Program-made: the position numbers and the translations under genes
Shown: piece by piece, positions 1 through 64,000 of the stretch
Numbering within the stretch: the stretch's first letter is position 1
Layout: each line of letters starts with the position of its first letter
Notes under the pieces: generated by a model
The model's database searches: none
Told to the model about the DNA's origin: nothing
Seen by the model: only the letters and a program-made list of their open reading frames with translations
NCBI GenBank assembly: GCA_963749155.1
Contig: CAVVLO010000002.1
Coordinates: 448,001-512,000, forward strand
Length of the DNA: 64,000 bases
Origin: an uncultured Armatimonadia bacterium
GTDB taxonomy: Bacteria > Armatimonadota > Zipacnadia > CAVVLO01
Direction: 5' to 3'

Positions 1-609
1 ATACCCAGGCCGAGGCCGAGGGCTGTCTTCAACCGTATCGTGGAGGAAGGCTACGGCTGGCGCTTCACCGCAATCGGCTATGAAGAGGCCCGCCCCCTGC
101 AGGATTTCATCGTCCACCGGATGGCCGAATGGGCTGCAGAACTCGAGATACCCTTCGTCATCCATTCAGCCCTGCAGGCCGACATCCGCCACAAAGAGGA
201 CAACGCCAAGCCGCTGCGGCTATGGAACCTGATAGAACGCTATCGCCACACCGACTTTGTCCTCCTCCACTCGGGCCTGCCGTGGATGGAAGAAGCCTGC
301 CTGCTGGCTAAACACTACGACAACGTCTATCTCGATATGGCCTGGGACCACATAATGAGCCCCGAACTCTCCACCCGCGCCGTCCGCTACTTCGTGGACC
401 TCGTGCCCAGGAACAAGGTGTTCGGTTTCGGCGGCGATTTCGGTGTCGTGGAGAAAGTTTTCGGCCATCTCACAATGGCCCGAGAGGACCTTTCCCGCGC
501 TTTGGCCCACAAAGTGACCGCCGAAGGGATGCCCCTTGCGCGCGCCGAAAGCTGGCTTACGGCTATGCTGCACGATAATCCTGCCCATGTCTTCCATCTG
601 GAGGTCTAG
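1..609 (+). CDS. Amidohydrolase-family (Amidohydro_2 / uronate isomerase-like) protein, 5'-truncated
   Basis: Frame open from the window edge. Motifs FVIHS, FVLLH.G.PW, NVYLDMAW, KVFGFGGD and MLHDNP.HVF are typical of the amidohydrolase C-terminal half. Confidence 0.75.
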   Translation: MPRPRPRAVFNRIVEEGYGWRFTAIGYEEARPLQDFIVHRMAEWAAELEIPFVIHSALQADIRHKEDNAKPLRLWNLIERYRHTDFVLLHSGLPWMEEACLLAKHYDNVYLDMAWDHIMSPELSTRAVRYFVDLVPRNKVFGFGGDFGVVEKVFGHLTMAREDLSRALAHKVTAEGMPLARAESWLTAMLHDNPAHVFHLEV

Positions 610-611
610 CC

Positions 612-2369
612 TTGCGTTGCTTGCTAATGTGGACTGCACTCTTCTCACTAGTTATGGGAGGGTTGGCTATGAGCGCGCCTGCCTGGGATAACTACTCTGA
701 CACCTGGGTCGCCACCGATGACCTGGGCCGGGTTACTCCGACCGCGAGCGAGGTTGGTCAGCCGCGCACTGACCGCTTCATCGGGATGTTCTACTTCCTG
801 TGGATGACGCCCGACCTTGGTGGTCCTTACGATGTGACAAAGATCGTCGCGGCCAATCCAGGCGCGATGGAGAATCCTGAAAGCCCGCCCTGGGGGCCGA
901 TGCACGCCTTCCACTTTTGGTCGGAGCCCTTGTTCGGTTATTATCGCTCGGACGACCCCTGGGTGCTGCGCAAGCATGCCCAGCAGCTCTCTGATGCCGG
1001 CGTGGATGTCGTCATCTTCGATGTGACTAACCAGATCACCTATCCCCAGAGCTATGAGGCCCTCTGCAAGGCCTGGTCCGAGGCGCGCGCCGAGGGCAAC
1101 CGGACGCCTGGCATCGCCTTCCTCACGCCTTTTGGAGATCCTCACAATGTGGTAAATCGCCTGTGGGAGGACCTCTACTCCAAAGGGCTGTGGAAAGACC
1201 TCTGGTTCGAGTGGAAGGGCAAGCCGCTGATAATGGCCGACCCCGCCAAGGTGGACCCGGCCCACGCCGACTTCTTCACCTTCCGCAAGCCAATACCCAG
1301 CTATTTCACTGGACCGGAAGGGCCTGACAACTGGGGCTGGCTGGAAGTCTATCCCCAGCACGTCTTCCCGAACAGCGCTGGCGAAGCCGAACAGATGACC
1401 GTGGGCGCTGCCCAGAATGCGGTGGGAGACCGTATTGGAACCCTCTCGATGAAGAACTCACGCGGTCGCAGCTTCCATAGCGGCACCTGGGCAACCGAAC
1501 CAGGCGCTGTAAACAAAGGCTACAACTTCGCCGAGCAGGCCGCCCGCGCTCTGGAGGTCGATCCCCAGTTCGTGTTCGTCACCGGCTGGAACGAGTGGAT
1601 CGCGATGCGTTTCAACGAGTTCGCAGGCTTCCGCGAGCCGGTGATGTTCGTGGATACCTGTGACCAGGAGGGCAGTCGCGACCTCGAGCCGATGCTCGGG
1701 GGCCATCAGGATAATTACTATTATCAGTTCGTCGATTTCGCCCGGCGCTACAAGGGCGCCCGCCCCCAGCCACCCGCCGGCCCGCAGGTGACTATCAAGC
1801 TGGATTCTGACTTTGCTCAGTGGCAGGCGATCACGCACTCCTACCGGGACAACCTGGGCGACGTGAAGCACCGCGACTTCCCGGGCATCGGGTCGATTGG
1901 CAATTACGTGAACACGACCGGCCGCAATGATATCGTCGAGTCGAAAGTCGCGCGCGATGCGGCCAACCTCTACTTCTGGGCGCGGACGAGGGAGCCCCTT
2001 TCACCGCGCACCGACAGCAACTGGATGGTGCTCTACCTCAACGTGGACGGCGATGCGACCACGGGCTGGCATGGCTATGACTTCGTGGTCAACCGGCGCG
2101 GCGTCAGGCAGACCACCACCGGCCTCGAGCGTTGCCGGGGCGGCTGGGACTGGCAGCCCCTTGCCGAAGTGCCGCTGCGCGTCGAGGGCGACCAGCTAAT
2201 GCTCTCGGTTCCACGCAAGCTGCTTGGGCTGGATACAAGCAAGCCGCTTTCCCTGCAGTTCAAATGGCATGACAATATGCAAGTCGACGGCGATATTATG
2301 GAGTTCACCGTGAGCGGCGACGCCGCTCCGAATGATCGTTTTAATTACCTCTACTGGGAGGAGAAGTAA
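612..2369 (+). CDS. Secreted GH99/GH71-like glycoside hydrolase with C-terminal beta-sandwich domain
   Basis: Signal-peptide-like N-terminus. Motifs EPLFGYYRSDD, RKHAQQLSDAGVDVVIFDVTN and VTGWNEW match GH99-like TIM barrels. Confidence 0.7.
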   Translation: MRCLLMWTALFSLVMGGLAMSAPAWDNYSDTWVATDDLGRVTPTASEVGQPRTDRFIGMFYFLWMTPDLGGPYDVTKIVAANPGAMENPESPPWGPMHAFHFWSEPLFGYYRSDDPWVLRKHAQQLSDAGVDVVIFDVTNQITYPQSYEALCKAWSEARAEGNRTPGIAFLTPFGDPHNVVNRLWEDLYSKGLWKDLWFEWKGKPLIMADPAKVDPAHADFFTFRKPIPSYFTGPEGPDNWGWLEVYPQHVFPNSAGEAEQMTVGAAQNAVGDRIGTLSMKNSRGRSFHSGTWATEPGAVNKGYNFAEQAARALEVDPQFVFVTGWNEWIAMRFNEFAGFREPVMFVDTCDQEGSRDLEPMLGGHQDNYYYQFVDFARRYKGARPQPPAGPQVTIKLDSDFAQWQAITHSYRDNLGDVKHRDFPGIGSIGNYVNTTGRNDIVESKVARDAANLYFWARTREPLSPRTDSNWMVLYLNVDGDATTGWHGYDFVVNRRGVRQTTTGLERCRGGWDWQPLAEVPLRVEGDQLMLSVPRKLLGLDTSKPLSLQFKWHDNMQVDGDIMEFTVSGDAAPNDRFNYLYWEEK

Positions 2370-2370
2370 G

Positions 2371-3612
2371 ATGGCAAAGCCAATCAGGCTCGGTGTTTTC
2401 GGTGGAAGCAGGGGGATGTCGTTCGGTCAGAACGGCGTAAATCTGGGGATGGAGGTCGTCGCGGTCTGTGACAACTGGGAGGAGCGGGCAAATAATGCCG
2501 CTGGCGCCTTCGGAGCGACCGCTTACACGGATTTCGACAAGTTTCTGGAGCACGATTTCGATGCGTTGATTCTCGCAAACTTCTTCCACCAGCACGCCCC
2601 CTATGCCATCAAGGCCCTCGATGCGGGTCGCCACGTTATCAGCGAGTGCATCGCCTGTAAGACGCTCGGGGAGGGCGTAGAACTCGCCCGGGCCGTCGAG
2701 CGGTCGGGCAAAATCTATTTCTTCGCGGAGAACTACGCCTATTTCACCTACTGCCAGGAGATGCGCCGGCTTTATCAGGCCGGCGAGATAGGCGAATTCC
2801 AGTATGCCGAGGGCGAATATAACCATCCCATCGACGCCCATGGGTGCAATCAGCTCTCGCCAGGCGTCAACCACTGGCGCAACTGGATCCCGCCCACCTA
2901 TTACAGCACCCATGCGATGTCGCCCCTGATGTATGCGACCGACACGAGGCCTGTCAGCCTCAACTCGCAGTCCATCACCGTCGCGGAGGGCGACACGCGG
3001 CGCAAGATGACCGCAAGGCACAGTGACCTCGGCTTCTGCACGATTATCCGGATGGACAACGGCGGGCTGGTGCGGCTGATGGGCCTCGGCCTCGCCGGTC
3101 ATAGCATCTGGTATCGCATCCACGGCACGCACGGCCTGATGGAGAACCTCCGCACGGGCGACCAGAACCAGCTACGCATCGTCCACGAGGCCTGGGACAT
3201 CGAGGGAGACCAGGTACCAGAGCGTATCTACTCGCCCGAGGTGCCTGTCGCGCCGGACCTGGTGGCCAAGGCCGGCCACGGCGGGGGCGACTTCTTCACG
3301 ATGTATTATTTCAAGGAGGCCATCGAGACAGGCCAGCAGCCGTGGATGAACGTCTATCGCGGCCTTGATATGACCTTCGTTGGCATCCAGGCCTGGCGCT
3401 CTTGCCTGGCGAAGGGCGCGCCGGTGGAGGTGCCCGACTTCAGCAAGGAAGAAGTGCGTAAGCAGTACGAGGGCGACAACTGGTCTCCGATGCCCGAGGA
3501 CGCCGGCCCAGGCCAGCCCTTCAGCAGCATCAAGGGGAAGCTGGACCCCTCCCCCGAAGGCCTTGCCTATGCCCGCCAGGTGTGGGACGAGATGGGCTAC
3601 AAAGGGGAATAA
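2371..3612 (+). CDS. Gfo/Idh/MocA NAD-dependent oxidoreductase (GH109-like)
   Basis: RBS GGAGGAG before ATG 2371. Rossmann GVFGGSRG, HVISE, ENYAY, YYSTH and GHGGGD, which resembles the GH109 GHGGMD motif. Confidence 0.8.
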   Translation: MAKPIRLGVFGGSRGMSFGQNGVNLGMEVVAVCDNWEERANNAAGAFGATAYTDFDKFLEHDFDALILANFFHQHAPYAIKALDAGRHVISECIACKTLGEGVELARAVERSGKIYFFAENYAYFTYCQEMRRLYQAGEIGEFQYAEGEYNHPIDAHGCNQLSPGVNHWRNWIPPTYYSTHAMSPLMYATDTRPVSLNSQSITVAEGDTRRKMTARHSDLGFCTIIRMDNGGLVRLMGLGLAGHSIWYRIHGTHGLMENLRTGDQNQLRIVHEAWDIEGDQVPERIYSPEVPVAPDLVAKAGHGGGDFFTMYYFKEAIETGQQPWMNVYRGLDMTFVGIQAWRSCLAKGAPVEVPDFSKEEVRKQYEGDNWSPMPEDAGPGQPFSSIKGKLDPSPEGLAYARQVWDEMGYKGE

Positions 3613-3625
3613 CGCCTCTCATAAG

Positions 3626-3668
3626 GACAAAACAAACCGGGAGCCGACCTTCGGCTCCCGGTTTTGTC
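3626..3668. terminator. Bidirectional intrinsic terminator
   Basis: Perfect 14-bp stem AAACCGGGAGCCGA-cct-TCGGCTCCCGGTTT (3634-3664) with A/T tracts on the flanks, between convergent genes. Confidence 0.85.
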
Positions 3669-3678
3669 TGCCAGGTAT

Positions 3679-5610
3679 CTAGCGCAGCTTGAATTTGACC
3701 GTATAGTCCCACTCCTGCCCCTCGGAGACCTCTCCGGTGAAGGGTTGCAGGCCAAGGAGGAAGCCCGGGGCGTTCCAGAAACGCTCATCCACGAGCCAGG
3801 CCTCTCCCGAGAAGGCGACTTCCAGCTCGAGGCCCGAGGCTGTCGTCAATTTCACCTTGCGGAAGTCCTCTGCCAGTTGCGGCGGGTCGGCCAGCACCTT
3901 CGAGAAGCTGCCCTCCTGGCCCCCAGCCTGCCACGTCCCGCCCGCCCAGGTGGCCGGGGGCAGGGTCAGGCGCTCGCGCCAGGAGAAGATTGTGCCCGCT
4001 GAGAGGGCTTTCCAGTGGCATTGCAGCGTGAGGTCGTTCTCCTTCACCGTCAGCCGCTTGGTGTAGGCGAGGCGGAAATCATCGAGCACGCGCTGCCCCT
4101 CCATCACGAGCGTCCTGGAGCCCTCCAGCCGCAGCGAGGCGTTTTCGATGGCGAAGTCGCGCCATTTTTCATTGGCCGCAAGCTGGGTGCGCAGTGGCTC
4201 TACCAGTACTTCATCGCCCACCTGCCAGCGCGCAAGCCGCCCATCAACCTTCCAAAGCTGGTAACCCGCCTCGCCCAGTCGCACCAGCGCCATATCGCCG
4301 CGCAAAAGGATAGGCTCCGGCCCTTCGGCAGTCAGCGTCGGGCTGAGTACAGGCAGGTTGCCTTCGCGCTCCGCCTCGCGCGTGTAGAGCAACAGTCGGC
4401 CATCCTGAGCAGGAATAAGGAATTCGCGCCCTACCTGCTGGCTGCTGACATCCAGTCGCCGCCCGTGCATCGTAAGCCGGACATCGAGGGGAGTCGGATT
4501 TAACACTACCGTCCCGCCCTCAAATTCGCGCGACCAGGTACCCTCGGGTTGCTTCTCGGCAGGCCCCTTCGGCCAGCCCAGCGGCGCATCGTATTCGGGA
4601 TACCACCACCGCTGGCCGCGCCAGCGCGTGTGCATGTCATAACCGAAATAACCATCGCCCATCAGCGTCGTCGCGAGGCCAAAACGCATCCGCGGCAGAA
4701 GCACTCGACCGCGCTCGAGCAGTGCGTTCCGGCCTGCTTCGTCCAGTGACTTCCAGGCATCAAAGGGGGGCTCGATGGCCGAACTGCTGACGAAAGCTGT
4801 CATAGTCGGCTGATGCGGGGTATTCGTCCAGTAGAGATAATCCTCCAGTACGCCCTCCCAGCCCCAATTGCCGTCCAGCACATAATCCAGGTAGTCTTCC
4901 AGCAGGATGCCGTTGAGCGCCCCGTAAGTGTCGCGCCCGCCCTGGTTATCCATAAAGGGCATATCCGGCCCAAGCTCGGCTCGCACCCTGTCGGCAACCT
5001 GCCGCTTGGCCTCGCGCCAGGCCTCGTCCAGCCAGCCGCGCTCATCGGCCACGCCGTCTTCGTTGGCGTCCACTTCATAAGCCTCGCCAGTCTCTATGTT
5101 GCACGCCCAGGTGTCGAAACTCGGCCCCATGCAGTCGATGAACACGCCATCATAGCCGCGCTCCCTCACCGACCGGGCGCACTGGGCGACAATCCAGTCC
5201 AGCACTTCAGGCCTGGTCAGATTTATCATCCGGGTGCCCGGCCAGCCGTCAAGGAAACGCCCATCTGGCTGTTTAAGCCAGCCACTCTGAGGGAAAGTCG
5301 TATCCTCCGGAAAGGCATAGGGCGCCGAACAGGAGAAGTCCAGGATGATGAGATCCGGATTGAGTTCATGCAGGCGGGTCATCTTCTCCTTCAGCAACCG
5401 CGCTTGCTCTGGATCAGCCCAGTTGCACCACAAGCCGCCAATCATCAGGTCCCACTTGGCTGCCTCGGCCAGGTCCGCTTCATCACTCCAGGGGGTCACC
5501 TGGATGCCATAACAGTTGGCGATGCGCGGGAAGGCCGGCCCCCGGCGCTCTGCCGCGAAGGCGTAAAGAGTAAGCAGTATTAGCCCAACCGCAAGTAGTC
5601 GCTCCATCAT
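3679..5610 (-). CDS. Secreted putative glycoside hydrolase (GHL15-like TIM barrel plus C-terminal beta domain)
   Basis: Signal peptide MMERLLAVGLILL. Motifs GYDGVFID, NGILLE, RFGLATTLMGDGYF and WYPEYDAPLG. Confidence 0.7.
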   Translation of the reverse strand: MMERLLAVGLILLTLYAFAAERRGPAFPRIANCYGIQVTPWSDEADLAEAAKWDLMIGGLWCNWADPEQARLLKEKMTRLHELNPDLIILDFSCSAPYAFPEDTTFPQSGWLKQPDGRFLDGWPGTRMINLTRPEVLDWIVAQCARSVRERGYDGVFIDCMGPSFDTWACNIETGEAYEVDANEDGVADERGWLDEAWREAKRQVADRVRAELGPDMPFMDNQGGRDTYGALNGILLEDYLDYVLDGNWGWEGVLEDYLYWTNTPHQPTMTAFVSSSAIEPPFDAWKSLDEAGRNALLERGRVLLPRMRFGLATTLMGDGYFGYDMHTRWRGQRWWYPEYDAPLGWPKGPAEKQPEGTWSREFEGGTVVLNPTPLDVRLTMHGRRLDVSSQQVGREFLIPAQDGRLLLYTREAEREGNLPVLSPTLTAEGPEPILLRGDMALVRLGEAGYQLWKVDGRLARWQVGDEVLVEPLRTQLAANEKWRDFAIENASLRLEGSRTLVMEGQRVLDDFRLAYTKRLTVKENDLTLQCHWKALSAGTIFSWRERLTLPPATWAGGTWQAGGQEGSFSKVLADPPQLAEDFRKVKLTTASGLELEVAFSGEAWLVDERFWNAPGFLLGLQPFTGEVSEGQEWDYTVKFKLR

Positions 5611-5630
5611 TGCCCCTCTCCTCCGGTTTC

Positions 5631-7706
5631 TCACCGGTATTGGTACAGTTCAGCGCCCACTTCACTAACGGCTTCGACCAACTCGATGTACGGCATGTCG
5701 GCGATGTCTACGAAACCGACATTGTAGTTCTCCCCGTCCAGCGGTCGCCCGGTGGTGTGTTCATCTCGAAACTTGAACCAATGGCAGCCGACGAACTGGG
5801 GATGCCGCAAGGCGCCCTGCACATATTCTTTATACGCGTCGGCCCTGCCCTGCTGGTCAGCCACCTCGACCAGCCCCGGATGGAATAGCCCTCTGTCCAG
5901 CGAGCCGAAGTGGAACTCTCCAATGATAAGCGGCACGTCTGCCTCCACCGGCAACTCAAAGTCCGCGACCGAGTGGCGATAGAGGTTGTAGCTGACGATG
6001 TCGCAGTAATCCACTGCGGCGGCGACAGCCAGTGGATTCGCCCAGGCGAACCGGCAACCGAGGTAGAGCTGGTCCGGCGCGACGGCTTTCACCTCCTGGC
6101 GTATCTGGCGGAAGTATTCGCGCGCCGTGCGCGAGGAGAAAGCCTGAAGGTCTGCCTCGGCCTTCTGCCGGTCAGGCAGGCTGGTGCTTGCAAGCAGTCC
6201 TTCCCAGGAAGGATAGGCCGTGTTCCACTGGGCATTGAGCGCCTCGATGGTCTTGTACTTCGATTGCAGGTCTTCGGCGAAAGCCCGCTTGGCCGGCTGG
6301 TCGGCCGGGGAGGCCAGGGCCGCGAGTGCCAGGCTTGCTTCATCTCCCCAGGCAATCTCGTTGTCCACAAAATACCCGAGGCACCAGGGGTCGCCGGCGC
6401 TCTGGCCCACTTCCCTCTGCATCGCTTCCCGGATAGAGGCGCTAAAACTTGGGTCGAACACATCGCGGAACTTGCCCCAGTAGCCTTCACTGCCTTCGAG
6501 CATCCGCCCGCCGAAGTAGATAGTCGCAACATAGGGTGTCTTGCGCTGGCGGAAGACCTCCGGCTGCGACCAGTTGCCGATGGTGTTGAGCCCCCAACTA
6601 CGCAACCGCTGGTGCGTGACGGCGTTGAAGTGTTCCTGCCAGTCGTCGCCGTACTTGAGCGCCAGGTTAGCCGCGCCGAAGTCGAAGCTCCAAACATTGC
6701 GCCCCGCCCATGGCCCCATCAGGCACCAGTTAGGCCCGTAAAACTGTCCGCGAGGATCGCCCTCCTCAGGGGGCACATCCACAAACCAGCCCTCCCGGTC
6801 TTCCACGGGCGTTGAATCACCCCAACTGCCCACACAGTCCACCCCGTGCGACCAGAAGAGATGGCCCAGTGGGTCCACCAGCCACCATTTGCCGTGGTAT
6901 TTCGTCACGCGGAAGAACCCCTTCGGCGCAAGCTGCGGCCCAGCCGCCCAGCCTCCATATTCGTCCCAGTCAGTTGGCCCTGGCGCTTTGGTGAGGGCCT
7001 TTGCTTCCACCTGGGCGCGCTGGCGCAGTTCTTCCTCGCTGTGGGTCTTGCCCGGCCAGTCAGCGTGAATATGCTGCCCAAACTTGTCAATAAAGGGCAG
7101 GAAGCCTCCCTCTGGCTCCAGTGATCGCCACTCGCCCTCTGCCCTGATCGGGCCTAGCTCAAAGGCGCAGTCCTCGGTCGGCTGAGCCACAAAAAGCAGC
7201 AATTGGGTCACCTTGGCGGGGTCGAACTCCGTGCCTTGCCTCTCTCCGCCCGGCGAGCCGCGCATCCCCAGGAAGTCAATTGGCTTGCCTGCAGTATCGA
7301 GGAGCGGATGCGGCATCGGGGCGACGAGAGTGCCCTTCTCGCCAGGCCCAAGCTCGATGGGGAGCTGCATGCAGTGGTGCTGGCCGTCCGCGCCGGGGTT
7401 GTCTACCCGGATGAACAGGCTGGCGCGCTTTGGGCCTACATTCTTCACAAGCAACTCGACACGCGTCCACATGGAGAGATCCCAATGCCCCTCTGGGGCT
7501 GGCAGCACGCAGCCTGGCCAGTCGGTCTCATGGCCTGTCTCCAGCCTCAGCCTCGGCGCTTCAGACGTCCCAGCCAGGCTCACCCTCGCGCCGAAGACTG
7601 TTACCGCCATCGCCTCGAAGGGCGGCTTGAAGTCATAGAGCGTCTGCGCTGCCATCGAGGTACCCCCTGCAAGCAACATCACGATCCATAACAAAATCGA
7701 GCGCAT
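5631..7706 (-). CDS. GH50 beta-agarase-like hydrolase with N-terminal CBM-like domain
   Basis: Signal peptide. Motifs KWWLVDPLG.LFWSHGVD, RLRSWGLNTIGNWS, GYFVDNE, IIGEFHFG.LDRG and VGCHWF. Confidence 0.85.
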   Translation of the reverse strand: MRSILLWIVMLLAGGTSMAAQTLYDFKPPFEAMAVTVFGARVSLAGTSEAPRLRLETGHETDWPGCVLPAPEGHWDLSMWTRVELLVKNVGPKRASLFIRVDNPGADGQHHCMQLPIELGPGEKGTLVAPMPHPLLDTAGKPIDFLGMRGSPGGERQGTEFDPAKVTQLLLFVAQPTEDCAFELGPIRAEGEWRSLEPEGGFLPFIDKFGQHIHADWPGKTHSEEELRQRAQVEAKALTKAPGPTDWDEYGGWAAGPQLAPKGFFRVTKYHGKWWLVDPLGHLFWSHGVDCVGSWGDSTPVEDREGWFVDVPPEEGDPRGQFYGPNWCLMGPWAGRNVWSFDFGAANLALKYGDDWQEHFNAVTHQRLRSWGLNTIGNWSQPEVFRQRKTPYVATIYFGGRMLEGSEGYWGKFRDVFDPSFSASIREAMQREVGQSAGDPWCLGYFVDNEIAWGDEASLALAALASPADQPAKRAFAEDLQSKYKTIEALNAQWNTAYPSWEGLLASTSLPDRQKAEADLQAFSSRTAREYFRQIRQEVKAVAPDQLYLGCRFAWANPLAVAAAVDYCDIVSYNLYRHSVADFELPVEADVPLIIGEFHFGSLDRGLFHPGLVEVADQQGRADAYKEYVQGALRHPQFVGCHWFKFRDEHTTGRPLDGENYNVGFVDIADMPYIELVEAVSEVGAELYQYR

Positions 7707-7759
7707 CGCGTCCTCCTAGTTACCACCCAGCTGGCGACCAGAGCAACCGTTCTCGGGAT

Positions 7760-7813
7760 TTCGATGCGGCTGGTGCTGGGCCTGCAAGCAGGGACGGGTT
7801 GCTGACTGGTGTA
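7760..7813. promoter_or_regulatory. Back-to-back divergent sigma-H-like promoter pair
   Basis: Minus strand GCAGG-N17-CGAA (7785-7760) and plus strand GCAGG-N17-TGTA (7788-7813, weaker). The central CCTGC-AA-GCAGG is an inverted repeat. Confidence 0.6.
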
Positions 7814-7860
7814 TACTTGGTGTTCGCTAGTACTTTGGCGTCCAATCCCAATCCTATAAG

Positions 7861-10143
7861 GTGATTCTCCTGAATAAGACTCTGATGGCAGTACTTGTAG
7901 TTTGTATTGCTCTAGGACTCCTGCTTGTCGGTTGTGGGAAGTTTAGTGGAGGCGGCAACGCCGACCCGTTCACTCTCGATTACACAATTGATGAGTCCAA
8001 TTCCGCTTTTTTCCTGGCCGGGGACTCCTACGCTACCCTGGCTTCTGCTTCGCCCTTCTACACAGGAGCTTATCCGGTACCCGGCAGCAACACTGCCGAG
8101 TTCGACCAGCTACGCGCAGCCAAAGTAGAGGAAATCAAAGCTACAGCTGCCCAGCTTGCCCAGACGGCTGCTTCGACTAGCAGTCAACTCGAGACACTTA
8201 GAGCTGCTTTCTTCGATGGACTCGACGCCGGCATCAAGCAGGATAAAAAACTGGCTGGCTTTGCCAGAGGCTGCGTAAAAGAGCTTGTAGGCCTTCAGGT
8301 TGAGACCGCAACCTCGCTTGTGCTCGCCGAGTCCGTGGTCATCCCTGAGCAACCTGCTCTAGTAAAAACCGAGTTCGAGTATCTTCAAGTGCTGCGTTCG
8401 ATGCAGGCTGCCCTGGCTGTCCTTACCGAAGCCGACCGACTGGTCGGGCTTGCCGCCGTAACCTGCAATGCGATGGACAAATCTAACAACGCCAAACTGA
8501 AAAGCGTCAGCGCAACACTCAACACTGCGATGGGCGCCTTCGACAGCCTCATGCCCCAACTCAAGAGTCTGGTTGCAGGTCGTAAATCAATTCTGACTGG
8601 CCTGGATCAAATACGGACCGCTGACCATTATCTGGCTCTTGCGGCCCTGGACTTCGCTGCAGAACAACTCCCCAAGGTGAAAGAGCAGTTCGCCACTATC
8701 AAGCCCTCTGAAAAGCTGACCGCGGAAGATATTGCCCTCTCCGGGCAGGTACTTGCTGGTCTGGAACAGGAACTCGCCTCAGCCCGTAAACTGCTTGAAG
8801 CTGTACCGGCGGATCAGCTAATCCCCGTCGAACAGGAGACCGCCGCATACGGCGATATTGCCTGGGCCGGTTATGCACCCAGCACCAGCTATGGTTACGG
8901 CCTGAAGATCTTCAAGCAGAAGGAGCCGGAGCTGAAGCGCCTGCCACCCAAGCCCAGTAAAACGATGCAGTTCGCAGCTGATGTCTGGACAGGCTTCCGC
9001 GAAGTGCCAGCAACCTGGGTCGAGTGGGCAGACCTCTCCTACAACTACGTAAAGAATGTCGGCCACGGAGTCATCGTCGAGGGCAAGTCGCTGGACGAGG
9101 CCAAAGAGGATCAGGCGCAGCTTTTCAAGGACTCCGAGGCGCGTTTCAAGGCGCACAAGCAGGGCTCCCACATCTTGCGCGACGCGAAGCAGAACATCGA
9201 GGATTTGGAGAACTACGCTGACGAGGCTACCTCGGGACTGGTCGAGAACTCCGTCGGTGGCGTCAACGTTCCCTGGGTCGCTGGGAAAGTAGCCAAAGCA
9301 GTTGTCGGGATATTTACTGGCTTTGCCAAAGGCACCTACGCGCTAGCCGATCCGACTTCTGACACTGGAGAGCTGGTTTCGGGCGGTATAGATATCGCTT
9401 GCTCTACTTTCGGGGGCAGCAAGGTCATCGCCAAGCCGACAATGCTGAAAGGTGCCGGGCAGCGACTGGGCGCCTTCCTGCAAAAATATGGGCTAAAAGC
9501 CGCAAGCGAGGGCCTGGAGCAGGTCGCTACGAAGGCCACCACCGAGGCGCTGGAGGCCACCAACCTGGCCTTGAAGGACAAACTCAAGGCAATGGGCGCG
9601 GCCTGGCTGAAAGAAGGCGGCGCGACGGCCAGGGAGTCGCTCAACGACTTCGCCAAGAAGACCTTCGAGGCCAATATGAAGGGCCTGAAAGAGGCTATGG
9701 TAACGATGCTGGGTGAGCGCGGCGGCACCGTGGTGGATAATGTGGTCGGCGAGATGGTGGACAACGCCCTGCAGGAGCTGGTCGTTGAGGCTATCAAGGG
9801 AGAAGTCGACTTCAATGGCACCTATTCCGGCGCCCTTCAGGGAGGAGCCGGGGGCTCCATTACTTTGACCATCTCGGGTACTTCGGCCTCTGGCACTCTG
9901 GGAGGCTCCCACAAGAAGGAAGCCTTCCACGGCAGTGTCTCCGGCAGCTTCGATCCCGCCTCGCGCAAGGTAAACTGCAAGATATCCGGCACCTTGGGCG
10001 TCGATAGTGACACCTCCTTCAGTGTCGGATTTACTGGCAAGTTGTCTGGCACAGCCGCCGAGGATGGCAGCAAGATCTCGGGTAGCTGGAATGCCGATAA
10101 CGAATGGGGGAACTCCTCCGGTAGTTGGTCGGCCCACAAGTAA
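7861..10143 (+). CDS. Large orphan lipoprotein (helical N-terminal part, Gly/Ser-rich beta C-terminal domain)
   Basis: 760-aa ORF with hydrophobic leader and lipobox LLVG-C. No family recognised. Confidence 0.75.
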   Translation: MILLNKTLMAVLVVCIALGLLLVGCGKFSGGGNADPFTLDYTIDESNSAFFLAGDSYATLASASPFYTGAYPVPGSNTAEFDQLRAAKVEEIKATAAQLAQTAASTSSQLETLRAAFFDGLDAGIKQDKKLAGFARGCVKELVGLQVETATSLVLAESVVIPEQPALVKTEFEYLQVLRSMQAALAVLTEADRLVGLAAVTCNAMDKSNNAKLKSVSATLNTAMGAFDSLMPQLKSLVAGRKSILTGLDQIRTADHYLALAALDFAAEQLPKVKEQFATIKPSEKLTAEDIALSGQVLAGLEQELASARKLLEAVPADQLIPVEQETAAYGDIAWAGYAPSTSYGYGLKIFKQKEPELKRLPPKPSKTMQFAADVWTGFREVPATWVEWADLSYNYVKNVGHGVIVEGKSLDEAKEDQAQLFKDSEARFKAHKQGSHILRDAKQNIEDLENYADEATSGLVENSVGGVNVPWVAGKVAKAVVGIFTGFAKGTYALADPTSDTGELVSGGIDIACSTFGGSKVIAKPTMLKGAGQRLGAFLQKYGLKAASEGLEQVATKATTEALEATNLALKDKLKAMGAAWLKEGGATARESLNDFAKKTFEANMKGLKEAMVTMLGERGGTVVDNVVGEMVDNALQELVVEAIKGEVDFNGTYSGALQGGAGGSITLTISGTSASGTLGGSHKKEAFHGSVSGSFDPASRKVNCKISGTLGVDSDTSFSVGFTGKLSGTAAEDGSKISGSWNADNEWGNSSGSWSAHK

Positions 10144-10163
10144 GACGAAGCTCCAAGTAGCAA

Positions 10164-10199
10164 CGCCCCGGTCCACTTGGGCCGGGGCGCTTTATTTTG
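10164..10199 (+). terminator. Intrinsic terminator
   Basis: Hairpin CGCCCCGGTCCA/TGGGCCGGGGCG followed by CTTTATTTT, between convergent genes. Confidence 0.75.
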
Positions 10200-10213
10200 C
10201 TTCAGTTTCGAGG

Positions 10214-11572
10214 CTAGTCTTCAGGCTCTACCTCGATTAAAATCCGCCTGTAAGCAACCAGAGGCGGCTCTCCTGAGTCGCAAACCTCCAGGATAACGTG
10301 AATCTCCGTCCCGCCGGCGTCCTCGGGCACAGTAAGGCGAGTCTTAGCCGCTGTCGGCGCTACAATTGCTACCTCACCTTCATAAGTACCTGCTTCAGGA
10401 TACACCCACCACTTGAAGCTCAGCTCATCGCCGTCAGGATCACTAGAGCGAGAGGCGTCCAGTTTGAGAGTCTTCCCAGGCTTGCTGTGAAGTCTCTCGA
10501 TACGCCGGCTCTTGTCCTTGCCCAGCGCTGCCACTGGTCGATGGTTGGCCTGGGCAAAAGGCTTCACGCACCAGTCGAGTCGGGCTTTGAAGTCGTTCTG
10601 CAAAGCCGCCGCCCAGCGCCCCAGGATATTATCTCGGTGGGTTGTGCCCTCCCAGGTGTCCACCGGAGAAGCCCAGTAACACGGCCGGCCCCCGTAGGCT
10701 TCGTTCAAAGCATAACGTCCGGCCCAGCTTCCCCAACCAGGGTGCTCGGGATCGTTCATCCCCGTCGGCACCAGGTAGAGGAAGGTCATCGTGTCGCCTT
10801 CCTTCTGCGGCCGGTCCGTGTTGGTCGGATAGAGCGCCCCCAGAGGTCCGTGGCCAGTACGGACATCCTGCTCCAGGTCGAACCCACCCGCCGTCGCCGT
10901 CAGCGCCGAGAAGCGATGATACCAGCGCCTGCCATCCACCTCAGGTTGAAACGCGTTCAGATAACACGGAAAGGGTGGCTCCAGCGTCGTTGTATGCTCG
11001 CCATACCTTTCCATCCCCGTGATGCGCAATCGCCGCTTGAACAGGCTGTAACCCTCCTGCCCGCGCTCGGTCAGCACCTTGTCGAGAGCGCGCTTCAGGT
11101 TGTTGCGGGCAGAGCCTTCATCAGCGCCCCACTCGCAATACCAGACTGGGCGCGGGTCGGGACTGTCCACGGCGGCGATAAGCAAGTTTACAGCCTCGTC
11201 TGTGTCGTCATAACCTGGCACCACTCTTGCCAGCAACTGGCCCGGCTCAGGATAGCGCCCATCATGCTGCACAAGGTTCGGATAGCACTCTCCATATGCC
11301 CTCACCAGCCTCTGGACAATCCCCAGGCCTGTGCGGTCTTCGGCTCGGTTGTCGCCGCGTGTTACCGGCCTGACGGCGATGATACCCTCGACGTCCCACT
11401 CGTTGGCGTATAGCAAAAAACGCACCAAGGACTGCTCATCGTCTGGGTCTCCCCCTGCGTCGGTCTCGATTATGACTCGGAGTTTTTCCGGAGCAGGTGT
11501 CGCCGCGTTCGCGCCGCCGCGCGCTAGCATCAAGCCCAGGATCAGCAACAGTGGGAGCAGCAGCAGCTTCAT
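10214..11572 (-). CDS. Secreted DUF1593 nucleoside-hydrolase-like protein with Sde182-type C-terminal Ig domain
   Basis: IIETD.GGDPDDEQSLVRFLLYANEWDVEG, GHGPLGALYP, EGDT, GSWAGRY, NDFKARLDW and SSDPDGDELSFKWW.YPEAG. Confidence 0.85.
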   Translation of the reverse strand: MKLLLLPLLLILGLMLARGGANAATPAPEKLRVIIETDAGGDPDDEQSLVRFLLYANEWDVEGIIAVRPVTRGDNRAEDRTGLGIVQRLVRAYGECYPNLVQHDGRYPEPGQLLARVVPGYDDTDEAVNLLIAAVDSPDPRPVWYCEWGADEGSARNNLKRALDKVLTERGQEGYSLFKRRLRITGMERYGEHTTTLEPPFPCYLNAFQPEVDGRRWYHRFSALTATAGGFDLEQDVRTGHGPLGALYPTNTDRPQKEGDTMTFLYLVPTGMNDPEHPGWGSWAGRYALNEAYGGRPCYWASPVDTWEGTTHRDNILGRWAAALQNDFKARLDWCVKPFAQANHRPVAALGKDKSRRIERLHSKPGKTLKLDASRSSDPDGDELSFKWWVYPEAGTYEGEVAIVAPTAAKTRLTVPEDAGGTEIHVILEVCDSGEPPLVAYRRILIEVEPED

Positions 11573-11619
11573 CAGGTATCTCCTAATCGACTGGATTATT
11601 CCTGCCGAGATAAAGTAAC

Positions 11620-12639
11620 TTACAGTGCCTCGTGGGCCGTGGCGATGGCTTTTACGGTCTCGTCAGGCACCTCGGCCGACAGTTCACTCGTCCACAGCAG
11701 GCTGATACACTCGGCCGGAGAGGCCCCTTCGACCATCTCTCCAATGAAATCGCCCACCTCGCGCGGTCGTTTCTGTTCGACGAGTTCGGCGTTCACTATC
11801 AGGCTGAAGGGGGTCTCTTTATAAGACTGCCGAATTGCCCGGTAGTCGCTGCCTCCACCGATGTCCAGGGCGGTCGGATTGAGTGGTTTGTAGACGTCGA
11901 TGTAAGCATCGAACACCCCGCAGTGGTGCAGGTAGAAGTCGCCCACCTGCTCGCGCACCCACAGGTCAACTGGCAGCACGACCTCGCGGTAGACGCGCGG
12001 GGAGAGCATCACCGCTGGGCAGTTGCCATAACCGAAGACCATCCGGTCCAGGGGGAAACCCTCCGGCTGGATGAGAGCCGACACCTCTCGGTACAGCCTG
12101 AACTCCGTCTCAGCTATCACCCGTAGCACGTGTTGGGCGACCTTCGGGTCTGTCGCACACGCCATCAGGAAGTCTTCGGCATATATGTTGACAGCTACGT
12201 TGAGCGGACTGCCTGTGTTGATGCCTCCTGCGCAGGCTCCATACTTCTCGGCCAGCACTCGCGCTTCCCAGAGCCCTGTCTGGATGACCGGATTGGTCTC
12301 GAAATCCGGCACCTCGAGCCCTGCCATCGCTTCGAGTGACCGGTCCGGCAGTGGCAGGTTGGCCGGCGCCTGGTCCTTCGGATAGACAATCTCGCAGCCG
12401 AACAGCGCTGGCATAAAGTAGTTGCCGTAGCGCTGGCTGATATTGGGACCGGCGCCAGGGTCGGCGCTGCCCAGATTCACGTCCGCGAAACGCTCAAAGA
12501 GCAGTCGTTGCTGCTCCCGGAAGCCCTCTGTCCGCTCCACTGGGTCCGTCCAGAAGTCCTCTCCGAAGTCCATCCCGTATTGCCTGGCGAACCACGTCGG
12601 TGCGAAAGTAACCGCCACGGGATTGATAGCATGACTCAT
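11620..12639 (-). CDS. Uroporphyrinogen decarboxylase / MtaA-CmuA superfamily protein
   Basis: PALFGC, SPLNVA, MLSPRVYREVVLP.D and LHHCG. 4-nt overlap with the upstream gene. Confidence 0.7.
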   Translation of the reverse strand: MSHAINPVAVTFAPTWFARQYGMDFGEDFWTDPVERTEGFREQQRLLFERFADVNLGSADPGAGPNISQRYGNYFMPALFGCEIVYPKDQAPANLPLPDRSLEAMAGLEVPDFETNPVIQTGLWEARVLAEKYGACAGGINTGSPLNVAVNIYAEDFLMACATDPKVAQHVLRVIAETEFRLYREVSALIQPEGFPLDRMVFGYGNCPAVMLSPRVYREVVLPVDLWVREQVGDFYLHHCGVFDAYIDVYKPLNPTALDIGGGSDYRAIRQSYKETPFSLIVNAELVEQKRPREVGDFIGEMVEGASPAECISLLWTSELSAEVPDETVKAIATAHEAL

Positions 12640-14357
12640 CTCTCATCACCCAGCAGGCGCGTTAAGCGAGCCTTGATCCAGTCGGCATCGCGTGGGAAGT
12701 CCGCATATCCCTTTATGTCCGCAAGCAGCGGGTCGTCAGGACTGATGAGGAGTGTCTGAAGCAGCGCATAATCCTGCAGCGACTCGGCGAAGACCTCCCA
12801 CCGGATAGAGTCCATCGGTCCTGTGGGCCCTGGATAGACCAGGAAGGGATCCCCGGGTGGGATGCCAGGCCAAGCCTCACCGCAAAGCTCGGTGAAGGGG
12901 TCGACCAGCCGCTCCTGCTCCATCGCATGCCAGTAGTTATAGCCCCAGTGCAGGAAGCCATCTGCCCTGAGTCGATAAAACAACCAGCCTGACATCCTGA
13001 CAGTGGCTAGTGGTGTGTCCAGGAGCCGCTGCAAATAGGGCCCTCTCGGCCCGCAACAGAAGTAGACCCAGTGTGGGATGCCCTCGTCGATATAGGCTTG
13101 AGCGGCGCTGATCACCGGGATCGGCGTGTCGGTAAGGCCTTGTCTGCCATATTCGATATCACTCAGCGCGTCCATCACTTTCATCCAGGGCGCAAGTTCT
13201 CTCAGCCACTCACGTGCCTTACGATAGCGGTCGACGTCATCGGCAGCCCCTGGCTCATCTGACAGGTGGAACCAGGAGTGTCTCAGCAGCTTCTCCTTGA
13301 GCAGAAAAGTGTGCCAGGCGGGCAGGTATTGTTCCAGGAAGATTCGGTAAGTGTCCGAGAAGGCGCCCGTCTCGATGGGCCAGAGCAGTTTCGCCTCGCC
13401 TTGGGCGTTGTTGTAGACCGGCATCGCGTTGTGCAGGCCCCAGTAGATCCACAGATGTGGCCACTCGAACTGCTCGAAGCCTGCCTTCCGAGCCAACTTG
13501 ATAAACCGCTCGACTCTGGAGAAGTCAAAGCTGTACTGGCCCGGCGAAGATTCATCAATTATCAGCAGTTGAGCAGGCCGTTTGAAGGTCTCGCGCCGCA
13601 TGAAGAGGCTCGGTACATAGCAGACATCGGTGCCGTGGGTGTGGAGATCGGTAAGGTAAGCTTCGGCAAGCTGCCACCAGCGCTCATCGAAAGGTTCTGT
13701 CTCATACCAGTCCCACAGACACTCCGCTCTCCACCAGTGCACAACAGGGAAGCCATGCCGCGGCTGTAATACGACCCGGCTGACCCTGGCCTTGGCCTCC
13801 AACTCGGCCTGTTGTGTTCCCTCGTGGAAGGAGAGCCTAGCTTTCAGAATATGCGAACCAGGCTGCGCGTCGGTGTTCGCCCTTACAGTCACCCAGAAGC
13901 TGACATTCTCACCCGGACCCACGTCGGCCACCTGGTCGGGCCAAAGCGGGTCGGGCACGTAGCCTGGGATGTACTCACTGCCTTCCTGCAGCGAGGGATC
14001 CACCTCGGTGGTGTGAAAACGCACCGGCACATAGCCGACGCGCCGCACCGTGGCAGAGAGCCCCTCGGGCGCCTCCACCTGGCACTCGACCCTCAGCGGC
14101 CAGACTCGCTCGTTGCGGCAGCATAACTGGAAGGACGCCTGGCCTCCGCGTGGCAACAGTACCTCGACAGTCTGTTGGTCGCCAGGCGCAGAGTTGGGGT
14201 AGACGCGCTCCAGGGACGAGGTAGCCCAGAACAGCAGGCGCGACCCTTCCACCCCATCCGGCTCGATTACAAGTGGCCCCTCTGCGCTCTTGCCGGGCAT
14301 GGCTAATGCAAGGACCAGTGCCAGCGCTAGAGCCGGCAACAGCAAGGCGTTCGCCAT
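12636..14357 (-). CDS. Secreted DUF4091 / GH123-like glycoside hydrolase
   Basis: Signal peptide. Motifs PDPL, LSDEP, WVYFCC, GFLHWGYN.W, PGD..LVYP and SIRWE...E.LQDY. Confidence 0.8.
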   Translation of the reverse strand: MANALLLPALALALVLALAMPGKSAEGPLVIEPDGVEGSRLLFWATSSLERVYPNSAPGDQQTVEVLLPRGGQASFQLCCRNERVWPLRVECQVEAPEGLSATVRRVGYVPVRFHTTEVDPSLQEGSEYIPGYVPDPLWPDQVADVGPGENVSFWVTVRANTDAQPGSHILKARLSFHEGTQQAELEAKARVSRVVLQPRHGFPVVHWWRAECLWDWYETEPFDERWWQLAEAYLTDLHTHGTDVCYVPSLFMRRETFKRPAQLLIIDESSPGQYSFDFSRVERFIKLARKAGFEQFEWPHLWIYWGLHNAMPVYNNAQGEAKLLWPIETGAFSDTYRIFLEQYLPAWHTFLLKEKLLRHSWFHLSDEPGAADDVDRYRKAREWLRELAPWMKVMDALSDIEYGRQGLTDTPIPVISAAQAYIDEGIPHWVYFCCGPRGPYLQRLLDTPLATVRMSGWLFYRLRADGFLHWGYNYWHAMEQERLVDPFTELCGEAWPGIPPGDPFLVYPGPTGPMDSIRWEVFAESLQDYALLQTLLISPDDPLLADIKGYADFPRDADWIKARLTRLLGDER

Positions 14358-14388
14358 CCAGGATCACCCCTTCGAGTCTGCCCAGATG

Positions 14389-14422
14389 TTCGCTCAGCAG
14401 GACGCCTCCCCTGCAAGTGGAA
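14389..14422. promoter_or_regulatory. Overlapping divergent sigma-H-like promoter pair
   Basis: Minus strand GCAGG-N17-CGAA (14414-14389) and plus strand GCAGG-N17-GGAA (14397-14422). Confidence 0.65.
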
Positions 14423-14459
14423 GTAGTCCCTACGGCATATCAGAGAGGGTGAAGCGCTG

Positions 14460-15323
14460 ATGGCAGAGCGTATTGGGCTGATCGGGCTGGGCCTTGTTGG
14501 CTGCGCGCTGACGAAGCGTCTGATTGCCTCTGGCCGCACCGTAGTCGGCTTCGATATCGCTCCCGAAGCCTGCGGGCAGGCTACCGAGCTGGGCGTCGAG
14601 ATTGCCAGAAGTGCCCCGGAAGTGGCCTCGGAGAGCTTGAATCTCCTGCTCAGCTTGCCGGATTCCGACGTGGTGACCCGCCTGCTTTGGGAAGAAGGGC
14701 TGGCCGAGGCGCTGCGCCCTGGCGCGCTGGTGCTGGACACCACGACAGGCCGTCCTGCGGATGCGACCACTAACGCCCAGCGGTTGGCCGAACTTGGCCT
14801 GCGCTACGTGGACGCGCCGCTTTCGGGGTCGAGTGAGGAGATCGCCAAAGGCACTGCGACCGCGCTCGTGGGCGCGCCGGAGCCTGAGCCGAAGCTGCTC
14901 GATTTGCTGGAGGTCTTCGCGCGGCAGGTGTTCTTCCTCGGCCAGCCGGGCGCAGGGTGCCTCGCCAAACTGGTCGTGAACCACGTGATGGGCCTCAACC
15001 GCGCGGCGCTCGCGGAGGGACTGGCTCTTGGGCTTGCGGCAGGCCTCGACGGGGCGGAATTGCTCGAAGTGCTGCGCGGCAGCGCGGCCAACTCGCGCGC
15101 GCTGGAGCTAAAAGGCCGCAGGATGGTGGAGGGAGACTTCTCCCCTGCCTCGCGCATCGCCCAGCACGCCAAGGACGTGGCGCTCATCCTGGAGCTTGCG
15201 CGCTCCCTCGGCGCCCGCGTCCCACTGGAGGAAGTCCACTCCGCGCTGCTCTCTGAAGCCATCGGAGCGGGCCTCGGCAACCTCGACAACGCCGCTCTGA
15301 TCAAGGTGTTTCGGAAAGAATAG
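14460..15323 (+). CDS. NAD(P)-dependent beta-hydroxyacid dehydrogenase (3-hydroxyisobutyrate / tartronate semialdehyde reductase family)
   Basis: IGLIGLGLVG, YVDAPLSG, AKLVVN and KD..LILE motifs. Confidence 0.9.
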   Translation: MAERIGLIGLGLVGCALTKRLIASGRTVVGFDIAPEACGQATELGVEIARSAPEVASESLNLLLSLPDSDVVTRLLWEEGLAEALRPGALVLDTTTGRPADATTNAQRLAELGLRYVDAPLSGSSEEIAKGTATALVGAPEPEPKLLDLLEVFARQVFFLGQPGAGCLAKLVVNHVMGLNRAALAEGLALGLAAGLDGAELLEVLRGSAANSRALELKGRRMVEGDFSPASRIAQHAKDVALILELARSLGARVPLEEVHSALLSEAIGAGLGNLDNAALIKVFRKE

Positions 15324-15333
15324 GGGATAAGCC

Positions 15334-16253
15334 GTGATGCGCTTCTTGATGATTGCCCTCGCCTGCCTGCTGCTTGCCCATACTGCCTGGTCCCTTAGCG
15401 AAGCCGAAGTCATCCAGGCGATTCGCGATTTCGAAGGTAACCAGAGCCTGGAGGTGACCCTTGAGAATCCTGATGAGTGGGACGCTCCTATCCCCAACGG
15501 GCATGGTAACCGAACCGTCTACAACGCCGTCGGTCCGCAGAGCAGGGGCCCTCGTGGCGACCTATGACGTCACAGTCGGTAACTTTCCCCAGTGGTCTTT
15601 GTCTCATACGAGACGGTCCGGTAGGCACGCCAGTGACTGAGCAGGAGGCAGCCGAGATCGCCAAGCAGTATGCAGCCCAAAAGCTAACGGGCTTTAACGC
15701 TGAGCCTCTACGGAGCCACCGGGGTAGGCTGTCAGCTTGGAGAATACGGGGTCGAATTGTGGCGCCTCTGGCTAATGGCGCTCGTACGCAGGCTCGGCGG
15801 CTGCAATGTCTGGTGTCACGCCGACACTGGTGCGGTAACCGCGTTCCACGGCAACTGCGGGTAGCTTGACCCCAGACAGTGAATCGGTCCCCGCACTAAG
15901 CCAGGAGACGCGCTGGCGCTGGCTCGGCAGAGGTATCCTGCTCTTGCTACAATCGAGCCCACGAGACAGCGTTTACGCTTACTGGAGACGGCTGGCTCTG
16001 CTAGGCGTTCGAGTTCCCCCGCAGGCAGGTATGCCCGAAGAGCCCCAGGCCGCGTCATCATTGATGCAAACTCCGGTGAGGAATTACTCGTCGACTGGTG
16101 GCGCGGGCGGGGTAGAGCCTCTTCAGATGGCCGACCATTGAGCAGCTTAGTGGACGCATGTCAGTCCGTCTCATTAGTTAGTGCAGGAGGCGTTGCCCTG
16201 GGGCTCTCGCCCTAGTGGCGCTACTCCTCTGGCGACGCAGGAAGCCTTCGTAG
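15334..16253 (+). pseudogene. Multiply frameshifted exported PepSY-like repeat protein with C-terminal membrane anchor
   Basis: Signal peptide MRFLMIALACLLLA. Fragments in different frames: VTEQEAAEIAKQY, HADTGAVTAF, GDALALARQ, VIIDANSGE. Ends GALALVALLLWRRRKPS-stop (TAG 16251-16253). Confidence 0.55.
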
Positions 16254-16274
16254 CATACCTATAGTTTTGTAACT

Positions 16275-16310
16275 GCCCCGGCCGTCCCCCTGAGGTCGGG
16301 GCTTTGCTTT
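16275..16310 (+). terminator. Probable intrinsic terminator
   Basis: Stem GCCCCGGCC/GGTCGGGGC followed by TTTGCTTT, between convergent genes. Confidence 0.6.
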
Positions 16311-16311
16311 G

Positions 16312-17877
16312 CTACCCCAGGGCCTTCTCCATCCGGTCCACCACGAAGTCCACGACGCGAGGGCAGGCGATGAGGGGGAGTTTCGTCAGCACCACGGGTG
16401 GGCAGTCGGACTTGTAGGTCTGAGCGCTCGCGTCCAGCCCCCCCTCGACCAGCCGCGCCGCGAAGCTCCGCGCCGCCTCGAGGCCCGTGAAGGCCAGCGC
16501 TCCCATATGCCGCCGCCCCTCGATGCCGACAAGCTGGTCCGGGCGCCGCGAGGCCAGCTCGCGCAGCCGCTGCTCGTAGTAATCCCCCACCCGGGCCGTC
16601 ACTTCGGCGTTTGCCTGCGTCCAGCCGAGGGTGACGAGCCAGGCCAGAGAGGCCAGTTCCTCCTGCCCGTTGGTCACCAGCGCGCCGAACTGGGGCAAGC
16701 AATCGAGCGCCGCGCTGAACAGCAACCGGGAAGCGGGATATTCTCCGCCCGGGAAACCCTTCCCCAGCGCGACCGCACTCGGCCTTAGCCCATATTCGCG
16801 GAACTGCACTAGCGCCGGGCTCCACACGCAGGACTGGATCTCATCGCACACCACAGGCACGTCGTGGGCTTCGGAGAGGGCGTAGGCGCGGTGGAGGAAC
16901 TCCTCCGACAGCAACCTGGCGCCGTAGTTCATCATTACGATCTCGTGGAAGAAAACCGCCAACTTGTAGGGAGGCTGCTCCCACCGCGCGAAGGCGGCGT
17001 CCAGGTCTTCGCTATGATTTGGCCGCACCGCCGCAACGCGCAGCAGGCCGGCCTCCTCCATCCCCCCAAGCAGCTCGGGCCACATCCCGCGCGTCGCCTG
17101 GTTCAGCACCGTAGTGCCGTGATAGTTGGCGTGGAGGGTCCCCTCATCGCTCCCCATCACAAGCACGACGGGCACGCGCCCTGCATAGGGCGGCTCGGGC
17201 TGGTCTTCCTGAGAGCGATAGAAGCGCGCCAGCGCGAGCTTCAGCGCCGCCTCGCAGGCAAGGCTCCCCGTCTCGAGGTTGAGCACCCGGTTGAGGGTGC
17301 CCAGGTCGCGCCGGCCCATTACGGCCTCGAAACCCGCCTCATCGTCCTCGGCAAGGCCGTTCGCCAGGCGCACCAGGCGCTCTTCAAGCAACCGTGTGAT
17401 ATGGCCGCGTGTGTTGTTGTGGGTCGCGTTAGGCACGCCAAGCTGACGCGCAACGTCCAGCAACTCATACCCGGGGAAGCTGTGCCCAAGCGGGGCGTGG
17501 TAGTGCTCGCTCTTGGTGATCAGCCGCAGCCGCCCGTCCTCGCTCAGCCTGAAGAAACCAAGCCCCGAAAGCGGCGCCTGCGCCTTCTTGGTGGCTTTCT
17601 CGAAGCTCTCGGTGGTCGCGCCGGAGGCGGTCTCGAGACCGGAAGTGTCGATAATCTGCTCTCCAACTCGCGGCAGTAGCGAAAGCAGTCGCTCGTGAAT
17701 TTTTACGGGGTAAAATTCGACCAGCCGAGTAGCCGCTGCCAGCAGCGCCTCGGCGTCCTCCCCCGTAAGCGCCGCGCGCGCGGCAACGACCTGGCGGATA
17801 TAGCCCTCGCCGACCAACTCGGCAAGCGACCTGCTCACGGGCACAAACTGATTTACGGGAGTTGCCACGACGTCCAC
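16312..17877 (-). CDS. Class III PLP-dependent aminotransferase (long variant)
   Basis: PLGH, LETGSLACEAALK, NYHGTT, FFHEIV, CDEIQS and ALGKGFPGG (PLP lysine). Confidence 0.85.
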   Translation of the reverse strand: MDVVATPVNQFVPVSRSLAELVGEGYIRQVVAARAALTGEDAEALLAAATRLVEFYPVKIHERLLSLLPRVGEQIIDTSGLETASGATTESFEKATKKAQAPLSGLGFFRLSEDGRLRLITKSEHYHAPLGHSFPGYELLDVARQLGVPNATHNNTRGHITRLLEERLVRLANGLAEDDEAGFEAVMGRRDLGTLNRVLNLETGSLACEAALKLALARFYRSQEDQPEPPYAGRVPVVLVMGSDEGTLHANYHGTTVLNQATRGMWPELLGGMEEAGLLRVAAVRPNHSEDLDAAFARWEQPPYKLAVFFHEIVMMNYGARLLSEEFLHRAYALSEAHDVPVVCDEIQSCVWSPALVQFREYGLRPSAVALGKGFPGGEYPASRLLFSAALDCLPQFGALVTNGQEELASLAWLVTLGWTQANAEVTARVGDYYEQRLRELASRRPDQLVGIEGRRHMGALAFTGLEAARSFAARLVEGGLDASAQTYKSDCPPVVLTKLPLIACPRVVDFVVDRMEKALG

Positions 17878-17913
17878 CTCGAATCAGAATAACTCGCAGT
17901 AAGTGTTGCTTTC

Positions 17914-17960
17914 TGTTATGAAGCATAACACCGCAATCGTCTCAAAACAAGCCCTGTCAA
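17914..17960 (-). promoter_or_regulatory. Sigma-70-type promoter with palindromic operator
   Basis: TGTTATG-AAG-CATAACA (17914-17930) overlaps an extended -10 TGtTATGCT. TTGTTT lies 17 bp upstream and a TTGACA is at 17960-17955. Confidence 0.55.
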
Positions 17961-17987
17961 GCTTCTGCGCGTTGTTAGCTTGGCACA

Positions 17988-20327
17988 CTATTTCGCACGG
18001 ATACGCACATAATCCCACTGGGTACGAGAATCGCCGTAGCCGTAGAGCATCACGCGGAAGGCTCCCGAGAGGGCCGGCTCGCGGACGCTCCACTTGCGTT
18101 CTCCGTTGGCCACCAGCGTATACTCGCAGCCGACTTTCTCGATGCGGTAAACCAGGTCGCTGCCATCGGCCTCGAGCGGCGCCCAGGGACCAGACTGGCC
18201 AACGCCGTTCGAGATGCGCCACTCCCACACGCCGCCCTGTGCCCAGCCGAATTCGAGCCGTGACTCGCCCTGAAATCCCGAGGGACTTACATAATGCTTC
18301 AGCGCGCCTGGCACGAGCAGCCAGTCCCAAACCGGCTCGCGGGGGAAGGCCTCCTCCAGCAGCAGGTTAACGATGAGGTTGCCTGACAGGCACCGCCCGC
18401 GCACCTCGATCACCGCGACATCCGCCTGGATGGCCTCTGCCATCGCAAGCCCCGCGCGCGAGTCAGGCTCGCCTTCGATCTCCAGCCAGCCCTCGGGTGT
18501 CAGACTCCACTTCGCCCCAGCAGCGGTTCCTTGCCAGCGCTTCCACCTGGCGGGGTCGAGGGTGGAAAAGTCTTCCTCGAAGACGACCGGCAGCGAATCG
18601 AAGTCGTGCTGGATGCGCTGCATCGGCAAGAGGGCCGGCTGCGAAGCCTCTCCAGCAGCTTCGATGCTTATTCCAGTCAGCCGCGCTTCTCCAACCGGGG
18701 AGGAGCCTGCTTTCATCCGAAATCCCACATAGCAAGGCCCAGTGGGCGCGGTCAGGTCGAAGGTATACTCCTTCTCCCCTTGAGCAAGCCTTTGCGAACC
18801 GCAAGGCGCGCCCGTCGCGAAGGCCTCAATCGTGCCATCACTGGAGCCACTGCAACTGGCAGTCGCCACAAGGCGATAACGTTGACCGGCTGGCAGTTCT
18901 ACGAGAGCGAGCAACTCGGCTTCAGGACTGATTTGGCCCTCTCCCCCCGCCACCAGCGCGCCGGACTCGAGCCTTCCGCTGCGCATCAAGACGCCGGGTG
19001 AGGTCGGTGTCAGTTTACAGGGCGCGGTGAAGGGACACTCCACTGGCTGCTTGTAGGTGATGCCGGGCGCCCTGTTGGCTTCCCCCGTTGTAGGCCTTAC
19101 TTCCACATTGGTGGAGCGATAACCGAACCCGTCCAGCGCCCATGCCAGGTCGGCGCGCGCCTGCGCCTTCCCGAGTAGCGCGAGGTGCAGGAAGAAGGGC
19201 CGTAGCGTCCCGGCGTGGTCGGTCAGCAGCGAGCCGGAGCCGGGCCGGTAGGTCTGCCAGATATAGCCTGCGCAGCCGGCGGAGCGCTGGGCGAGGTCGG
19301 CGCCGAAGACGGCCTGCTCCGCGATGGTGGCGCCATCGCCGCAGACATAGCCCAGGTCGCCTGGATCGGTGTCCTGGACGAACCACTCCGAGATGACCAC
19401 CGGCAACCCTGTCGCGCGGTGGCCGGCTTCCATCAGGTCAAAATACGCGGTGTCATAGGCGCCGGGATAAATATTGATACCGAGGAAGTCCAGCCCCTCC
19501 TTCGGCGCATAGCTCCAGTCGGCAAGCAGCCCGGGGAAGAGACGCATCCCAAGCAGCGGCTGTGTGATACCCGCCTGGTCCCGGATGATACCTGAGGCGA
19601 TGCGTCCCCAGTCCTGCAGCCACTTGCGGACGAAAGCGTCCAGGCCTGCTTTGGCGCCAGCGTTGAGGTTGTCGTCCTCGAAGTCGGCAAATAGCTCTGT
19701 TAACATATCGCGCTCGAAAGCATCCCAGGTGGAGAAGCTGTAGTTATAACTACCTCCTTCACTCCACGCCGTGTTGAGGGCCGCGAGGGTCTGATACTGC
19801 TCTTCAGCAAACCGGCGCCCTTCGGCCAGGGTCGAGGGGGTATTGAGACAAAAATCAGGGCCTGTCCACGCGGCATAACTGTGGTAGACCTCAGGTTCGT
19901 TGTTCAACCACAGGATGGCGACGTTGGAGAAGTCTCCCCCAAGCCGCTGCTTCAGGTCCAGCAGGCTGGCGAGAAAGGCCTGCTGCCACTCGGGATTGTA
20001 AAAATCCGGCACCCGCGCTGGCCCAGGCCCCGGCCAGTCGTAGTGGTCCGAGCTGGCCGATCCATCATAAAATCGCGCGGGAATATCAATTGCCGGGACG
20101 AAGACGGCGACCTCCAAGCCGTATCGCCTGGCTGCCAGCACACACCGCGCGACCTCCTCAGGGCGGTTGGGCCACCAGTGCACGCAGTTGAAGCCCAGGT
20201 ATTTCGCCACCGGCAGCAAGTCGAGTTGTCCGAGTTCGAGTGTCACGCCCTGAAAAGGAACGGCGGCAACAGGCCAGGCGAGTCCCAGTGCCAGGCAAAC
20301 GCAAAGGATTCCCAATACCAGTCTCAT
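17988..20327 (-). CDS. Secreted clan GH-A-like glycoside hydrolase with C-terminal beta-sandwich domains
   Basis: Signal peptide. Motifs LGFN, WLNNEP (acid/base), YQTLAALNTAW and VISEW (nucleophile). Confidence 0.65.
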   Translation of the reverse strand: MRLVLGILCVCLALGLAWPVAAVPFQGVTLELGQLDLLPVAKYLGFNCVHWWPNRPEEVARCVLAARRYGLEVAVFVPAIDIPARFYDGSASSDHYDWPGPGPARVPDFYNPEWQQAFLASLLDLKQRLGGDFSNVAILWLNNEPEVYHSYAAWTGPDFCLNTPSTLAEGRRFAEEQYQTLAALNTAWSEGGSYNYSFSTWDAFERDMLTELFADFEDDNLNAGAKAGLDAFVRKWLQDWGRIASGIIRDQAGITQPLLGMRLFPGLLADWSYAPKEGLDFLGINIYPGAYDTAYFDLMEAGHRATGLPVVISEWFVQDTDPGDLGYVCGDGATIAEQAVFGADLAQRSAGCAGYIWQTYRPGSGSLLTDHAGTLRPFFLHLALLGKAQARADLAWALDGFGYRSTNVEVRPTTGEANRAPGITYKQPVECPFTAPCKLTPTSPGVLMRSGRLESGALVAGGEGQISPEAELLALVELPAGQRYRLVATASCSGSSDGTIEAFATGAPCGSQRLAQGEKEYTFDLTAPTGPCYVGFRMKAGSSPVGEARLTGISIEAAGEASQPALLPMQRIQHDFDSLPVVFEEDFSTLDPARWKRWQGTAAGAKWSLTPEGWLEIEGEPDSRAGLAMAEAIQADVAVIEVRGRCLSGNLIVNLLLEEAFPREPVWDWLLVPGALKHYVSPSGFQGESRLEFGWAQGGVWEWRISNGVGQSGPWAPLEADGSDLVYRIEKVGCEYTLVANGERKWSVREPALSGAFRVMLYGYGDSRTQWDYVRIRAK

Positions 20328-20359
20328 CGGCTTCTCCTCTCGAACAAGCTGAAATCTAG

Positions 20360-20419
20360 TTCGACTTATCGTGCTCCAGGCCTTGCTTCCCTCGCAGGGA
20401 AGCTCAAGCCGAAGGCGAA
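20360..20419. promoter_or_regulatory. Divergent sigma-H-like promoter pair
   Basis: Plus strand GCAGG-N17-CGAAT (from 20394) and minus strand GCAAGG-N17-CGAA (20386-20360). Confidence 0.65.
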
Positions 20420-20431
20420 TTTCGTTTTCCT

Positions 20432-22543
20432 ATGAGAACGTTTGTACTGATGCTTATGGTGCTAGTGCCTCTTCTCCATCGCAATGGAAGCTCCGAGCCG
20501 CTTATCGAGTGGCAAGAACCGCCCCTGCCTTCAGGTGGGGCACGGGGCGCCTGCGCGCTGGCCGACGGCACGGTGCTGGATGCCCGTCCAGAGCACCTGG
20601 AGGGCGGCACCTCACTGGTCTGCTATTCTACCGCTGACCTTGGCGCCACCTGGCAACGACTGGGCGTCATCGCGAGGACTGACGACCCCCAGGGCGACCT
20701 CGGAGACCTCTGCCTGCTGGCCTTGAGAGACGGCCGGGTGCTCTGCAGCTACCGCGACAACCACTACCGGGGCGAAGCTGAGAAGGCGCCGAGTTATGCA
20801 ATCCGCATCGCCGAGAGCGCCGATCACGGGCAGACCTGGCAGCCGCACTCGACTGTGATGGAAGTAAGCCCCCCTCCGGGAATCTTCAGTCAGGGGCTTT
20901 GGTCGTCCTTCCTGCTGGAGACCGACTCCGGCGCCTTGCAATGTTACTATGATGACGAGTATACCCCCACCGCGCAGGGCTTCCCTGGCCATCAGTGGCT
21001 AGAGCTGAAAACCTGGGAGGCCGAGGCCGGGACCTGGGGCAACCAGGTCACCGTCAGCCGCGCCCACGACCCCGCGCTGCTCTCGCGCGATGGCGTGGCA
21101 AGCGTCGTCGAGCTCTATCCCAGGCAACTCGTCTGCGTGCTGGAAAGTGTAAATCCCGACCTGCCGCGCAAGGGTGTTATCCGGGCCGTAACCTCAAGTG
21201 ATGGTGGCGCCACCTGGAGCTGGCAGCAGAGTGAGCGACCAATTGTTTATGCCCCGCGGGATGCCAACTATGCGGCCTTCGTGCCCTGGCTGACGAGACT
21301 TGCGGACGGCACGCTCCTCTGCACCTTCGTGACCGATGAGGACAACGGCCAGCCGGTGCCGTCAGGCTCGCGAGCGCGCGACCATCAACTGGACGTGAAG
21401 TACGTCACCAGCACCGACAACGGCACCACCTGGTCGCCTGAGGCCGCGATCGCTGACAACTCGACTCACCAGGCTTACATCCCCTCGCTGCTTGCTTTCG
21501 GAGAGGGCACCCGCCAGCAGTTGCTGCTACTTTGGGTAGACTTCAAGCTTGGCCTCGTATGCAAGCGCGGCGCGGTGGAGGTCCCGGTCTTCCATAATGT
21601 ACCGCCTGTAAATCCTGCCTATCCACCCGTCCCGCCCGAGGAGCGTCTGGTCGGCCTTGCCTATAGCACCTGGTTCCGAAGCGCTGACTGGCATAACGTC
21701 TGGGGGACGCCCGAGCTTGGCTACTATGCCTCCGACGACCGCGCCGTAATCCGCAAGCACGCCGAGTGGATCGCCGATGCGGGCGTGGATTTCATCTGGG
21801 TAGACTGGTCCAACAATGTGAATTATATATATGGCGAAACCCAGGGCCGGCCGGACTTCGATATGATCGAGAACTCAACGATTGCAATCTTCGAGGAGTT
21901 CTCCAGCCTGGCCAGGCACCCGAAGATTAGCATCTTCATTGGGTGCCCCGGCGAGCCAGAGGCCCTGACCGACGGGCGGCTGCAGCGCAAGGCCGACCAG
22001 GTGTATGACCAGTTCATCGCCAACCCACGGTTTGCCCCGCTGTATCAGACCTACCTGGGCAAGCCGCTGCTGGTCGTGTATCTCGGCACCCCGACATCCT
22101 TCCAGACCGGCGTCCCCGAGTGGAGGGATGAGCGCTTTACCGTACGTTATATGACAGGTTTCATCACCCAGCAGGGCAATCTGCGTAACGCGGACCTGGT
22201 AGGCAAGTATGGCTACTGGTCCTGGGAGGACCGCGATGCGCCAAGTTATGCAGTATATGAAGGCCAGCCCGAGGAGATGACCCTCGTTGCCGCCTGGCGG
22301 CCTGAGCCGACCGTCAGACCCGCCACCCGCAGAGGGGGCGAGACCTTCCGTGCCCAGTGGGAGCGCGCCCGCCTTGTCGGCCCCAGGTTCGCGATGGTAG
22401 TGTCGTGGAACGAGTGGACATGCGGCGAACAGCCCAGCGTCGAACTCAGCAAGGATCTCGAGCCTTCTCTCGAGTGGGGCCATCTCTACCTTGACCTGCT
22501 TAAGGAAGAAATTGCCAAGTTCAAGCAACCTCTTGCCAAGTGA
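20432..22543 (+). CDS. BNR/sialidase-like beta-propeller fused to a GH99-like TIM barrel
   Basis: Four Asp-box repeats (TADLGATW, SADHGQTW, SSDGGATW, STDNGTTW), then GYYASDD, RKHAEWIADAGVDFIWVDWSN and VSWNEW. Confidence 0.75.
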   Translation: MRTFVLMLMVLVPLLHRNGSSEPLIEWQEPPLPSGGARGACALADGTVLDARPEHLEGGTSLVCYSTADLGATWQRLGVIARTDDPQGDLGDLCLLALRDGRVLCSYRDNHYRGEAEKAPSYAIRIAESADHGQTWQPHSTVMEVSPPPGIFSQGLWSSFLLETDSGALQCYYDDEYTPTAQGFPGHQWLELKTWEAEAGTWGNQVTVSRAHDPALLSRDGVASVVELYPRQLVCVLESVNPDLPRKGVIRAVTSSDGGATWSWQQSERPIVYAPRDANYAAFVPWLTRLADGTLLCTFVTDEDNGQPVPSGSRARDHQLDVKYVTSTDNGTTWSPEAAIADNSTHQAYIPSLLAFGEGTRQQLLLLWVDFKLGLVCKRGAVEVPVFHNVPPVNPAYPPVPPEERLVGLAYSTWFRSADWHNVWGTPELGYYASDDRAVIRKHAEWIADAGVDFIWVDWSNNVNYIYGETQGRPDFDMIENSTIAIFEEFSSLARHPKISIFIGCPGEPEALTDGRLQRKADQVYDQFIANPRFAPLYQTYLGKPLLVVYLGTPTSFQTGVPEWRDERFTVRYMTGFITQQGNLRNADLVGKYGYWSWEDRDAPSYAVYEGQPEEMTLVAAWRPEPTVRPATRRGGETFRAQWERARLVGPRFAMVVSWNEWTCGEQPSVELSKDLEPSLEWGHLYLDLLKEEIAKFKQPLAK

Positions 22544-22550
22544 GAAATAT

Positions 22551-23204
22551 ATGCCCGCCAGGCCTGTCTGGGCGCCAAAAGTGTCACGCGAAAAGCTTCG
22601 CCTGCTTTACGAGTCGGAAGCAGAGGGCAGGCTTGATGATGGCCTGCTTGATGATGTCTATGTGACACTCTACCTGCGCTGCCAGAGCATCTTGCAGGTG
22701 ACCGAGGCAGCCGAAGGGCATGTTACCTGTCCCGAATGTGGAGAGCGGTTCGAACGCACCGAACGTAAATATGGCAAGCAGCGGCGCGATGAACTGCTGA
22801 CCTGCCCGGGTTGTGGGTGGCAGACCGACTGGGAGACGTTTCACCGCAGTTATGAGGGCAAGCAGCTTGTCGGCGCGAACGCCTTGCCAGCGGTTGCAGT
22901 CTTTGTGGAGGGATTCGAGAAGGTACGTAAGCCTGAGCAGCGGCTACTGGCGATAGACAGGCTGGTGCACGCCTTCCACAACCAGCTGCGCGAGCAGCCG
23001 AACAGGCCGCTCGCAGTGAACCTGATCGAGGGCAGCCTGCAGCAGGTCGTGGCACTGATTTTGGGGCTTGCTTATGGAGGAACGACCGCGACCGAACGCG
23101 GCGAGGACGACTGGCGCGAGCGCCTTCGCGCTTCCTGTGTGGCGCGCCAGGTGGAAGAGCTAAACGACAAGGAAGAATCCGGGGCACAGCCCCGCAAGGA
23201 GTGA
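22551..23204 (+). CDS. Hypothetical zinc-ribbon protein
   Basis: ATG 22551 just after the upstream stop. CPECG and CPGCG pairs. Confidence 0.65.
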   Translation: MPARPVWAPKVSREKLRLLYESEAEGRLDDGLLDDVYVTLYLRCQSILQVTEAAEGHVTCPECGERFERTERKYGKQRRDELLTCPGCGWQTDWETFHRSYEGKQLVGANALPAVAVFVEGFEKVRKPEQRLLAIDRLVHAFHNQLREQPNRPLAVNLIEGSLQQVVALILGLAYGGTTATERGEDDWRERLRASCVARQVEELNDKEESGAQPRKE

Positions 23205-23208
23205 CAAG

Positions 23209-25744
23209 ATGAGCAAGGACCCCGAGCGCAAGGCGCTCTATATCGTGCCTCATACCCACTGGGAGGGGGCGGTATTCCAGACCCGCGAGCAGTATCTGGG
23301 CATCGGCCTGCCCATCATCCTGCAGGCGCTGGCGGCGCTGAAGGAGCATCCCACCTTTCGCTTCGCACTGGACCAGATGTGCTATGTCAAGCCCTTCCTC
23401 GAGCGCTATCCAGAGCACATGCGCCACCTTCCGCCAACTTGTTGAAGAAGGTCGGCTGGGGCTGGTCGGCGGCACTGACACGATGCTTGACGTGAATATG
23501 CCGGGCGGGGAGTCCTTCGCGCGTCAGGCGCTCTTCGGCAAGCGGTTCTTCCGCGACAAATTGGGCGTGGACATCAAGATTGGCTGGCAGCTCGATACCT
23601 TCGGCCACAACGCCCAGATGCCTCAGCTCCTCAAGCAAGCAGGCTTCGAGCACTTCTGGTTCTTCCGCGGTGTGCCAGGCTGGGAGACCACCACCGAGTT
23701 GCTGTGGGAGGGCCTCGACGGCACTCAGATAAAGGCCAACTGGCTGGCCCAGGGCTATGCGATTGGCTACGGGGCGCCTCACACTCTGGAAGAGTTCATC
23801 AAGTTCGTCGACGCGCGCGAGGACTTGCTCTCCCAGAATACTCGCAGCAATTTCTTGCTGGCCGCGGCGGGCGCTGACGTGTGCGAGCCCGAGCCTCATC
23901 TGGCTGACCTGGTCGCCCAGTATAACGCCCGGCCCGATCGCAGGATGGACGTCTATCTCGTCACGCCGCAAGAGTTCGAGACCCTGACGGCCGACGTCGA
24001 ACGCGAAGTGCTGAAGGGCGAGCTCAATCCTGTCTTCCAGGGCATCTACAGCAGTCGCATCCGCCTGAAGCAGTGGACGCGCGCACTGGAACAGACCTTG
24101 CTGACAGGCGAGAAGCTTGGTGTGCTGCTGGATGTTGCAGGCCTCCACACCTGCGATGCGCCACTGGAAGCCGCCTGGGAGCCGATGCTTTTCAACCAGG
24201 CCCATGACCTGATGTCCGGCGTGATGACCGACCAGGTTTGGGAGGACGCAATCCGGGCTTTCGACTTTGGCAAACAGGTCGCAGGTGAGCAGCTCGCTGA
24301 CCGACTAAGGGCTTACTGCGACAAGGTAGACACCAGGGGCGAAGGCACGCCAGTCGTGGTTTTTAACGCCCTCTCCTGGGCCCGCACCGACATCGTTCGG
24401 GCCAGGGTTGGCTTCAGCCAGACCGGCTATCAGGGAGTGAAGGTGCTGGATCCGGATGGCGAAGAGCTGCCGGCACAGATTGTCTCGGTGCGCAGGCATC
24501 TGGACGGGTCACTGCTGGAGGTCGAGGTCGCCTTCCTGGCCAAGGATGTACCGGCACTCGGCCATAGCCTCTACCGCATCTTGCCCACCCTTGAGCCAGT
24601 GGGCCTGGGCAAGACGACCGATAACCTCGCCGATGCGGTGCTTGAGAATACGCTCCTGCGCGCCGAGGTGGCCGCAGGCGCCCTGCGCAGCCTCAAGCTC
24701 AAGAGCTCGGATTGGGAGGCTCTCTCGGGACCTGCCAACGTTATCATCAAGGAGGACGACCACGGCGATCTGTGGGAGCCTTACAAGCCTCTTGACGGCG
24801 GCAGTCGCATCGCGATGACGGAGCAGCATCCTGCTCCCCCGCGCGCCACTTCTACCTACAGCGACGAGAGCCCACTGGAAGGCGTCCAGCTCACCACGGG
24901 GCCAGTTTTCACCGAATTCTCCTTCGAACAACCTTTTGGGCAGGAGGAGCGCCTCAAGCTCACCTTGCGCCTCTTCGAGGGTCTGCCGCGCCTTGAGTGC
25001 CACACCGAACTGCTGAACAACAGCAAATTCGTGCGGTATCGGGCCAGCTTCCCCACCTCGATTACGGCTGGGACGAACACGCAGGAGATCCCCTACGGGG
25101 CCATTGAACGGCCGGTGGGCGTCGAGTATCCCGCCCAGAACTGGCTCGACTGGAGCGATGAGAGCCATGGCGTGGCGTTGCTCAACCGAGGCTTGCCAGG
25201 CAACAATGTCGCGGACGGCAACCTGCTGCTCTCACTCGCTCGCACGACCGCCATCGTGGCCTACGGGTTTGGTGGCGGTTACGAACCGGGGATGAGCTCC
25301 GATTCCGGCTTTGAACTCGGTCAGCAACTGGCTTTCGACTACGCGCTGGCGCCGCACGAGGGCGACTGGCGCGAAGCGCAGCTCTGGCGGCAGGGGCTGG
25401 AGTTCAACACCCCGCTGATCGCCCTGACCGCGGCCGTCCACGAGGGGCCGCTGCCCGCCGTGTGGGGCCTGCTCAAGATCAGCGCTGCCAACGTGGTGGT
25501 CTCGAGCCTCAAGCGCAGCCAGGAGAACGACTTCGTCTTGCGCCTCTATGAGGCCGCCGGTCAGCCCGCCGAGCAGGTGGAAATCAGTCTGCCCCACGGC
25601 ATATATCGCGCCTTCGAGAGCAACCTGATAGAAGATTGCGGGGCTGCGTTGCATGTCGAGGGCGGCAAGCTCACCCTCAGCCTGCGCCCCTTCGAAGTAA
25701 AGACCATCCGGCTTGCTCAGCCCAGGGAGGATCGCTCAGAATGA
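23209..25744 (+). CDS. GH38 alpha-mannosidase (one +1 frameshift near 23420)
   Basis: YIVPHTHWE in the first frame. GWQLDTFGH, WEGLDG, FNQAHD and LRPFEVKT in the second. Confidence 0.85.
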
Positions 25745-26691
25745 CTGGTCATCGCACCGACTGGTTCTACGCCGCCCGCTGGGGCCTTGCTACCCATTAC
25801 CTTGGCGCGCCAGATCAATCTGCCGAGTCCTGGCAGGCGCAGGTGGACGCCTTCGACGTGGTGGGCCTTGCCGCCCAGGTCGCCTCGACTGGCGCGGGTT
25901 ATCTGCTGTTCACACTGGGGCAAAATTCCGGCCATTACTGCTCGCCTAACACGAAGTATGACGAGTTCACGGGTATTGCTCCGAGCAAGCTCTCGCGCCG
26001 CGACCTCCTCCTGGAACTTGCCGATGCGCTGGCGCCGCATGGAGTGGCGCTGATGGCCTATCTGCCAAGCGGGGGCCCGGCTTTTGACCTCGTTGCTGAC
26101 GAGAAGCTGGGGTGGGACTGGGGCTATGAGGGCGGATATGGCAGTGGAGGCCAGCTCACTCATAAGCGCCTTGCGGACTTCCAGCGCAAGTGGGAAGCCG
26201 TAATCCGCGAATGGTCCGAGCGCTGGGGCAGCAAGGTGCGCGGCTGGTGGTTCGATGGGTGCTATTTCGCCGACGATATGTACCAGTTTGAAGATGAACC
26301 GAACTTCGCAAGCTTTGCCGCGGCAGCAAGAAGTGGTAATCCTGACGCCATCGTGGCCTTCAATCCCGGCATCGAGGTGACGGCTTTCACCCCGGAGGAA
26401 GACTATACGGCCGGCGAGACCGCCGATCCGGGCCTGATTCAACCTGCCGGTCGCTTCCTTGAGGGAGAGCAGCTTCAAGTCTGGAGCTACCTCGGCCAGT
26501 CCTGGTGCCAGCCTCCGCTGCGCTTCAGTGATGAAGAAGCCATCGCCCACACCCAGCGGTTGCTTGCGGGCGGGGCCGTCGTGACGTGGGATGTGCCTAT
26601 CAAGCCTTCGGGCCTGCTGGATGAAGCCGCCCTCGCGCAACTTCAGAGCGCTTGGCAAGGCACTTGGGCCGGGGCCAAGAGACTTAACTAA
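25741..26691 (+). CDS. GH29-like (alpha-L-fucosidase-fold) TIM-barrel protein
   Basis: ATGA overlap with the GH38 stop. Motifs WF..ARWG..THY, GAGYL, RDL..ELADAL and GWWFDG. Confidence 0.7.
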   Translation: MTGHRTDWFYAARWGLATHYLGAPDQSAESWQAQVDAFDVVGLAAQVASTGAGYLLFTLGQNSGHYCSPNTKYDEFTGIAPSKLSRRDLLLELADALAPHGVALMAYLPSGGPAFDLVADEKLGWDWGYEGGYGSGGQLTHKRLADFQRKWEAVIREWSERWGSKVRGWWFDGCYFADDMYQFEDEPNFASFAAAARSGNPDAIVAFNPGIEVTAFTPEEDYTAGETADPGLIQPAGRFLEGEQLQVWSYLGQSWCQPPLRFSDEEAIAHTQRLLAGGAVVTWDVPIKPSGLLDEAALAQLQSAWQGTWAGAKRLN

Positions 26692-27890
26692 GGCGCTAGC
26701 GCCTCGCCACTGAGACTCCTGACGAAGCCCGCGGCTGCCTGGCAGTATTCGGCGGTCGTGGGCTGGCGTCCACTAGCGGCTTCAAATTCTTCCCGATATC
26801 GCTTGGCAAACCGGTATATGCGCTGGTGTGTCCTGTAGACTGGCTGCTTGACCCCTTTGTCATCTATCAGCCAGAAACCGCGCTGCTTGCCGTCGGGGGC
26901 TACTTCGTTGTTGAAAAGCTCCCAGTACAGGATGAAGGGACAGCCCCACTCGAGCCCTGCCTGCATCAGGCGCCTGGCCTCCCTGTCCTGCTGCTCGGGG
27001 GTATGCGACTGCGCCGGGAAGCCATACTCGCCGATGAAGACGCGCTTGCCCTCGATACCTGGCTTCGGCTTCAGCCGCGCCTCGATATAGTCGAGAGCCC
27101 GCTTCAGCAGCGTCGAATCGCCTTGGGTGTCATAGCTGGAATAGGAGACAAAATCCGGATTGGTCTTCGGCAGCACGTCGCGCGCCAGGCACTGCTTGTC
27201 CTCCAGGCCGTTCTTCACCAGGTTGACTTCAGCGTAGCACCAGACCTCGACCTCGTGGTGCTTCACGGCGGCCTTGGCATCATCTACCGCCTGCTGGCGC
27301 AGGTTGGTCCAGTCCACCATCCACTGCAGCCGCTCCTCGGAGATCTCACTGCTTGGGTCGTAGGTGGGGCGCAGGTGCCAGTCGCCCTCCCAGTGGCCAA
27401 GGAAGAAGGTCTTCCCCGTCCCACTGTAAGTCTTCAGCAAGTACTCGACCAGGTCTCTGGTCTCGGTATACTCCTTCTGCCAGTCGTCCTCAGCGACAGG
27501 CTTGCCCATCGGCGAGAGGTTGAAAGGGTAGACCCAGATTATGTAATAAGCGAAGGGCAGCTCCAGCACGGCCCGGTGCGTCGGCTCGAACTGCACCAGG
27601 TCCCGCAGACTGTGCACGCGCGGGTCACCCTCGCGGACGTTCTGTCCCTTGTCGCCGAAGTAGTGGTCATCCAGCTTGAATTTGATGACGTTGGAACCCA
27701 TCGCCAGGATGGCCTTGGCCGTCTCCAGCAGTGGCGGGTCCTCAGTAAACTGGTACGAGGGACTGAAGGTCTGTGTGCCCACCACAGAGTTAAAAGTATC
27801 CAAAACAGGCTCCGGCAAACTTTCGGTCAGTCCTGGCTTTGCCAAGGTCAACGCTAGCACTGCCACCAACATAAGAAGTACTTCTCGCAT
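26688..27890 (-). CDS. Secreted uncharacterised clan GH-A-like hydrolase
   Basis: Signal peptide. Motifs MGSNVIK, LGHWEGDW, SYSSYD and FIGEYG. Confidence 0.6.
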   Translation of the reverse strand: MREVLLMLVAVLALTLAKPGLTESLPEPVLDTFNSVVGTQTFSPSYQFTEDPPLLETAKAILAMGSNVIKFKLDDHYFGDKGQNVREGDPRVHSLRDLVQFEPTHRAVLELPFAYYIIWVYPFNLSPMGKPVAEDDWQKEYTETRDLVEYLLKTYSGTGKTFFLGHWEGDWHLRPTYDPSSEISEERLQWMVDWTNLRQQAVDDAKAAVKHHEVEVWCYAEVNLVKNGLEDKQCLARDVLPKTNPDFVSYSSYDTQGDSTLLKRALDYIEARLKPKPGIEGKRVFIGEYGFPAQSHTPEQQDREARRLMQAGLEWGCPFILYWELFNNEVAPDGKQRGFWLIDDKGVKQPVYRTHQRIYRFAKRYREEFEAASGRQPTTAEYCQAAAGFVRSLSGEALAP

Positions 27891-27898
27891 AAGGCCCC

Positions 27899-29300
27899 CT
27901 AATCAATCTTGACGCGCCCAAGCGGGTAGCGCAGCCCCTTGCCGCCCGCAAGCGGCAGCGCGAGCCTTGGCGTGCCGTCCGGCAGTCCTACCGAGACGCA
28001 CAGCGTATACTCGCCGGGGGTCAGTTCGGGCAGCAGGGGGAAGGTACGTTCGCGCTCCACCACCGGCGCCTCGCCCTTCGGCCGAACTTCGAGGCCCCGC
28101 ATGTTCAAAGCCCTCATCTGCCAGCACCGCGCGCACCCGGCCTTCCTCGTCCAGCAGTGTCCAGCAGGGCGTGCCGCCTGGCAAGCACGGTGCTACTCCG
28201 CCGTTACGCCACTTCGCCCTGAGGGCAAGACCCCCCTCGCGGCTTGCGGTCTCCGGCCACGACGCCTCTACCAGTTGAAGCCGATAGCCGACGCGCTGGT
28301 TCATCCGGCGGATGAGGTCGCCATTCTCCGCGAGGAAATCGTGCGGGTTGGCGTGGATGGACAGGAAGCTTGCGTGATAGTCTTCCATCGCCTGCTCGTA
28401 CCGGCTGCCATCGCCCCAGGCGCCGACCTGCTTGGCATAATCGTAATGGCCCATCTCGATCGCCACCAGCCGGTCGCGCCAGAACAGGTCGGCCAGGTCA
28501 GCCGAATAGGCCTGCTTTGGGTCAGGATAGACGCAGATGGAATCATCCCTGAAGCCAAGCCCCAACTCACGCGACAGGCGCATTGCCAGGTCGTCAGGCT
28601 GCCCCTCTTCCCGGAACCAGTAGGCCCAGTCGTCCCCTGCCAGCAGCGGCGCGCGCTTGAAAGCCGCCTGGTGCAGTTCGATGTGTCGCCTCAGTGTTGC
28701 CAGCGTGTAGCGTTTGGCGACGGGATGGCCCTCTCCCCAGATGCCCAGAGTGCCGACATCGACGAAAGCGAGGTCAGGATTTGCCCCATACCGAGTTCCC
28801 GCAGCGTCGAGGAAAGCCGCGAGCTTCATAAGGAAGAGCGGATCGTCGTAGTCAGGCTCCCAACAGGGCGTGTCGTTCTCGTAAGGATCGACCATATAGC
28901 CCTTCGCCCCAGCCTCGCGCACCCAGTCGGGCGTCCCCTCGCCAGGCAATCCCTCGAAGACTGTCAGCCGCAGGGCGAACTGCTTGCCCGCAGCCGCATA
29001 ACGCTGGATGACCGTATCGAGGATGCTCCAGTTGAATTGCCCTTCTGCCGGCTCGAGATGACTCCAGGCCAGGCGCAAGTAGACGCAAGAGAGGCCCGGG
29101 AACTCGCTGCCATCATAATCCGGGCCAAGCGGTGGGCCATAGCCGCCAATAGAGTTGTCATAATGGTGGAAGCACCAGCCCATCCCCGGATTCACCAGCG
29201 CTTCACCTGTATCTTCCGGCTGCACGGTCACCCAGCCTTCCGGCTCTGCCACCGCCAGCCAGCAAAGCAGCGCAACCAATCCAAGCACCAGCCCCAACAC
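27899..29300 (-). CDS. Secreted DUF4832 / beta-galactosidase-like hydrolase (+1 frameshift near 28105)
   Basis: RBS AGGAG then GTG 29300. Motifs LVNPGMGW, YLRLAWS.LEP.EG.FNW, GIWGEGH and RVGYR. The C-terminus continues in ORF 28117-27899. Confidence 0.75.
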
Positions 29301-29302
29301 TC

Positions 29303-32300
29303 TTACTCCTCCCAAGCCTCGGCCGCCTTGAGGAAGGCCTCGGACAGCTTGTTCTCGACAGGCCAGGTGGCCCGCCAGGGATGCTGGTAAAGGCCCATCT
29401 CCTCGAAGGGTATTGGGGTGAGCCCCAGCCGGAAGTAAGCCTTCGCGTCCGGCTTCAGCGTCAGGTCACCGCCAGCCAGGTCCACGAAGCCCGGATCTTC
29501 TCCCGTCATATAGTTGTCGGCCAGCACGTTCACGCCGCGGTCGCGCTCGGTCAGCCGCCCGCAGTTCACGACCAGGTTGCGCCAGATGTTATTGCTGTCG
29601 GGATTCTCTTCAAGGTCGGCCAAAGCTGGGTACCTGGTGCTGTATGGCGGCCTGGTGATATCTACCTCTTCGTGAGTCTTGATGCGGATTTCCTCGCTCC
29701 TCATCCGGTCGGTCCAGGTGCCTTCCCCCCAGGGCGAGAAACTGACAGCATACTGACAGTCCAGGAAGAGGTTGTTATCCACAACATTCTCCTTGCCACC
29801 GTGGATCTGCACGGCCCCAAAGGCCCCCTGCGCGCAGTTCTTGAACACATTGCCGTATATCTCGACGCCGCAAATAGCATCGTCCAGTCGGATGCCTGCC
29901 TGCCCTGTGCCCAGCGCGCTGCCGATATCATGCCAATAGTTATAATTGATCTTCACGCCGCGATAGGTTGGGTTCCACCACATATCTAGCCCAGCCTGAT
30001 CGTCAGCCTCGTAGACCATACTGTGGATCTCGTTGAAGACTATCTCGTGATCATTGCCTTCGATGCGCATCGCATGATGCGGCGAATCGTAGAACAGGTT
30101 ATGGGCTATCCGATTGCCGCAGCCATCCATCCAGACAGCAGGTTTATAGGTGCGGTAGATACGCGAGAAGTCGCGCACGATGCAATCCTCGATGAAGTTG
30201 CGACCGGGCTCCAGAGTCTTCCTGTCGCCCCCTGTTATGCGCGTGCCGCCCTTGCCCAGCGTGGCCATATCGCAGCCGAAGAGTCCTGTGTTGTGGCCTT
30301 CGGTAATTACCACGCCGTCCTCACCAAGGCGTTGTATGGTACAACCAGCCACCAGACAGCTCTCACAATTGGTCAGCTCCAGCCCATTGGTCCGCCCGCC
30401 CTCGAAGGTCAGTCCCTGCAGCACGAGATGGGCTACGTCGGCCGCCTGTATGAAAGGCTGAGCAAGCGCCGCCAGTTCAACGGTAGCGCCTTTCAGAGAG
30501 TCCGGCGGCCAGAAATACAGCAGGCCGCTGTCCCGGTCCAGATACCATTCACCCGGCTCATCAAGTTCGGCCAGGGCGTTCACCACGCGGTAACGCTGAT
30601 TGCTGCGAAAGCCGTACCCGTGATAAGGGGGCGTTGTTGTCAGCACACGATTTTCCAAATCCACTGAGGCGACGCGCTCGTAGCCGTCCGCCCAGTCCCA
30701 GAACCAGTAGCCATACAGCCACAGGTCTCTCTCGTCCTTCCAGCGGTCTGCCCTGTCGTAGTCGAAGGTGAAGCGCCCATCATAGTTGCCTGGGACTACA
30801 CCCCAAACCGCGAAAGGCTGCTCGCCCTTCAGTTCGCCAGTCCGAAGCCAGCCCTCATTTGGCCAGCGCGCCAGGGTCATAGGCTTGCCGTTGAAGTACA
30901 GCTCGGGCCTGGAGCCGCTAGAAAGCACCTCGGGTTTCGTGCTCCATATAAAAGCCTGCCCCAGGTCGCTAACTCCCTGGGCGACGACATCCGTCTGCAT
31001 CACATGGGCGCGCGCCACCTCAGGCAATCGTGCCAGGATGGCTTCGTCAGTGACCGGGGAGAAGCCCGTTAGCCGCTTCGTGCCGCTGAATACCACTCTG
31101 CCAGTTTTGGCCGCTCGGTAGACGATAGGGGCCTCTGGCGCGCCCGGAGTCCTCACCGGTCAGTTCCAGCGACTCGCCAACCTCATATCGTCCCTCAGCG
31201 ATCAGGACCTCGATACCGCCAGCGGGCAGGCCAGAGGAAGCCTTCAGCGCCCTGATGGCATCGCGCGCCTGAGTCAGCGTTGCAAAAGGCTTGCCCTTGC
31301 TGCCATCGCCCTTTGCGCTGCCCTTAGGATTGACGTGCAACGTAAGACTCGGCTGGGGAAGCTCTGGCAGCGTCATCCGGTACCAGTTGAGATCGCGGGC
31401 AGGCATACCAAGGCCAAGCCTGGCGACTTCCTTCAGCTTCTCGCGGGCCTCTTCCTGATGCGCCTGAGGCGCGTCGGCCATCAGTAATACGCCCTTATAA
31501 GCCTCTCGCGCCTGTGGCCAGTCTTGCTCTGCCAGCCAGGTGCCGGCGAGACGTAACTGGGCGAGGCTCCGGTAGAGGGACGGCGTATCGGGCGCCGCGA
31601 TTAGTGCTTCCAGACCAGTCCTGGCTGCTTCATAATTGCCAGCCTCGCGGAAGGTATCGACAATTAGCAGCTTCAGTTCGAGCCCCTGCTGCGCCGTCGT
31701 CGCCTCGTCGGCAAGCAACTCCTCATAGAGAGTCTGCGCGGCCCCAAATTGCTTCGCATCGCGACTAGAAAGCGCAACTTCAAGCTTCAGAGAGCGTCTT
31801 TCTGCGGGATTCAAGCCTTCCATCTCCATTAGCTCCTCCAGTATCGCAGGGGGCAGCAGGTTGCCCTGACCGCTTTCTACAGCCTGCAAAGCAAGCGCGA
31901 GGCAACCACTGTGAGAGTCACTAGAGAGCGATTCATCAGCCAGCAGGTCGTTCAGCCTCATAAAGGCCTCCTGCGCTTTTCCAGCGCGCAGCCAAACCCA
32001 GGCCGCCTGAAGCCGCAAGGCCTGGGCAAGCTCCGCGGAGGCAAGGTCAGCCGCGACCTGCTCCAGCGCTTTGGCGCTGTCAGCTCCTCTGCCCTGCCGC
32101 AGCATATGCGCTGCCTCATCCATTCGAGCTGCCTGTTGAGCCGTCGGGGGAGTTACGAACCAGGCATGAGCCTGGATCTCAGCCTTGCTGAGCGCCCTCG
32201 AATAGAGAGCCGCTTCGCTCACCTGCAGCTTTACCGAGCCAATTCCATAATCGGCAAAGCCAAGTCGGAAGGTCGCCTCTGCAGCAGGTTCATAATACGG

Positions 32301-32921
32301 CCCATCATAAGCGCCTTCGGCAACAAGCAAGCCATCCACATACAGGGCCATCTGCTGCCCATCCCAGGTCGCCACGATGTGATGCCAGACATAGTCACCA
32401 ATAACACCACTGCGTACTTGCACCGAGCCAACTGGCTGAGGTCTGCCGATCTCGAAACCAAGCGTCCGATTTGGGTAGTCATAACTGATACGGAATCCAT
32501 CCCAGTAACCTACACCCAGTGAGATAAGCGTACCCGTTGTGGAACCGCTGTTGCCGCGATGGACTCCATATCCTGTGATACGAAACCAGCCCTCGACAGT
32601 GAGCGCGCGTTCTGGCAGGCTGAAGCGCTCTGACTGTAGCCACCCCTCATCCAGATACGGAGTAGCTTGCTCTGGCCAGCGTCCAGGCGCCAACTGCAAT
32701 TCACCGGAAGGCGCATAAGCCAGCGTCCCGCCAGGTCCGGCCAGGTTGGCCAGATTGAGGCTCCCCCCTGGGGCTTCTCCCAGAGGATAATAACGAAGCA
32801 ACCCAGGTTCCCTGGCCAGAGCGGCCTGATGGTCCAGCCACGCCTGATAAGGGGCAGCGCTTGAGACCAAGGCCAAAGTCAGCAACACCAAAGTTATTCC
32901 AGCAAGCAGGCAGTTTCGCAT
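29303..32921 (-). CDS. LamG + TPR-like + right-handed beta-helix (GH141-like) multidomain protein (+1 frameshift near 31148)
   Basis: LamG WHHIVATWDG..LYVDG, helical repeats, G.GSK.KPFATL.QARDAIR, LARWPN, ELDEPGEWYLD and beta-helix coils. Confidence 0.75.
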
Positions 32922-32935
32922 AGGTCTCTCCCGTA

Positions 32936-35680
32936 TCAATCGAGCAGATTACGCTGGCCGAAGGCAAAGTCCTGAAACTCCACAACAACAGGCTCAGCAG
33001 GTTTCTCCCAGGAACCCAGGATAAAGTTCGTGATACGCGTCCGGCCGGGGCCGACCTGCTCCTCTACCAGGCGCTTCAGATCCCAGGTCACTCGGTGCCA
33101 CTGGCCATCTGTTATCGAGCCGCGCACCCCGTCAAGATTCCCATACAGGCTCTGTTGCCCCTGCAGGTTGAGCGCGTACCAGATGCCATCGCCGAACTCG
33201 AACATAAAAGCAAAGGGCTCCTTGCTGGTTGTCCGCATCCGGAAATCAAGGAAGGGCGACTGCTCCAGGTCCAGGCCACCAAGGGTCAGGTGTACCGAAT
33301 TGAACTGCACTCCTTCGCCGCCAATCGTGAGGCGCAAGGTCGGCTTGCCGTCCACCACCGTGCAGGTCTGCTCGATGCGACCATCGCGGAAGGGCCAGGG
33401 TGACTCACCGCCAAAGTCGAAGGCAAGCGTCGGACGCAGCCTGAAGGCCGTCCAGTCCACCACCGCATAAGGCACCCGATCGGTGTCGAGGTTGTTTGCG
33501 AACCGGCGGACGCTCTGGAAATACTGCTCATTCAGTTGGGCCAGCGCGCCCAGGTCGCCGGTGTTGCGGACGTCCTCGGCATAAGTCTCGACGGCCTGCC
33601 TGGCCAGAGCGAGCGCTTCTTTGGCATACGGCCAGGCTGCCACTCGAGCAGCGTCCAGTCCCTCAGCGCGCCCCGCTGCATCGTAGGCCAGCAGGGCCTC
33701 ATTCACTTTGATCATAGAGCGCAGATAGCCCTGCCGGAACTCCAGCCTGTTCAGGAACAGCCGCGCCCAGCTTTGCCCTTGGGCATCCAGCCCGGACAGC
33801 GCGCTCTCGAAACGCCGTTCGGCCGCCTCATCCTTACCGAGCAGCTTCTCGAGTCCCGCGATGCCGCATACCTCGCCAGGCGCCATGCCAACCACGCGCT
33901 GCCACTCGGCAGAATCCAGCCCTTCAGGGGTGCCGGGCAAGGTGGGGATCACGAGCGACATCCAGCCTGCCCCTAGCAGCATATGGCGCGCATCACCTGG
34001 GGTTGCACCAGGTGTGGTCGGTTCGAAGGCGTCATAATCAAGATAGGTAGCAGCGAGTCTCGCCGCCTCGGAGCCGTACAGTCGCTCGCAATATTCTTTG
34101 TAGAAAGCCTTTGCGGTCAGCTCGCTATCCCAGGCGAAGTCAGCCATATAGCGCACGTTATGCTCAACGCCCGAGAGCTTCCAGCCAAGCAGCGTAAGGG
34201 CTTCAACGCCAAACTCGGCCGCCTGCTTGTACATCTGCTCTTGCCAGGTGATGCGGAACTGCGGGAACCACTGGTTGCCGTCAAACTCCCACCATTCGAT
34301 CAGCCAGGAGGGCCTGCCTGTTTCGGCTACCTGGTAATCCTTCACCTGCGAAGCCAGCGCGCTCGGCGGATCGTAAGTATTGAGCGAGGCAAAGGTTATC
34401 TCGGGTGGCATATCGGCGTTGATGCCGGGGAAGAGATGCTGCACGCTCCAGCCGCCGGTCGCCATGCGGGCCCTTTCGGCCGGCGAGAGACGCTCTACGA
34501 CCTCTCGGAAGAGATACGCATAGTCGATGTCGCCCTTCAGATTGGGATCGCCCGACCAGTAATCATACTTCGCGCGCAGCTCAGCGGCGCCAGGCTCGCG
34601 CCCAACGTTCCGGCCGAGGTAGCCGCGCGCCTCCGACTGCCACAGCCAGTAGTAATCCGAATTGGGATAGGTATCAAAGAGCGAGCGCACTCGGTCCAGC
34701 GACAGTTCTACATTGTGCTCATCCAGCGGGTTGATGGAGTTATAGCCACCCATCCCCTCCTGGGGCTTATCCGTATTGGTGAAGCCTGGCGCGGTGCTGT
34801 ACATCAGTTCGAAGCCGACGCAGGTCTTCCACCCATGTTCGTGGGCGATGTCGAGCGCGCGCCTGACCATCGCCTGCACTGCTATCGCTTGAGCGCGCGG
34901 GTTGCCCTTGTTTTCGACATAGGGTCTGGGACCGAACTCCTCCACCCCGCCGAAGGCCGCCTCGCCGACTGCGCCCTGCGTCTTGAAGGTATCCACCGGC
35001 ATCCCGATACAGGCGGGGTTCACGGTCTGCCCCTGTACTGTCTCCGTGAAGAAGGCGATGCCGGGGTAGAAGTGCAGTTGCAGCAGGTTCAGCTTCAGTC
35101 TGGTGGCGCGCTCGATCAACAGCCGCCAGTCCTGGATGCTATAACCGGACATCCCGCACAGGAAATTATCCCAGGGCAGCAGGCCTCGGTACTTGAAGAC
35201 GGGGCTGTGGCGCTCGTCCAGTTGCTTCAGGCGGAAGGCAGCGTGCTCCGGCAGTCGCTCTCCACTGAGCTGGAAGTAGCAGCCATACTCCTCCAGTAGC
35301 GCATAAAGCCCGTAAAGCACCCCGACATCGGTTTGGCCGGCGATATAGAGGCTCTTCCCAATCGTCTTGAGCGTGTAGCCCTGGTCCGCATTCGTCCCTT
35401 CAGGTAAAACCAGCCTGCCAGCTTCGATCTGCTCGGAGATTTGGGGATTGCTCTCGGGAGTGCCCAGCACGACCTCGGCACTGGCAAGTTGTTCAGCGAT
35501 TTCCAGTGGATTGGAGAACAGCCGCCCGAAGTAGTCAGTCAGTTCGCGGGCCATAAGCTGCTGAACCGGGGTGTCGGTTGCGCCAGTAGCGACACGTAGC
35601 GGAGCAGGCCCGCCGGCAGAGGCCAAAAACATCACCCCGAAGAGTAAGGTCAGTACAAGCAACGCAAGCAGGTTTGGCAT
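32936..35680 (-). CDS. Secreted GH20/GH67-type zincin-fold domain + TIM barrel + C-terminal CBM-like domain
   Basis: Signal peptide MPNLLALL. Motifs QGYTLK, G.LYG.Y.LLE, P.FKYRG and LKLN.LQLH. Confidence 0.65.
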   Translation of the reverse strand: MPNLLALLVLTLLFGVMFLASAGGPAPLRVATGATDTPVQQLMARELTDYFGRLFSNPLEIAEQLASAEVVLGTPESNPQISEQIEAGRLVLPEGTNADQGYTLKTIGKSLYIAGQTDVGVLYGLYALLEEYGCYFQLSGERLPEHAAFRLKQLDERHSPVFKYRGLLPWDNFLCGMSGYSIQDWRLLIERATRLKLNLLQLHFYPGIAFFTETVQGQTVNPACIGMPVDTFKTQGAVGEAAFGGVEEFGPRPYVENKGNPRAQAIAVQAMVRRALDIAHEHGWKTCVGFELMYSTAPGFTNTDKPQEGMGGYNSINPLDEHNVELSLDRVRSLFDTYPNSDYYWLWQSEARGYLGRNVGREPGAAELRAKYDYWSGDPNLKGDIDYAYLFREVVERLSPAERARMATGGWSVQHLFPGINADMPPEITFASLNTYDPPSALASQVKDYQVAETGRPSWLIEWWEFDGNQWFPQFRITWQEQMYKQAAEFGVEALTLLGWKLSGVEHNVRYMADFAWDSELTAKAFYKEYCERLYGSEAARLAATYLDYDAFEPTTPGATPGDARHMLLGAGWMSLVIPTLPGTPEGLDSAEWQRVVGMAPGEVCGIAGLEKLLGKDEAAERRFESALSGLDAQGQSWARLFLNRLEFRQGYLRSMIKVNEALLAYDAAGRAEGLDAARVAAWPYAKEALALARQAVETYAEDVRNTGDLGALAQLNEQYFQSVRRFANNLDTDRVPYAVVDWTAFRLRPTLAFDFGGESPWPFRDGRIEQTCTVVDGKPTLRLTIGGEGVQFNSVHLTLGGLDLEQSPFLDFRMRTTSKEPFAFMFEFGDGIWYALNLQGQQSLYGNLDGVRGSITDGQWHRVTWDLKRLVEEQVGPGRTRITNFILGSWEKPAEPVVVEFQDFAFGQRNLLD

Positions 35681-35730
35681 AACACAACGCTCCTCTTCAA
35701 CACACCAGGGGATTGGCGAAGGGCTCGGGT

Positions 35731-36840
35731 CTATTGCTCGGGCAAGCCGCAAATCGAGTCCACCAGCTCGGTGACGGCCTCGATCTTCTCTATCTGGCCG
35801 TTGTAGGAGATCTCGTCCGACACGCCCAGGATGAGCCTCGGGGCGAACATATCAATAACCTTGCGCGTGAATTCGAGTAGCTCCTCGGTAGTATAGCTGG
35901 GCAGGAAGTGGATAGCAGGCAGCAGGTCCAGTACGACCAGCTTGTCACCGACGGCGGTCTTAATTTCCTCCAGCGTGATATTGCCCATCGGCACTGGAGT
36001 CAACGCCTCTACCGAGTCCAGCCCGCTGTCCATCAGGAAGGGCAGGATGGTATGCGAATGGCCGTCCCAGTGGCTGTGGACGAAGCGCCCCTTCGCGTGC
36101 AACCGCTCGCTCAGGCGCTGCCAGCGGGGCATCATATACTTCTTGCAGATGGGCGGGGGGGTAAACTCGTCGGTCGCATGATCGCCCAGGTTGTAGATGC
36201 GACAAGGCAACTCGAGTGCCGCGTCAATTACACGGTCATCTCGTCTGTCACACGCCTCGAGGAAAGCCTCTACCGCTGCCGGATAATCAGTAAGCAGGTA
36301 GAAAGTATCCAGCAGCCCAGCCCAGTTCTTGACCAGTTCCGTGAAACCTGAACTGGTCGTGAAGATGGTCGGCTCGCCCCGGTCGCCCAGACGCTCCGCG
36401 GCGGCCTTGAAGGCCTCCACGTTGGATTTGCACTGCATCCGGTCGACGAGATAGGTAGCGACCTTGAGGTCAGCCGGTGTTTTACAGGGAAAATCCTCGA
36501 TACGGCTGTTGGTGACCCTGTCACCTTCCCAGATCTGATGGTGGACGGTAGTGATATCACCGACCGGCGTCTTGGTGGTCTCGATGACCTTATTACCGCG
36601 CCGCTCCGAGACGACCTCGACCCCGTCGGGTTCTGCCCAGAAATCCAGTCCGGAGTGAGCCCCATACCGGCAAGAACAGCGCAACTCGTCGTAGATATCG
36701 AAGTGGCTCATCCCGGCAAAGCGCTCGGGCATATTGTTGTTGATGACATGCTTGTGGATCCATTCCTCGAGCCTGGGTTGCCATAGTACTTTGTCTGTAG
36801 TGCGCTCGAAAATCGCCAGATTGAGTTCTTTGCGTGTCAC
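35731..36840 (-). CDS. Uroporphyrinogen decarboxylase / MtaA-CmuA superfamily protein
   Basis: TPVG, FPCKT..DL, HSHWDG, VEALTPVPMG and LILGVSD. Confidence 0.75.
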   Translation of the reverse strand: MTRKELNLAIFERTTDKVLWQPRLEEWIHKHVINNNMPERFAGMSHFDIYDELRCSCRYGAHSGLDFWAEPDGVEVVSERRGNKVIETTKTPVGDITTVHHQIWEGDRVTNSRIEDFPCKTPADLKVATYLVDRMQCKSNVEAFKAAAERLGDRGEPTIFTTSSGFTELVKNWAGLLDTFYLLTDYPAAVEAFLEACDRRDDRVIDAALELPCRIYNLGDHATDEFTPPPICKKYMMPRWQRLSERLHAKGRFVHSHWDGHSHTILPFLMDSGLDSVEALTPVPMGNITLEEIKTAVGDKLVVLDLLPAIHFLPSYTTEELLEFTRKVIDMFAPRLILGVSDEISYNGQIEKIEAVTELVDSICGLPEQ

Positions 36841-36854
36841 TTGGTCCTCCAGCC

Positions 36855-39342
36855 TTAGAGAGGCGTTGTGTAGGTATCTACCAGGTTGGCAACTCTTAGC
36901 TGACGTTTCAGGTCAGCCAGAGTCAGGGGTTCTTTTGGTGTAATCAGCACTTCGAAGGGCGCCCCAGGCCTCAGATGGAAGAAGTTGGCGCTGTAACGCA
37001 CCTCGGCATCAGTCGTCGTGAGCCAGACCCAAAGGGCGGGCCGGTCGCTTTCCAGCCGCGCCATAAATCCCCCTGAGGGATCCTCTCGCAGATCGAGACT
37101 GATGTTAGGCTGCGGCAGGTCGAGATGCTTGGGCCGCGCGAAAAGCGCCAGATTCGACGAGACGCGCTTGCCCTCTACCCGCAATTCGACCCAGAACAGG
37201 GCGTTGCGATGACCGACCATCGAAAGCTGCCGGCCCAGCTCGAGTTTCGCAACTTGGGAATTGGTGCCCGGAGGCGCTGTTACCTGTCTTTCGCCTGATT
37301 CCAGCACGGCGCCTCGCAGGTCGGTAAGCAACCAGCGCACCGAGCCAGTCTTCTCTTCGCGCAGGTCATTTGTAACATGCAACTCGACCGAGCCAGTGTC
37401 CCAGTCCTCGACCGCCGAAACCAGCAGAGGCGAGTAGAAGTCTTGCGCCATATGGTTGAGCGCCTTCCACCTGCCGAAGTAATCAATCGAGGACCAACTC
37501 GCCACCGGCCAGCAGTCGTTGAGCTGCCAGTAGAGGGTGCCCATCCCGCGAGGCATCGCGCGTCGCCAGTGCTCGACTGCATACTTCATCGCCATACCTT
37601 GCAGTATCTGGGACAGCCATAGGGTGGCCTCGAAGCTTGTCGGCAGGCGGAACCAGTCCAGCATGTACTGCATTATCACCGTGTTGCCGATGCCGCTGCG
37701 CTGGTGATGCTCCATCACCCAGGTCGTGACGTTGCGGTCTTGCGGTTCGGTGTAAGTGTATACCGTGCGCGGTTCGGGGAACGACTGAAATCCAAACTCG
37801 CTGTTGAAGCGATGCTCGCAACTGCGATACCACTCGAAGGGCTTGCGGCCGTGCCAGACGTCCCAAAGGTGCGCATCTCCATTTGTCGGATCGTTGAAGT
37901 CGCGCCTGTCGCGGGTGCTATGCGGACTGCAAGGCCAATAGTCGCGCTCGGGGTCGAGTTCGGCAATCGTCTGGGGAAGGAGCTGCTCGAACAGCTTGTC
38001 ATAGTCCTCCCAGCTCATCTGAGAGCCACTCCAGACATCTCCCACAAGCCCTTGCTCAAGCTCGTTGTTGCCGCACCAGAGGGCAATTGAGGGATGATGC
38101 CTCAAGCGTTTGATATTGTCGCGGAATTCCTCGCCAACGCTTGCCATAAAGCCTTCATCGAAAGTCGGGTAGGTCGAACACGCGAAGATGAAGTCGTGCC
38201 AGATACAAAGGCCAAGCTCATCGGCCAGCTCGTAGAAGTCGTCCTGCTCGTAGATGCCCCCGCCCCAAAGGCGCAGCATATTCATATTGGCCGCAGCGGC
38301 GCTTCCGAGCAGATCGGCATACCGCTGATGGCTCATCCGGTTGATGAAGGAGTCAGCGGGAATCCAGTTGGCGCCCTTGGCAAAGAAAGGCACCCCATTT
38401 ACCACGAACTGGAAGCTCTCGCCCCACTCATCAGGATGGCGGTCCAGCTTGAGAGTTCTGAGGCCGATGCGTTTGGTGATGGAATCCAGCTCCTGGCCTG
38501 TGTCCTTCTCGCTCAGGCTGACCTTAACCTGATACAGCGGCTGGTCGCCCAGGTTGTTGGGCCACCAAAGGCGCGGGGCCTCGATAACCAGCTTCGCTTT
38601 GCCCTGATTGCCCCGGAAGGAGACAGTGCCAGAGGCAACCGCCTGGCCTTCAAAGGTAACCGACACCTCAGCCTGATAAGTACCCGAGTTGACTTTCTCG
38701 ATACCGAGCGCAACTGTCAGTTGCACCTGCCCGGCTTTCGAATGATCCTGCTGGATATGCACCTCGTCGAAGCCGCGCGCCGCTCCAGCCAACCAGCCTG
38801 ATGGGTCGCCAGATACCCGCCGAGGGCAGCACTGGCCCCCAGTCCCAGCCAAAACTGCAAGGCTCCTTCCGCACCCAGGCCCGGCCATTTACTTCCTTGG
38901 GCCCGCCCCAGCTCGGGATAGGGTGCTCTGCCTGCTTCTGCTTTATTAGAGGCATAGGGGAATCAAATCGTATGACAAGCTCGTTGTCCCAGGCCTTAAG
39001 CGCGGCCTTCACATCGAACTGCCAGGTGCGGAACATATTATCGGCCTGGCCCAGCTCCTGCCCGTTGAGGAAGAGGGTCGCCAGCGTATCCAGCCCTTCG
39101 CAGGCGAGAAAGACTTTTTCTTCAGCCAGCAGCTCCTCGCTGACATTGAAGGTGCGGCGGTATTCCCAGCTCGCTTCTCCTACCCAGCGCTGGAAATCCT
39201 CATTGTCACGCCAAAAAGGATCGGGCAGTCTGCCCGCTGCCATCAGGTCCAGATGGACCGAGCCGGGCACATGGGCTTTGATAGCTTCTTCCTTGCCCGC
39301 CTGGCCTAGTTGCCAGGCCCCCCCAAGCTCAAGTAAGCGCAT
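36855..39342 (-). CDS. GH2 beta-mannosidase (+1 frameshift near 38785)
   Basis: VPGSVH.DL, GLDT.A, RKEPCSFGWDWGP, KGANWIP, NMLRLWGGG.YE, WCGNNE, SEFG.QS and YWQLND.WP. Confidence 0.9.
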
Positions 39343-39367
39343 ATTGCTTTTCCCTCCTTGAAACTAA

Positions 39368-41998
39368 CTAACTGGCCTGGGCCGGAGTTATCTCGAGTGT
39401 TGCAACCTGCCACGGTTGCATTGTAAGGCTGGCTTCGCCCGAGCAAGTGGTTACCTCGCCGGGCAGCGCATCGCCCCTGAAGTCCAACAGGCGCGCAGAG
39501 GCTACCGCACAAGGCAGGCCAAGTCGCGCCTGCGCAGGCTTATCGGACAGGTTGACCAGGCGGGCAATAACTTTTTCGCCTTCGCGAGTCAGGGCGCTGA
39601 GCCGGACCCTGGGCGGCGTGAGGGAAACCAGTTCCGCCTCTTCGCCCAGGCGCGTTGCTGGCACATAGCAGGAGCGTATCGGTTGGCGCACCTGGTCAGC
39701 GGTCGCCGCAAGCGCCAGGGGCTCTGCCTCCTCACCTAGCAGCAACCGATGCTCGAACCGTTGCCTGCCTCCCACATCATATGTATCAGTGTAAGCCTCC
39801 CAGCCCTTCTCGAAAAGCCGGGTCTTCTGCGCCACGAAGTGGATGAGTCGCTTCGGGTCGCCATGATGTCGCCAGAAGCGGTCGCCATCAGCGGCAAGCA
39901 GCGCCAGCTTGCCCTGCTCGTCCTCGGCCGATACCCAGGTGCGTCCCCAGAAGAAGTTCGAGACCATCCGCTCGAACCGGCCGTAGGAGAGCGCCTTCAG
40001 ATTGCGCTCCTCAAAACCGAAGGGGATGTCCACTGTCAACTTCGCCTCGTCCTCAAGCGGCATCGCCAGGGCGATGAAGGCGTCTGTGATGTCCGCCGAA
40101 TCGAAGAACTGCAGTGTAGAGCGCGCTCCCGCCTCGCCTTTGTACAGGTCGATGTGCTGCATCACAAACCAGTTGCCTGCGGTCCCTCTCAAGGTAACGC
40201 GCCAGCGCAGCGGCCCTGCCTCATCGAGGCTGGCCTCGGTGGCGACGAAACCCTCAGGCTCATCCGGCAGCGATTCCATCAGCCAGGTGCCCCAGATCTC
40301 GCGGCTCGCGGGGTAATACACCGGCTCCAGGAAGCCCGTGCCTGCCGGCGCCTCGCGCACCAGCCCGGTCGCAAGGTCTTCGAGTCGCACCAGCTTGCCC
40401 TGGGCGAAGGAGAGCTTCATCCGGTCGCTTACAAGCTCGAAGCCTGCCAGGTCAAGCGACGTCCTGTCGGGGATGTTGTACTTGCGCTTCCAGTAGGGCG
40501 CCGTGTCGGCGTTGGTGATGACTTCGGCTTCGTGGCCAACCCGAGGGGCCGGCTCCCACTGCAGCGTCAAGGTCGTGTAGCCGCAACCAGGCAGACTGAC
40601 CTCGGCTAGCAGCTCCAGCTCGGAGTTGTTGACTGGATAGTTGGCCACCTGTATCTCGACTGGCCAGCCCTGGGCATCGGCAAGCCCTGTAAAGTCGCGC
40701 TCCAGATCGCCGCTGATTAGCCAGAGCGGCACAACTTCCTTGCGGGCTCCAGGCACTGGATTTACCACTGCGATGCCCGATGAGTCCATCGGCAACCTGC
40801 CGTCCACAAGCTGGGAGGCTGCCAACTGGGCCTGGGCTTCTGCTTTGGCGATTACGTTCATCAGCGCAAGCTCGCCCTCGTTCCAGTCCTGCCTGAATAC
40901 GAACTGCACCGCATGCGGCGTCCAGTCCATATAGTTTTCCCATTGGGTGATGAATTCAGCCTCGGGCCAGGCGCTACCTTTGGCCAGTGAAGCGAGGGTA
41001 GAAAGCGTCTCAGCCTCCACCAGCCTGCGGTCGCAGAGTTCGCGCAGCCACCAGATACCCCGCCGCCCCTTGTAAGCGGTGTTGTAGCTGACATCGGTGG
41101 GGTCAAGTATACGCTGCACGACCTGGAGTTTATCCTTCTGCACGTCAAGAGCGGCGAAGAACTCATCCGGGGTGCTGTAGCGCATCTGGCTGGGCATCCG
41201 CTCGTTCCATAAAGCCATCAGGGCAGGATAATCTGCCGGCTCATCGTTCCCCAGCAGGAAGCGCTCGGGGCGCGTGTCATCGCAGCCAACCGAGAGGGGT
41301 ATATCGGCAACTCCATCCTGGGCCATCAGGCCGCTGTAACTGGTCCAGATAGTCTCGGCGACCGCCGGCAGGTCGGTATCCCAGGTCGGCCCGTGGCGCT
41401 CCGACAGCAGGAAGAGTCCGCCATACATCCCGCGGCACATCAGAATCTCATCGCCCGAGAGGCCCTTCCAGAGCAAGTTCCGCGGCACGCCTTCCTCATC
41501 CAGCGTCTCGATGGGCCGGCCGGCGTAATAGGCCATATAACCCGCCAGATTCAGCAGTTGGGGCATCTGGGTATGCCCCAGCGTAACGTCCATATCGGCG
41601 TAGACACGGAAGGCTACCTCTGGACAGAACTCCTTCCACTTCGCCATACCGCGCTGGATGTTGCGGATGAAGGTCTCATTGCCTACATGGGTACTGCGGA
41701 CATTGCCATAATGGCCTCCGCACACCGCAAGCTGGCCTGTCCGGATGCGCTGCCGAACGTCATCCAGCCGACCAGGCCGAAGCTGCACATAATCGCGCAT
41801 GAGTTCGGTCCAGGTATCGATGTAATACCGGTATTCTGGCTTCTCAGCCATCAAATCCAGCACCTCATCGAGGGCTCGAACGTAGCGGTCGACATGCCAG
41901 GCGCGGGTATGTACCCAGGCAATATCGGCGTGGGTATAGGGTATTACGTGGATAGTGCCCACAAAATCTTCCGGTCTCACTTTGAACTGCTCATCCAT
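39368..41998 (-). CDS. GH38-family alpha-mannosidase-like protein (divergent)
   Basis: HVIPYTHADIAW, D..LGH.QMPQ, W.GLSG, RYSTPDEFF and RL.N...PWQVATL. RBS AGGAGG before ATG 41998. Confidence 0.75.
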   Translation of the reverse strand: MDEQFKVRPEDFVGTIHVIPYTHADIAWVHTRAWHVDRYVRALDEVLDLMAEKPEYRYYIDTWTELMRDYVQLRPGRLDDVRQRIRTGQLAVCGGHYGNVRSTHVGNETFIRNIQRGMAKWKEFCPEVAFRVYADMDVTLGHTQMPQLLNLAGYMAYYAGRPIETLDEEGVPRNLLWKGLSGDEILMCRGMYGGLFLLSERHGPTWDTDLPAVAETIWTSYSGLMAQDGVADIPLSVGCDDTRPERFLLGNDEPADYPALMALWNERMPSQMRYSTPDEFFAALDVQKDKLQVVQRILDPTDVSYNTAYKGRRGIWWLRELCDRRLVEAETLSTLASLAKGSAWPEAEFITQWENYMDWTPHAVQFVFRQDWNEGELALMNVIAKAEAQAQLAASQLVDGRLPMDSSGIAVVNPVPGARKEVVPLWLISGDLERDFTGLADAQGWPVEIQVANYPVNNSELELLAEVSLPGCGYTTLTLQWEPAPRVGHEAEVITNADTAPYWKRKYNIPDRTSLDLAGFELVSDRMKLSFAQGKLVRLEDLATGLVREAPAGTGFLEPVYYPASREIWGTWLMESLPDEPEGFVATEASLDEAGPLRWRVTLRGTAGNWFVMQHIDLYKGEAGARSTLQFFDSADITDAFIALAMPLEDEAKLTVDIPFGFEERNLKALSYGRFERMVSNFFWGRTWVSAEDEQGKLALLAADGDRFWRHHGDPKRLIHFVAQKTRLFEKGWEAYTDTYDVGGRQRFEHRLLLGEEAEPLALAATADQVRQPIRSCYVPATRLGEEAELVSLTPPRVRLSALTREGEKVIARLVNLSDKPAQARLGLPCAVASARLLDFRGDALPGEVTTCSGEASLTMQPWQVATLEITPAQAS

Positions 41999-42034
41999 TT
42001 CGTGGTCCTCCTGCTTCAACGCTTCCAGCACTAG

Positions 42035-42087
42035 TTCACGCCTGAGGCGAAATTCCTGCCAGCAGGCTTCCAGCTAATAAAGGCGAA
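42035..42087. promoter_or_regulatory. Back-to-back divergent sigma-H-like promoter pair
   Basis: Plus strand GCAGG-N17-CGAA (42062-42087) and minus strand GCAGG-N16-TGAA (42059-42035). Central CCTGC-CA-GCAGG. Confidence 0.65.
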
Positions 42088-42120
42088 ATTGCCCCAATTG
42101 TTATCTGTCTGGAGGCCTAT

Positions 42121-44950
42121 ATGGACGCGTTACGCTGGCTGGCAGTCTGCCTGGTGATAATGCTTCTCCCCGCGCTGGCAGCCTTTGGCGCAAGACCGCT
42201 TACCGAAGAGGTCGTGCTTTTCGAAGGGAGCCAGGCAACCAGAGAGCAACCGGCCAGTGCCACCTTCAGCCTGCCAGAGCGCTCACTGCGTTCAGCCGAG
42301 TTGCTAGTGACAGTCTCCGGCTACGCAGAAGGCGTTGGGGGTTCGCTCTGGTTCGAGCTGGACGGGATTGGCGGGCTTGTCTCCTCGGGCCTTGCACCAA
42401 GCTTTGCCGAGGGCTGGCTAGAGCCGGGGCCTGACCGCGAGCTTGCCTTCGACCTGGGCCGGCGTTTCCGGATGGAACACTCGAAACGCAGCAACTATGT
42501 AGTCGTCACGGACGCTGGCGATGCTCTCTTGGTGGATTATCTCGGACCAGCTAGCTGTGCCTGGCGAGCATTCAATCCGCTGCTATCTGGCTGATCCAGC
42601 GGCTGGCCCTGTCAAGCTCTCGGCGAAGCTGCGTCTGACCTACGGCAGACGCCCACTTCTGGCACCTCCTTCTCCACTGAAGCTTGTAACCGATGCGCCC
42701 GAGGGAGATCCCCGCTTCCGTATCGCCTTTGACCGGCTCGAGGCAAGCGGCCGAGGCGCCAGCGCTAGAGGGCTGCGCTTTCTATGTTGGCAAGTCGGTT
42801 GCAGCCCCCTTTGTGAAGCCTGCCGACCTGGAGGGACTTGGTCGAGAAGGCTATCTCATCAAGACTACCAAGACCGCTGGAAGCACCACTTACCTTGTCA
42901 CCGGCACCGACTGGCAGGGCATCGCCTATGGCGCGGTGCGCCTCGCGCGCCTGCTGCTTGCTAGTCCAGAGGCTGCCCAGGTAAATCTGAAGCTTAACCC
43001 AGCACTCCCCCTTCGCGAGGAGTATGAAGAACATAACTGGGGCAACCCGGGCGACCTGGCACGTTACAAGCTGCTGCTGGACCGATATTTCGAGGAAGGC
43101 ATCAATGTGATGAACCTTCCCACGAGCTGGTATGACGCGCCCCCTGAGTATTTCACAGGCGAGTCGAAATACACCTGGGAGAACTGGGATACTGTTCATC
43201 AGACAATTGCCTACGCCCATTCGCTGGGCATCCAGGTGTGGCTTGTAGAAGACCCCTACCTCAACCCTCTGGCTCTGCAACCTGCCGAGACCCTCAAGGC
43301 ACCCCCGCACGAGGAATGGGAGTGGCTTGGCCAGAGCAACCAGCGCGATAATTTTATGATGTGCCTGTCAGCGCCCTTCAGCCTCGAACTGCTGGCTGCG
43401 CACCGGCGCCAGGTCTGGAGCCGCTTCCCGGATGCCGATGGGGTGCTTATCTACTTCGGCGATCCAGGTGGTTGCTGGCATCCCCAGTGCCTGCCCCACG
43501 GCAAGAAGAACCTCGAACTGCTGCGCGACTTCTACGAGCCGCTGGCCCAGGAGGTAAATCCTGCCCTCAAGCTGCGCGTGACGACCTGGGGCCTCAGCCT
43601 GGAGGATACAGCCTACCTGGTAGACCATCTGGACGACTTCCCCGAGCGCGTTGTGGGGCTGCAGATACCCCCCACGGCGATGAGGCCAGGCACCTATCTG
43701 ACTTTCGAGCCCGAACGCGCCGCTCTTAATCAGACGGCTTCCGAGAAGCTGCCTGTCGTGTTACAGCAGTTTCACGAGGGAGTCGGTTTCCAGGACGCCT
43801 GGGTAGATGGCTGGGAGCATCCGATGCCTCGTCAGATGACCACCAATTTCCGTGGAGTCTGGGAGCCGGGCAGCTCGCTCGCCGGTAATTACGGCAGCCC
43901 CTTCGAGCTGTCGCACCAGCTTGTTGACCTGCGCATCGGGATGGAATGGGGCTGGTTCCCCGAAGAGGAGGCCTCAGCCCTCCTGCGCCAGTTCGGCGAT
44001 GAGCAGTTCGGCCCTGGAGTGGGGCCTGACTTCGCCCGCGCGATGCAGCTTATGGAGGACTACTGGGCCGCCGAGGCGCGCCGCTTCCACTTTGACACCA
44101 ACAGGCTGACCGATCAGCAATTAGCCCAGGTAAAAAAGTCGCTCGGAATCGCCCAGAAAGCTCGCGCAAGTCTACTTGCAGCAGGACCAAAAGTGACCAG
44201 CGCTTGCCTCTCTACTACAAGGGCTTCGTGGACCTTGCCATCCTGATGGAGCTTGGCGCGACCGTCAACCTGAAACGCGAGGAGGCCTTGCGGCTGTCCG
44301 AGGCGCGCCGGCTCGAGGAAGCGACAGTCGCCGCCGAGGAGGCGCTCCTTGCAAGTCAGCAGGTCGTTCAACTCGCTACGGCTTCGGAGCGTTATAACTG
44401 GCTGACAGGGCATCCCTGGTGGCGTGACAGTTGGGCTATCGGCAAGCGGCCGGCAGCGCTGGAGGCGCTGGTCGAGCAGGTGCGCCACCCAGTTAACTGG
44501 ATAGAGGTGCCTCTGGCTGCGCCAGAACTGACCGCTGAGGGCTGGGAGCCAGTCGGCGAAGGCACGGTAGAGTTCACCCGCACAGGCCCCAAAGGCGCGT
44601 CCGCTGCCGTGCTGACGGTCGAGGCAAGTGACACCTGGGCGCTAATCGAGCCCAGGCAGTTCTTGAATCCGCCTTCGGGCGAGGTCTGGCGCGTCGAGTT
44701 GGACGCCCAGGTGCTCTCGGGGGTTGCGATGGTCTATGCGGACTGGTTCGGCGCTTCTACAATAACCGACGGGGTAAATATCGATATCGGTTTTTACCCA
44801 GATAAAAAGTGGCATACCTACCGGCTCGATGTGCCTGTGCCCCCCAATCCAGAGGGCGCGCCGCTGACCTTGCGTCTGGTCGCCTACGGCACGCCCCATA
44901 AGGTGGCGCTTTCCAGGGTGCGCATCTTCAGGCCGGAAGCTCGCCCTTAG
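42121..44950 (+). CDS. Secreted multidomain putative glycoside hydrolase (frameshifts near 42545, 42750 and 44205)
   Basis: RBS GGAGG and signal peptide. EGYLIK, G.AYG, YAHSLGI and GDPGG. Four overlapping ORF pieces read as one protein of about 940 aa. Confidence 0.6.
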
Positions 44951-47900
44951 AAACGCGCAATTATCGTGAGCGGCCCGTCCCAGTCTCTCAAGCGCACGGT
45001 GCCTGTTGCCGCGTCGAAATCGCGCCAGGGCACGCCGTCTACGGTTACCGAGACGATAGGCTTGTCATCCGGGTGGCGCAGCCGCACTACCAGTGCCTCG
45101 GGCTTCTCGCGGGTCGGCGGGGTGATCTCGGCTTCGATATAGCCCTCGTCTGTATGCGAGGTAATTGTGTAGGAGACCTCTCCATAAAAGGTCGGCAACC
45201 GCTTCACGCTGACCTGCTGGCCCTCTCGCAGCCATTGACTGCTGAGGAAAGGTGCTAGCCACAGGTCTTTATCGCGCTCCACCACAAAGAAATAGCGGGT
45301 CACCTGCAAGAAGCTGCCGGTGTCGGCCGACTTGTTCCAGACACTGGCCCAGGGATTCTCGTAGACCGAGCCATCCTCCAGGTTGCACATCGCCGCGATG
45401 GCGTTGAGGCTCGTGCGGACGAAGGCCTTCACATCATCGCGCGCAACGCACACCTCGGGATAACCGCCGTAGTAGGGCTGGGCCCTGGGGAAGCCAGCGC
45501 GCCCGAACCAGTCGGCCTCGCTTTCTTCCGTCGGGAAGTGTCCTGGCACGCCGATAGAGTCGCCACTGTCGAAGAAGCGCCGGTCCTCCAGATAGTTGGC
45601 CATCCAGTCGAGCTGTTCGGAGCCTGGCTCGAAGATGCCCATCTCGCTCATATGCATAGAGCCGACTTCCACATCGTAGAGGCTGATATTGACCCTCGGA
45701 TGGAAGGCCTGGATCTCGTCAGGCTTGCCAAGCTGGAAGGGCGAGATAGGCGCCCAGGTGCCATCGCGCAAGGCCACGATGGGTGACTGGGCCTGGGTCT
45801 GCTTGTAACCGCGCAGGATGGCCTTCTGCAGCTCGCCGGCCGCCTTGAGGAAGCCTTCGGCCTTCGGGTTGTCCAGTCGCTCCAGCGCCTCCGCCATCTG
45901 GGTCAGTCCCGCACAGTAGTAGGCCTGCATCACGAACCCATAACCCCAGTCCTGCCAGTCAGCGATGGTGCCAGGGGGCAGGAAGCCCCACTCGGGCCGC
46001 CGGTTGCCTCGCGCATCGGGCACTTTGGTCTTCTCGGTCTGGTCCACGACCCACTGACAGGTGCGGACGATCTCGGCCTCGTTAGCCCTCAGCCACGCCT
46101 CATCAGCAGTCAAACGATAATGGTCCGCCAGGCACCACAGATGCAGGCCCGTCCCGACGAGGTTGTAACCCCACGACATATACCCCTCGGGCCGGTGGTT
46201 GGCGAGGAAGAAGTCCAGTGAGCGCTTCGCGAAATCTTCGAGGCCCCACTCATCGAGGCCCCGGATAATCCAGTGAGATTCACTATCCAGCGCGCCATAA
46301 TAGGCGGCCGCTATCCACGGCACCACCAGTTGACCTTCGTTGTCGACATTGCGTCCCGCCAGCACGCAGTGCATCGCGGCCGACCTGATAACATCGGCGA
46401 AGTCGCTCTCGGGCAGTTCGATCTCGGCCATCTGCCCCATCAGGGCTTCCCAATAGGCGACTGTCGCCGAGTGCAGCCCTTCACTGTCGGCAAGCACGGC
46501 TTGCTCATGCGACAGGCAGCTGCCACTCCAGCGGCGCATAGGCGACCACTTTGACCGAGGCGCCAGGAGCAAGCTGGCCAGTCCAGGTCGCTTTGCCCCC
46601 GTCGAGCTGGCAGGCAAGACCAGGCGCGCCTTCTCCATCGAAGACCGCCACGAAGCCCTCGGTACTGGTTGCGACTACGCGGTCTCCGACGGCTTCCAAC
46701 CTGGTCGGAACCGTGTTGTATTTCGGGTTCATATGGATTTCGGTATAGGGATAGACTCCAATCACGGTGCCCGGATCGGCATACTGGTTGTCTACGAGGT
46801 CGAGCTGCAGGCTAACCTCGGCGGCGGAATCTGTCGTGTTGGTCACCGTATATTCGGCCACTGCGACCGGTTTGTCATAAAGCCACGGTCCGCCGTGTTC
46901 GGGCGAGCGGGGGGCCCCGAAGGGCGCAACATAGGCCCGTTCTCCATACACCACGCCGTCCTCATCCAGGCGGATAACCGGCACAGGCAGGTCAGGAGCT
47001 TCCAGCTTCCGAGAATAACCTGGCACCACGCCAGCGCCTTCCCCATCGAGGATAAGGTTGTGCCCAGTGCCAAGCTTTGGCGTCAGATAATAGCGCCAGT
47101 AAATCTGATAATGGGTAAGCGAGAGCGGCGCCCCGAAGCGGATTGTCCCGTTGCGGTCCATCCGCAGCTTGCGGTTGTCCCAGCCAAGTGACAGCAGAGT
47201 CGAAGACCTGTTCTGCTGGGGGCGATAATTGGACTCGAGCGCCCCTGCGAAGCTCTGGTCAGGCTTCTCTTGCACCTTTTCGAGGATCGTCTGCTTGCCC
47301 GCGATGGAGGCCAGATAAGCCTGCAAGTCCTGCTGGCAGCCTGAGCCTGCCGCGTAGACACCGGCGTCGGCCATCCAGACAGGCGATGGGCCTAGCAGGT
47401 CGTCCACGGCGATACCGAAGGCCAGTTTGGGCGTCTTCAGCCGCAGCACAGTGCGGTCGAGCTTCCAGGGCCGGGGCGTCGTGTAGCGGACAGTCAACGC
47501 AAGGGGCTTCGACATATCCCACTCGACCTCATCGCGCCACTGCCCGTCCACAAGAAAGTCGCCGTTGTAGCTGGCCACCTGCGCTTTGCCCTTGCCGGTT
47601 GAGGTGAGAGTTATTTTTTCCTCTTCCCAGCGCGAGGTCGTCTCGGCGAGGAAGCCCTTCACCTGCACTGGCCCGGCGCCTTCGAACACCCAGCGGAACT
47701 TCAGGCACTTCAGCGGACACCTCGGGGTCGAGGCTGCTCAGGATTTCGGCGCGCCAGGTTGTTCCGTCAGCCACAAGGGGCGCGTGGAGTTGCTCCCATT
47801 TGCCCTGCCAGAGCGAGTATTCCGAGAGGCCTGTAGTGCTCTTGCGCACCCAGGCTTCCAGCCGGCACCTGGTGATATCCGGCATCGAGGCGGCATCCGG

Positions 47901-48638
47901 AAAGACAATCCCCACGCGCTTAAGTCTGCGCGGAGTCGCCCATTCGAGGCCAAGGCAGCGCTTGCCCTCAGCATAAGCCGGAGCGCTATACAGCCCCTGC
48001 TTCGGCAGCACTTCGGTGGCGAGGTAGAGGTCTTCAGCCGGAAACTCCGTCAGTCTGTCCACCCGCACGCCATCCATCCGGGCGGGATCCCAGGTCATCA
48101 CGGTCGCATAACGCGCAACGTCCACGGGCGCCTGACGCTTTGAGGCGCGGGTTGGTTCAAGCTCCGCGTTCGCAAAGACGGCAGTGCCCCCACCGCCGAA
48201 GGTGACGAGCTTCAGCAGTTTTACACCTGCGAGGGAGAGCGTGACAGATTTCGGCGCGTCGCTCTCGGCAAGCGGCCCACTATCGAAGACAACCTCTCCA
48301 TCGGCAAGCGCTCTGATGGTAACAGGCACCGGGGCGCCGCTAGCCTGCTGGACTCCAACAAGCGTAGAGAATCGGCTGTATTGGCCGTCCACCGATACGT
48401 CTAGCGAAATCGGCACCGGCAGGGCTACGCCAGAGGAGTATTCCTTCCCAGCAATTACAAGAGGAGCGCCCTCGGGCGTAGCGTTCAGCCCCAGCGGCAC
48501 CAGGAAAGGCGAGACGCTGCCCGAGTTGAGACTGATCCCGAGCACTCGGTCTGATAACGGTTCGGGCCGGCCTGCGGCAGCCGCCGTAATAATCAGCAAC
48601 ACAACAAGTCCAATCAAGAGCAACGGCATCGCGTTCAA
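44947..48638 (-). CDS. Secreted NPCBM-domain protein with C-terminal (alpha/alpha)6-barrel glycosidase-like domain (frameshifts near 47712 and 46520)
   Basis: NPCBM-like IAGKEY..G, Y.RF...VG, ADGEV.FDSG. The C-terminus has G..LW....HY.LT.D..WL, typical of six-hairpin glycosidases. Confidence 0.65.
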
Positions 48639-48677
48639 GAAGATCGCCTCCGAAGCGAAGAGCTTTCGGCGGCAAGG

Positions 48678-48703
48678 TTCACCAGACAAGGAGAAGCCCC
48701 TGC
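48678..48703 (-). promoter_or_regulatory. Sigma-H-like promoter
   Basis: GCAGG-N17-TGAA about 40 nt upstream of the NPCBM gene start. Confidence 0.6.
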
Positions 48704-48726
48704 AGACGTGGCCTTGTTTTACAAGG

Positions 48727-51700
48727 TCAGTTCCCCTGATATCTTCGATTCAGCGGATCTTCTACTTGCTTGCCCGACCAGAACAACTCCAGCAGATCCT
48801 CTAGCGTGCAGGTGCCATCGCGTGTGGAGTTGATGTCCCACCGCCATGTGCCGTCAGGCGCCTGGAATACGCTCTTGGCGCGTTTGATGGCATCGGTGAG
48901 TTGCTCCTCCCAGGCCTTGTAGAACTCGTAGTTGGCCTGATTGCCCAGGATCTGAACCAGGTCATCCCAGGCTTGCTGGTCTGACTGGTTCAAGGTGATG
49001 GCGGCCCGCAGGTGAGTGACCGCCAGGCTTGCAGCCTCTCCGGGCCTGAGCTCTTCAAGGGCCTTCTCCCCCATCAATTCTACTGCCACCTGACGGTGCA
49101 GCCCGGCCTTGCAGAAGTCTTCGTCCAGGATACGCAACGCTACTGCCAAAGGGCAGTCGCGTCGCTTGCGCGCAAGGTCACGAAGTGGACCGATATCATC
49201 CGTCTCTGGCGACCATATGAACTGGTCGCTGAGGAATACCACCATCAGGGGCAGCAACCCTTCTGGAGTCTCATACCGGCTCGGTACCTTGGTCACGGGC
49301 GGGCGTGAGAGGAAGTCCTTGTACTGGCGATCTTTTCGTTCCCATATTCCCCTTACCCGGAGTTCACGCTGCAGGTCCCGGTCTTTGGTCAATTCCGCAT
49401 ACTTGCCCACAGCCTCGGTCAGAGGCTTTGGATCCTCCAGCCAGGGCGTCATCAGATCGAGCCACTGGGTCAGGTACTCGAGGGGCGGGTGTTCCACGCG
49501 GATGGGCCGATTGCTCAGGTCGTCAAGGAGTAAGGTCAGCCTGCCCAGCCACAGGGGGGTCCAGAGCATCATCAGTGCCCCAAGCAGAGAGCCCCGAACC
49601 TCCTGCAACTGCTCGCCGGAGGGAGGCTCGGAGTAATTCGCGAGTTGCTTGCTCAGGTATTCGAAGGCGCCGCGAGAGGCGCTCTCAAGGTCGGGATTTC
49701 CCCCTGCCCCGTTCAGCATCAGTCCCCAGGCCCTCTCGCACTGGTGGAGGGCCGAAGCCGGTCTCGGGCGCCAGGAGAACCTGGCTTGCAGGACTTCTGG
49801 TACCTGCTCCCACAAGGGTACAAGTGGCAGCAGGTCGAATTCGGCACACTCTGCAAGCTTCGGCGCCAGCGCCTCGAGCGTCGCTTTCGCGGTTGCATCG
49901 CGGCGCTCTGGGCCGGCCAGTTCGGCAAGCTGGGCCAGCTTTACAGCCTGCTCGGTGTCACACCAGTTGACTTGAGCACAGAGCACGGGCAGCAACTCGG
50001 CCCACAGTGGTTCGCGCCACTCGGCGGGGGTACCCTCTACAGCCTTGGCCGCGTCTTTGACCATCGCGATGATAAGGGGGTAGCAATGCTCCGCCCAGTC
50101 CCGAAGCCGCCCTTCGAGGGCCTCCATCTGCGCCTCTTGCGGAAGAGAGTCGAGTCCCGTGAAGGCTTCGGTGGTGGGCTCGCAGCTCGAATACCACGCG
50201 AGCGCCTTCGCCCACAGCTCCTCCCAGCCGGGCTTGTCGCGGTAAAGGGCCGAAAACTTGAGTGCCGCCACCATATCACCTGGCGATATAGTAGCTTCGG
50301 AGAGCCTCTGCTGTACCAGAGGCAGCAGCCAGCTTGCTGTCCATTCTGGCAGGCGCTGCCCAGCAGGACCAGCCAGTTCGCTGACATCAAGACACAGGCT
50401 GAGTTCACCTCTGGCCTTGATGCGGTAGTCGAGTAGCAGTTGCAATCCTCTGGCCAGTCGGGCCTCGTCCTGGCAGCGCTCTACCAGGTTGTGGAGCAGT
50501 CCCGAGTCCACATAAAGACCAAGTTGGGGCAGCAACTCGACCCCGCGTTCTGGATCGCCCGACTCGGCATACCACTGCACCACGCTCGCCCAACGAGATT
50601 CGTCGCGGCTGCCTGTGAGCGCCTGCTCCCCTGTGCGCGCTGCCCACAGGTACCACTGGCGCTTGTGTTCGGGATCAGTTGAGTTCTGCGCGTTAATCGC
50701 CCCCTGGCAGGCCTCGGTGTAAAGCTCATCGTCTTTCTTGGGTTTGGCTGTCGACTTCCCCAACTGGTCACTCTTTTCAGTAATCCATTTACTGAGCCCA
50801 CTGAACTGCTTGTCCAGCTCTTTCTTAAAGTCGTCCAAAGCCTTATTCCCCCTCTCCCAGTTCGCCACGCGCCGCCTTCATACGGCGCTCCGTATCTATC
50901 GCTTTGAAATGAGCCAGACACTCCCTGTGAACCCGGATGGGCTCGTCCTGCCAACCCCATTGCTCGTGAAGAGGGGGCTGCCCCTCGACCACCTGGGGCC
51001 CTGTCGGCAGGAACCTCGGCGCAAGCCACCGCTGCCCTTCGCCGCAGTTCCAGCAGGCGGTCAGCCCACAGACTGGGCACTTGGTATGGTCCAGGTCACC
51101 CTCGCAGCAGTGACAACCATATCCGTGCCTTCGGGCCTCCTCCTCACGAGTCACACGATATTCCTCATCGGCGCGTCTTGTCTCACGTTCCAGTGACGCA
51201 AGCCTGCGATTCAGCGCTACCCAAAACTCGGGGCTCTCGGCCTTGGGCACCAGGGCAATCAACGCCTGCAATTCGGTTTTGCCTTCCTGGCTTCGGTCCC
51301 AATCTGGCAGGAGAGGCGCAATCGTTTGAGCCGCCTCTCCGCCCCGCCCCTCGCGCGCCAGCTTGAGCGCGTCGGTGATGAGCTTCTGGCGCTTCACTTC
51401 GCTGAGGTTTGTACCGATGACAAGTAGCGACCAGAGGAAGACAATCCCCGGTATGATTTGCCCCTTCGAACCCAGGGCGACAGCTAGGCAGGCAGGTCAA
51501 CCCCAACACGCTCCAGACCAGCACATGGACCCGGATGGCGAGTTCACCGCTAAGGCGCGAGCGTTTGGAGCCGCTCAGAATCAATGCCCAGTAGAGTGCG
51601 CCGATGAGCAGCCAGGCGAAGCCCCCGACAAAGGGCACTAGAAACGCGGCAAGCAGGAAGCAGAAGGTCAGCAGGAGATGGAGCAGCGGGTAGGGCACTT

Positions 51701-51776
51701 CCGAAACCGATAAGATAAAGGCGAGCCGGTGCGCCAAAGACGCAAACGGGCTGCTGTGGCCGTGAGGCTCTCCCAT
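48727..51776 (-). CDS. Probable single protein of about 1000 aa: N-terminal TM helices, FYVE-like zinc finger, long alpha-helical/TPR-like region (frameshifts near 51490 and 50870)
   Basis: GGAGG-7nt-ATG at 51776. The hydrophobic ORF joins, after a +1 shift, LAVALGSKGQIIPGIVFLWSLLVIG-TNLSEVKRQK, which is in frame with ORF 51397-50843. That ORF overlaps the 713-aa ORF, which lacks a convincing RBS. Confidence 0.55.
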
Positions 51777-51898
51777 AGTTTTTCCTCCACTCGGGCCAGT
51801 TCCATCTTATCATATACCTCAACCGTCAAATCGCCTCAGCAAGACGGCCTGAGACTGCAGGAAAAGTCTGGCCACAAGCACCCTATCGCGGAGTCGCA

Positions 51899-53449
51899 TT
51901 ACCTGTTGAACTCGTAGATATGGACGGCATAGGGCCCGAAGGAGTCGCGAAATAGTCCTGATTGGGATTTCTGTTTCCTGTCTTCAGACCATACTTTCGC
52001 CTCTCGACCAGGAGGATTGGTCAGGTGGCAAAGCAAGGTCTCTGTCACAGGATTCACAGCTACAATAAAAGTCTTCCCCTTACAGGCCCACAAGCGTGAC
52101 TGGAGCCTTGGGTCACTCCACTCGACTTCGGCAGACGACTCGCTCTGCACAAGTACCTCCCCAAATCTGGCTACCTCGGTGTTCAACTTGCCAAAATAGT
52201 CCCAGAGAGGGCTATCGGGCAGATACCAGTGCCCGCGCTTCGAATTAGGCAGTGTTTCTCCCGTAAAGTAGGCATACCAGATGATGCCTGTTGCGCCCTT
52301 CACCAGGCCAAGGTAAGCCTGACATCGTAGTTGCTCTGGTTTTGGCTCCAACCACATGGTCGCCTTAGGGTCGTCGCCGCCCGCAAAAGCTTGGGGAACG
52401 TTCCACATTGGCTTCCCGGCGGATTCGGCAATCTTCTTTGTTTCTCGGAGCCAGACTGCATAATCGGAAAGGTCCCGGCTCAAAATACCGTTGCAATACC
52501 TGATGTCATAATAGTCTGGCATTACTACATCCACAGAGTCGATTACTGGAGGAAGGGATGCAATCATGCCAATTGCAGTTCCAACAGGCCGATGTGGGTC
52601 TACCACTTGCGCGGCTTCAGAATAGAAATTTCTGCTAATCTCGATTTGATGGGGCTGGTATGGCTCATCAACTCCATACCACATCAAAACATTCTGCTGG
52701 CGATCCGCGCGTGAGCGCAGCTTTATAAATCCCTCCCTGTCAGTGAAACTTGCCCCCTCTGTAAGCACGGCTAGCCCCTCTCTAGTTGCCTCGCCCAGAA
52801 AGGCTTCAGAGGGCGCAGACCAGCAGTGGACCACTGTATTGAAGCCGCGCGCCTTGACGTCCGCCAGGGCTTGACGCCAGTCTGTATCGGGGAGCCCGAG
52901 CTTCTCTGCTTCCGAGTGGACATATGTTGTGAAAACTGCGGGCTGCATATGGTAGATTCCTAGCGGGAAGAAGGGTTTACCGTTGACATAACATATCCGG
53001 CGATGGTCGAAGGTGACTTCATATCCCCCAGGCGGTAGCACGCGCACCGGCAGCTCCCGCTTTAGCTGCAAAATCTGGTCCTTCGAGTGGAAGCTCAACT
53101 TGAACAGGTAATCGCCTGGACTGAGGTCCGAAAGGTCTCTGGCATACTGGCAACTCCCGTCCTTATCCACCTTCAGGGTAGCCTTCCAGGAATCTGTCAG
53201 CTGCGTATCAGAGACTAGCTCCCCAGCCATATACACTGACAATCCGGGCTTTAGATGTGTATCCAGCCTGATGCGCAGTTCCTTAACCGGGTCTTTTGAC
53301 TGGATCTGATTCCTGTAGCCTGGATAAATAACGGTAAGCTCAGGCTGCTCAGGCTCCGCTCCATAAAGCCCAGTTCCCAGGCAACTCAAGCCCATTCCAA
53401 CAAGCAAGGTTAACAAAGTGCCATAAGTTTTCGGGTGATTCTTCGCCAA
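51899..53449 (-). CDS. Secreted putative glycoside hydrolase (Ig-like domain + TIM barrel)
   Basis: AGGAGG then TTG, hydrophobic leader. Motifs VNGKPFFPLGIY, GFNTV, WYGVDEP and GATGIIWY. Confidence 0.65.
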   Translation of the reverse strand: MAKNHPKTYGTLLTLLVGMGLSCLGTGLYGAEPEQPELTVIYPGYRNQIQSKDPVKELRIRLDTHLKPGLSVYMAGELVSDTQLTDSWKATLKVDKDGSCQYARDLSDLSPGDYLFKLSFHSKDQILQLKRELPVRVLPPGGYEVTFDHRRICYVNGKPFFPLGIYHMQPAVFTTYVHSEAEKLGLPDTDWRQALADVKARGFNTVVHCWSAPSEAFLGEATREGLAVLTEGASFTDREGFIKLRSRADRQQNVLMWYGVDEPYQPHQIEISRNFYSEAAQVVDPHRPVGTAIGMIASLPPVIDSVDVVMPDYYDIRYCNGILSRDLSDYAVWLRETKKIAESAGKPMWNVPQAFAGGDDPKATMWLEPKPEQLRCQAYLGLVKGATGIIWYAYFTGETLPNSKRGHWYLPDSPLWDYFGKLNTEVARFGEVLVQSESSAEVEWSDPRLQSRLWACKGKTFIVAVNPVTETLLCHLTNPPGREAKVWSEDRKQKSQSGLFRDSFGPYAVHIYEFNR

Positions 53450-53481
53450 CTTAGCTCGCCTCCTGACCTAGCAAGAAGGAC

Positions 53482-53554
53482 TTCTACTTTAGGAACCTCT
53501 CTCCCTGCCCAAATGGAAAGCCTGCTCTAGAGGGACAAGCTGGATATCACGAAT
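53482..53554. promoter_or_regulatory. Degenerate divergent sigma-H-like promoter pair
   Basis: Minus strand GCAGG-N18-AGAA (53508-53482) and plus strand AGAGG-N16-CGAAT (53529-53554). Confidence 0.4.
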
Positions 53555-53566
53555 ATTTAGATTCCA

Positions 53567-55520
53567 ATGGAGCATCAAGACCCAGAATCAGCCGAACAAA
53601 CTCAGCCTCTCCCTGCAGGTGAGGCGCAAGGGCAACAGCGCAAGGTGCGCGCGCGCGCCTTTGTTGTTGCCTTCGCGCTAATGCCTTTGAACGTCTACTG
53701 GATTATTGCGGCCGAGATCCGGTGGTACCTGCCGCTGACCCTGAATCCACTCTTTGTGACACCTGTCTTCTGGCTGGCTCTGCTGGCAGGTCTCAACGCG
53801 CTCTTGCGCCGTTTCGCACCCAAACTGGTTTTTCGCCCCACCGAACTTGTCGTTATCTACATAATGCTGGTCGTCAGTTGCACTATGGCGACTCACGACT
53901 ACATCATCAACCTGATGTCGATTATGGGCTGGCCCGCCTGGATTGCCTCCCCCGAAAACAAATGGGAATCGCTGCTCTTCCCCTACCTGCCCAAGTCGCT
54001 TTTTGTCTGGGATATGGACGTGCTGAGAGGCTTCTTTAATGGGGGCAGCTCGCTTTACGAGTGGAAAGTCATCAAGACCTGGCTGCCGCCACTTGGGGTT
54101 TGGAGCCTTTTCATCTTCTCGATGGGCTTCACTTTCTTCTGCCTCAATGTGCTGCTGCGCAAGATGTGGACGGAATATACCAAGCTCTCCTTCCCCATCA
54201 TCCGCTTGCCTCTGGCGCTGACCGAGCACCCCAGCGATTTCGCAATGCTCAAGACGCGCATGTTCTGGATGGGCTTCAGCCTGGCGGGTGTGATGGCCCT
54301 GCTCAACGGACTGAATGTCTGGTATCCAGGAGTCCCCCATCTCTCGGTACTGGCGCGTTATATCCAGTTTGCGACCCCTCCCTGGTCGGCAATGGGTTCT
54401 ACTCCCTACACCATCTACCCCTTCTGCATTGGCCTGGGCTTCTTGCTGCCCCTCGATGTCGCCTTCAGTTGCTGGTTCTTTATGCTTTTTATCAAGCTCC
54501 AGATGCTGCTGGGCTATGTGGTTGGGGTGCGAGATGTGCCAGATTTCCCTTACACGGCAGAACAACAGATGGGCGCCTGGTACACCTTTGGCCTGATATT
54601 GCTCTACGGCAGTCGCCATCATCTGAAAGACGCCTTCCATGCGGTGTTCAGGCGCGATGGGTCGGATGCAGAGGAGGCTATCTCTTATCGGCTGGCCTTC
54701 TGGGGTGTCGTCTTCGGGATTGTCTTCTTCCTGGTCTTTTGGGTGCAGGTCGGCTTCAGTCTGATCTGGGCCATCGTGGCGCTGGTGACCTATCTGCTGG
54801 TGTCACTTACCATCACACGCATACGGGCCGAGGCTGGCGCTCAGCACACGGTGTGGGATCTAGAACCTGCCAAGCTCTTCCGCCTGTTCGACTCGCGCAG
54901 CCTTGGCCCCTCGAACCTGACCGCGGGAGCGCTTTCTCACTGGTACTGGCGCCTCAATCGCAGCCACCTGATGCCAGCCCAGCTTGAGGCGATGAAGCTC
55001 GCGATGGAGCACAAGATGCCACTGCGCTCGCTTCGCTTCCCTCTGCTGGCGGCCTTTGCGCTTGCGGTTATCCTCTCTATGTGGGCTTGCCTGGATGTGC
55101 TTTACAAGGACGGCGCGCTGGCCAAATGCCAGGGCTTTGCGGTCTGGTGCAGCTATGAGACCTTCGACACGCTTCGGACTTCGATGGATGTCGGTTTCAA
55201 AATGCAACCCGCGCGCTGGGTGGCGGCCACCTCGGCCAGTGGCTTGACTCTAGCTGCTGACCTGGCTGCGGTCGCGTTTCGTGTGGTTCCCCTTCCACCC
55301 GCTTGGTTATTGCGTTGGCCCCTGGGCCTGGTGGTTCTGGTTCCCCTTCTTTATCGCCTGGCTGGTGAAAAAGCTCATCCTGCGCTACGGCGGACTGAAG
55401 GTCTACAAGCAGGCGCTGCCCTTCTTCCTGGGGCTGATCCTGGGCGACTACGGCATCGGCGCCATCTGGTCGCTGATAGGCGTCTTCTGGCAAGTGCCGG
55501 TTATGCGCATCTTCCACTAG
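53567..55520 (+). CDS. DUF6785/DUF6784 polytopic membrane protein (+1 frameshift near 55255)
   Basis: EL.VIY.M, W.EY.KL.FP, IGLGFLLPLDV.FS.W, TRIRAE.G and C-terminal WFPFHPLGY, K.LILRYGG, PFFLGLILG. Confidence 0.8.
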
Positions 55521-57671
55521 CCCTCAGGTTGCCACGGGCCAGGGGGCGTGCGGTCGAGATCGGCCTTCACCTCGGCGAAGATACTGGCAAGGTCCAGTCC
55601 TGATGAAAGCTCCCACAGCGAAGTGTTTTGCTCTCTCAGGCCGCAGATAATTGCGCCCCAGGCCTGCGACCAGCCTGTCTCGACGCTCCAGGCGCCCCAG
55701 CCGATATCTCCCGAACTCGCCCAGAACTCCCACCGGTCATAGTTGAAGGCCCTGAACCAGCACCCATCCAGCCAGGGGATGTCTGGAGCCTTGACCTGGA
55801 TACGGCAGAGATACTCTGTCAGCTTGTCGGCAATCTCGGCAACTCGCTTATCGCCTGTCGCGCGGGCGGCCTCATGTAGCCCCAGTAGCGCAAAACCGCT
55901 GGTATAGAGCTGGTCGCTGGCCGGGTCGCCGTTCTGCTGAATGAGCGGCACCTCGGTCGTGCCATAAGACTCGTTGGAGCTTGCTGCGAAATAGAAACCG
56001 CCGACCTTGGTCTCATTGGTGCGTTCTTGCAACGCCCCGCACGGCGCCTGCACGTTGGCGAGATCCCTGGCCATCTGATAGACCCACTCGCGGTGCTCGG
56101 GTGTATCGTCTACTCGCACCAGCCACGCGAGGCAAAGCAGGATGCGTCCTCGCTCCAGGGTGTCGCCCCAGCGCCAGTTGTCAGGCCCGACTTCCATCGT
56201 CATCCGGATGGCGTTGCGGGCTTTGTCGAGGAAAGGCGCATAGCCTGTGTGCTGATACGCCCAGAGGTAACAGGCCCAGAGGAAGGACTCGAAATGGGTC
56301 GCGTAGTTGATGCGCGAGGTATCTTCGAAGTGCTTCCAGCCGATACTGCTCGAGCTCTGGCATATCTATCCGGTCGATACGGAAGCCCTCCGGCCCTGTG
56401 GTGCGCAGGTTGGCGAGCAGCGCGCGCAGCAACGGGACGTTCCAGCGTTCCTCTCCCAGGCAAGCCGCCGCGCCCAGTGTCCCGAGCATCGCCCGGGCAT
56501 TGTCATCCCCGTAATTGGCTATCTCGAGTTCCTTGCGAAGTTCTCCCCAGGCGATGAGGCCATAGGCCGGGTGCATCGGGTTGCCTCGCCCGCCCTTGCA
56601 GAACTCGGAGGTGAAGTAGAGATAGTCCAAAAGGTTGGCTGAAGCCTGCTGGCTGCGCTGATTACCGTTCACCAGGCCATCCAGAGCCAGCACAAAGGCA
56701 GCTTCGCCGTGACAGTCGGCGCGATAAGGCAACCTTTCCACCTGACGACCATCGCATTTTATCGGTGAAGAAAGGCCTTCCAGTATGCCCCAGGAGCCGT
56801 CACCCGCTTCGATGGGGTCGGGCAATTCGCCTGAATCCTGCGCGGCAATCAGGGAGGCGACGACCTCGTCTCTGCGCGAAGCCGGCACCAGCATCCCCGC
56901 ATCAAAATACCAGTTGGCCATCGCGCTGACAGCCTGCGCCTCGACATCAGGGGGCAACTGGTCTTCTGGGCCATAGGCCGGTTGGACCGTGGGCTGCCAG
57001 GAGAGCTTCACCGGCGCGCCAAGAGCGGCCAGAAGCTTCTCCCAGATGACAGTCCAGGCCGCGGTTGGCGAATACCGGGCGGTTACGAACTGAGAGAGCT
57101 TGGTCGTCGCAACGAAGCCCTGCTCTTTCGGTAGCTCGAACAGCACAGGAGAAGCCGTATCAGGCAACCCGAAGACCGCTGTGTCGAAGCCGGCAACCCG
57201 CGCCACAACCAGCCAGGGGTGTTCTGCCTCGACCGGCAGGAAGTGGCAATCGTGGATGCCGACGATAGTGAGCGCTGGCAGCTCCGGCCCGAAGTCATCT
57301 GAAGCGACGACTCCGCGCTCCCACTCGATGTGGCGCACCTCGCCCAGCTCCAGGCCAGGCACGGCGGCGGGGTATTCTATGTAGAGCTTCAGGTGCTTTG
57401 CGGCAGCCTGATCAAACAGGTCGGCGGGTAGCTCTGTCTGCCTGGTTGGATACCCATCAGCCAGTAGCAGCAGGGCAGAATTTGCCGGCGCCTGCACAAG
57501 GGCTTCGGCAGGCAGGTCAAAACGCGCAACCTCATAACCTGAATCGCCAAGCACTCGGTAGAGATCATTATCAGCAGAACAACATAGAGTCAGAGCCACA
57601 GTTTTAGCCTCCGCAGGATTCGCCCAGCCGAGCAAAAGGGCCAGGCACGCATATACGAGTACTTTTATCAT
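55517..57671 (-). CDS. Secreted protein with (alpha/alpha)6-barrel glycosidase-like C-terminus (+1 frameshift near 56343)
   Basis: ATGA overlap with the upstream stop and a signal peptide. After the shift the frame reads GWKHFED...YLWAYQHTG...RMTME into ORF 56203-55517. Confidence 0.65.
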
Positions 57672-60600
57672 GGTAGCTTTTGTACTACACAACTCACGGC
57701 CTTAGGGGCAAGCTCCAGCTCCAGCAAGGCGTTGCCGTTTTCTAGCCGAGGCTCCAAAGCCTCACCGGTCCAGCCGTTGGTGTAAGTTGCGCCTTCGACA
57801 TGAGGCACTGCAAGCAGTGGCCCGCGCGCAGTGCGCCCGTTATCGTTGTAGAGGGTCCAGACGCGCTCTTTCGGTGCTCTGAAGGCGTTGGCGAACACAC
57901 CCGCCTGAAGTGTTGGCACTAGCGGTTCGACATCGGCAGAACTGAAAGCGTCCCTGTGCTCGCACAGCACCTGCACTGCTCTGGTCTGCAGAGCGAGCGC
58001 AGGGGGATCGTAGCCAGGCAGCCCTGGGCCAAGATAGTAGCTTTCCCCATTGAAGAAGGGGAACTTCACCGGCCACCAGTTGCCTGCTCTGTAGGCCACA
58101 TAATGGATTATGTGGAACTGTTTGAAGGCCGGGAAGGCGAACCGGGGCAAGTTAACATAATGCGGCGATAAGGCCCTCTGGTCGAGCCCCCATAGCGCCT
58201 GATAGGTGAAGGAGCCATCCAGTGGCTGGCGCATTACTTCGGCAGGGGGATATTCACTGTAGAGTGAGATATCCGGCCCAACCGCCTCGCGGATGCGCTG
58301 GGCAAGCAGTACCTCTCCCTGGTAGGGGATCTCCCAGCCGTTATGGCCGTGATCTTTGGCCTCGCAAAGCCACCTGCCATCGGTCGCGCCGATCTCGTCG
58401 ATATACATCCCCTTCATACCGAAGTCGTTTTGCAGGCGGTGTAGACTGTGGCCAGGTGTTCGCGCCAGTCTTCGATGTAGGGGCATTCGTTGAAGGCCTT
58501 GTACTCCGGCACCCAGTTGAGACTGCCATCGGCGCGTTTCATCGCCCAGGCTTCGGCATATTGCCCAGCAAGCTGGCCGGCAGGGCAAGAGAGATAACCG
58601 TCCTGATAGGTGCCAACGCCGATGCCCTCGGCCTGGGCCCTCTGGATGTTATCGCGGAAGTATTCCAGTCCACCGACAGTGTCGTCATAGTGGTTGTAGT
58701 CGCCCCAATCGCCGTATTGCTGGGAGGAGAAAGGCCCAAACATATGGATATAGTCACAGTAGCCTGTGTATTTGCGCATCAGGTCTATAGCGGGTTGGAC
58801 ATTGCCTCGGTCGCGCGGGGCGGGTATGGCATCGAAGTGAGAATTGATGCCCATAAAGGCGAAGGTCCGCTCCCACCAGGGCTTGGCGGCAGGGGGCTTG
58901 TACCAGGAGGAAAGCCAGTCTTTATAAGCGCCAAACAGCGCACGCCAGTCGCCCTCAAGCCCGGCAAGTTCGGTCTCGGTAGCGTTGAAAGTCTCCCCAG
59001 GCGCGAGGTCGCGCCTGGGATACTCCACCGCCCAGGCCCCGCCCCTCTCGTCTTTGCCCATCCGAAGGAAATGATGCTGAGCGACGGTGTCGTGCGTATA
59101 ACAGCCTAGCGCCAGGCCAAGCTCGGGGTTGAAGAAGCCATCCAGTTGCAGCGGGTGGCGTTCACCAAGCGGTTCTCTGAAGCTGGCCGGCTGGTCGTTG
59201 ATGATGCCGCCGCGCCTTCCAAACAGGTACCAGGTGTCAGCTCCGGAGCCAAGCTGCACGCCCGCCAGCACGGGAAAGAGCACGGTCGCGGTCAGCGACT
59301 CGGTGCCCTGGTTGGTAAGTGAAAGCGTTAGTTCCACGCGACCTGAAGCGCCAGGTCGGGCTTCGACGACTGCCAGCAGGCCCGTGCTCTGGCTGCGCAG
59401 CACAAACTGGCGTTTGTTGGCCGAGGGCTCAGAGGAAAGCAGTTGCCAGTCCGCCTCGGGCAGCTTCTCTTCCCCCAGCCACACCTCGAACACCGGCCCA
59501 TGAGCGAGTTTCAACGTGTCCGGCAGCCCCGCCAGCTCAAGCCCCTGCCAGGTTAATCCTTGAGAAGTAGAAAACTCGGCCCGCAAAGACCCGCTGACGA
59601 TGGCTTGCTCGGTCGGAGGAGGCACGGGCCAGTTGGTGTCGAGAGTCACCGCCTGGCTTGCGGGCGAGGCGAAGTTGAGATCTAGCGGAGCAGGTTCCGT
59701 AGCTTTAGGCGCGCCGGAATTAGCTGTCACGCCCAGGATTGCAAAGGTGCCTGTCTCCATCCCGTCATACACCGCGAGCGCCACCGGTTTACGCGCCGGG
59801 TCGGGGTGTACAGCGCTCACGCTAAAGCCCCGCGGAAGGCCCCACTTGTTAGTCTCGACCTCCAGCGGCAACACGAGATCGGGTGGGCCGCTTTCATACT
59901 GCACTTCGAAGACGACCTTCTCAGGCTCGGTCAGTACTTCCTGCGGCAGGGGCGATTTGGCGTCCAATCCCCAGGGTTCCGCCGAGGGAGCCGCCGCCGC
60001 CATCAGCACCAGGTATTCAGGGGCGATCTCGGAAAGAGCGACCTCCATCTGACCTAGTTCCGCAACGCCCGTCTGGCGCGCTTGCTCAGGGCTTGAGGGC
60101 ACCTGGAAGGGTACTCCGCCGACAGTGATGCGGTCGGAAGAGAACCACCCCACCGCCTGCAGGTGCCTGGGCAGTGACCCGCCTGTCAGCCCACCGGTGG
60201 CCTCAAACGGAAGCGGATCGAGGCCGGCGATCGCAGGCGCAGAGGGCACGTAGTCCACCAGCTTCTCGAAGGGCCACTGGACAGGCGCCGACCCGAAGGT
60301 CACCTCGTCCAGCCAAAGCTCGGTCTGTTCGCTGAGAGAGTCAATCCCCAGCGCGAACTGCGTCGCGGTGAAGTTCTTCTGCAGCCCAAGGCTGGCGGTA
60401 TGCCAGCGCCCATCGGCAATCAGGTCTCTGCCGTAGATCAGTATGGCAGAGGGATCCTGATCATCATCGCCTACCCAAAATATATAGTTATATGGGCCAA
60501 ACTCCCCTGTGGCGCGATAGCGGAAGCTCAGCCAGTTCAACTCGGCGATGTCGACCGGCTCGGGCAAATTAGCGCCCCAGCGCATCGCTTTGCCCTTCCC

Positions 60601-61266
60601 CTGAAGGCCGAGGTGCAGCAGGCCCTCTTCAACTTCTGCCCCGAAGTCAGTCGCGGGATTCGTAATCCAGCTTGTCCGGGCCTCAAGAGGAAGCGTCTCC
60701 CAATCGAGGGTGACAAATCGGCGCGCGGGAGGCTCGAAGGCAATAACTTTCGCATCAGGGGGCGCTTCATCGGCATACCAAAGCCTCTCGACAGTCAGCC
60801 TGGCGCTGCCGGAGGCCCCACAGCGCAACTTGAGAGCAATCTGCGAAAGCGGTTCGAGGGCATCCAGGCTCAGCAAATCGACCGCTAGTGTATGCGCAGC
60901 GCCATCGCTCAGAACTTCTCCACCTGGAATCAATGTCCGTCCGCCAGGGGTGCCTTCCCAGCCGTGCAAAAGGTAGTCGCCTGGGTCTGTCGGGAAGCCT
61001 TCAGCCCGGTAGGTGAGTACCAGATACCGCGCCTCACCAGGGCCTTCCCCAGGCAGGAAGGTGAGTTGCCAGGGCAGGTTTTTACCTGCGCCCTCAATTG
61101 AGAAGACAAGCGCCCCATCTTCGACCGTAAGGCCAAACTGGTCGGGGCTGGCTCCGCTCACCCAGGTCGGGCGCGGCCCCCAGCGCGCAGCGGTTTCGGC
61201 TCCGATGTCCGCCAGGGCATATCCTGCGAGTAGCAACGCCATCAGCGCAAGCAGGCTCATCTTCAT
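57668..61266 (-). CDS. Secreted DUF6259-like multidomain glycoside hydrolase (frameshift near 58440)
   Basis: RBS GGAGG, signal peptide MKMSLLAL and tandem CBM-like modules. Motifs GDW......Y..W, GG...FR..I, CP....W and G.YIDE.G. Confidence 0.65.
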
Positions 61267-61280
61267 CGTCGGCCTCCCTG

Positions 61281-64000
61281 TCAGTCTTGCCAGCTTCGGA
61301 AGATGACGTCTTCCAGCTCGAAGCGACTCTCGGGAGCTGGATTCACGTTGTAAAGCCTGACGAAAACTTCCTCCGAGTCGAACACCCCGTAGACGGCAAG
61401 CCGCTGCAACAAGGCCAGTTTGCCCCCATAGCGCTCCGTCTCGCCCAGGTCCGAGAAGCGCACGAACAGCGTCCCATCCGCGCCAAGCTGGCCGGTGACG
61501 TTTACAAATTGCAGCCACCTGGCGTCCTCGAGCGCGGTGTCCGCTCTTACCGGTTGGTCGTGGGCGCTCAGCACTTCGGTCCACTGCTGCCCATCGGGAG
61601 AGCACTCAATCCTGTAACCGTTGGCTACGACCAGCTCGAGGTTGGCCTCAACGACCTGTGGCAGCTTGAGCTTGTAGGTAAAACTACCTCCCAGCGCAAC
61701 TCGCCGCGTGCCATCAGCCTCCAGTGCGGAGCCCTCTGGTTGAGCCAGATAATTGGCATCCTCGAAGGGATATACCGTCAGCAGTTTATGTAGCTGGTCC
61801 CGGCTGCCGGTCAGCCAGGCAAGGTCGATTGCCTGATTTCGCGGCTCAGCGCTCCAGGTGTCCAGCGCGTCATACCAGTGCCTTGCATCGGGCGAGACTT
61901 CCAGCTTGTAACCTGTCCCGGTAATCCGCAGGTCGAAGGCTGCGCCGGCGGCCTGGGTTGTGTCGAACCGCCAGACAAGAGGCCTGTCCTGACCAGTGCA
62001 GACGCGTTTGCTGCCCTCGAGCCTCCCATGAGCGCGCACCAGATGGGTGGCTTCCAGTGGCGAACTGGGCAAAAATCGTAATTCTTTCACTTTATGCGCC
62101 ACTTTGGGTTCTTTCGAGTTCACCTGACGAACTGGATCGGTGCCTGGCCTGAAGTAAGGGCTAGCCATAATCGGTTGCCAGGTCAGCTCTACCGTCCCGT
62201 CAGCCTCATAGCGCGGGAAGGCCCCCACAGGGATGACCTGCTGGGTTGTTCTGGCCATCTCGGCGCCCCGTAGCGAGATCCCCAGATACTCGGGATTGGC
62301 GTCATCCTGCGCCCAGGGGCCAGCCCCGCAGTCGTTCCAGGTCTCTTTCACTGTCTGCGGGCCGTGCCAGCCATTGGGGACGTCCAGATTGATGAGCTTG
62401 TCGACGTTGTCCAGCAGGCCAGCATTGCCCCAGACACCCAGCGGTAGCGAACCAGAGTAAGTATCGAACCCGCCAGGTGCCTCCAGCTTCTGGCCGTTGC
62501 AGTAGATGCCCTGTGCATCGATGGTATAGACAGCAAGAGCGCGCTGCCAGGTGTCGTAGTACTCCTGGTTGCCAGTGGCGTCCCAGGCAAGCCACGCAGC
62601 CTTGGTGCAGTTGAAGTGGCTCCACCCGCCAGGCCAGCCGGTGCCATCGTAGCCAATTGCGCCCGCGCACATCCGCTTCATCGCGCGGTCGAGCAGCGCA
62701 GTATAGCGCTCTACCATTGGCTCCTCATCAAGCGTCTTGCCAAGCTTCACCATCCAGGCGGCGGCCTTCACCATAAAGAAAGCGCGCACAAGCCAGGCGC
62801 CCTCATCGTCCATACGGAAAAGCTCATCGACGGCGTTTTGGGCATAACAGCGCGCGGTCGGCGCGTAGGGGTCGCCATATTTCGCCAGCATATAAGCGCC
62901 TGCCGCAAGGCCCGCCGGCAGCGCATTTACCATCTGCTGCGAAGGGAAGCCCCCTGTCAGCAAGGTGCCTTTGCTGAGGAAATGCTCCGCGTTGCGATAG
63001 ACATATTCCATATCGCGCTCGCTGATGCCGGGGAAGGGATAAAGCCAGATCCGCCCGCGCGCCTGCCCTGCCTTGCGATTGAAAGTCAGTCGCAGTTGGC
63101 GGTAGCCGAATTCCGGCAGCGCTTCCAGCAGGTCAGGTTGCCCCTCCCACATAACCAGCAAGGCTGTTGAATAGCCGGGCTGCGCCCAGGCTGATTGTTT
63201 ACGCAGGATGACATACGAGAAATCTGGACTGGCAAGGCTGACCAGCCCTTCCACCTCGGAGCGATAAGTAGTCTGCCTGTCTGGCAAGTGGAGGATTGCG
63301 GGCGCGTTTGGGTCTGGGTAGAAGAAATCCATCCCTCGCTCAGGCTCGCCCACTACAATCTGCACTGAGTCAGCCTCAGTTGAAGTGAAGCTATACTCAA
63401 GAGGTTTGTCCTCATCGCTCAGCCAGTAACGTCCGGCAAAATCCACTGCCAGCCCTTCCCGCGAATAGTGCCGCAGGAAGGTATAAGGCGAGGCGTGCCA
63501 ATAACGCGCGCTGCGAGCGATGCCTGGATTGCCCGCCTGGGCAGGCTCATCACTCCGGCCAAACTCGCCGATCTCGAACCACTGACCAGCCTGCTCGGCG
63601 CGGAATCCGACCTTCAATCCGCCTTCGATGGAGTCGCCCCAGGTCGACAAGGTAAGCCGGCCTTGCTTCTCGCCCCCCTCATCATCGAAGATGAGATAGG
63701 TCTTGCCGCCGCTCCGGTGGCGGAAGGCGTGATAAGCCTGGGTGCCATCGTAATGAGAAGCCACCAGCCCCTTGGTCAGCCTGCGAGCCAGCTCTACCCG
63801 CGCCACAGGAGAGAACTCGGCCTCCCAGGCGATGCTTTCTACCAGGCGCGAGGTGTCGTCGGGAAACTGGAGATGCCAGGCATCGCCTGTAATCGTGTCA
63901 TATCCCAAATGGGAATAACTGGTGATGTTGATGCGAGCATCCACCAGGTTCTCGCAGTAGTTCATCCCCAGGTAGTTGAGCTTGTATAGATCATAAGGCG
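61281..64000 (-). CDS. Large hypothetical protein (helical-barrel-like core + two homologous C-terminal beta-sandwich domains), 5'-truncated
   Basis: At least 894 aa, open to the window edge. AW.ATG...Y six-hairpin-like motif and repeated GY.(L/I)E.SPD...W. Confidence 0.65.
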   Translation of the reverse strand, partial: PYDLYKLNYLGMNYCENLVDARINITSYSHLGYDTITGDAWHLQFPDDTSRLVESIAWEAEFSPVARVELARRLTKGLVASHYDGTQAYHAFRHRSGGKTYLIFDDEGGEKQGRLTLSTWGDSIEGGLKVGFRAEQAGQWFEIGEFGRSDEPAQAGNPGIARSARYWHASPYTFLRHYSREGLAVDFAGRYWLSDEDKPLEYSFTSTEADSVQIVVGEPERGMDFFYPDPNAPAILHLPDRQTTYRSEVEGLVSLASPDFSYVILRKQSAWAQPGYSTALLVMWEGQPDLLEALPEFGYRQLRLTFNRKAGQARGRIWLYPFPGISERDMEYVYRNAEHFLSKGTLLTGGFPSQQMVNALPAGLAAGAYMLAKYGDPYAPTARCYAQNAVDELFRMDDEGAWLVRAFFMVKAAAWMVKLGKTLDEEPMVERYTALLDRAMKRMCAGAIGYDGTGWPGGWSHFNCTKAAWLAWDATGNQEYYDTWQRALAVYTIDAQGIYCNGQKLEAPGGFDTYSGSLPLGVWGNAGLLDNVDKLINLDVPNGWHGPQTVKETWNDCGAGPWAQDDANPEYLGISLRGAEMARTTQQVIPVGAFPRYEADGTVELTWQPIMASPYFRPGTDPVRQVNSKEPKVAHKVKELRFLPSSPLEATHLVRAHGRLEGSKRVCTGQDRPLVWRFDTTQAAGAAFDLRITGTGYKLEVSPDARHWYDALDTWSAEPRNQAIDLAWLTGSRDQLHKLLTVYPFEDANYLAQPEGSALEADGTRRVALGGSFTYKLKLPQVVEANLELVVANGYRIECSPDGQQWTEVLSAHDQPVRADTALEDARWLQFVNVTGQLGADGTLFVRFSDLGETERYGGKLALLQRLAVYGVFDSEEVFVRLYNVNPAPESRFELEDVIFRSWQD

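Follow-up and report, generated by a model that had tools for sequence, protein, structure and literature searches.

A predicted SigH promoter class associated with glycan-foraging genes in an uncultured Armatimonadota bacterium

The alternative sigma factor SigH is familiar from the transition phase and from sporulation, and acts at a few dozen promoters. Polysaccharide utilisation loci, such as those of the Bacteroidota, are controlled by ECF sigma/anti-sigma pairs, LacI, AraC or hybrid two-component regulators, which are locus-specific and encoded beside their targets. The consensus given for Bacillus SigH is RNAGGAWWW / RNNGAATWW (PMC8510167), and the promoters listed for C. difficile fit AGGA-N17-GAA; in that account SigH is a transition-phase factor, its gene is transcribed from a SigA promoter, and 41 confirmed and 12 predicted SigH promoters compare with 743 for SigA, a ratio of about 1:14 or less (PMC7438776). 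For the Armatimonadota, the regulation of dispersed metabolic genes has been presented as an open question, with ECF sigma factors suggested as the regulators (PMC4959169). Our literature search found no report of the promoter class described here, although the 2014 Chthonomonas genome paper, which lay outside that search, may mention sigH.

The starting point was a 64,000-nucleotide window of an uncultured Armatimonadia genome (contig CAVVLO010000002.1), in which six exact GCAGG-N17-NGAA copies had been noticed at 7785(-), 14397(+), 14414(-), 20394(+), 42062(+) and 48703(-), and all six are present at these places and on these strands (Table 1). Their number is unremarkable, because GCAGG/NGAA matches at spacers of 14, 15, 16 and 19 nt number 6, 6, 5 and 13, respectively. 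Their location is what stands out: non-coding DNA makes up 3.8% of the window yet holds all six N17 copies, and it holds just two of the 55 matches at spacers 12-16 and 18-23, these being the near variants 42059(-) and 53508(-) of the original prediction. When scored with a matrix derived from 219 sites on the other contigs, the window has nine sites of at least 11 bits, eight of them non-coding: the exact copies other than 7785(-), together with the near variants 7788(+), 42059(-) and 53508(-). The ninth, 48769(-), is in the 3'-terminal part of the gene that precedes 48703. The two remaining near variants, 20386(-) and 53529(+), are unsupported, since each scores below 8 bits.

The sites 14397(+) and 14414(-) overlap on opposite strands, and the -35 boxes of 42059(-) and 42062(+), also on opposite strands, are 3 nt apart. 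A site of at least 8 bits is found at eight of the ten divergent unit heads inside the window, in agreement with the proposal that the motif heads most operons. It had also been proposed that the window encodes no local transcription factor, and a Pfam scan of 41 of its ORFs (all but the short called ORFs 40-609, 15337-15567 and 23209-23445) matched no such family. A built-in sigma-70 scan of 14300-20500 returned two weak sites.

Table 1. Predicted SigH promoters and unconfirmed near variants in the window.
Feature	Position	Strand	Score	Context
Predicted SigH promoter GCAGG-N17-CGAA	7760..7785	-	8.0 bits (marginal)	53 nt before GH42-like gene 7706-5631
Predicted SigH promoter, variant -10 TGTA	7788..7813	+	11.2 bits	Back-to-back with 7785 site; heads ORF 7861-10143
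Predicted SigH promoter	14389..14414	-	17.1 bits	Predicted start ~14379; heads GH123 / URO-D-like / Sde182 unit (14357-10214)
Predicted SigH promoter	14397..14422	+	12.7 bits	Predicted start ~14432; heads NAD-binding dehydrogenase (14460-15323)
Near variant GCAAGG..CGAA, unconfirmed	20360..20386	-	<8 bits	Modal distance (32 nt) from start 20327
Predicted SigH promoter, strongest in window	20394..20419	+	22.8 bits	Heads BNR / GH38 unit (20450-26691)
Predicted SigH promoter, 16-nt spacer	42035..42059	-	11.0 bits	Heads 15-kb GH38 / GH2 / GH67N / beta-helix unit (41998-26688)
Predicted SigH promoter	42062..42087	+	13.9 bits	Heads 42121-44950
Predicted internal SigH promoter	48678..48703	-	14.3 bits	39 nt before GGAGG-preceded TTG at 48638 (NPCBM-domain protein)
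Predicted SigH promoter, 18-nt spacer	53482..53508	-	13.4 bits	Heads ORF 53449-51899
Near variant AGAGG..CGAAT, unconfirmed	53529..53554	+	<8 bits	

The motif is genuine and is found across the whole genome. Gapped motif discovery ranks GCAGGA-N16-CGAA top upstream of genes, with 190 occurrences against 17.2 expected. Co-directional gaps have 74 in sense and 5 in antisense orientation, and divergent gaps 116 compared with 2 in convergent gaps; in coding DNA its density is 2 per 100 kb. Sites of at least 12 bits occur in 284 of 2055 upstream regions, but in only 2 of 2055 coding and 13 of 2055 Markov-simulated sequences, and in 7 of 1263 antisense sequences. Altogether about 330-390 of the 2055 upstream regions carry the motif and 250-450 a SigA promoter, a predicted SigH:SigA ratio of about 1:1 that is unlike that in C. 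difficile. Sites lie most often 29-41 nt from the start codon, and always at least 9 nt away.

Conservation in the EM matrix (in per cent) is G94 C85 A97 G97 G98 A64 for the -35 box and G60 G48 C68 G84 A93 A100 for the -10 box, with a final T at 35, and the spacer weights are 0.82 and 0.15 for the two longer forms. An 18-nt form of the pattern has 15 matches compared with 1 for its control. AGGA-N17-GAA, with the boxes of the C. difficile examples at the same spacing, was observed 167 times against 31 expected, in keeping with an AGGA-to-GAA distance of 17-18 nt. The resemblance to Bacillus SigH promoters that was originally put forward thus stands for both boxes, the published consensus fitting GCAGGAAR / GGCGAA(T), but the -10 core is not GAAT: it reads CGAA, and the T after it is weak. 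The motif differs from that of Bacillus further in its stronger GC before AGG and C before GAA.

A pyrimidine-purine step is present at +9/+10 after GAA in 44% of 331 sites, compared with 14-27% at other positions, and the same test on SigA sites gives +7. In six sites an ATG lies directly at +10/+11. These signals place the predicted start 10-11 nt after GAA, inside the anticipated range of about 8-13 nt. No RNA run with this organism was among those listed for window positions 14000-23000. Three metatranscriptomes from the same study yielded on the sigH-tuf locus only short pieces over the tRNAs and tuf, consistent with other organisms.

A homologue search of the genome identified one SigH orthologue (C1:936022-936693) in a conserved tuf-secE locus, and its closest relatives are from Armatimonadota, as expected for the non-Firmicute host that had been surmised. 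The protein scores above three NCBIfam cut-offs (NF006148, 275.7 over 208; NF006145, 266.8 over 212; NF006147, 237.9 over 212) and below those of TIGR02859 (268 versus 294.8 bits) and NF006146 (414); one of the four PRK08295 models is missed. It is 55% identical to B. thuringiensis SigH and 53% to C. difficile SigH, and retains the CITRQIITA and DNALQR.KRK stretches. Downstream is tuf-rpmG-secE-nusG-rplK-rplA, with EF-Tu identified by Pfam and rpmG to rplA by N-terminal sequence and order only. The order sigH-tuf-rpmG-secE-nusG is shared with C. difficile, and Bacillus sigH likewise precedes rpmG-secE-nusG-rplK-rplA; compared with Bacillus, tRNAs and tuf follow sigH here, and other genes replace the upstream cysS-rlmB-NYN block. 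As in C. difficile, sigH is headed by a SigA-type promoter, a strong one of 17.4 bits; the motif scores 4.7 bits there and autoregulation was rejected.

The genome has no Spo0A_C match (the B. subtilis control was positive), and no SigE, SigF, SigG or SigK above cut-offs among the matches listed. Ten sigma-70 region 2 matches were found, with five ECF factors, one SigB/F-like factor, one FliA/WhiG and one unclassified 376-aa frame as the other alternative sigma factors. A sigma-54 box was rejected as the identity of the motif; about 20 sites of sigma-54 type occur in addition, as does an rpoN gene, so SigH is not the sole route. No LacI regulator was found in the genome and no AraC regulator above cut-off.

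The genes headed by the two promoter types differ in function. By hand assignment of Pfam-annotated targets to classes, glycan degradation accounts for 41 of 88 motif-headed genes compared with 3 of 85 SigA-headed genes, as the proposed link to glycan-degradation operons would have it, and information processing for 0 of 88 and 20 of 85, respectively; 62 of 150 scanned motif-headed proteins have no Pfam match. Hydrolases, sulfatases and sugar uptake would be controlled as in polysaccharide utilisation loci, but here one predicted promoter class serves hundreds of units. The targets are glycan genes and not the sporulation genes of the Bacillus regulon, and whereas C. difficile SigH targets include spo0A, ftsZ, fusA1 and frr, there is no translation gene among the 88. 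Non-sugar targets include SOD, PPK2, MscS, TspO and HisF. A near-primary role in function, also suggested originally, is not supported: the motif reaches 8 bits at none of 31 tRNA/tmRNA cluster heads and a SigA promoter at 26, and SigA-type promoters stand in both 16S leaders and at the head of ribosomal-protein genes, rpoB and tuf. A primary sigma factor was rejected on the tRNA-cluster and information-processing counts, and SigH is near-primary only in its number of predicted promoters.

Given the enrichment of the motif and its orientation, the constant spacing, the bias among its targets, and the finding that sigH is present and co-occurs with it across the phylum (below), we consider it very probable that GCAGGA-N16-CGAA, found in sense orientation before about 330 predicted genes, is the -35/-10 promoter of SigH-RNA polymerase, forming a second large class beside SigA for glycan-foraging genes. 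Region 4.2 of SigH would contact GCAGGA and region 2.4 (G)GCGAA, and transcription would begin about 10 nt after GAA to give leaders of 20-30 nt. SigH may itself be made from the SigA promoter, and, with no LacI or AraC repressors found, its level or activity may act as a joint switch for hydrolases, sulfatases and sugar transporters numbering in the hundreds; by analogy with the Bacillus transition phase, the trigger would probably be carbon shortage.

The same promoters and sigma factor would also serve if SigH were a constitutively active second housekeeping factor, with glycan genes always on and no switch, a reading that differs only on regulation and that we regard as somewhat doubtful. 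The near parity with SigA in promoter number, the roughly one quarter of coding bases lying in motif-headed units, the strong SigA-type promoter of sigH and the finding of no LacI or AraC regulator all favour it, but the motif stands before none of the stable-RNA or translation genes, the stress-type targets (SOD, PPK2, MscS, TspO and a band 7 protein) fit an inducible programme, and the C. difficile factor belongs to the transition phase.

Assignment of the motif to SigH was examined across 161 Armatimonadota genomes by comparing the exact pattern with a control. The 112 sigH-positive genomes have 3125 matches against 705 (4.4-fold) and the 49 sigH-negative genomes 435 against 319 (1.4-fold), a contrast that is overstated because the genomes are related; tested by family, the co-occurrence has p=1.5e-4. 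The SigA-pattern excess is kept in sigH-negative genomes (4.1-fold). For this exact pattern, 62 of the 112 sigH-positive genomes reach 3 per Mb, and half show a small excess only. Two genomes carry the pattern without a sigH match: G083 (30 versus 6; 88% complete, 710 contigs) and G134 (24 versus 6; 99% complete). Of the matches examined, 3 of 12 in G083 and 0 of 12 in G134 are followed at 15-70 nt by a start codon that has a ribosome site.

These two genomes, and the ten sigma-70 region 2 matches in the genome studied here, are what might be expected if the promoter were read by another alternative sigma factor (ECF, SigB/F-like, FliA/WhiG or the 376-aa frame), and for Chthonomonas a wealth of ECF factors has been described, with a proposed role in regulating dispersed genes (PMC4959169). 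This is improbable, however, as the motif matches the published SigH consensus in the two boxes and in the distance between them, and is near control level (ratios 0.7-1.6) in the six families for which most or all members gave no sigH match. Autoregulation is usual for ECF genes, but no site above 8 bits occurs at the ECF genes or adjacent upstream genes, one ECF operon head falling outside the examined range.

It is very unlikely that, instead of being a core promoter, the motif serves as operator for a dimeric transcription factor acting globally or belongs to a dispersed repeat. GCAGG pairs do often form inverted repeats in divergent gaps, 47 of 396 having both members at 10 bits or above against 27.8 expected, but the motif is asymmetric and strand-specific, it avoids SigA promoters (18 shared versus 40 expected), and the sequence around it carries a start-site signal at +10. 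A dispersed repeat was rejected, the sites not being copies of one another (5 of 331 share more than 65% identity across 70 nt). A chance pattern in GC-rich DNA, for which the unremarkable count in the window might speak, is refuted by the 11-fold genome-wide excess at one spacing, seen only in sense orientation ahead of genes, and its likelihood is negligible.

In this phylum, which has no Spo0A, predicted SigH promoters thus match those of SigA in number and mark carbohydrate-active genes, and they bear on the role of SigH outside spore formers. They would place the foraging genes of these bacteria under a single master switch, a specific and testable answer to how dispersed genes are regulated in the Armatimonadota, and the motif marks out hundreds of genes lacking annotation whose products are likely to be glycan-active enzymes. 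A broader view, falling a little short of an even judgement, is that SigH is here a co-equal second major sigma factor, with SigA directed to the growth machinery and SigH, through some 330 promoters and a quarter of coding DNA, to the whole glycan-foraging genome in place of local sugar-sensing repressors. Its regulon would vary more than 10-fold in size between Armatimonadota families and be gone where sigH was lost, and therefore nutrient scavenging may be the original job of SigH, and sporulation a later use in the Firmicutes.

The GCAGG-N17-NGAA motif is real in the host genome (G000, an uncultured member of the Armatimonadota; 4.17 Mb in 7 contigs, 100% complete with 5.9% contamination). 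We called 3681 genes with a hexamer model of our own, so gene starts are approximate. When gapped word pairs upstream of genes are ranked without bias across the genome, GCAGG-N18-GAA, the same motif, comes first with 190 occurrences against 17.2 expected; the best pair for the housekeeping factor SigA, TTGAC-N18-TAT, occurs 34 times against 3.3 expected. At a matrix score of 12 bits the motif is present in 13.8% of upstream regions, compared with 0.1-0.6% in antisense, simulated, and coding controls, and it is strongly oriented, both in co-directional gaps (74 sense, 5 antisense) and by gap type (116 divergent, 2 convergent). EM on 2055 upstream regions estimates 386 with the motif and 446 with the SigA motif; at 11 bits the counts are 331 and 249, and the two share 18 regions rather than the 40 expected. 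About 26% of coding bases fall in units that have just the motif at their head and 20% in SigA-headed units, with 51% unassigned; a third, small promoter class consists of some 20 sigma-54-type sites. SigA sites favour a spacing one base above the textbook value (TTGAC-N18-TANNAT 35, N17 10, in upstream DNA), and a TG extension is frequent.

As far as sequence can indicate, the motif has the properties of a core promoter. Start codons lie no closer than 9 nt to the GAA and most often 29-41 nt from it. Of the sites, 44% have a pyrimidine-purine step at +9/+10 from the GAA, roughly double the frequency at other positions; applied to SigA sites, this test peaks at +7, as expected. Six sites have ATG at +10 or +11, as would leaderless transcripts. 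A dispersed repeat was rejected, the sites not being copies of each other.

Rescanning the window bore out the positions of the six exact copies in the original prediction, and although six is an ordinary number for the window, all lie in non-coding DNA, which makes up 3.8% of it; eleven other spacings gave 55 matches, two of them non-coding. With a matrix trained solely on contigs other than the window's, eight non-coding sites score at least 11 bits, and three others proposed there are marginal or unsupported (see table). By these matrix-scored sites 8 of 10 divergent unit heads carry one, in line with the suggestion that the motif heads most operons. Pfam identifies a glycan-degradation region (GH2, GH38, GH42-like, GH123, BNR, GH67N, NPCBM, beta-helix), and regulator families are absent among the 41 ORFs scanned, as had been proposed. 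Predicted back-to-back SigH-type promoters occur genome-wide in 47 of 396 divergent gaps, the initial G's being separated by -1 to +22 nt in most cases, an arrangement partly forced by short gaps, and two polymerases may compete there. Three pairs of overlapping or split frames each resemble one gene interrupted by a frameshift, possibly an assembly error; among them a GH2 N-terminal domain and a GH38 start are separated from their remainders.

Coordinates of predicted promoter sites, sigma factor genes, and split frames
Feature	Location	Detail
Window site	7785(-)	marginal, 8.0 bits
Window site	20386(-)	unsupported, <8 bits
Window site	53529(+)	unsupported, <8 bits
Back-to-back SigH-type promoters	window 7760-7813	-35 boxes touching or overlapping
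Back-to-back SigH-type promoters	window 14389-14422	-35 boxes touching or overlapping
Back-to-back SigH-type promoters	window 42035-42087	-35 boxes touching or overlapping
Overlapping/split frames	window 38668-39342 / 36855-38888	
Overlapping/split frames	window 46505-47689 / 47529-48689	
Overlapping/split frames	window 23209-23445 / 23483-25744	
sigH	G000:C1:936022-936693	passes three curated SigH cut-offs, misses two
FliA/WhiG-type sigma gene	G000:C1:942073-942813	two genes past rplL
Sigma-like frame L010	G000:C5 near 348080-349200	376 aa, sigma-70 region 2; fits ECF superfamily model only; gene caller took just last 153 codons

A sigH homologue is present, one of ten sigma-70 region 2 matches (with RpoD, SigB/F-like, FliA/WhiG, five ECF, and one unclassified frame); RpoN is also encoded. 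Its nearest relatives among named genomes are from Armatimonadota, and it is 55% identical to B. thuringiensis SigH and 53% to that of C. difficile. It keeps the stretches FAELCITRQIITA and DNALQR.KRK, which we take to be regions 2.4 and 4.2. Three tRNAs, tuf, rpmG, secE, nusG, rplK, and rplA lie 3' of it, an order likened to that at the sigH locus of those two species. No Spo0A_C domain was found in G000. The rplL-adjacent slot near the FliA/WhiG-type gene is the usual place of rpoB, which lies elsewhere with its own SigA-type promoter.

The G000 consensus, GCAGGAAR-N-GGCGAA(T), fits that of Bacillus SigH (RNAGGAWWW / RNNGAATWW; PMC8510167, excerpt), as originally predicted, and also the C. 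difficile SigH promoters in the available portion of PMC7438776. We counted the exact pattern GCAGGA-N16-CGAA in 161 phylum genomes against a reversed-pattern control and sought SigH with NF006148. The 112 sigH-positive genomes hold 3125 matches (control 705) and the 49 sigH-negative genomes 435 (control 319), the median excess being 3.3 per Mb with sigH and 0.3 without (34 versus 8 family groups, p=1.5e-4), a test that overstates the association because the genomes are related. The SigA pattern has a 4.1-fold excess in sigH-negative genomes, which are therefore not blind to promoter motifs. Two genomes, G083 (88% complete) and G134 (99%), run counter, having the pattern but no sigH by family and protein search. 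The G134 matches do not look promoter-like, with 0/12 passing a start-plus-ribosome-site test that misses leaderless genes, compared to 22/31 in three sigH-positive genomes. The excess is weak in many sigH-positive families, which may reflect small regulons or a drifted consensus; G000 ranks second of 161 in motif density (21.3 per Mb). The sigH family is represented by two or three genes in many phylum genomes, and no NF006148 match was obtained anywhere in families f15, f19, f20, f27, and f40. Family f26 resembles G000 in that the SigH-pattern excess exceeds that of SigA, with ratios of 3.1 (G047, 151 matches to 0 control), 2.1 (G059), and 1.2 (G034), compared to 2.5 in G000.

SigH is not a primary sigma factor, and the original prediction of a near-primary one is supported in promoter number but not in function: at 8 bits the motif heads 0/31 tRNA/tmRNA clusters and SigA sites head 26/31, and strong SigA-type sites lie at both rRNA leaders and at sigH itself. 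Pfam was run on the N-terminal 330 residues encoded by 150 of the 283 genes headed by the motif only and by 128 of the 227 headed by SigA sites only, drawn from 60 stretches picked for site density (23 motif-headed genes there were left out). By hand classification, glycan hydrolases, lyases, esterases, sulfatases, and binding modules account for 41 of 88 annotated motif-headed genes (35 by strict count) and 3 of 85 SigA-headed ones (Fisher p 9e-12), and information-processing genes for 0/88 and 20/85 (p 2e-7); 13 further motif-headed genes act in sugar uptake or catabolism. In four other genomes (39/45 loci scanned), the motif precedes 27 annotated genes, of which 12 are sugar-related and none ribosomal. 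Rich in glycoside hydrolases, G000 yielded no LacI helix-turn-helix among 23 candidates scored and no AraC regulator above cut-off (controls positive in 9/14 and 8/14 genomes); G000 does encode DeoR, Rrf2, and response regulators.

Very probably, SigH holoenzyme reads GCAGGA and GCGAA at the predicted promoters and would start transcription 10 nt past the GAA, with SigA presumably serving the growth machinery and SigH itself, and SigH the foraging enzymes. SigH may act as a starvation switch, a reading favoured by stress-type targets (SOD, PPK2, MscS, TspO) and by what is known from C. difficile; the sheer number of targets allows a SigH that is always active. A sporulation regulon was rejected.

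The motif would work like the SigH promoters of Firmicutes, as predicted from sequence, and the encoded protein belongs to the SigH family. A search of largely open-access literature (sigma factors and promoters of Armatimonadota/Chthonomonas, SigH beyond Firmicutes, SigH with glycoside hydrolases) found no description of such a regulon; the available portions of PMC4959169 and PMC4072686 mention many sigma factors, SigH not among them. C. difficile has far fewer SigH than SigA promoters (41 confirmed and 12 further predicted, against 743; PMC7438776, in part), whereas the predicted numbers in G000 are about equal. The particular contribution of G000 is this near parity with SigA, together with cleanly separated target sets and the absence of LacI/AraC regulators.
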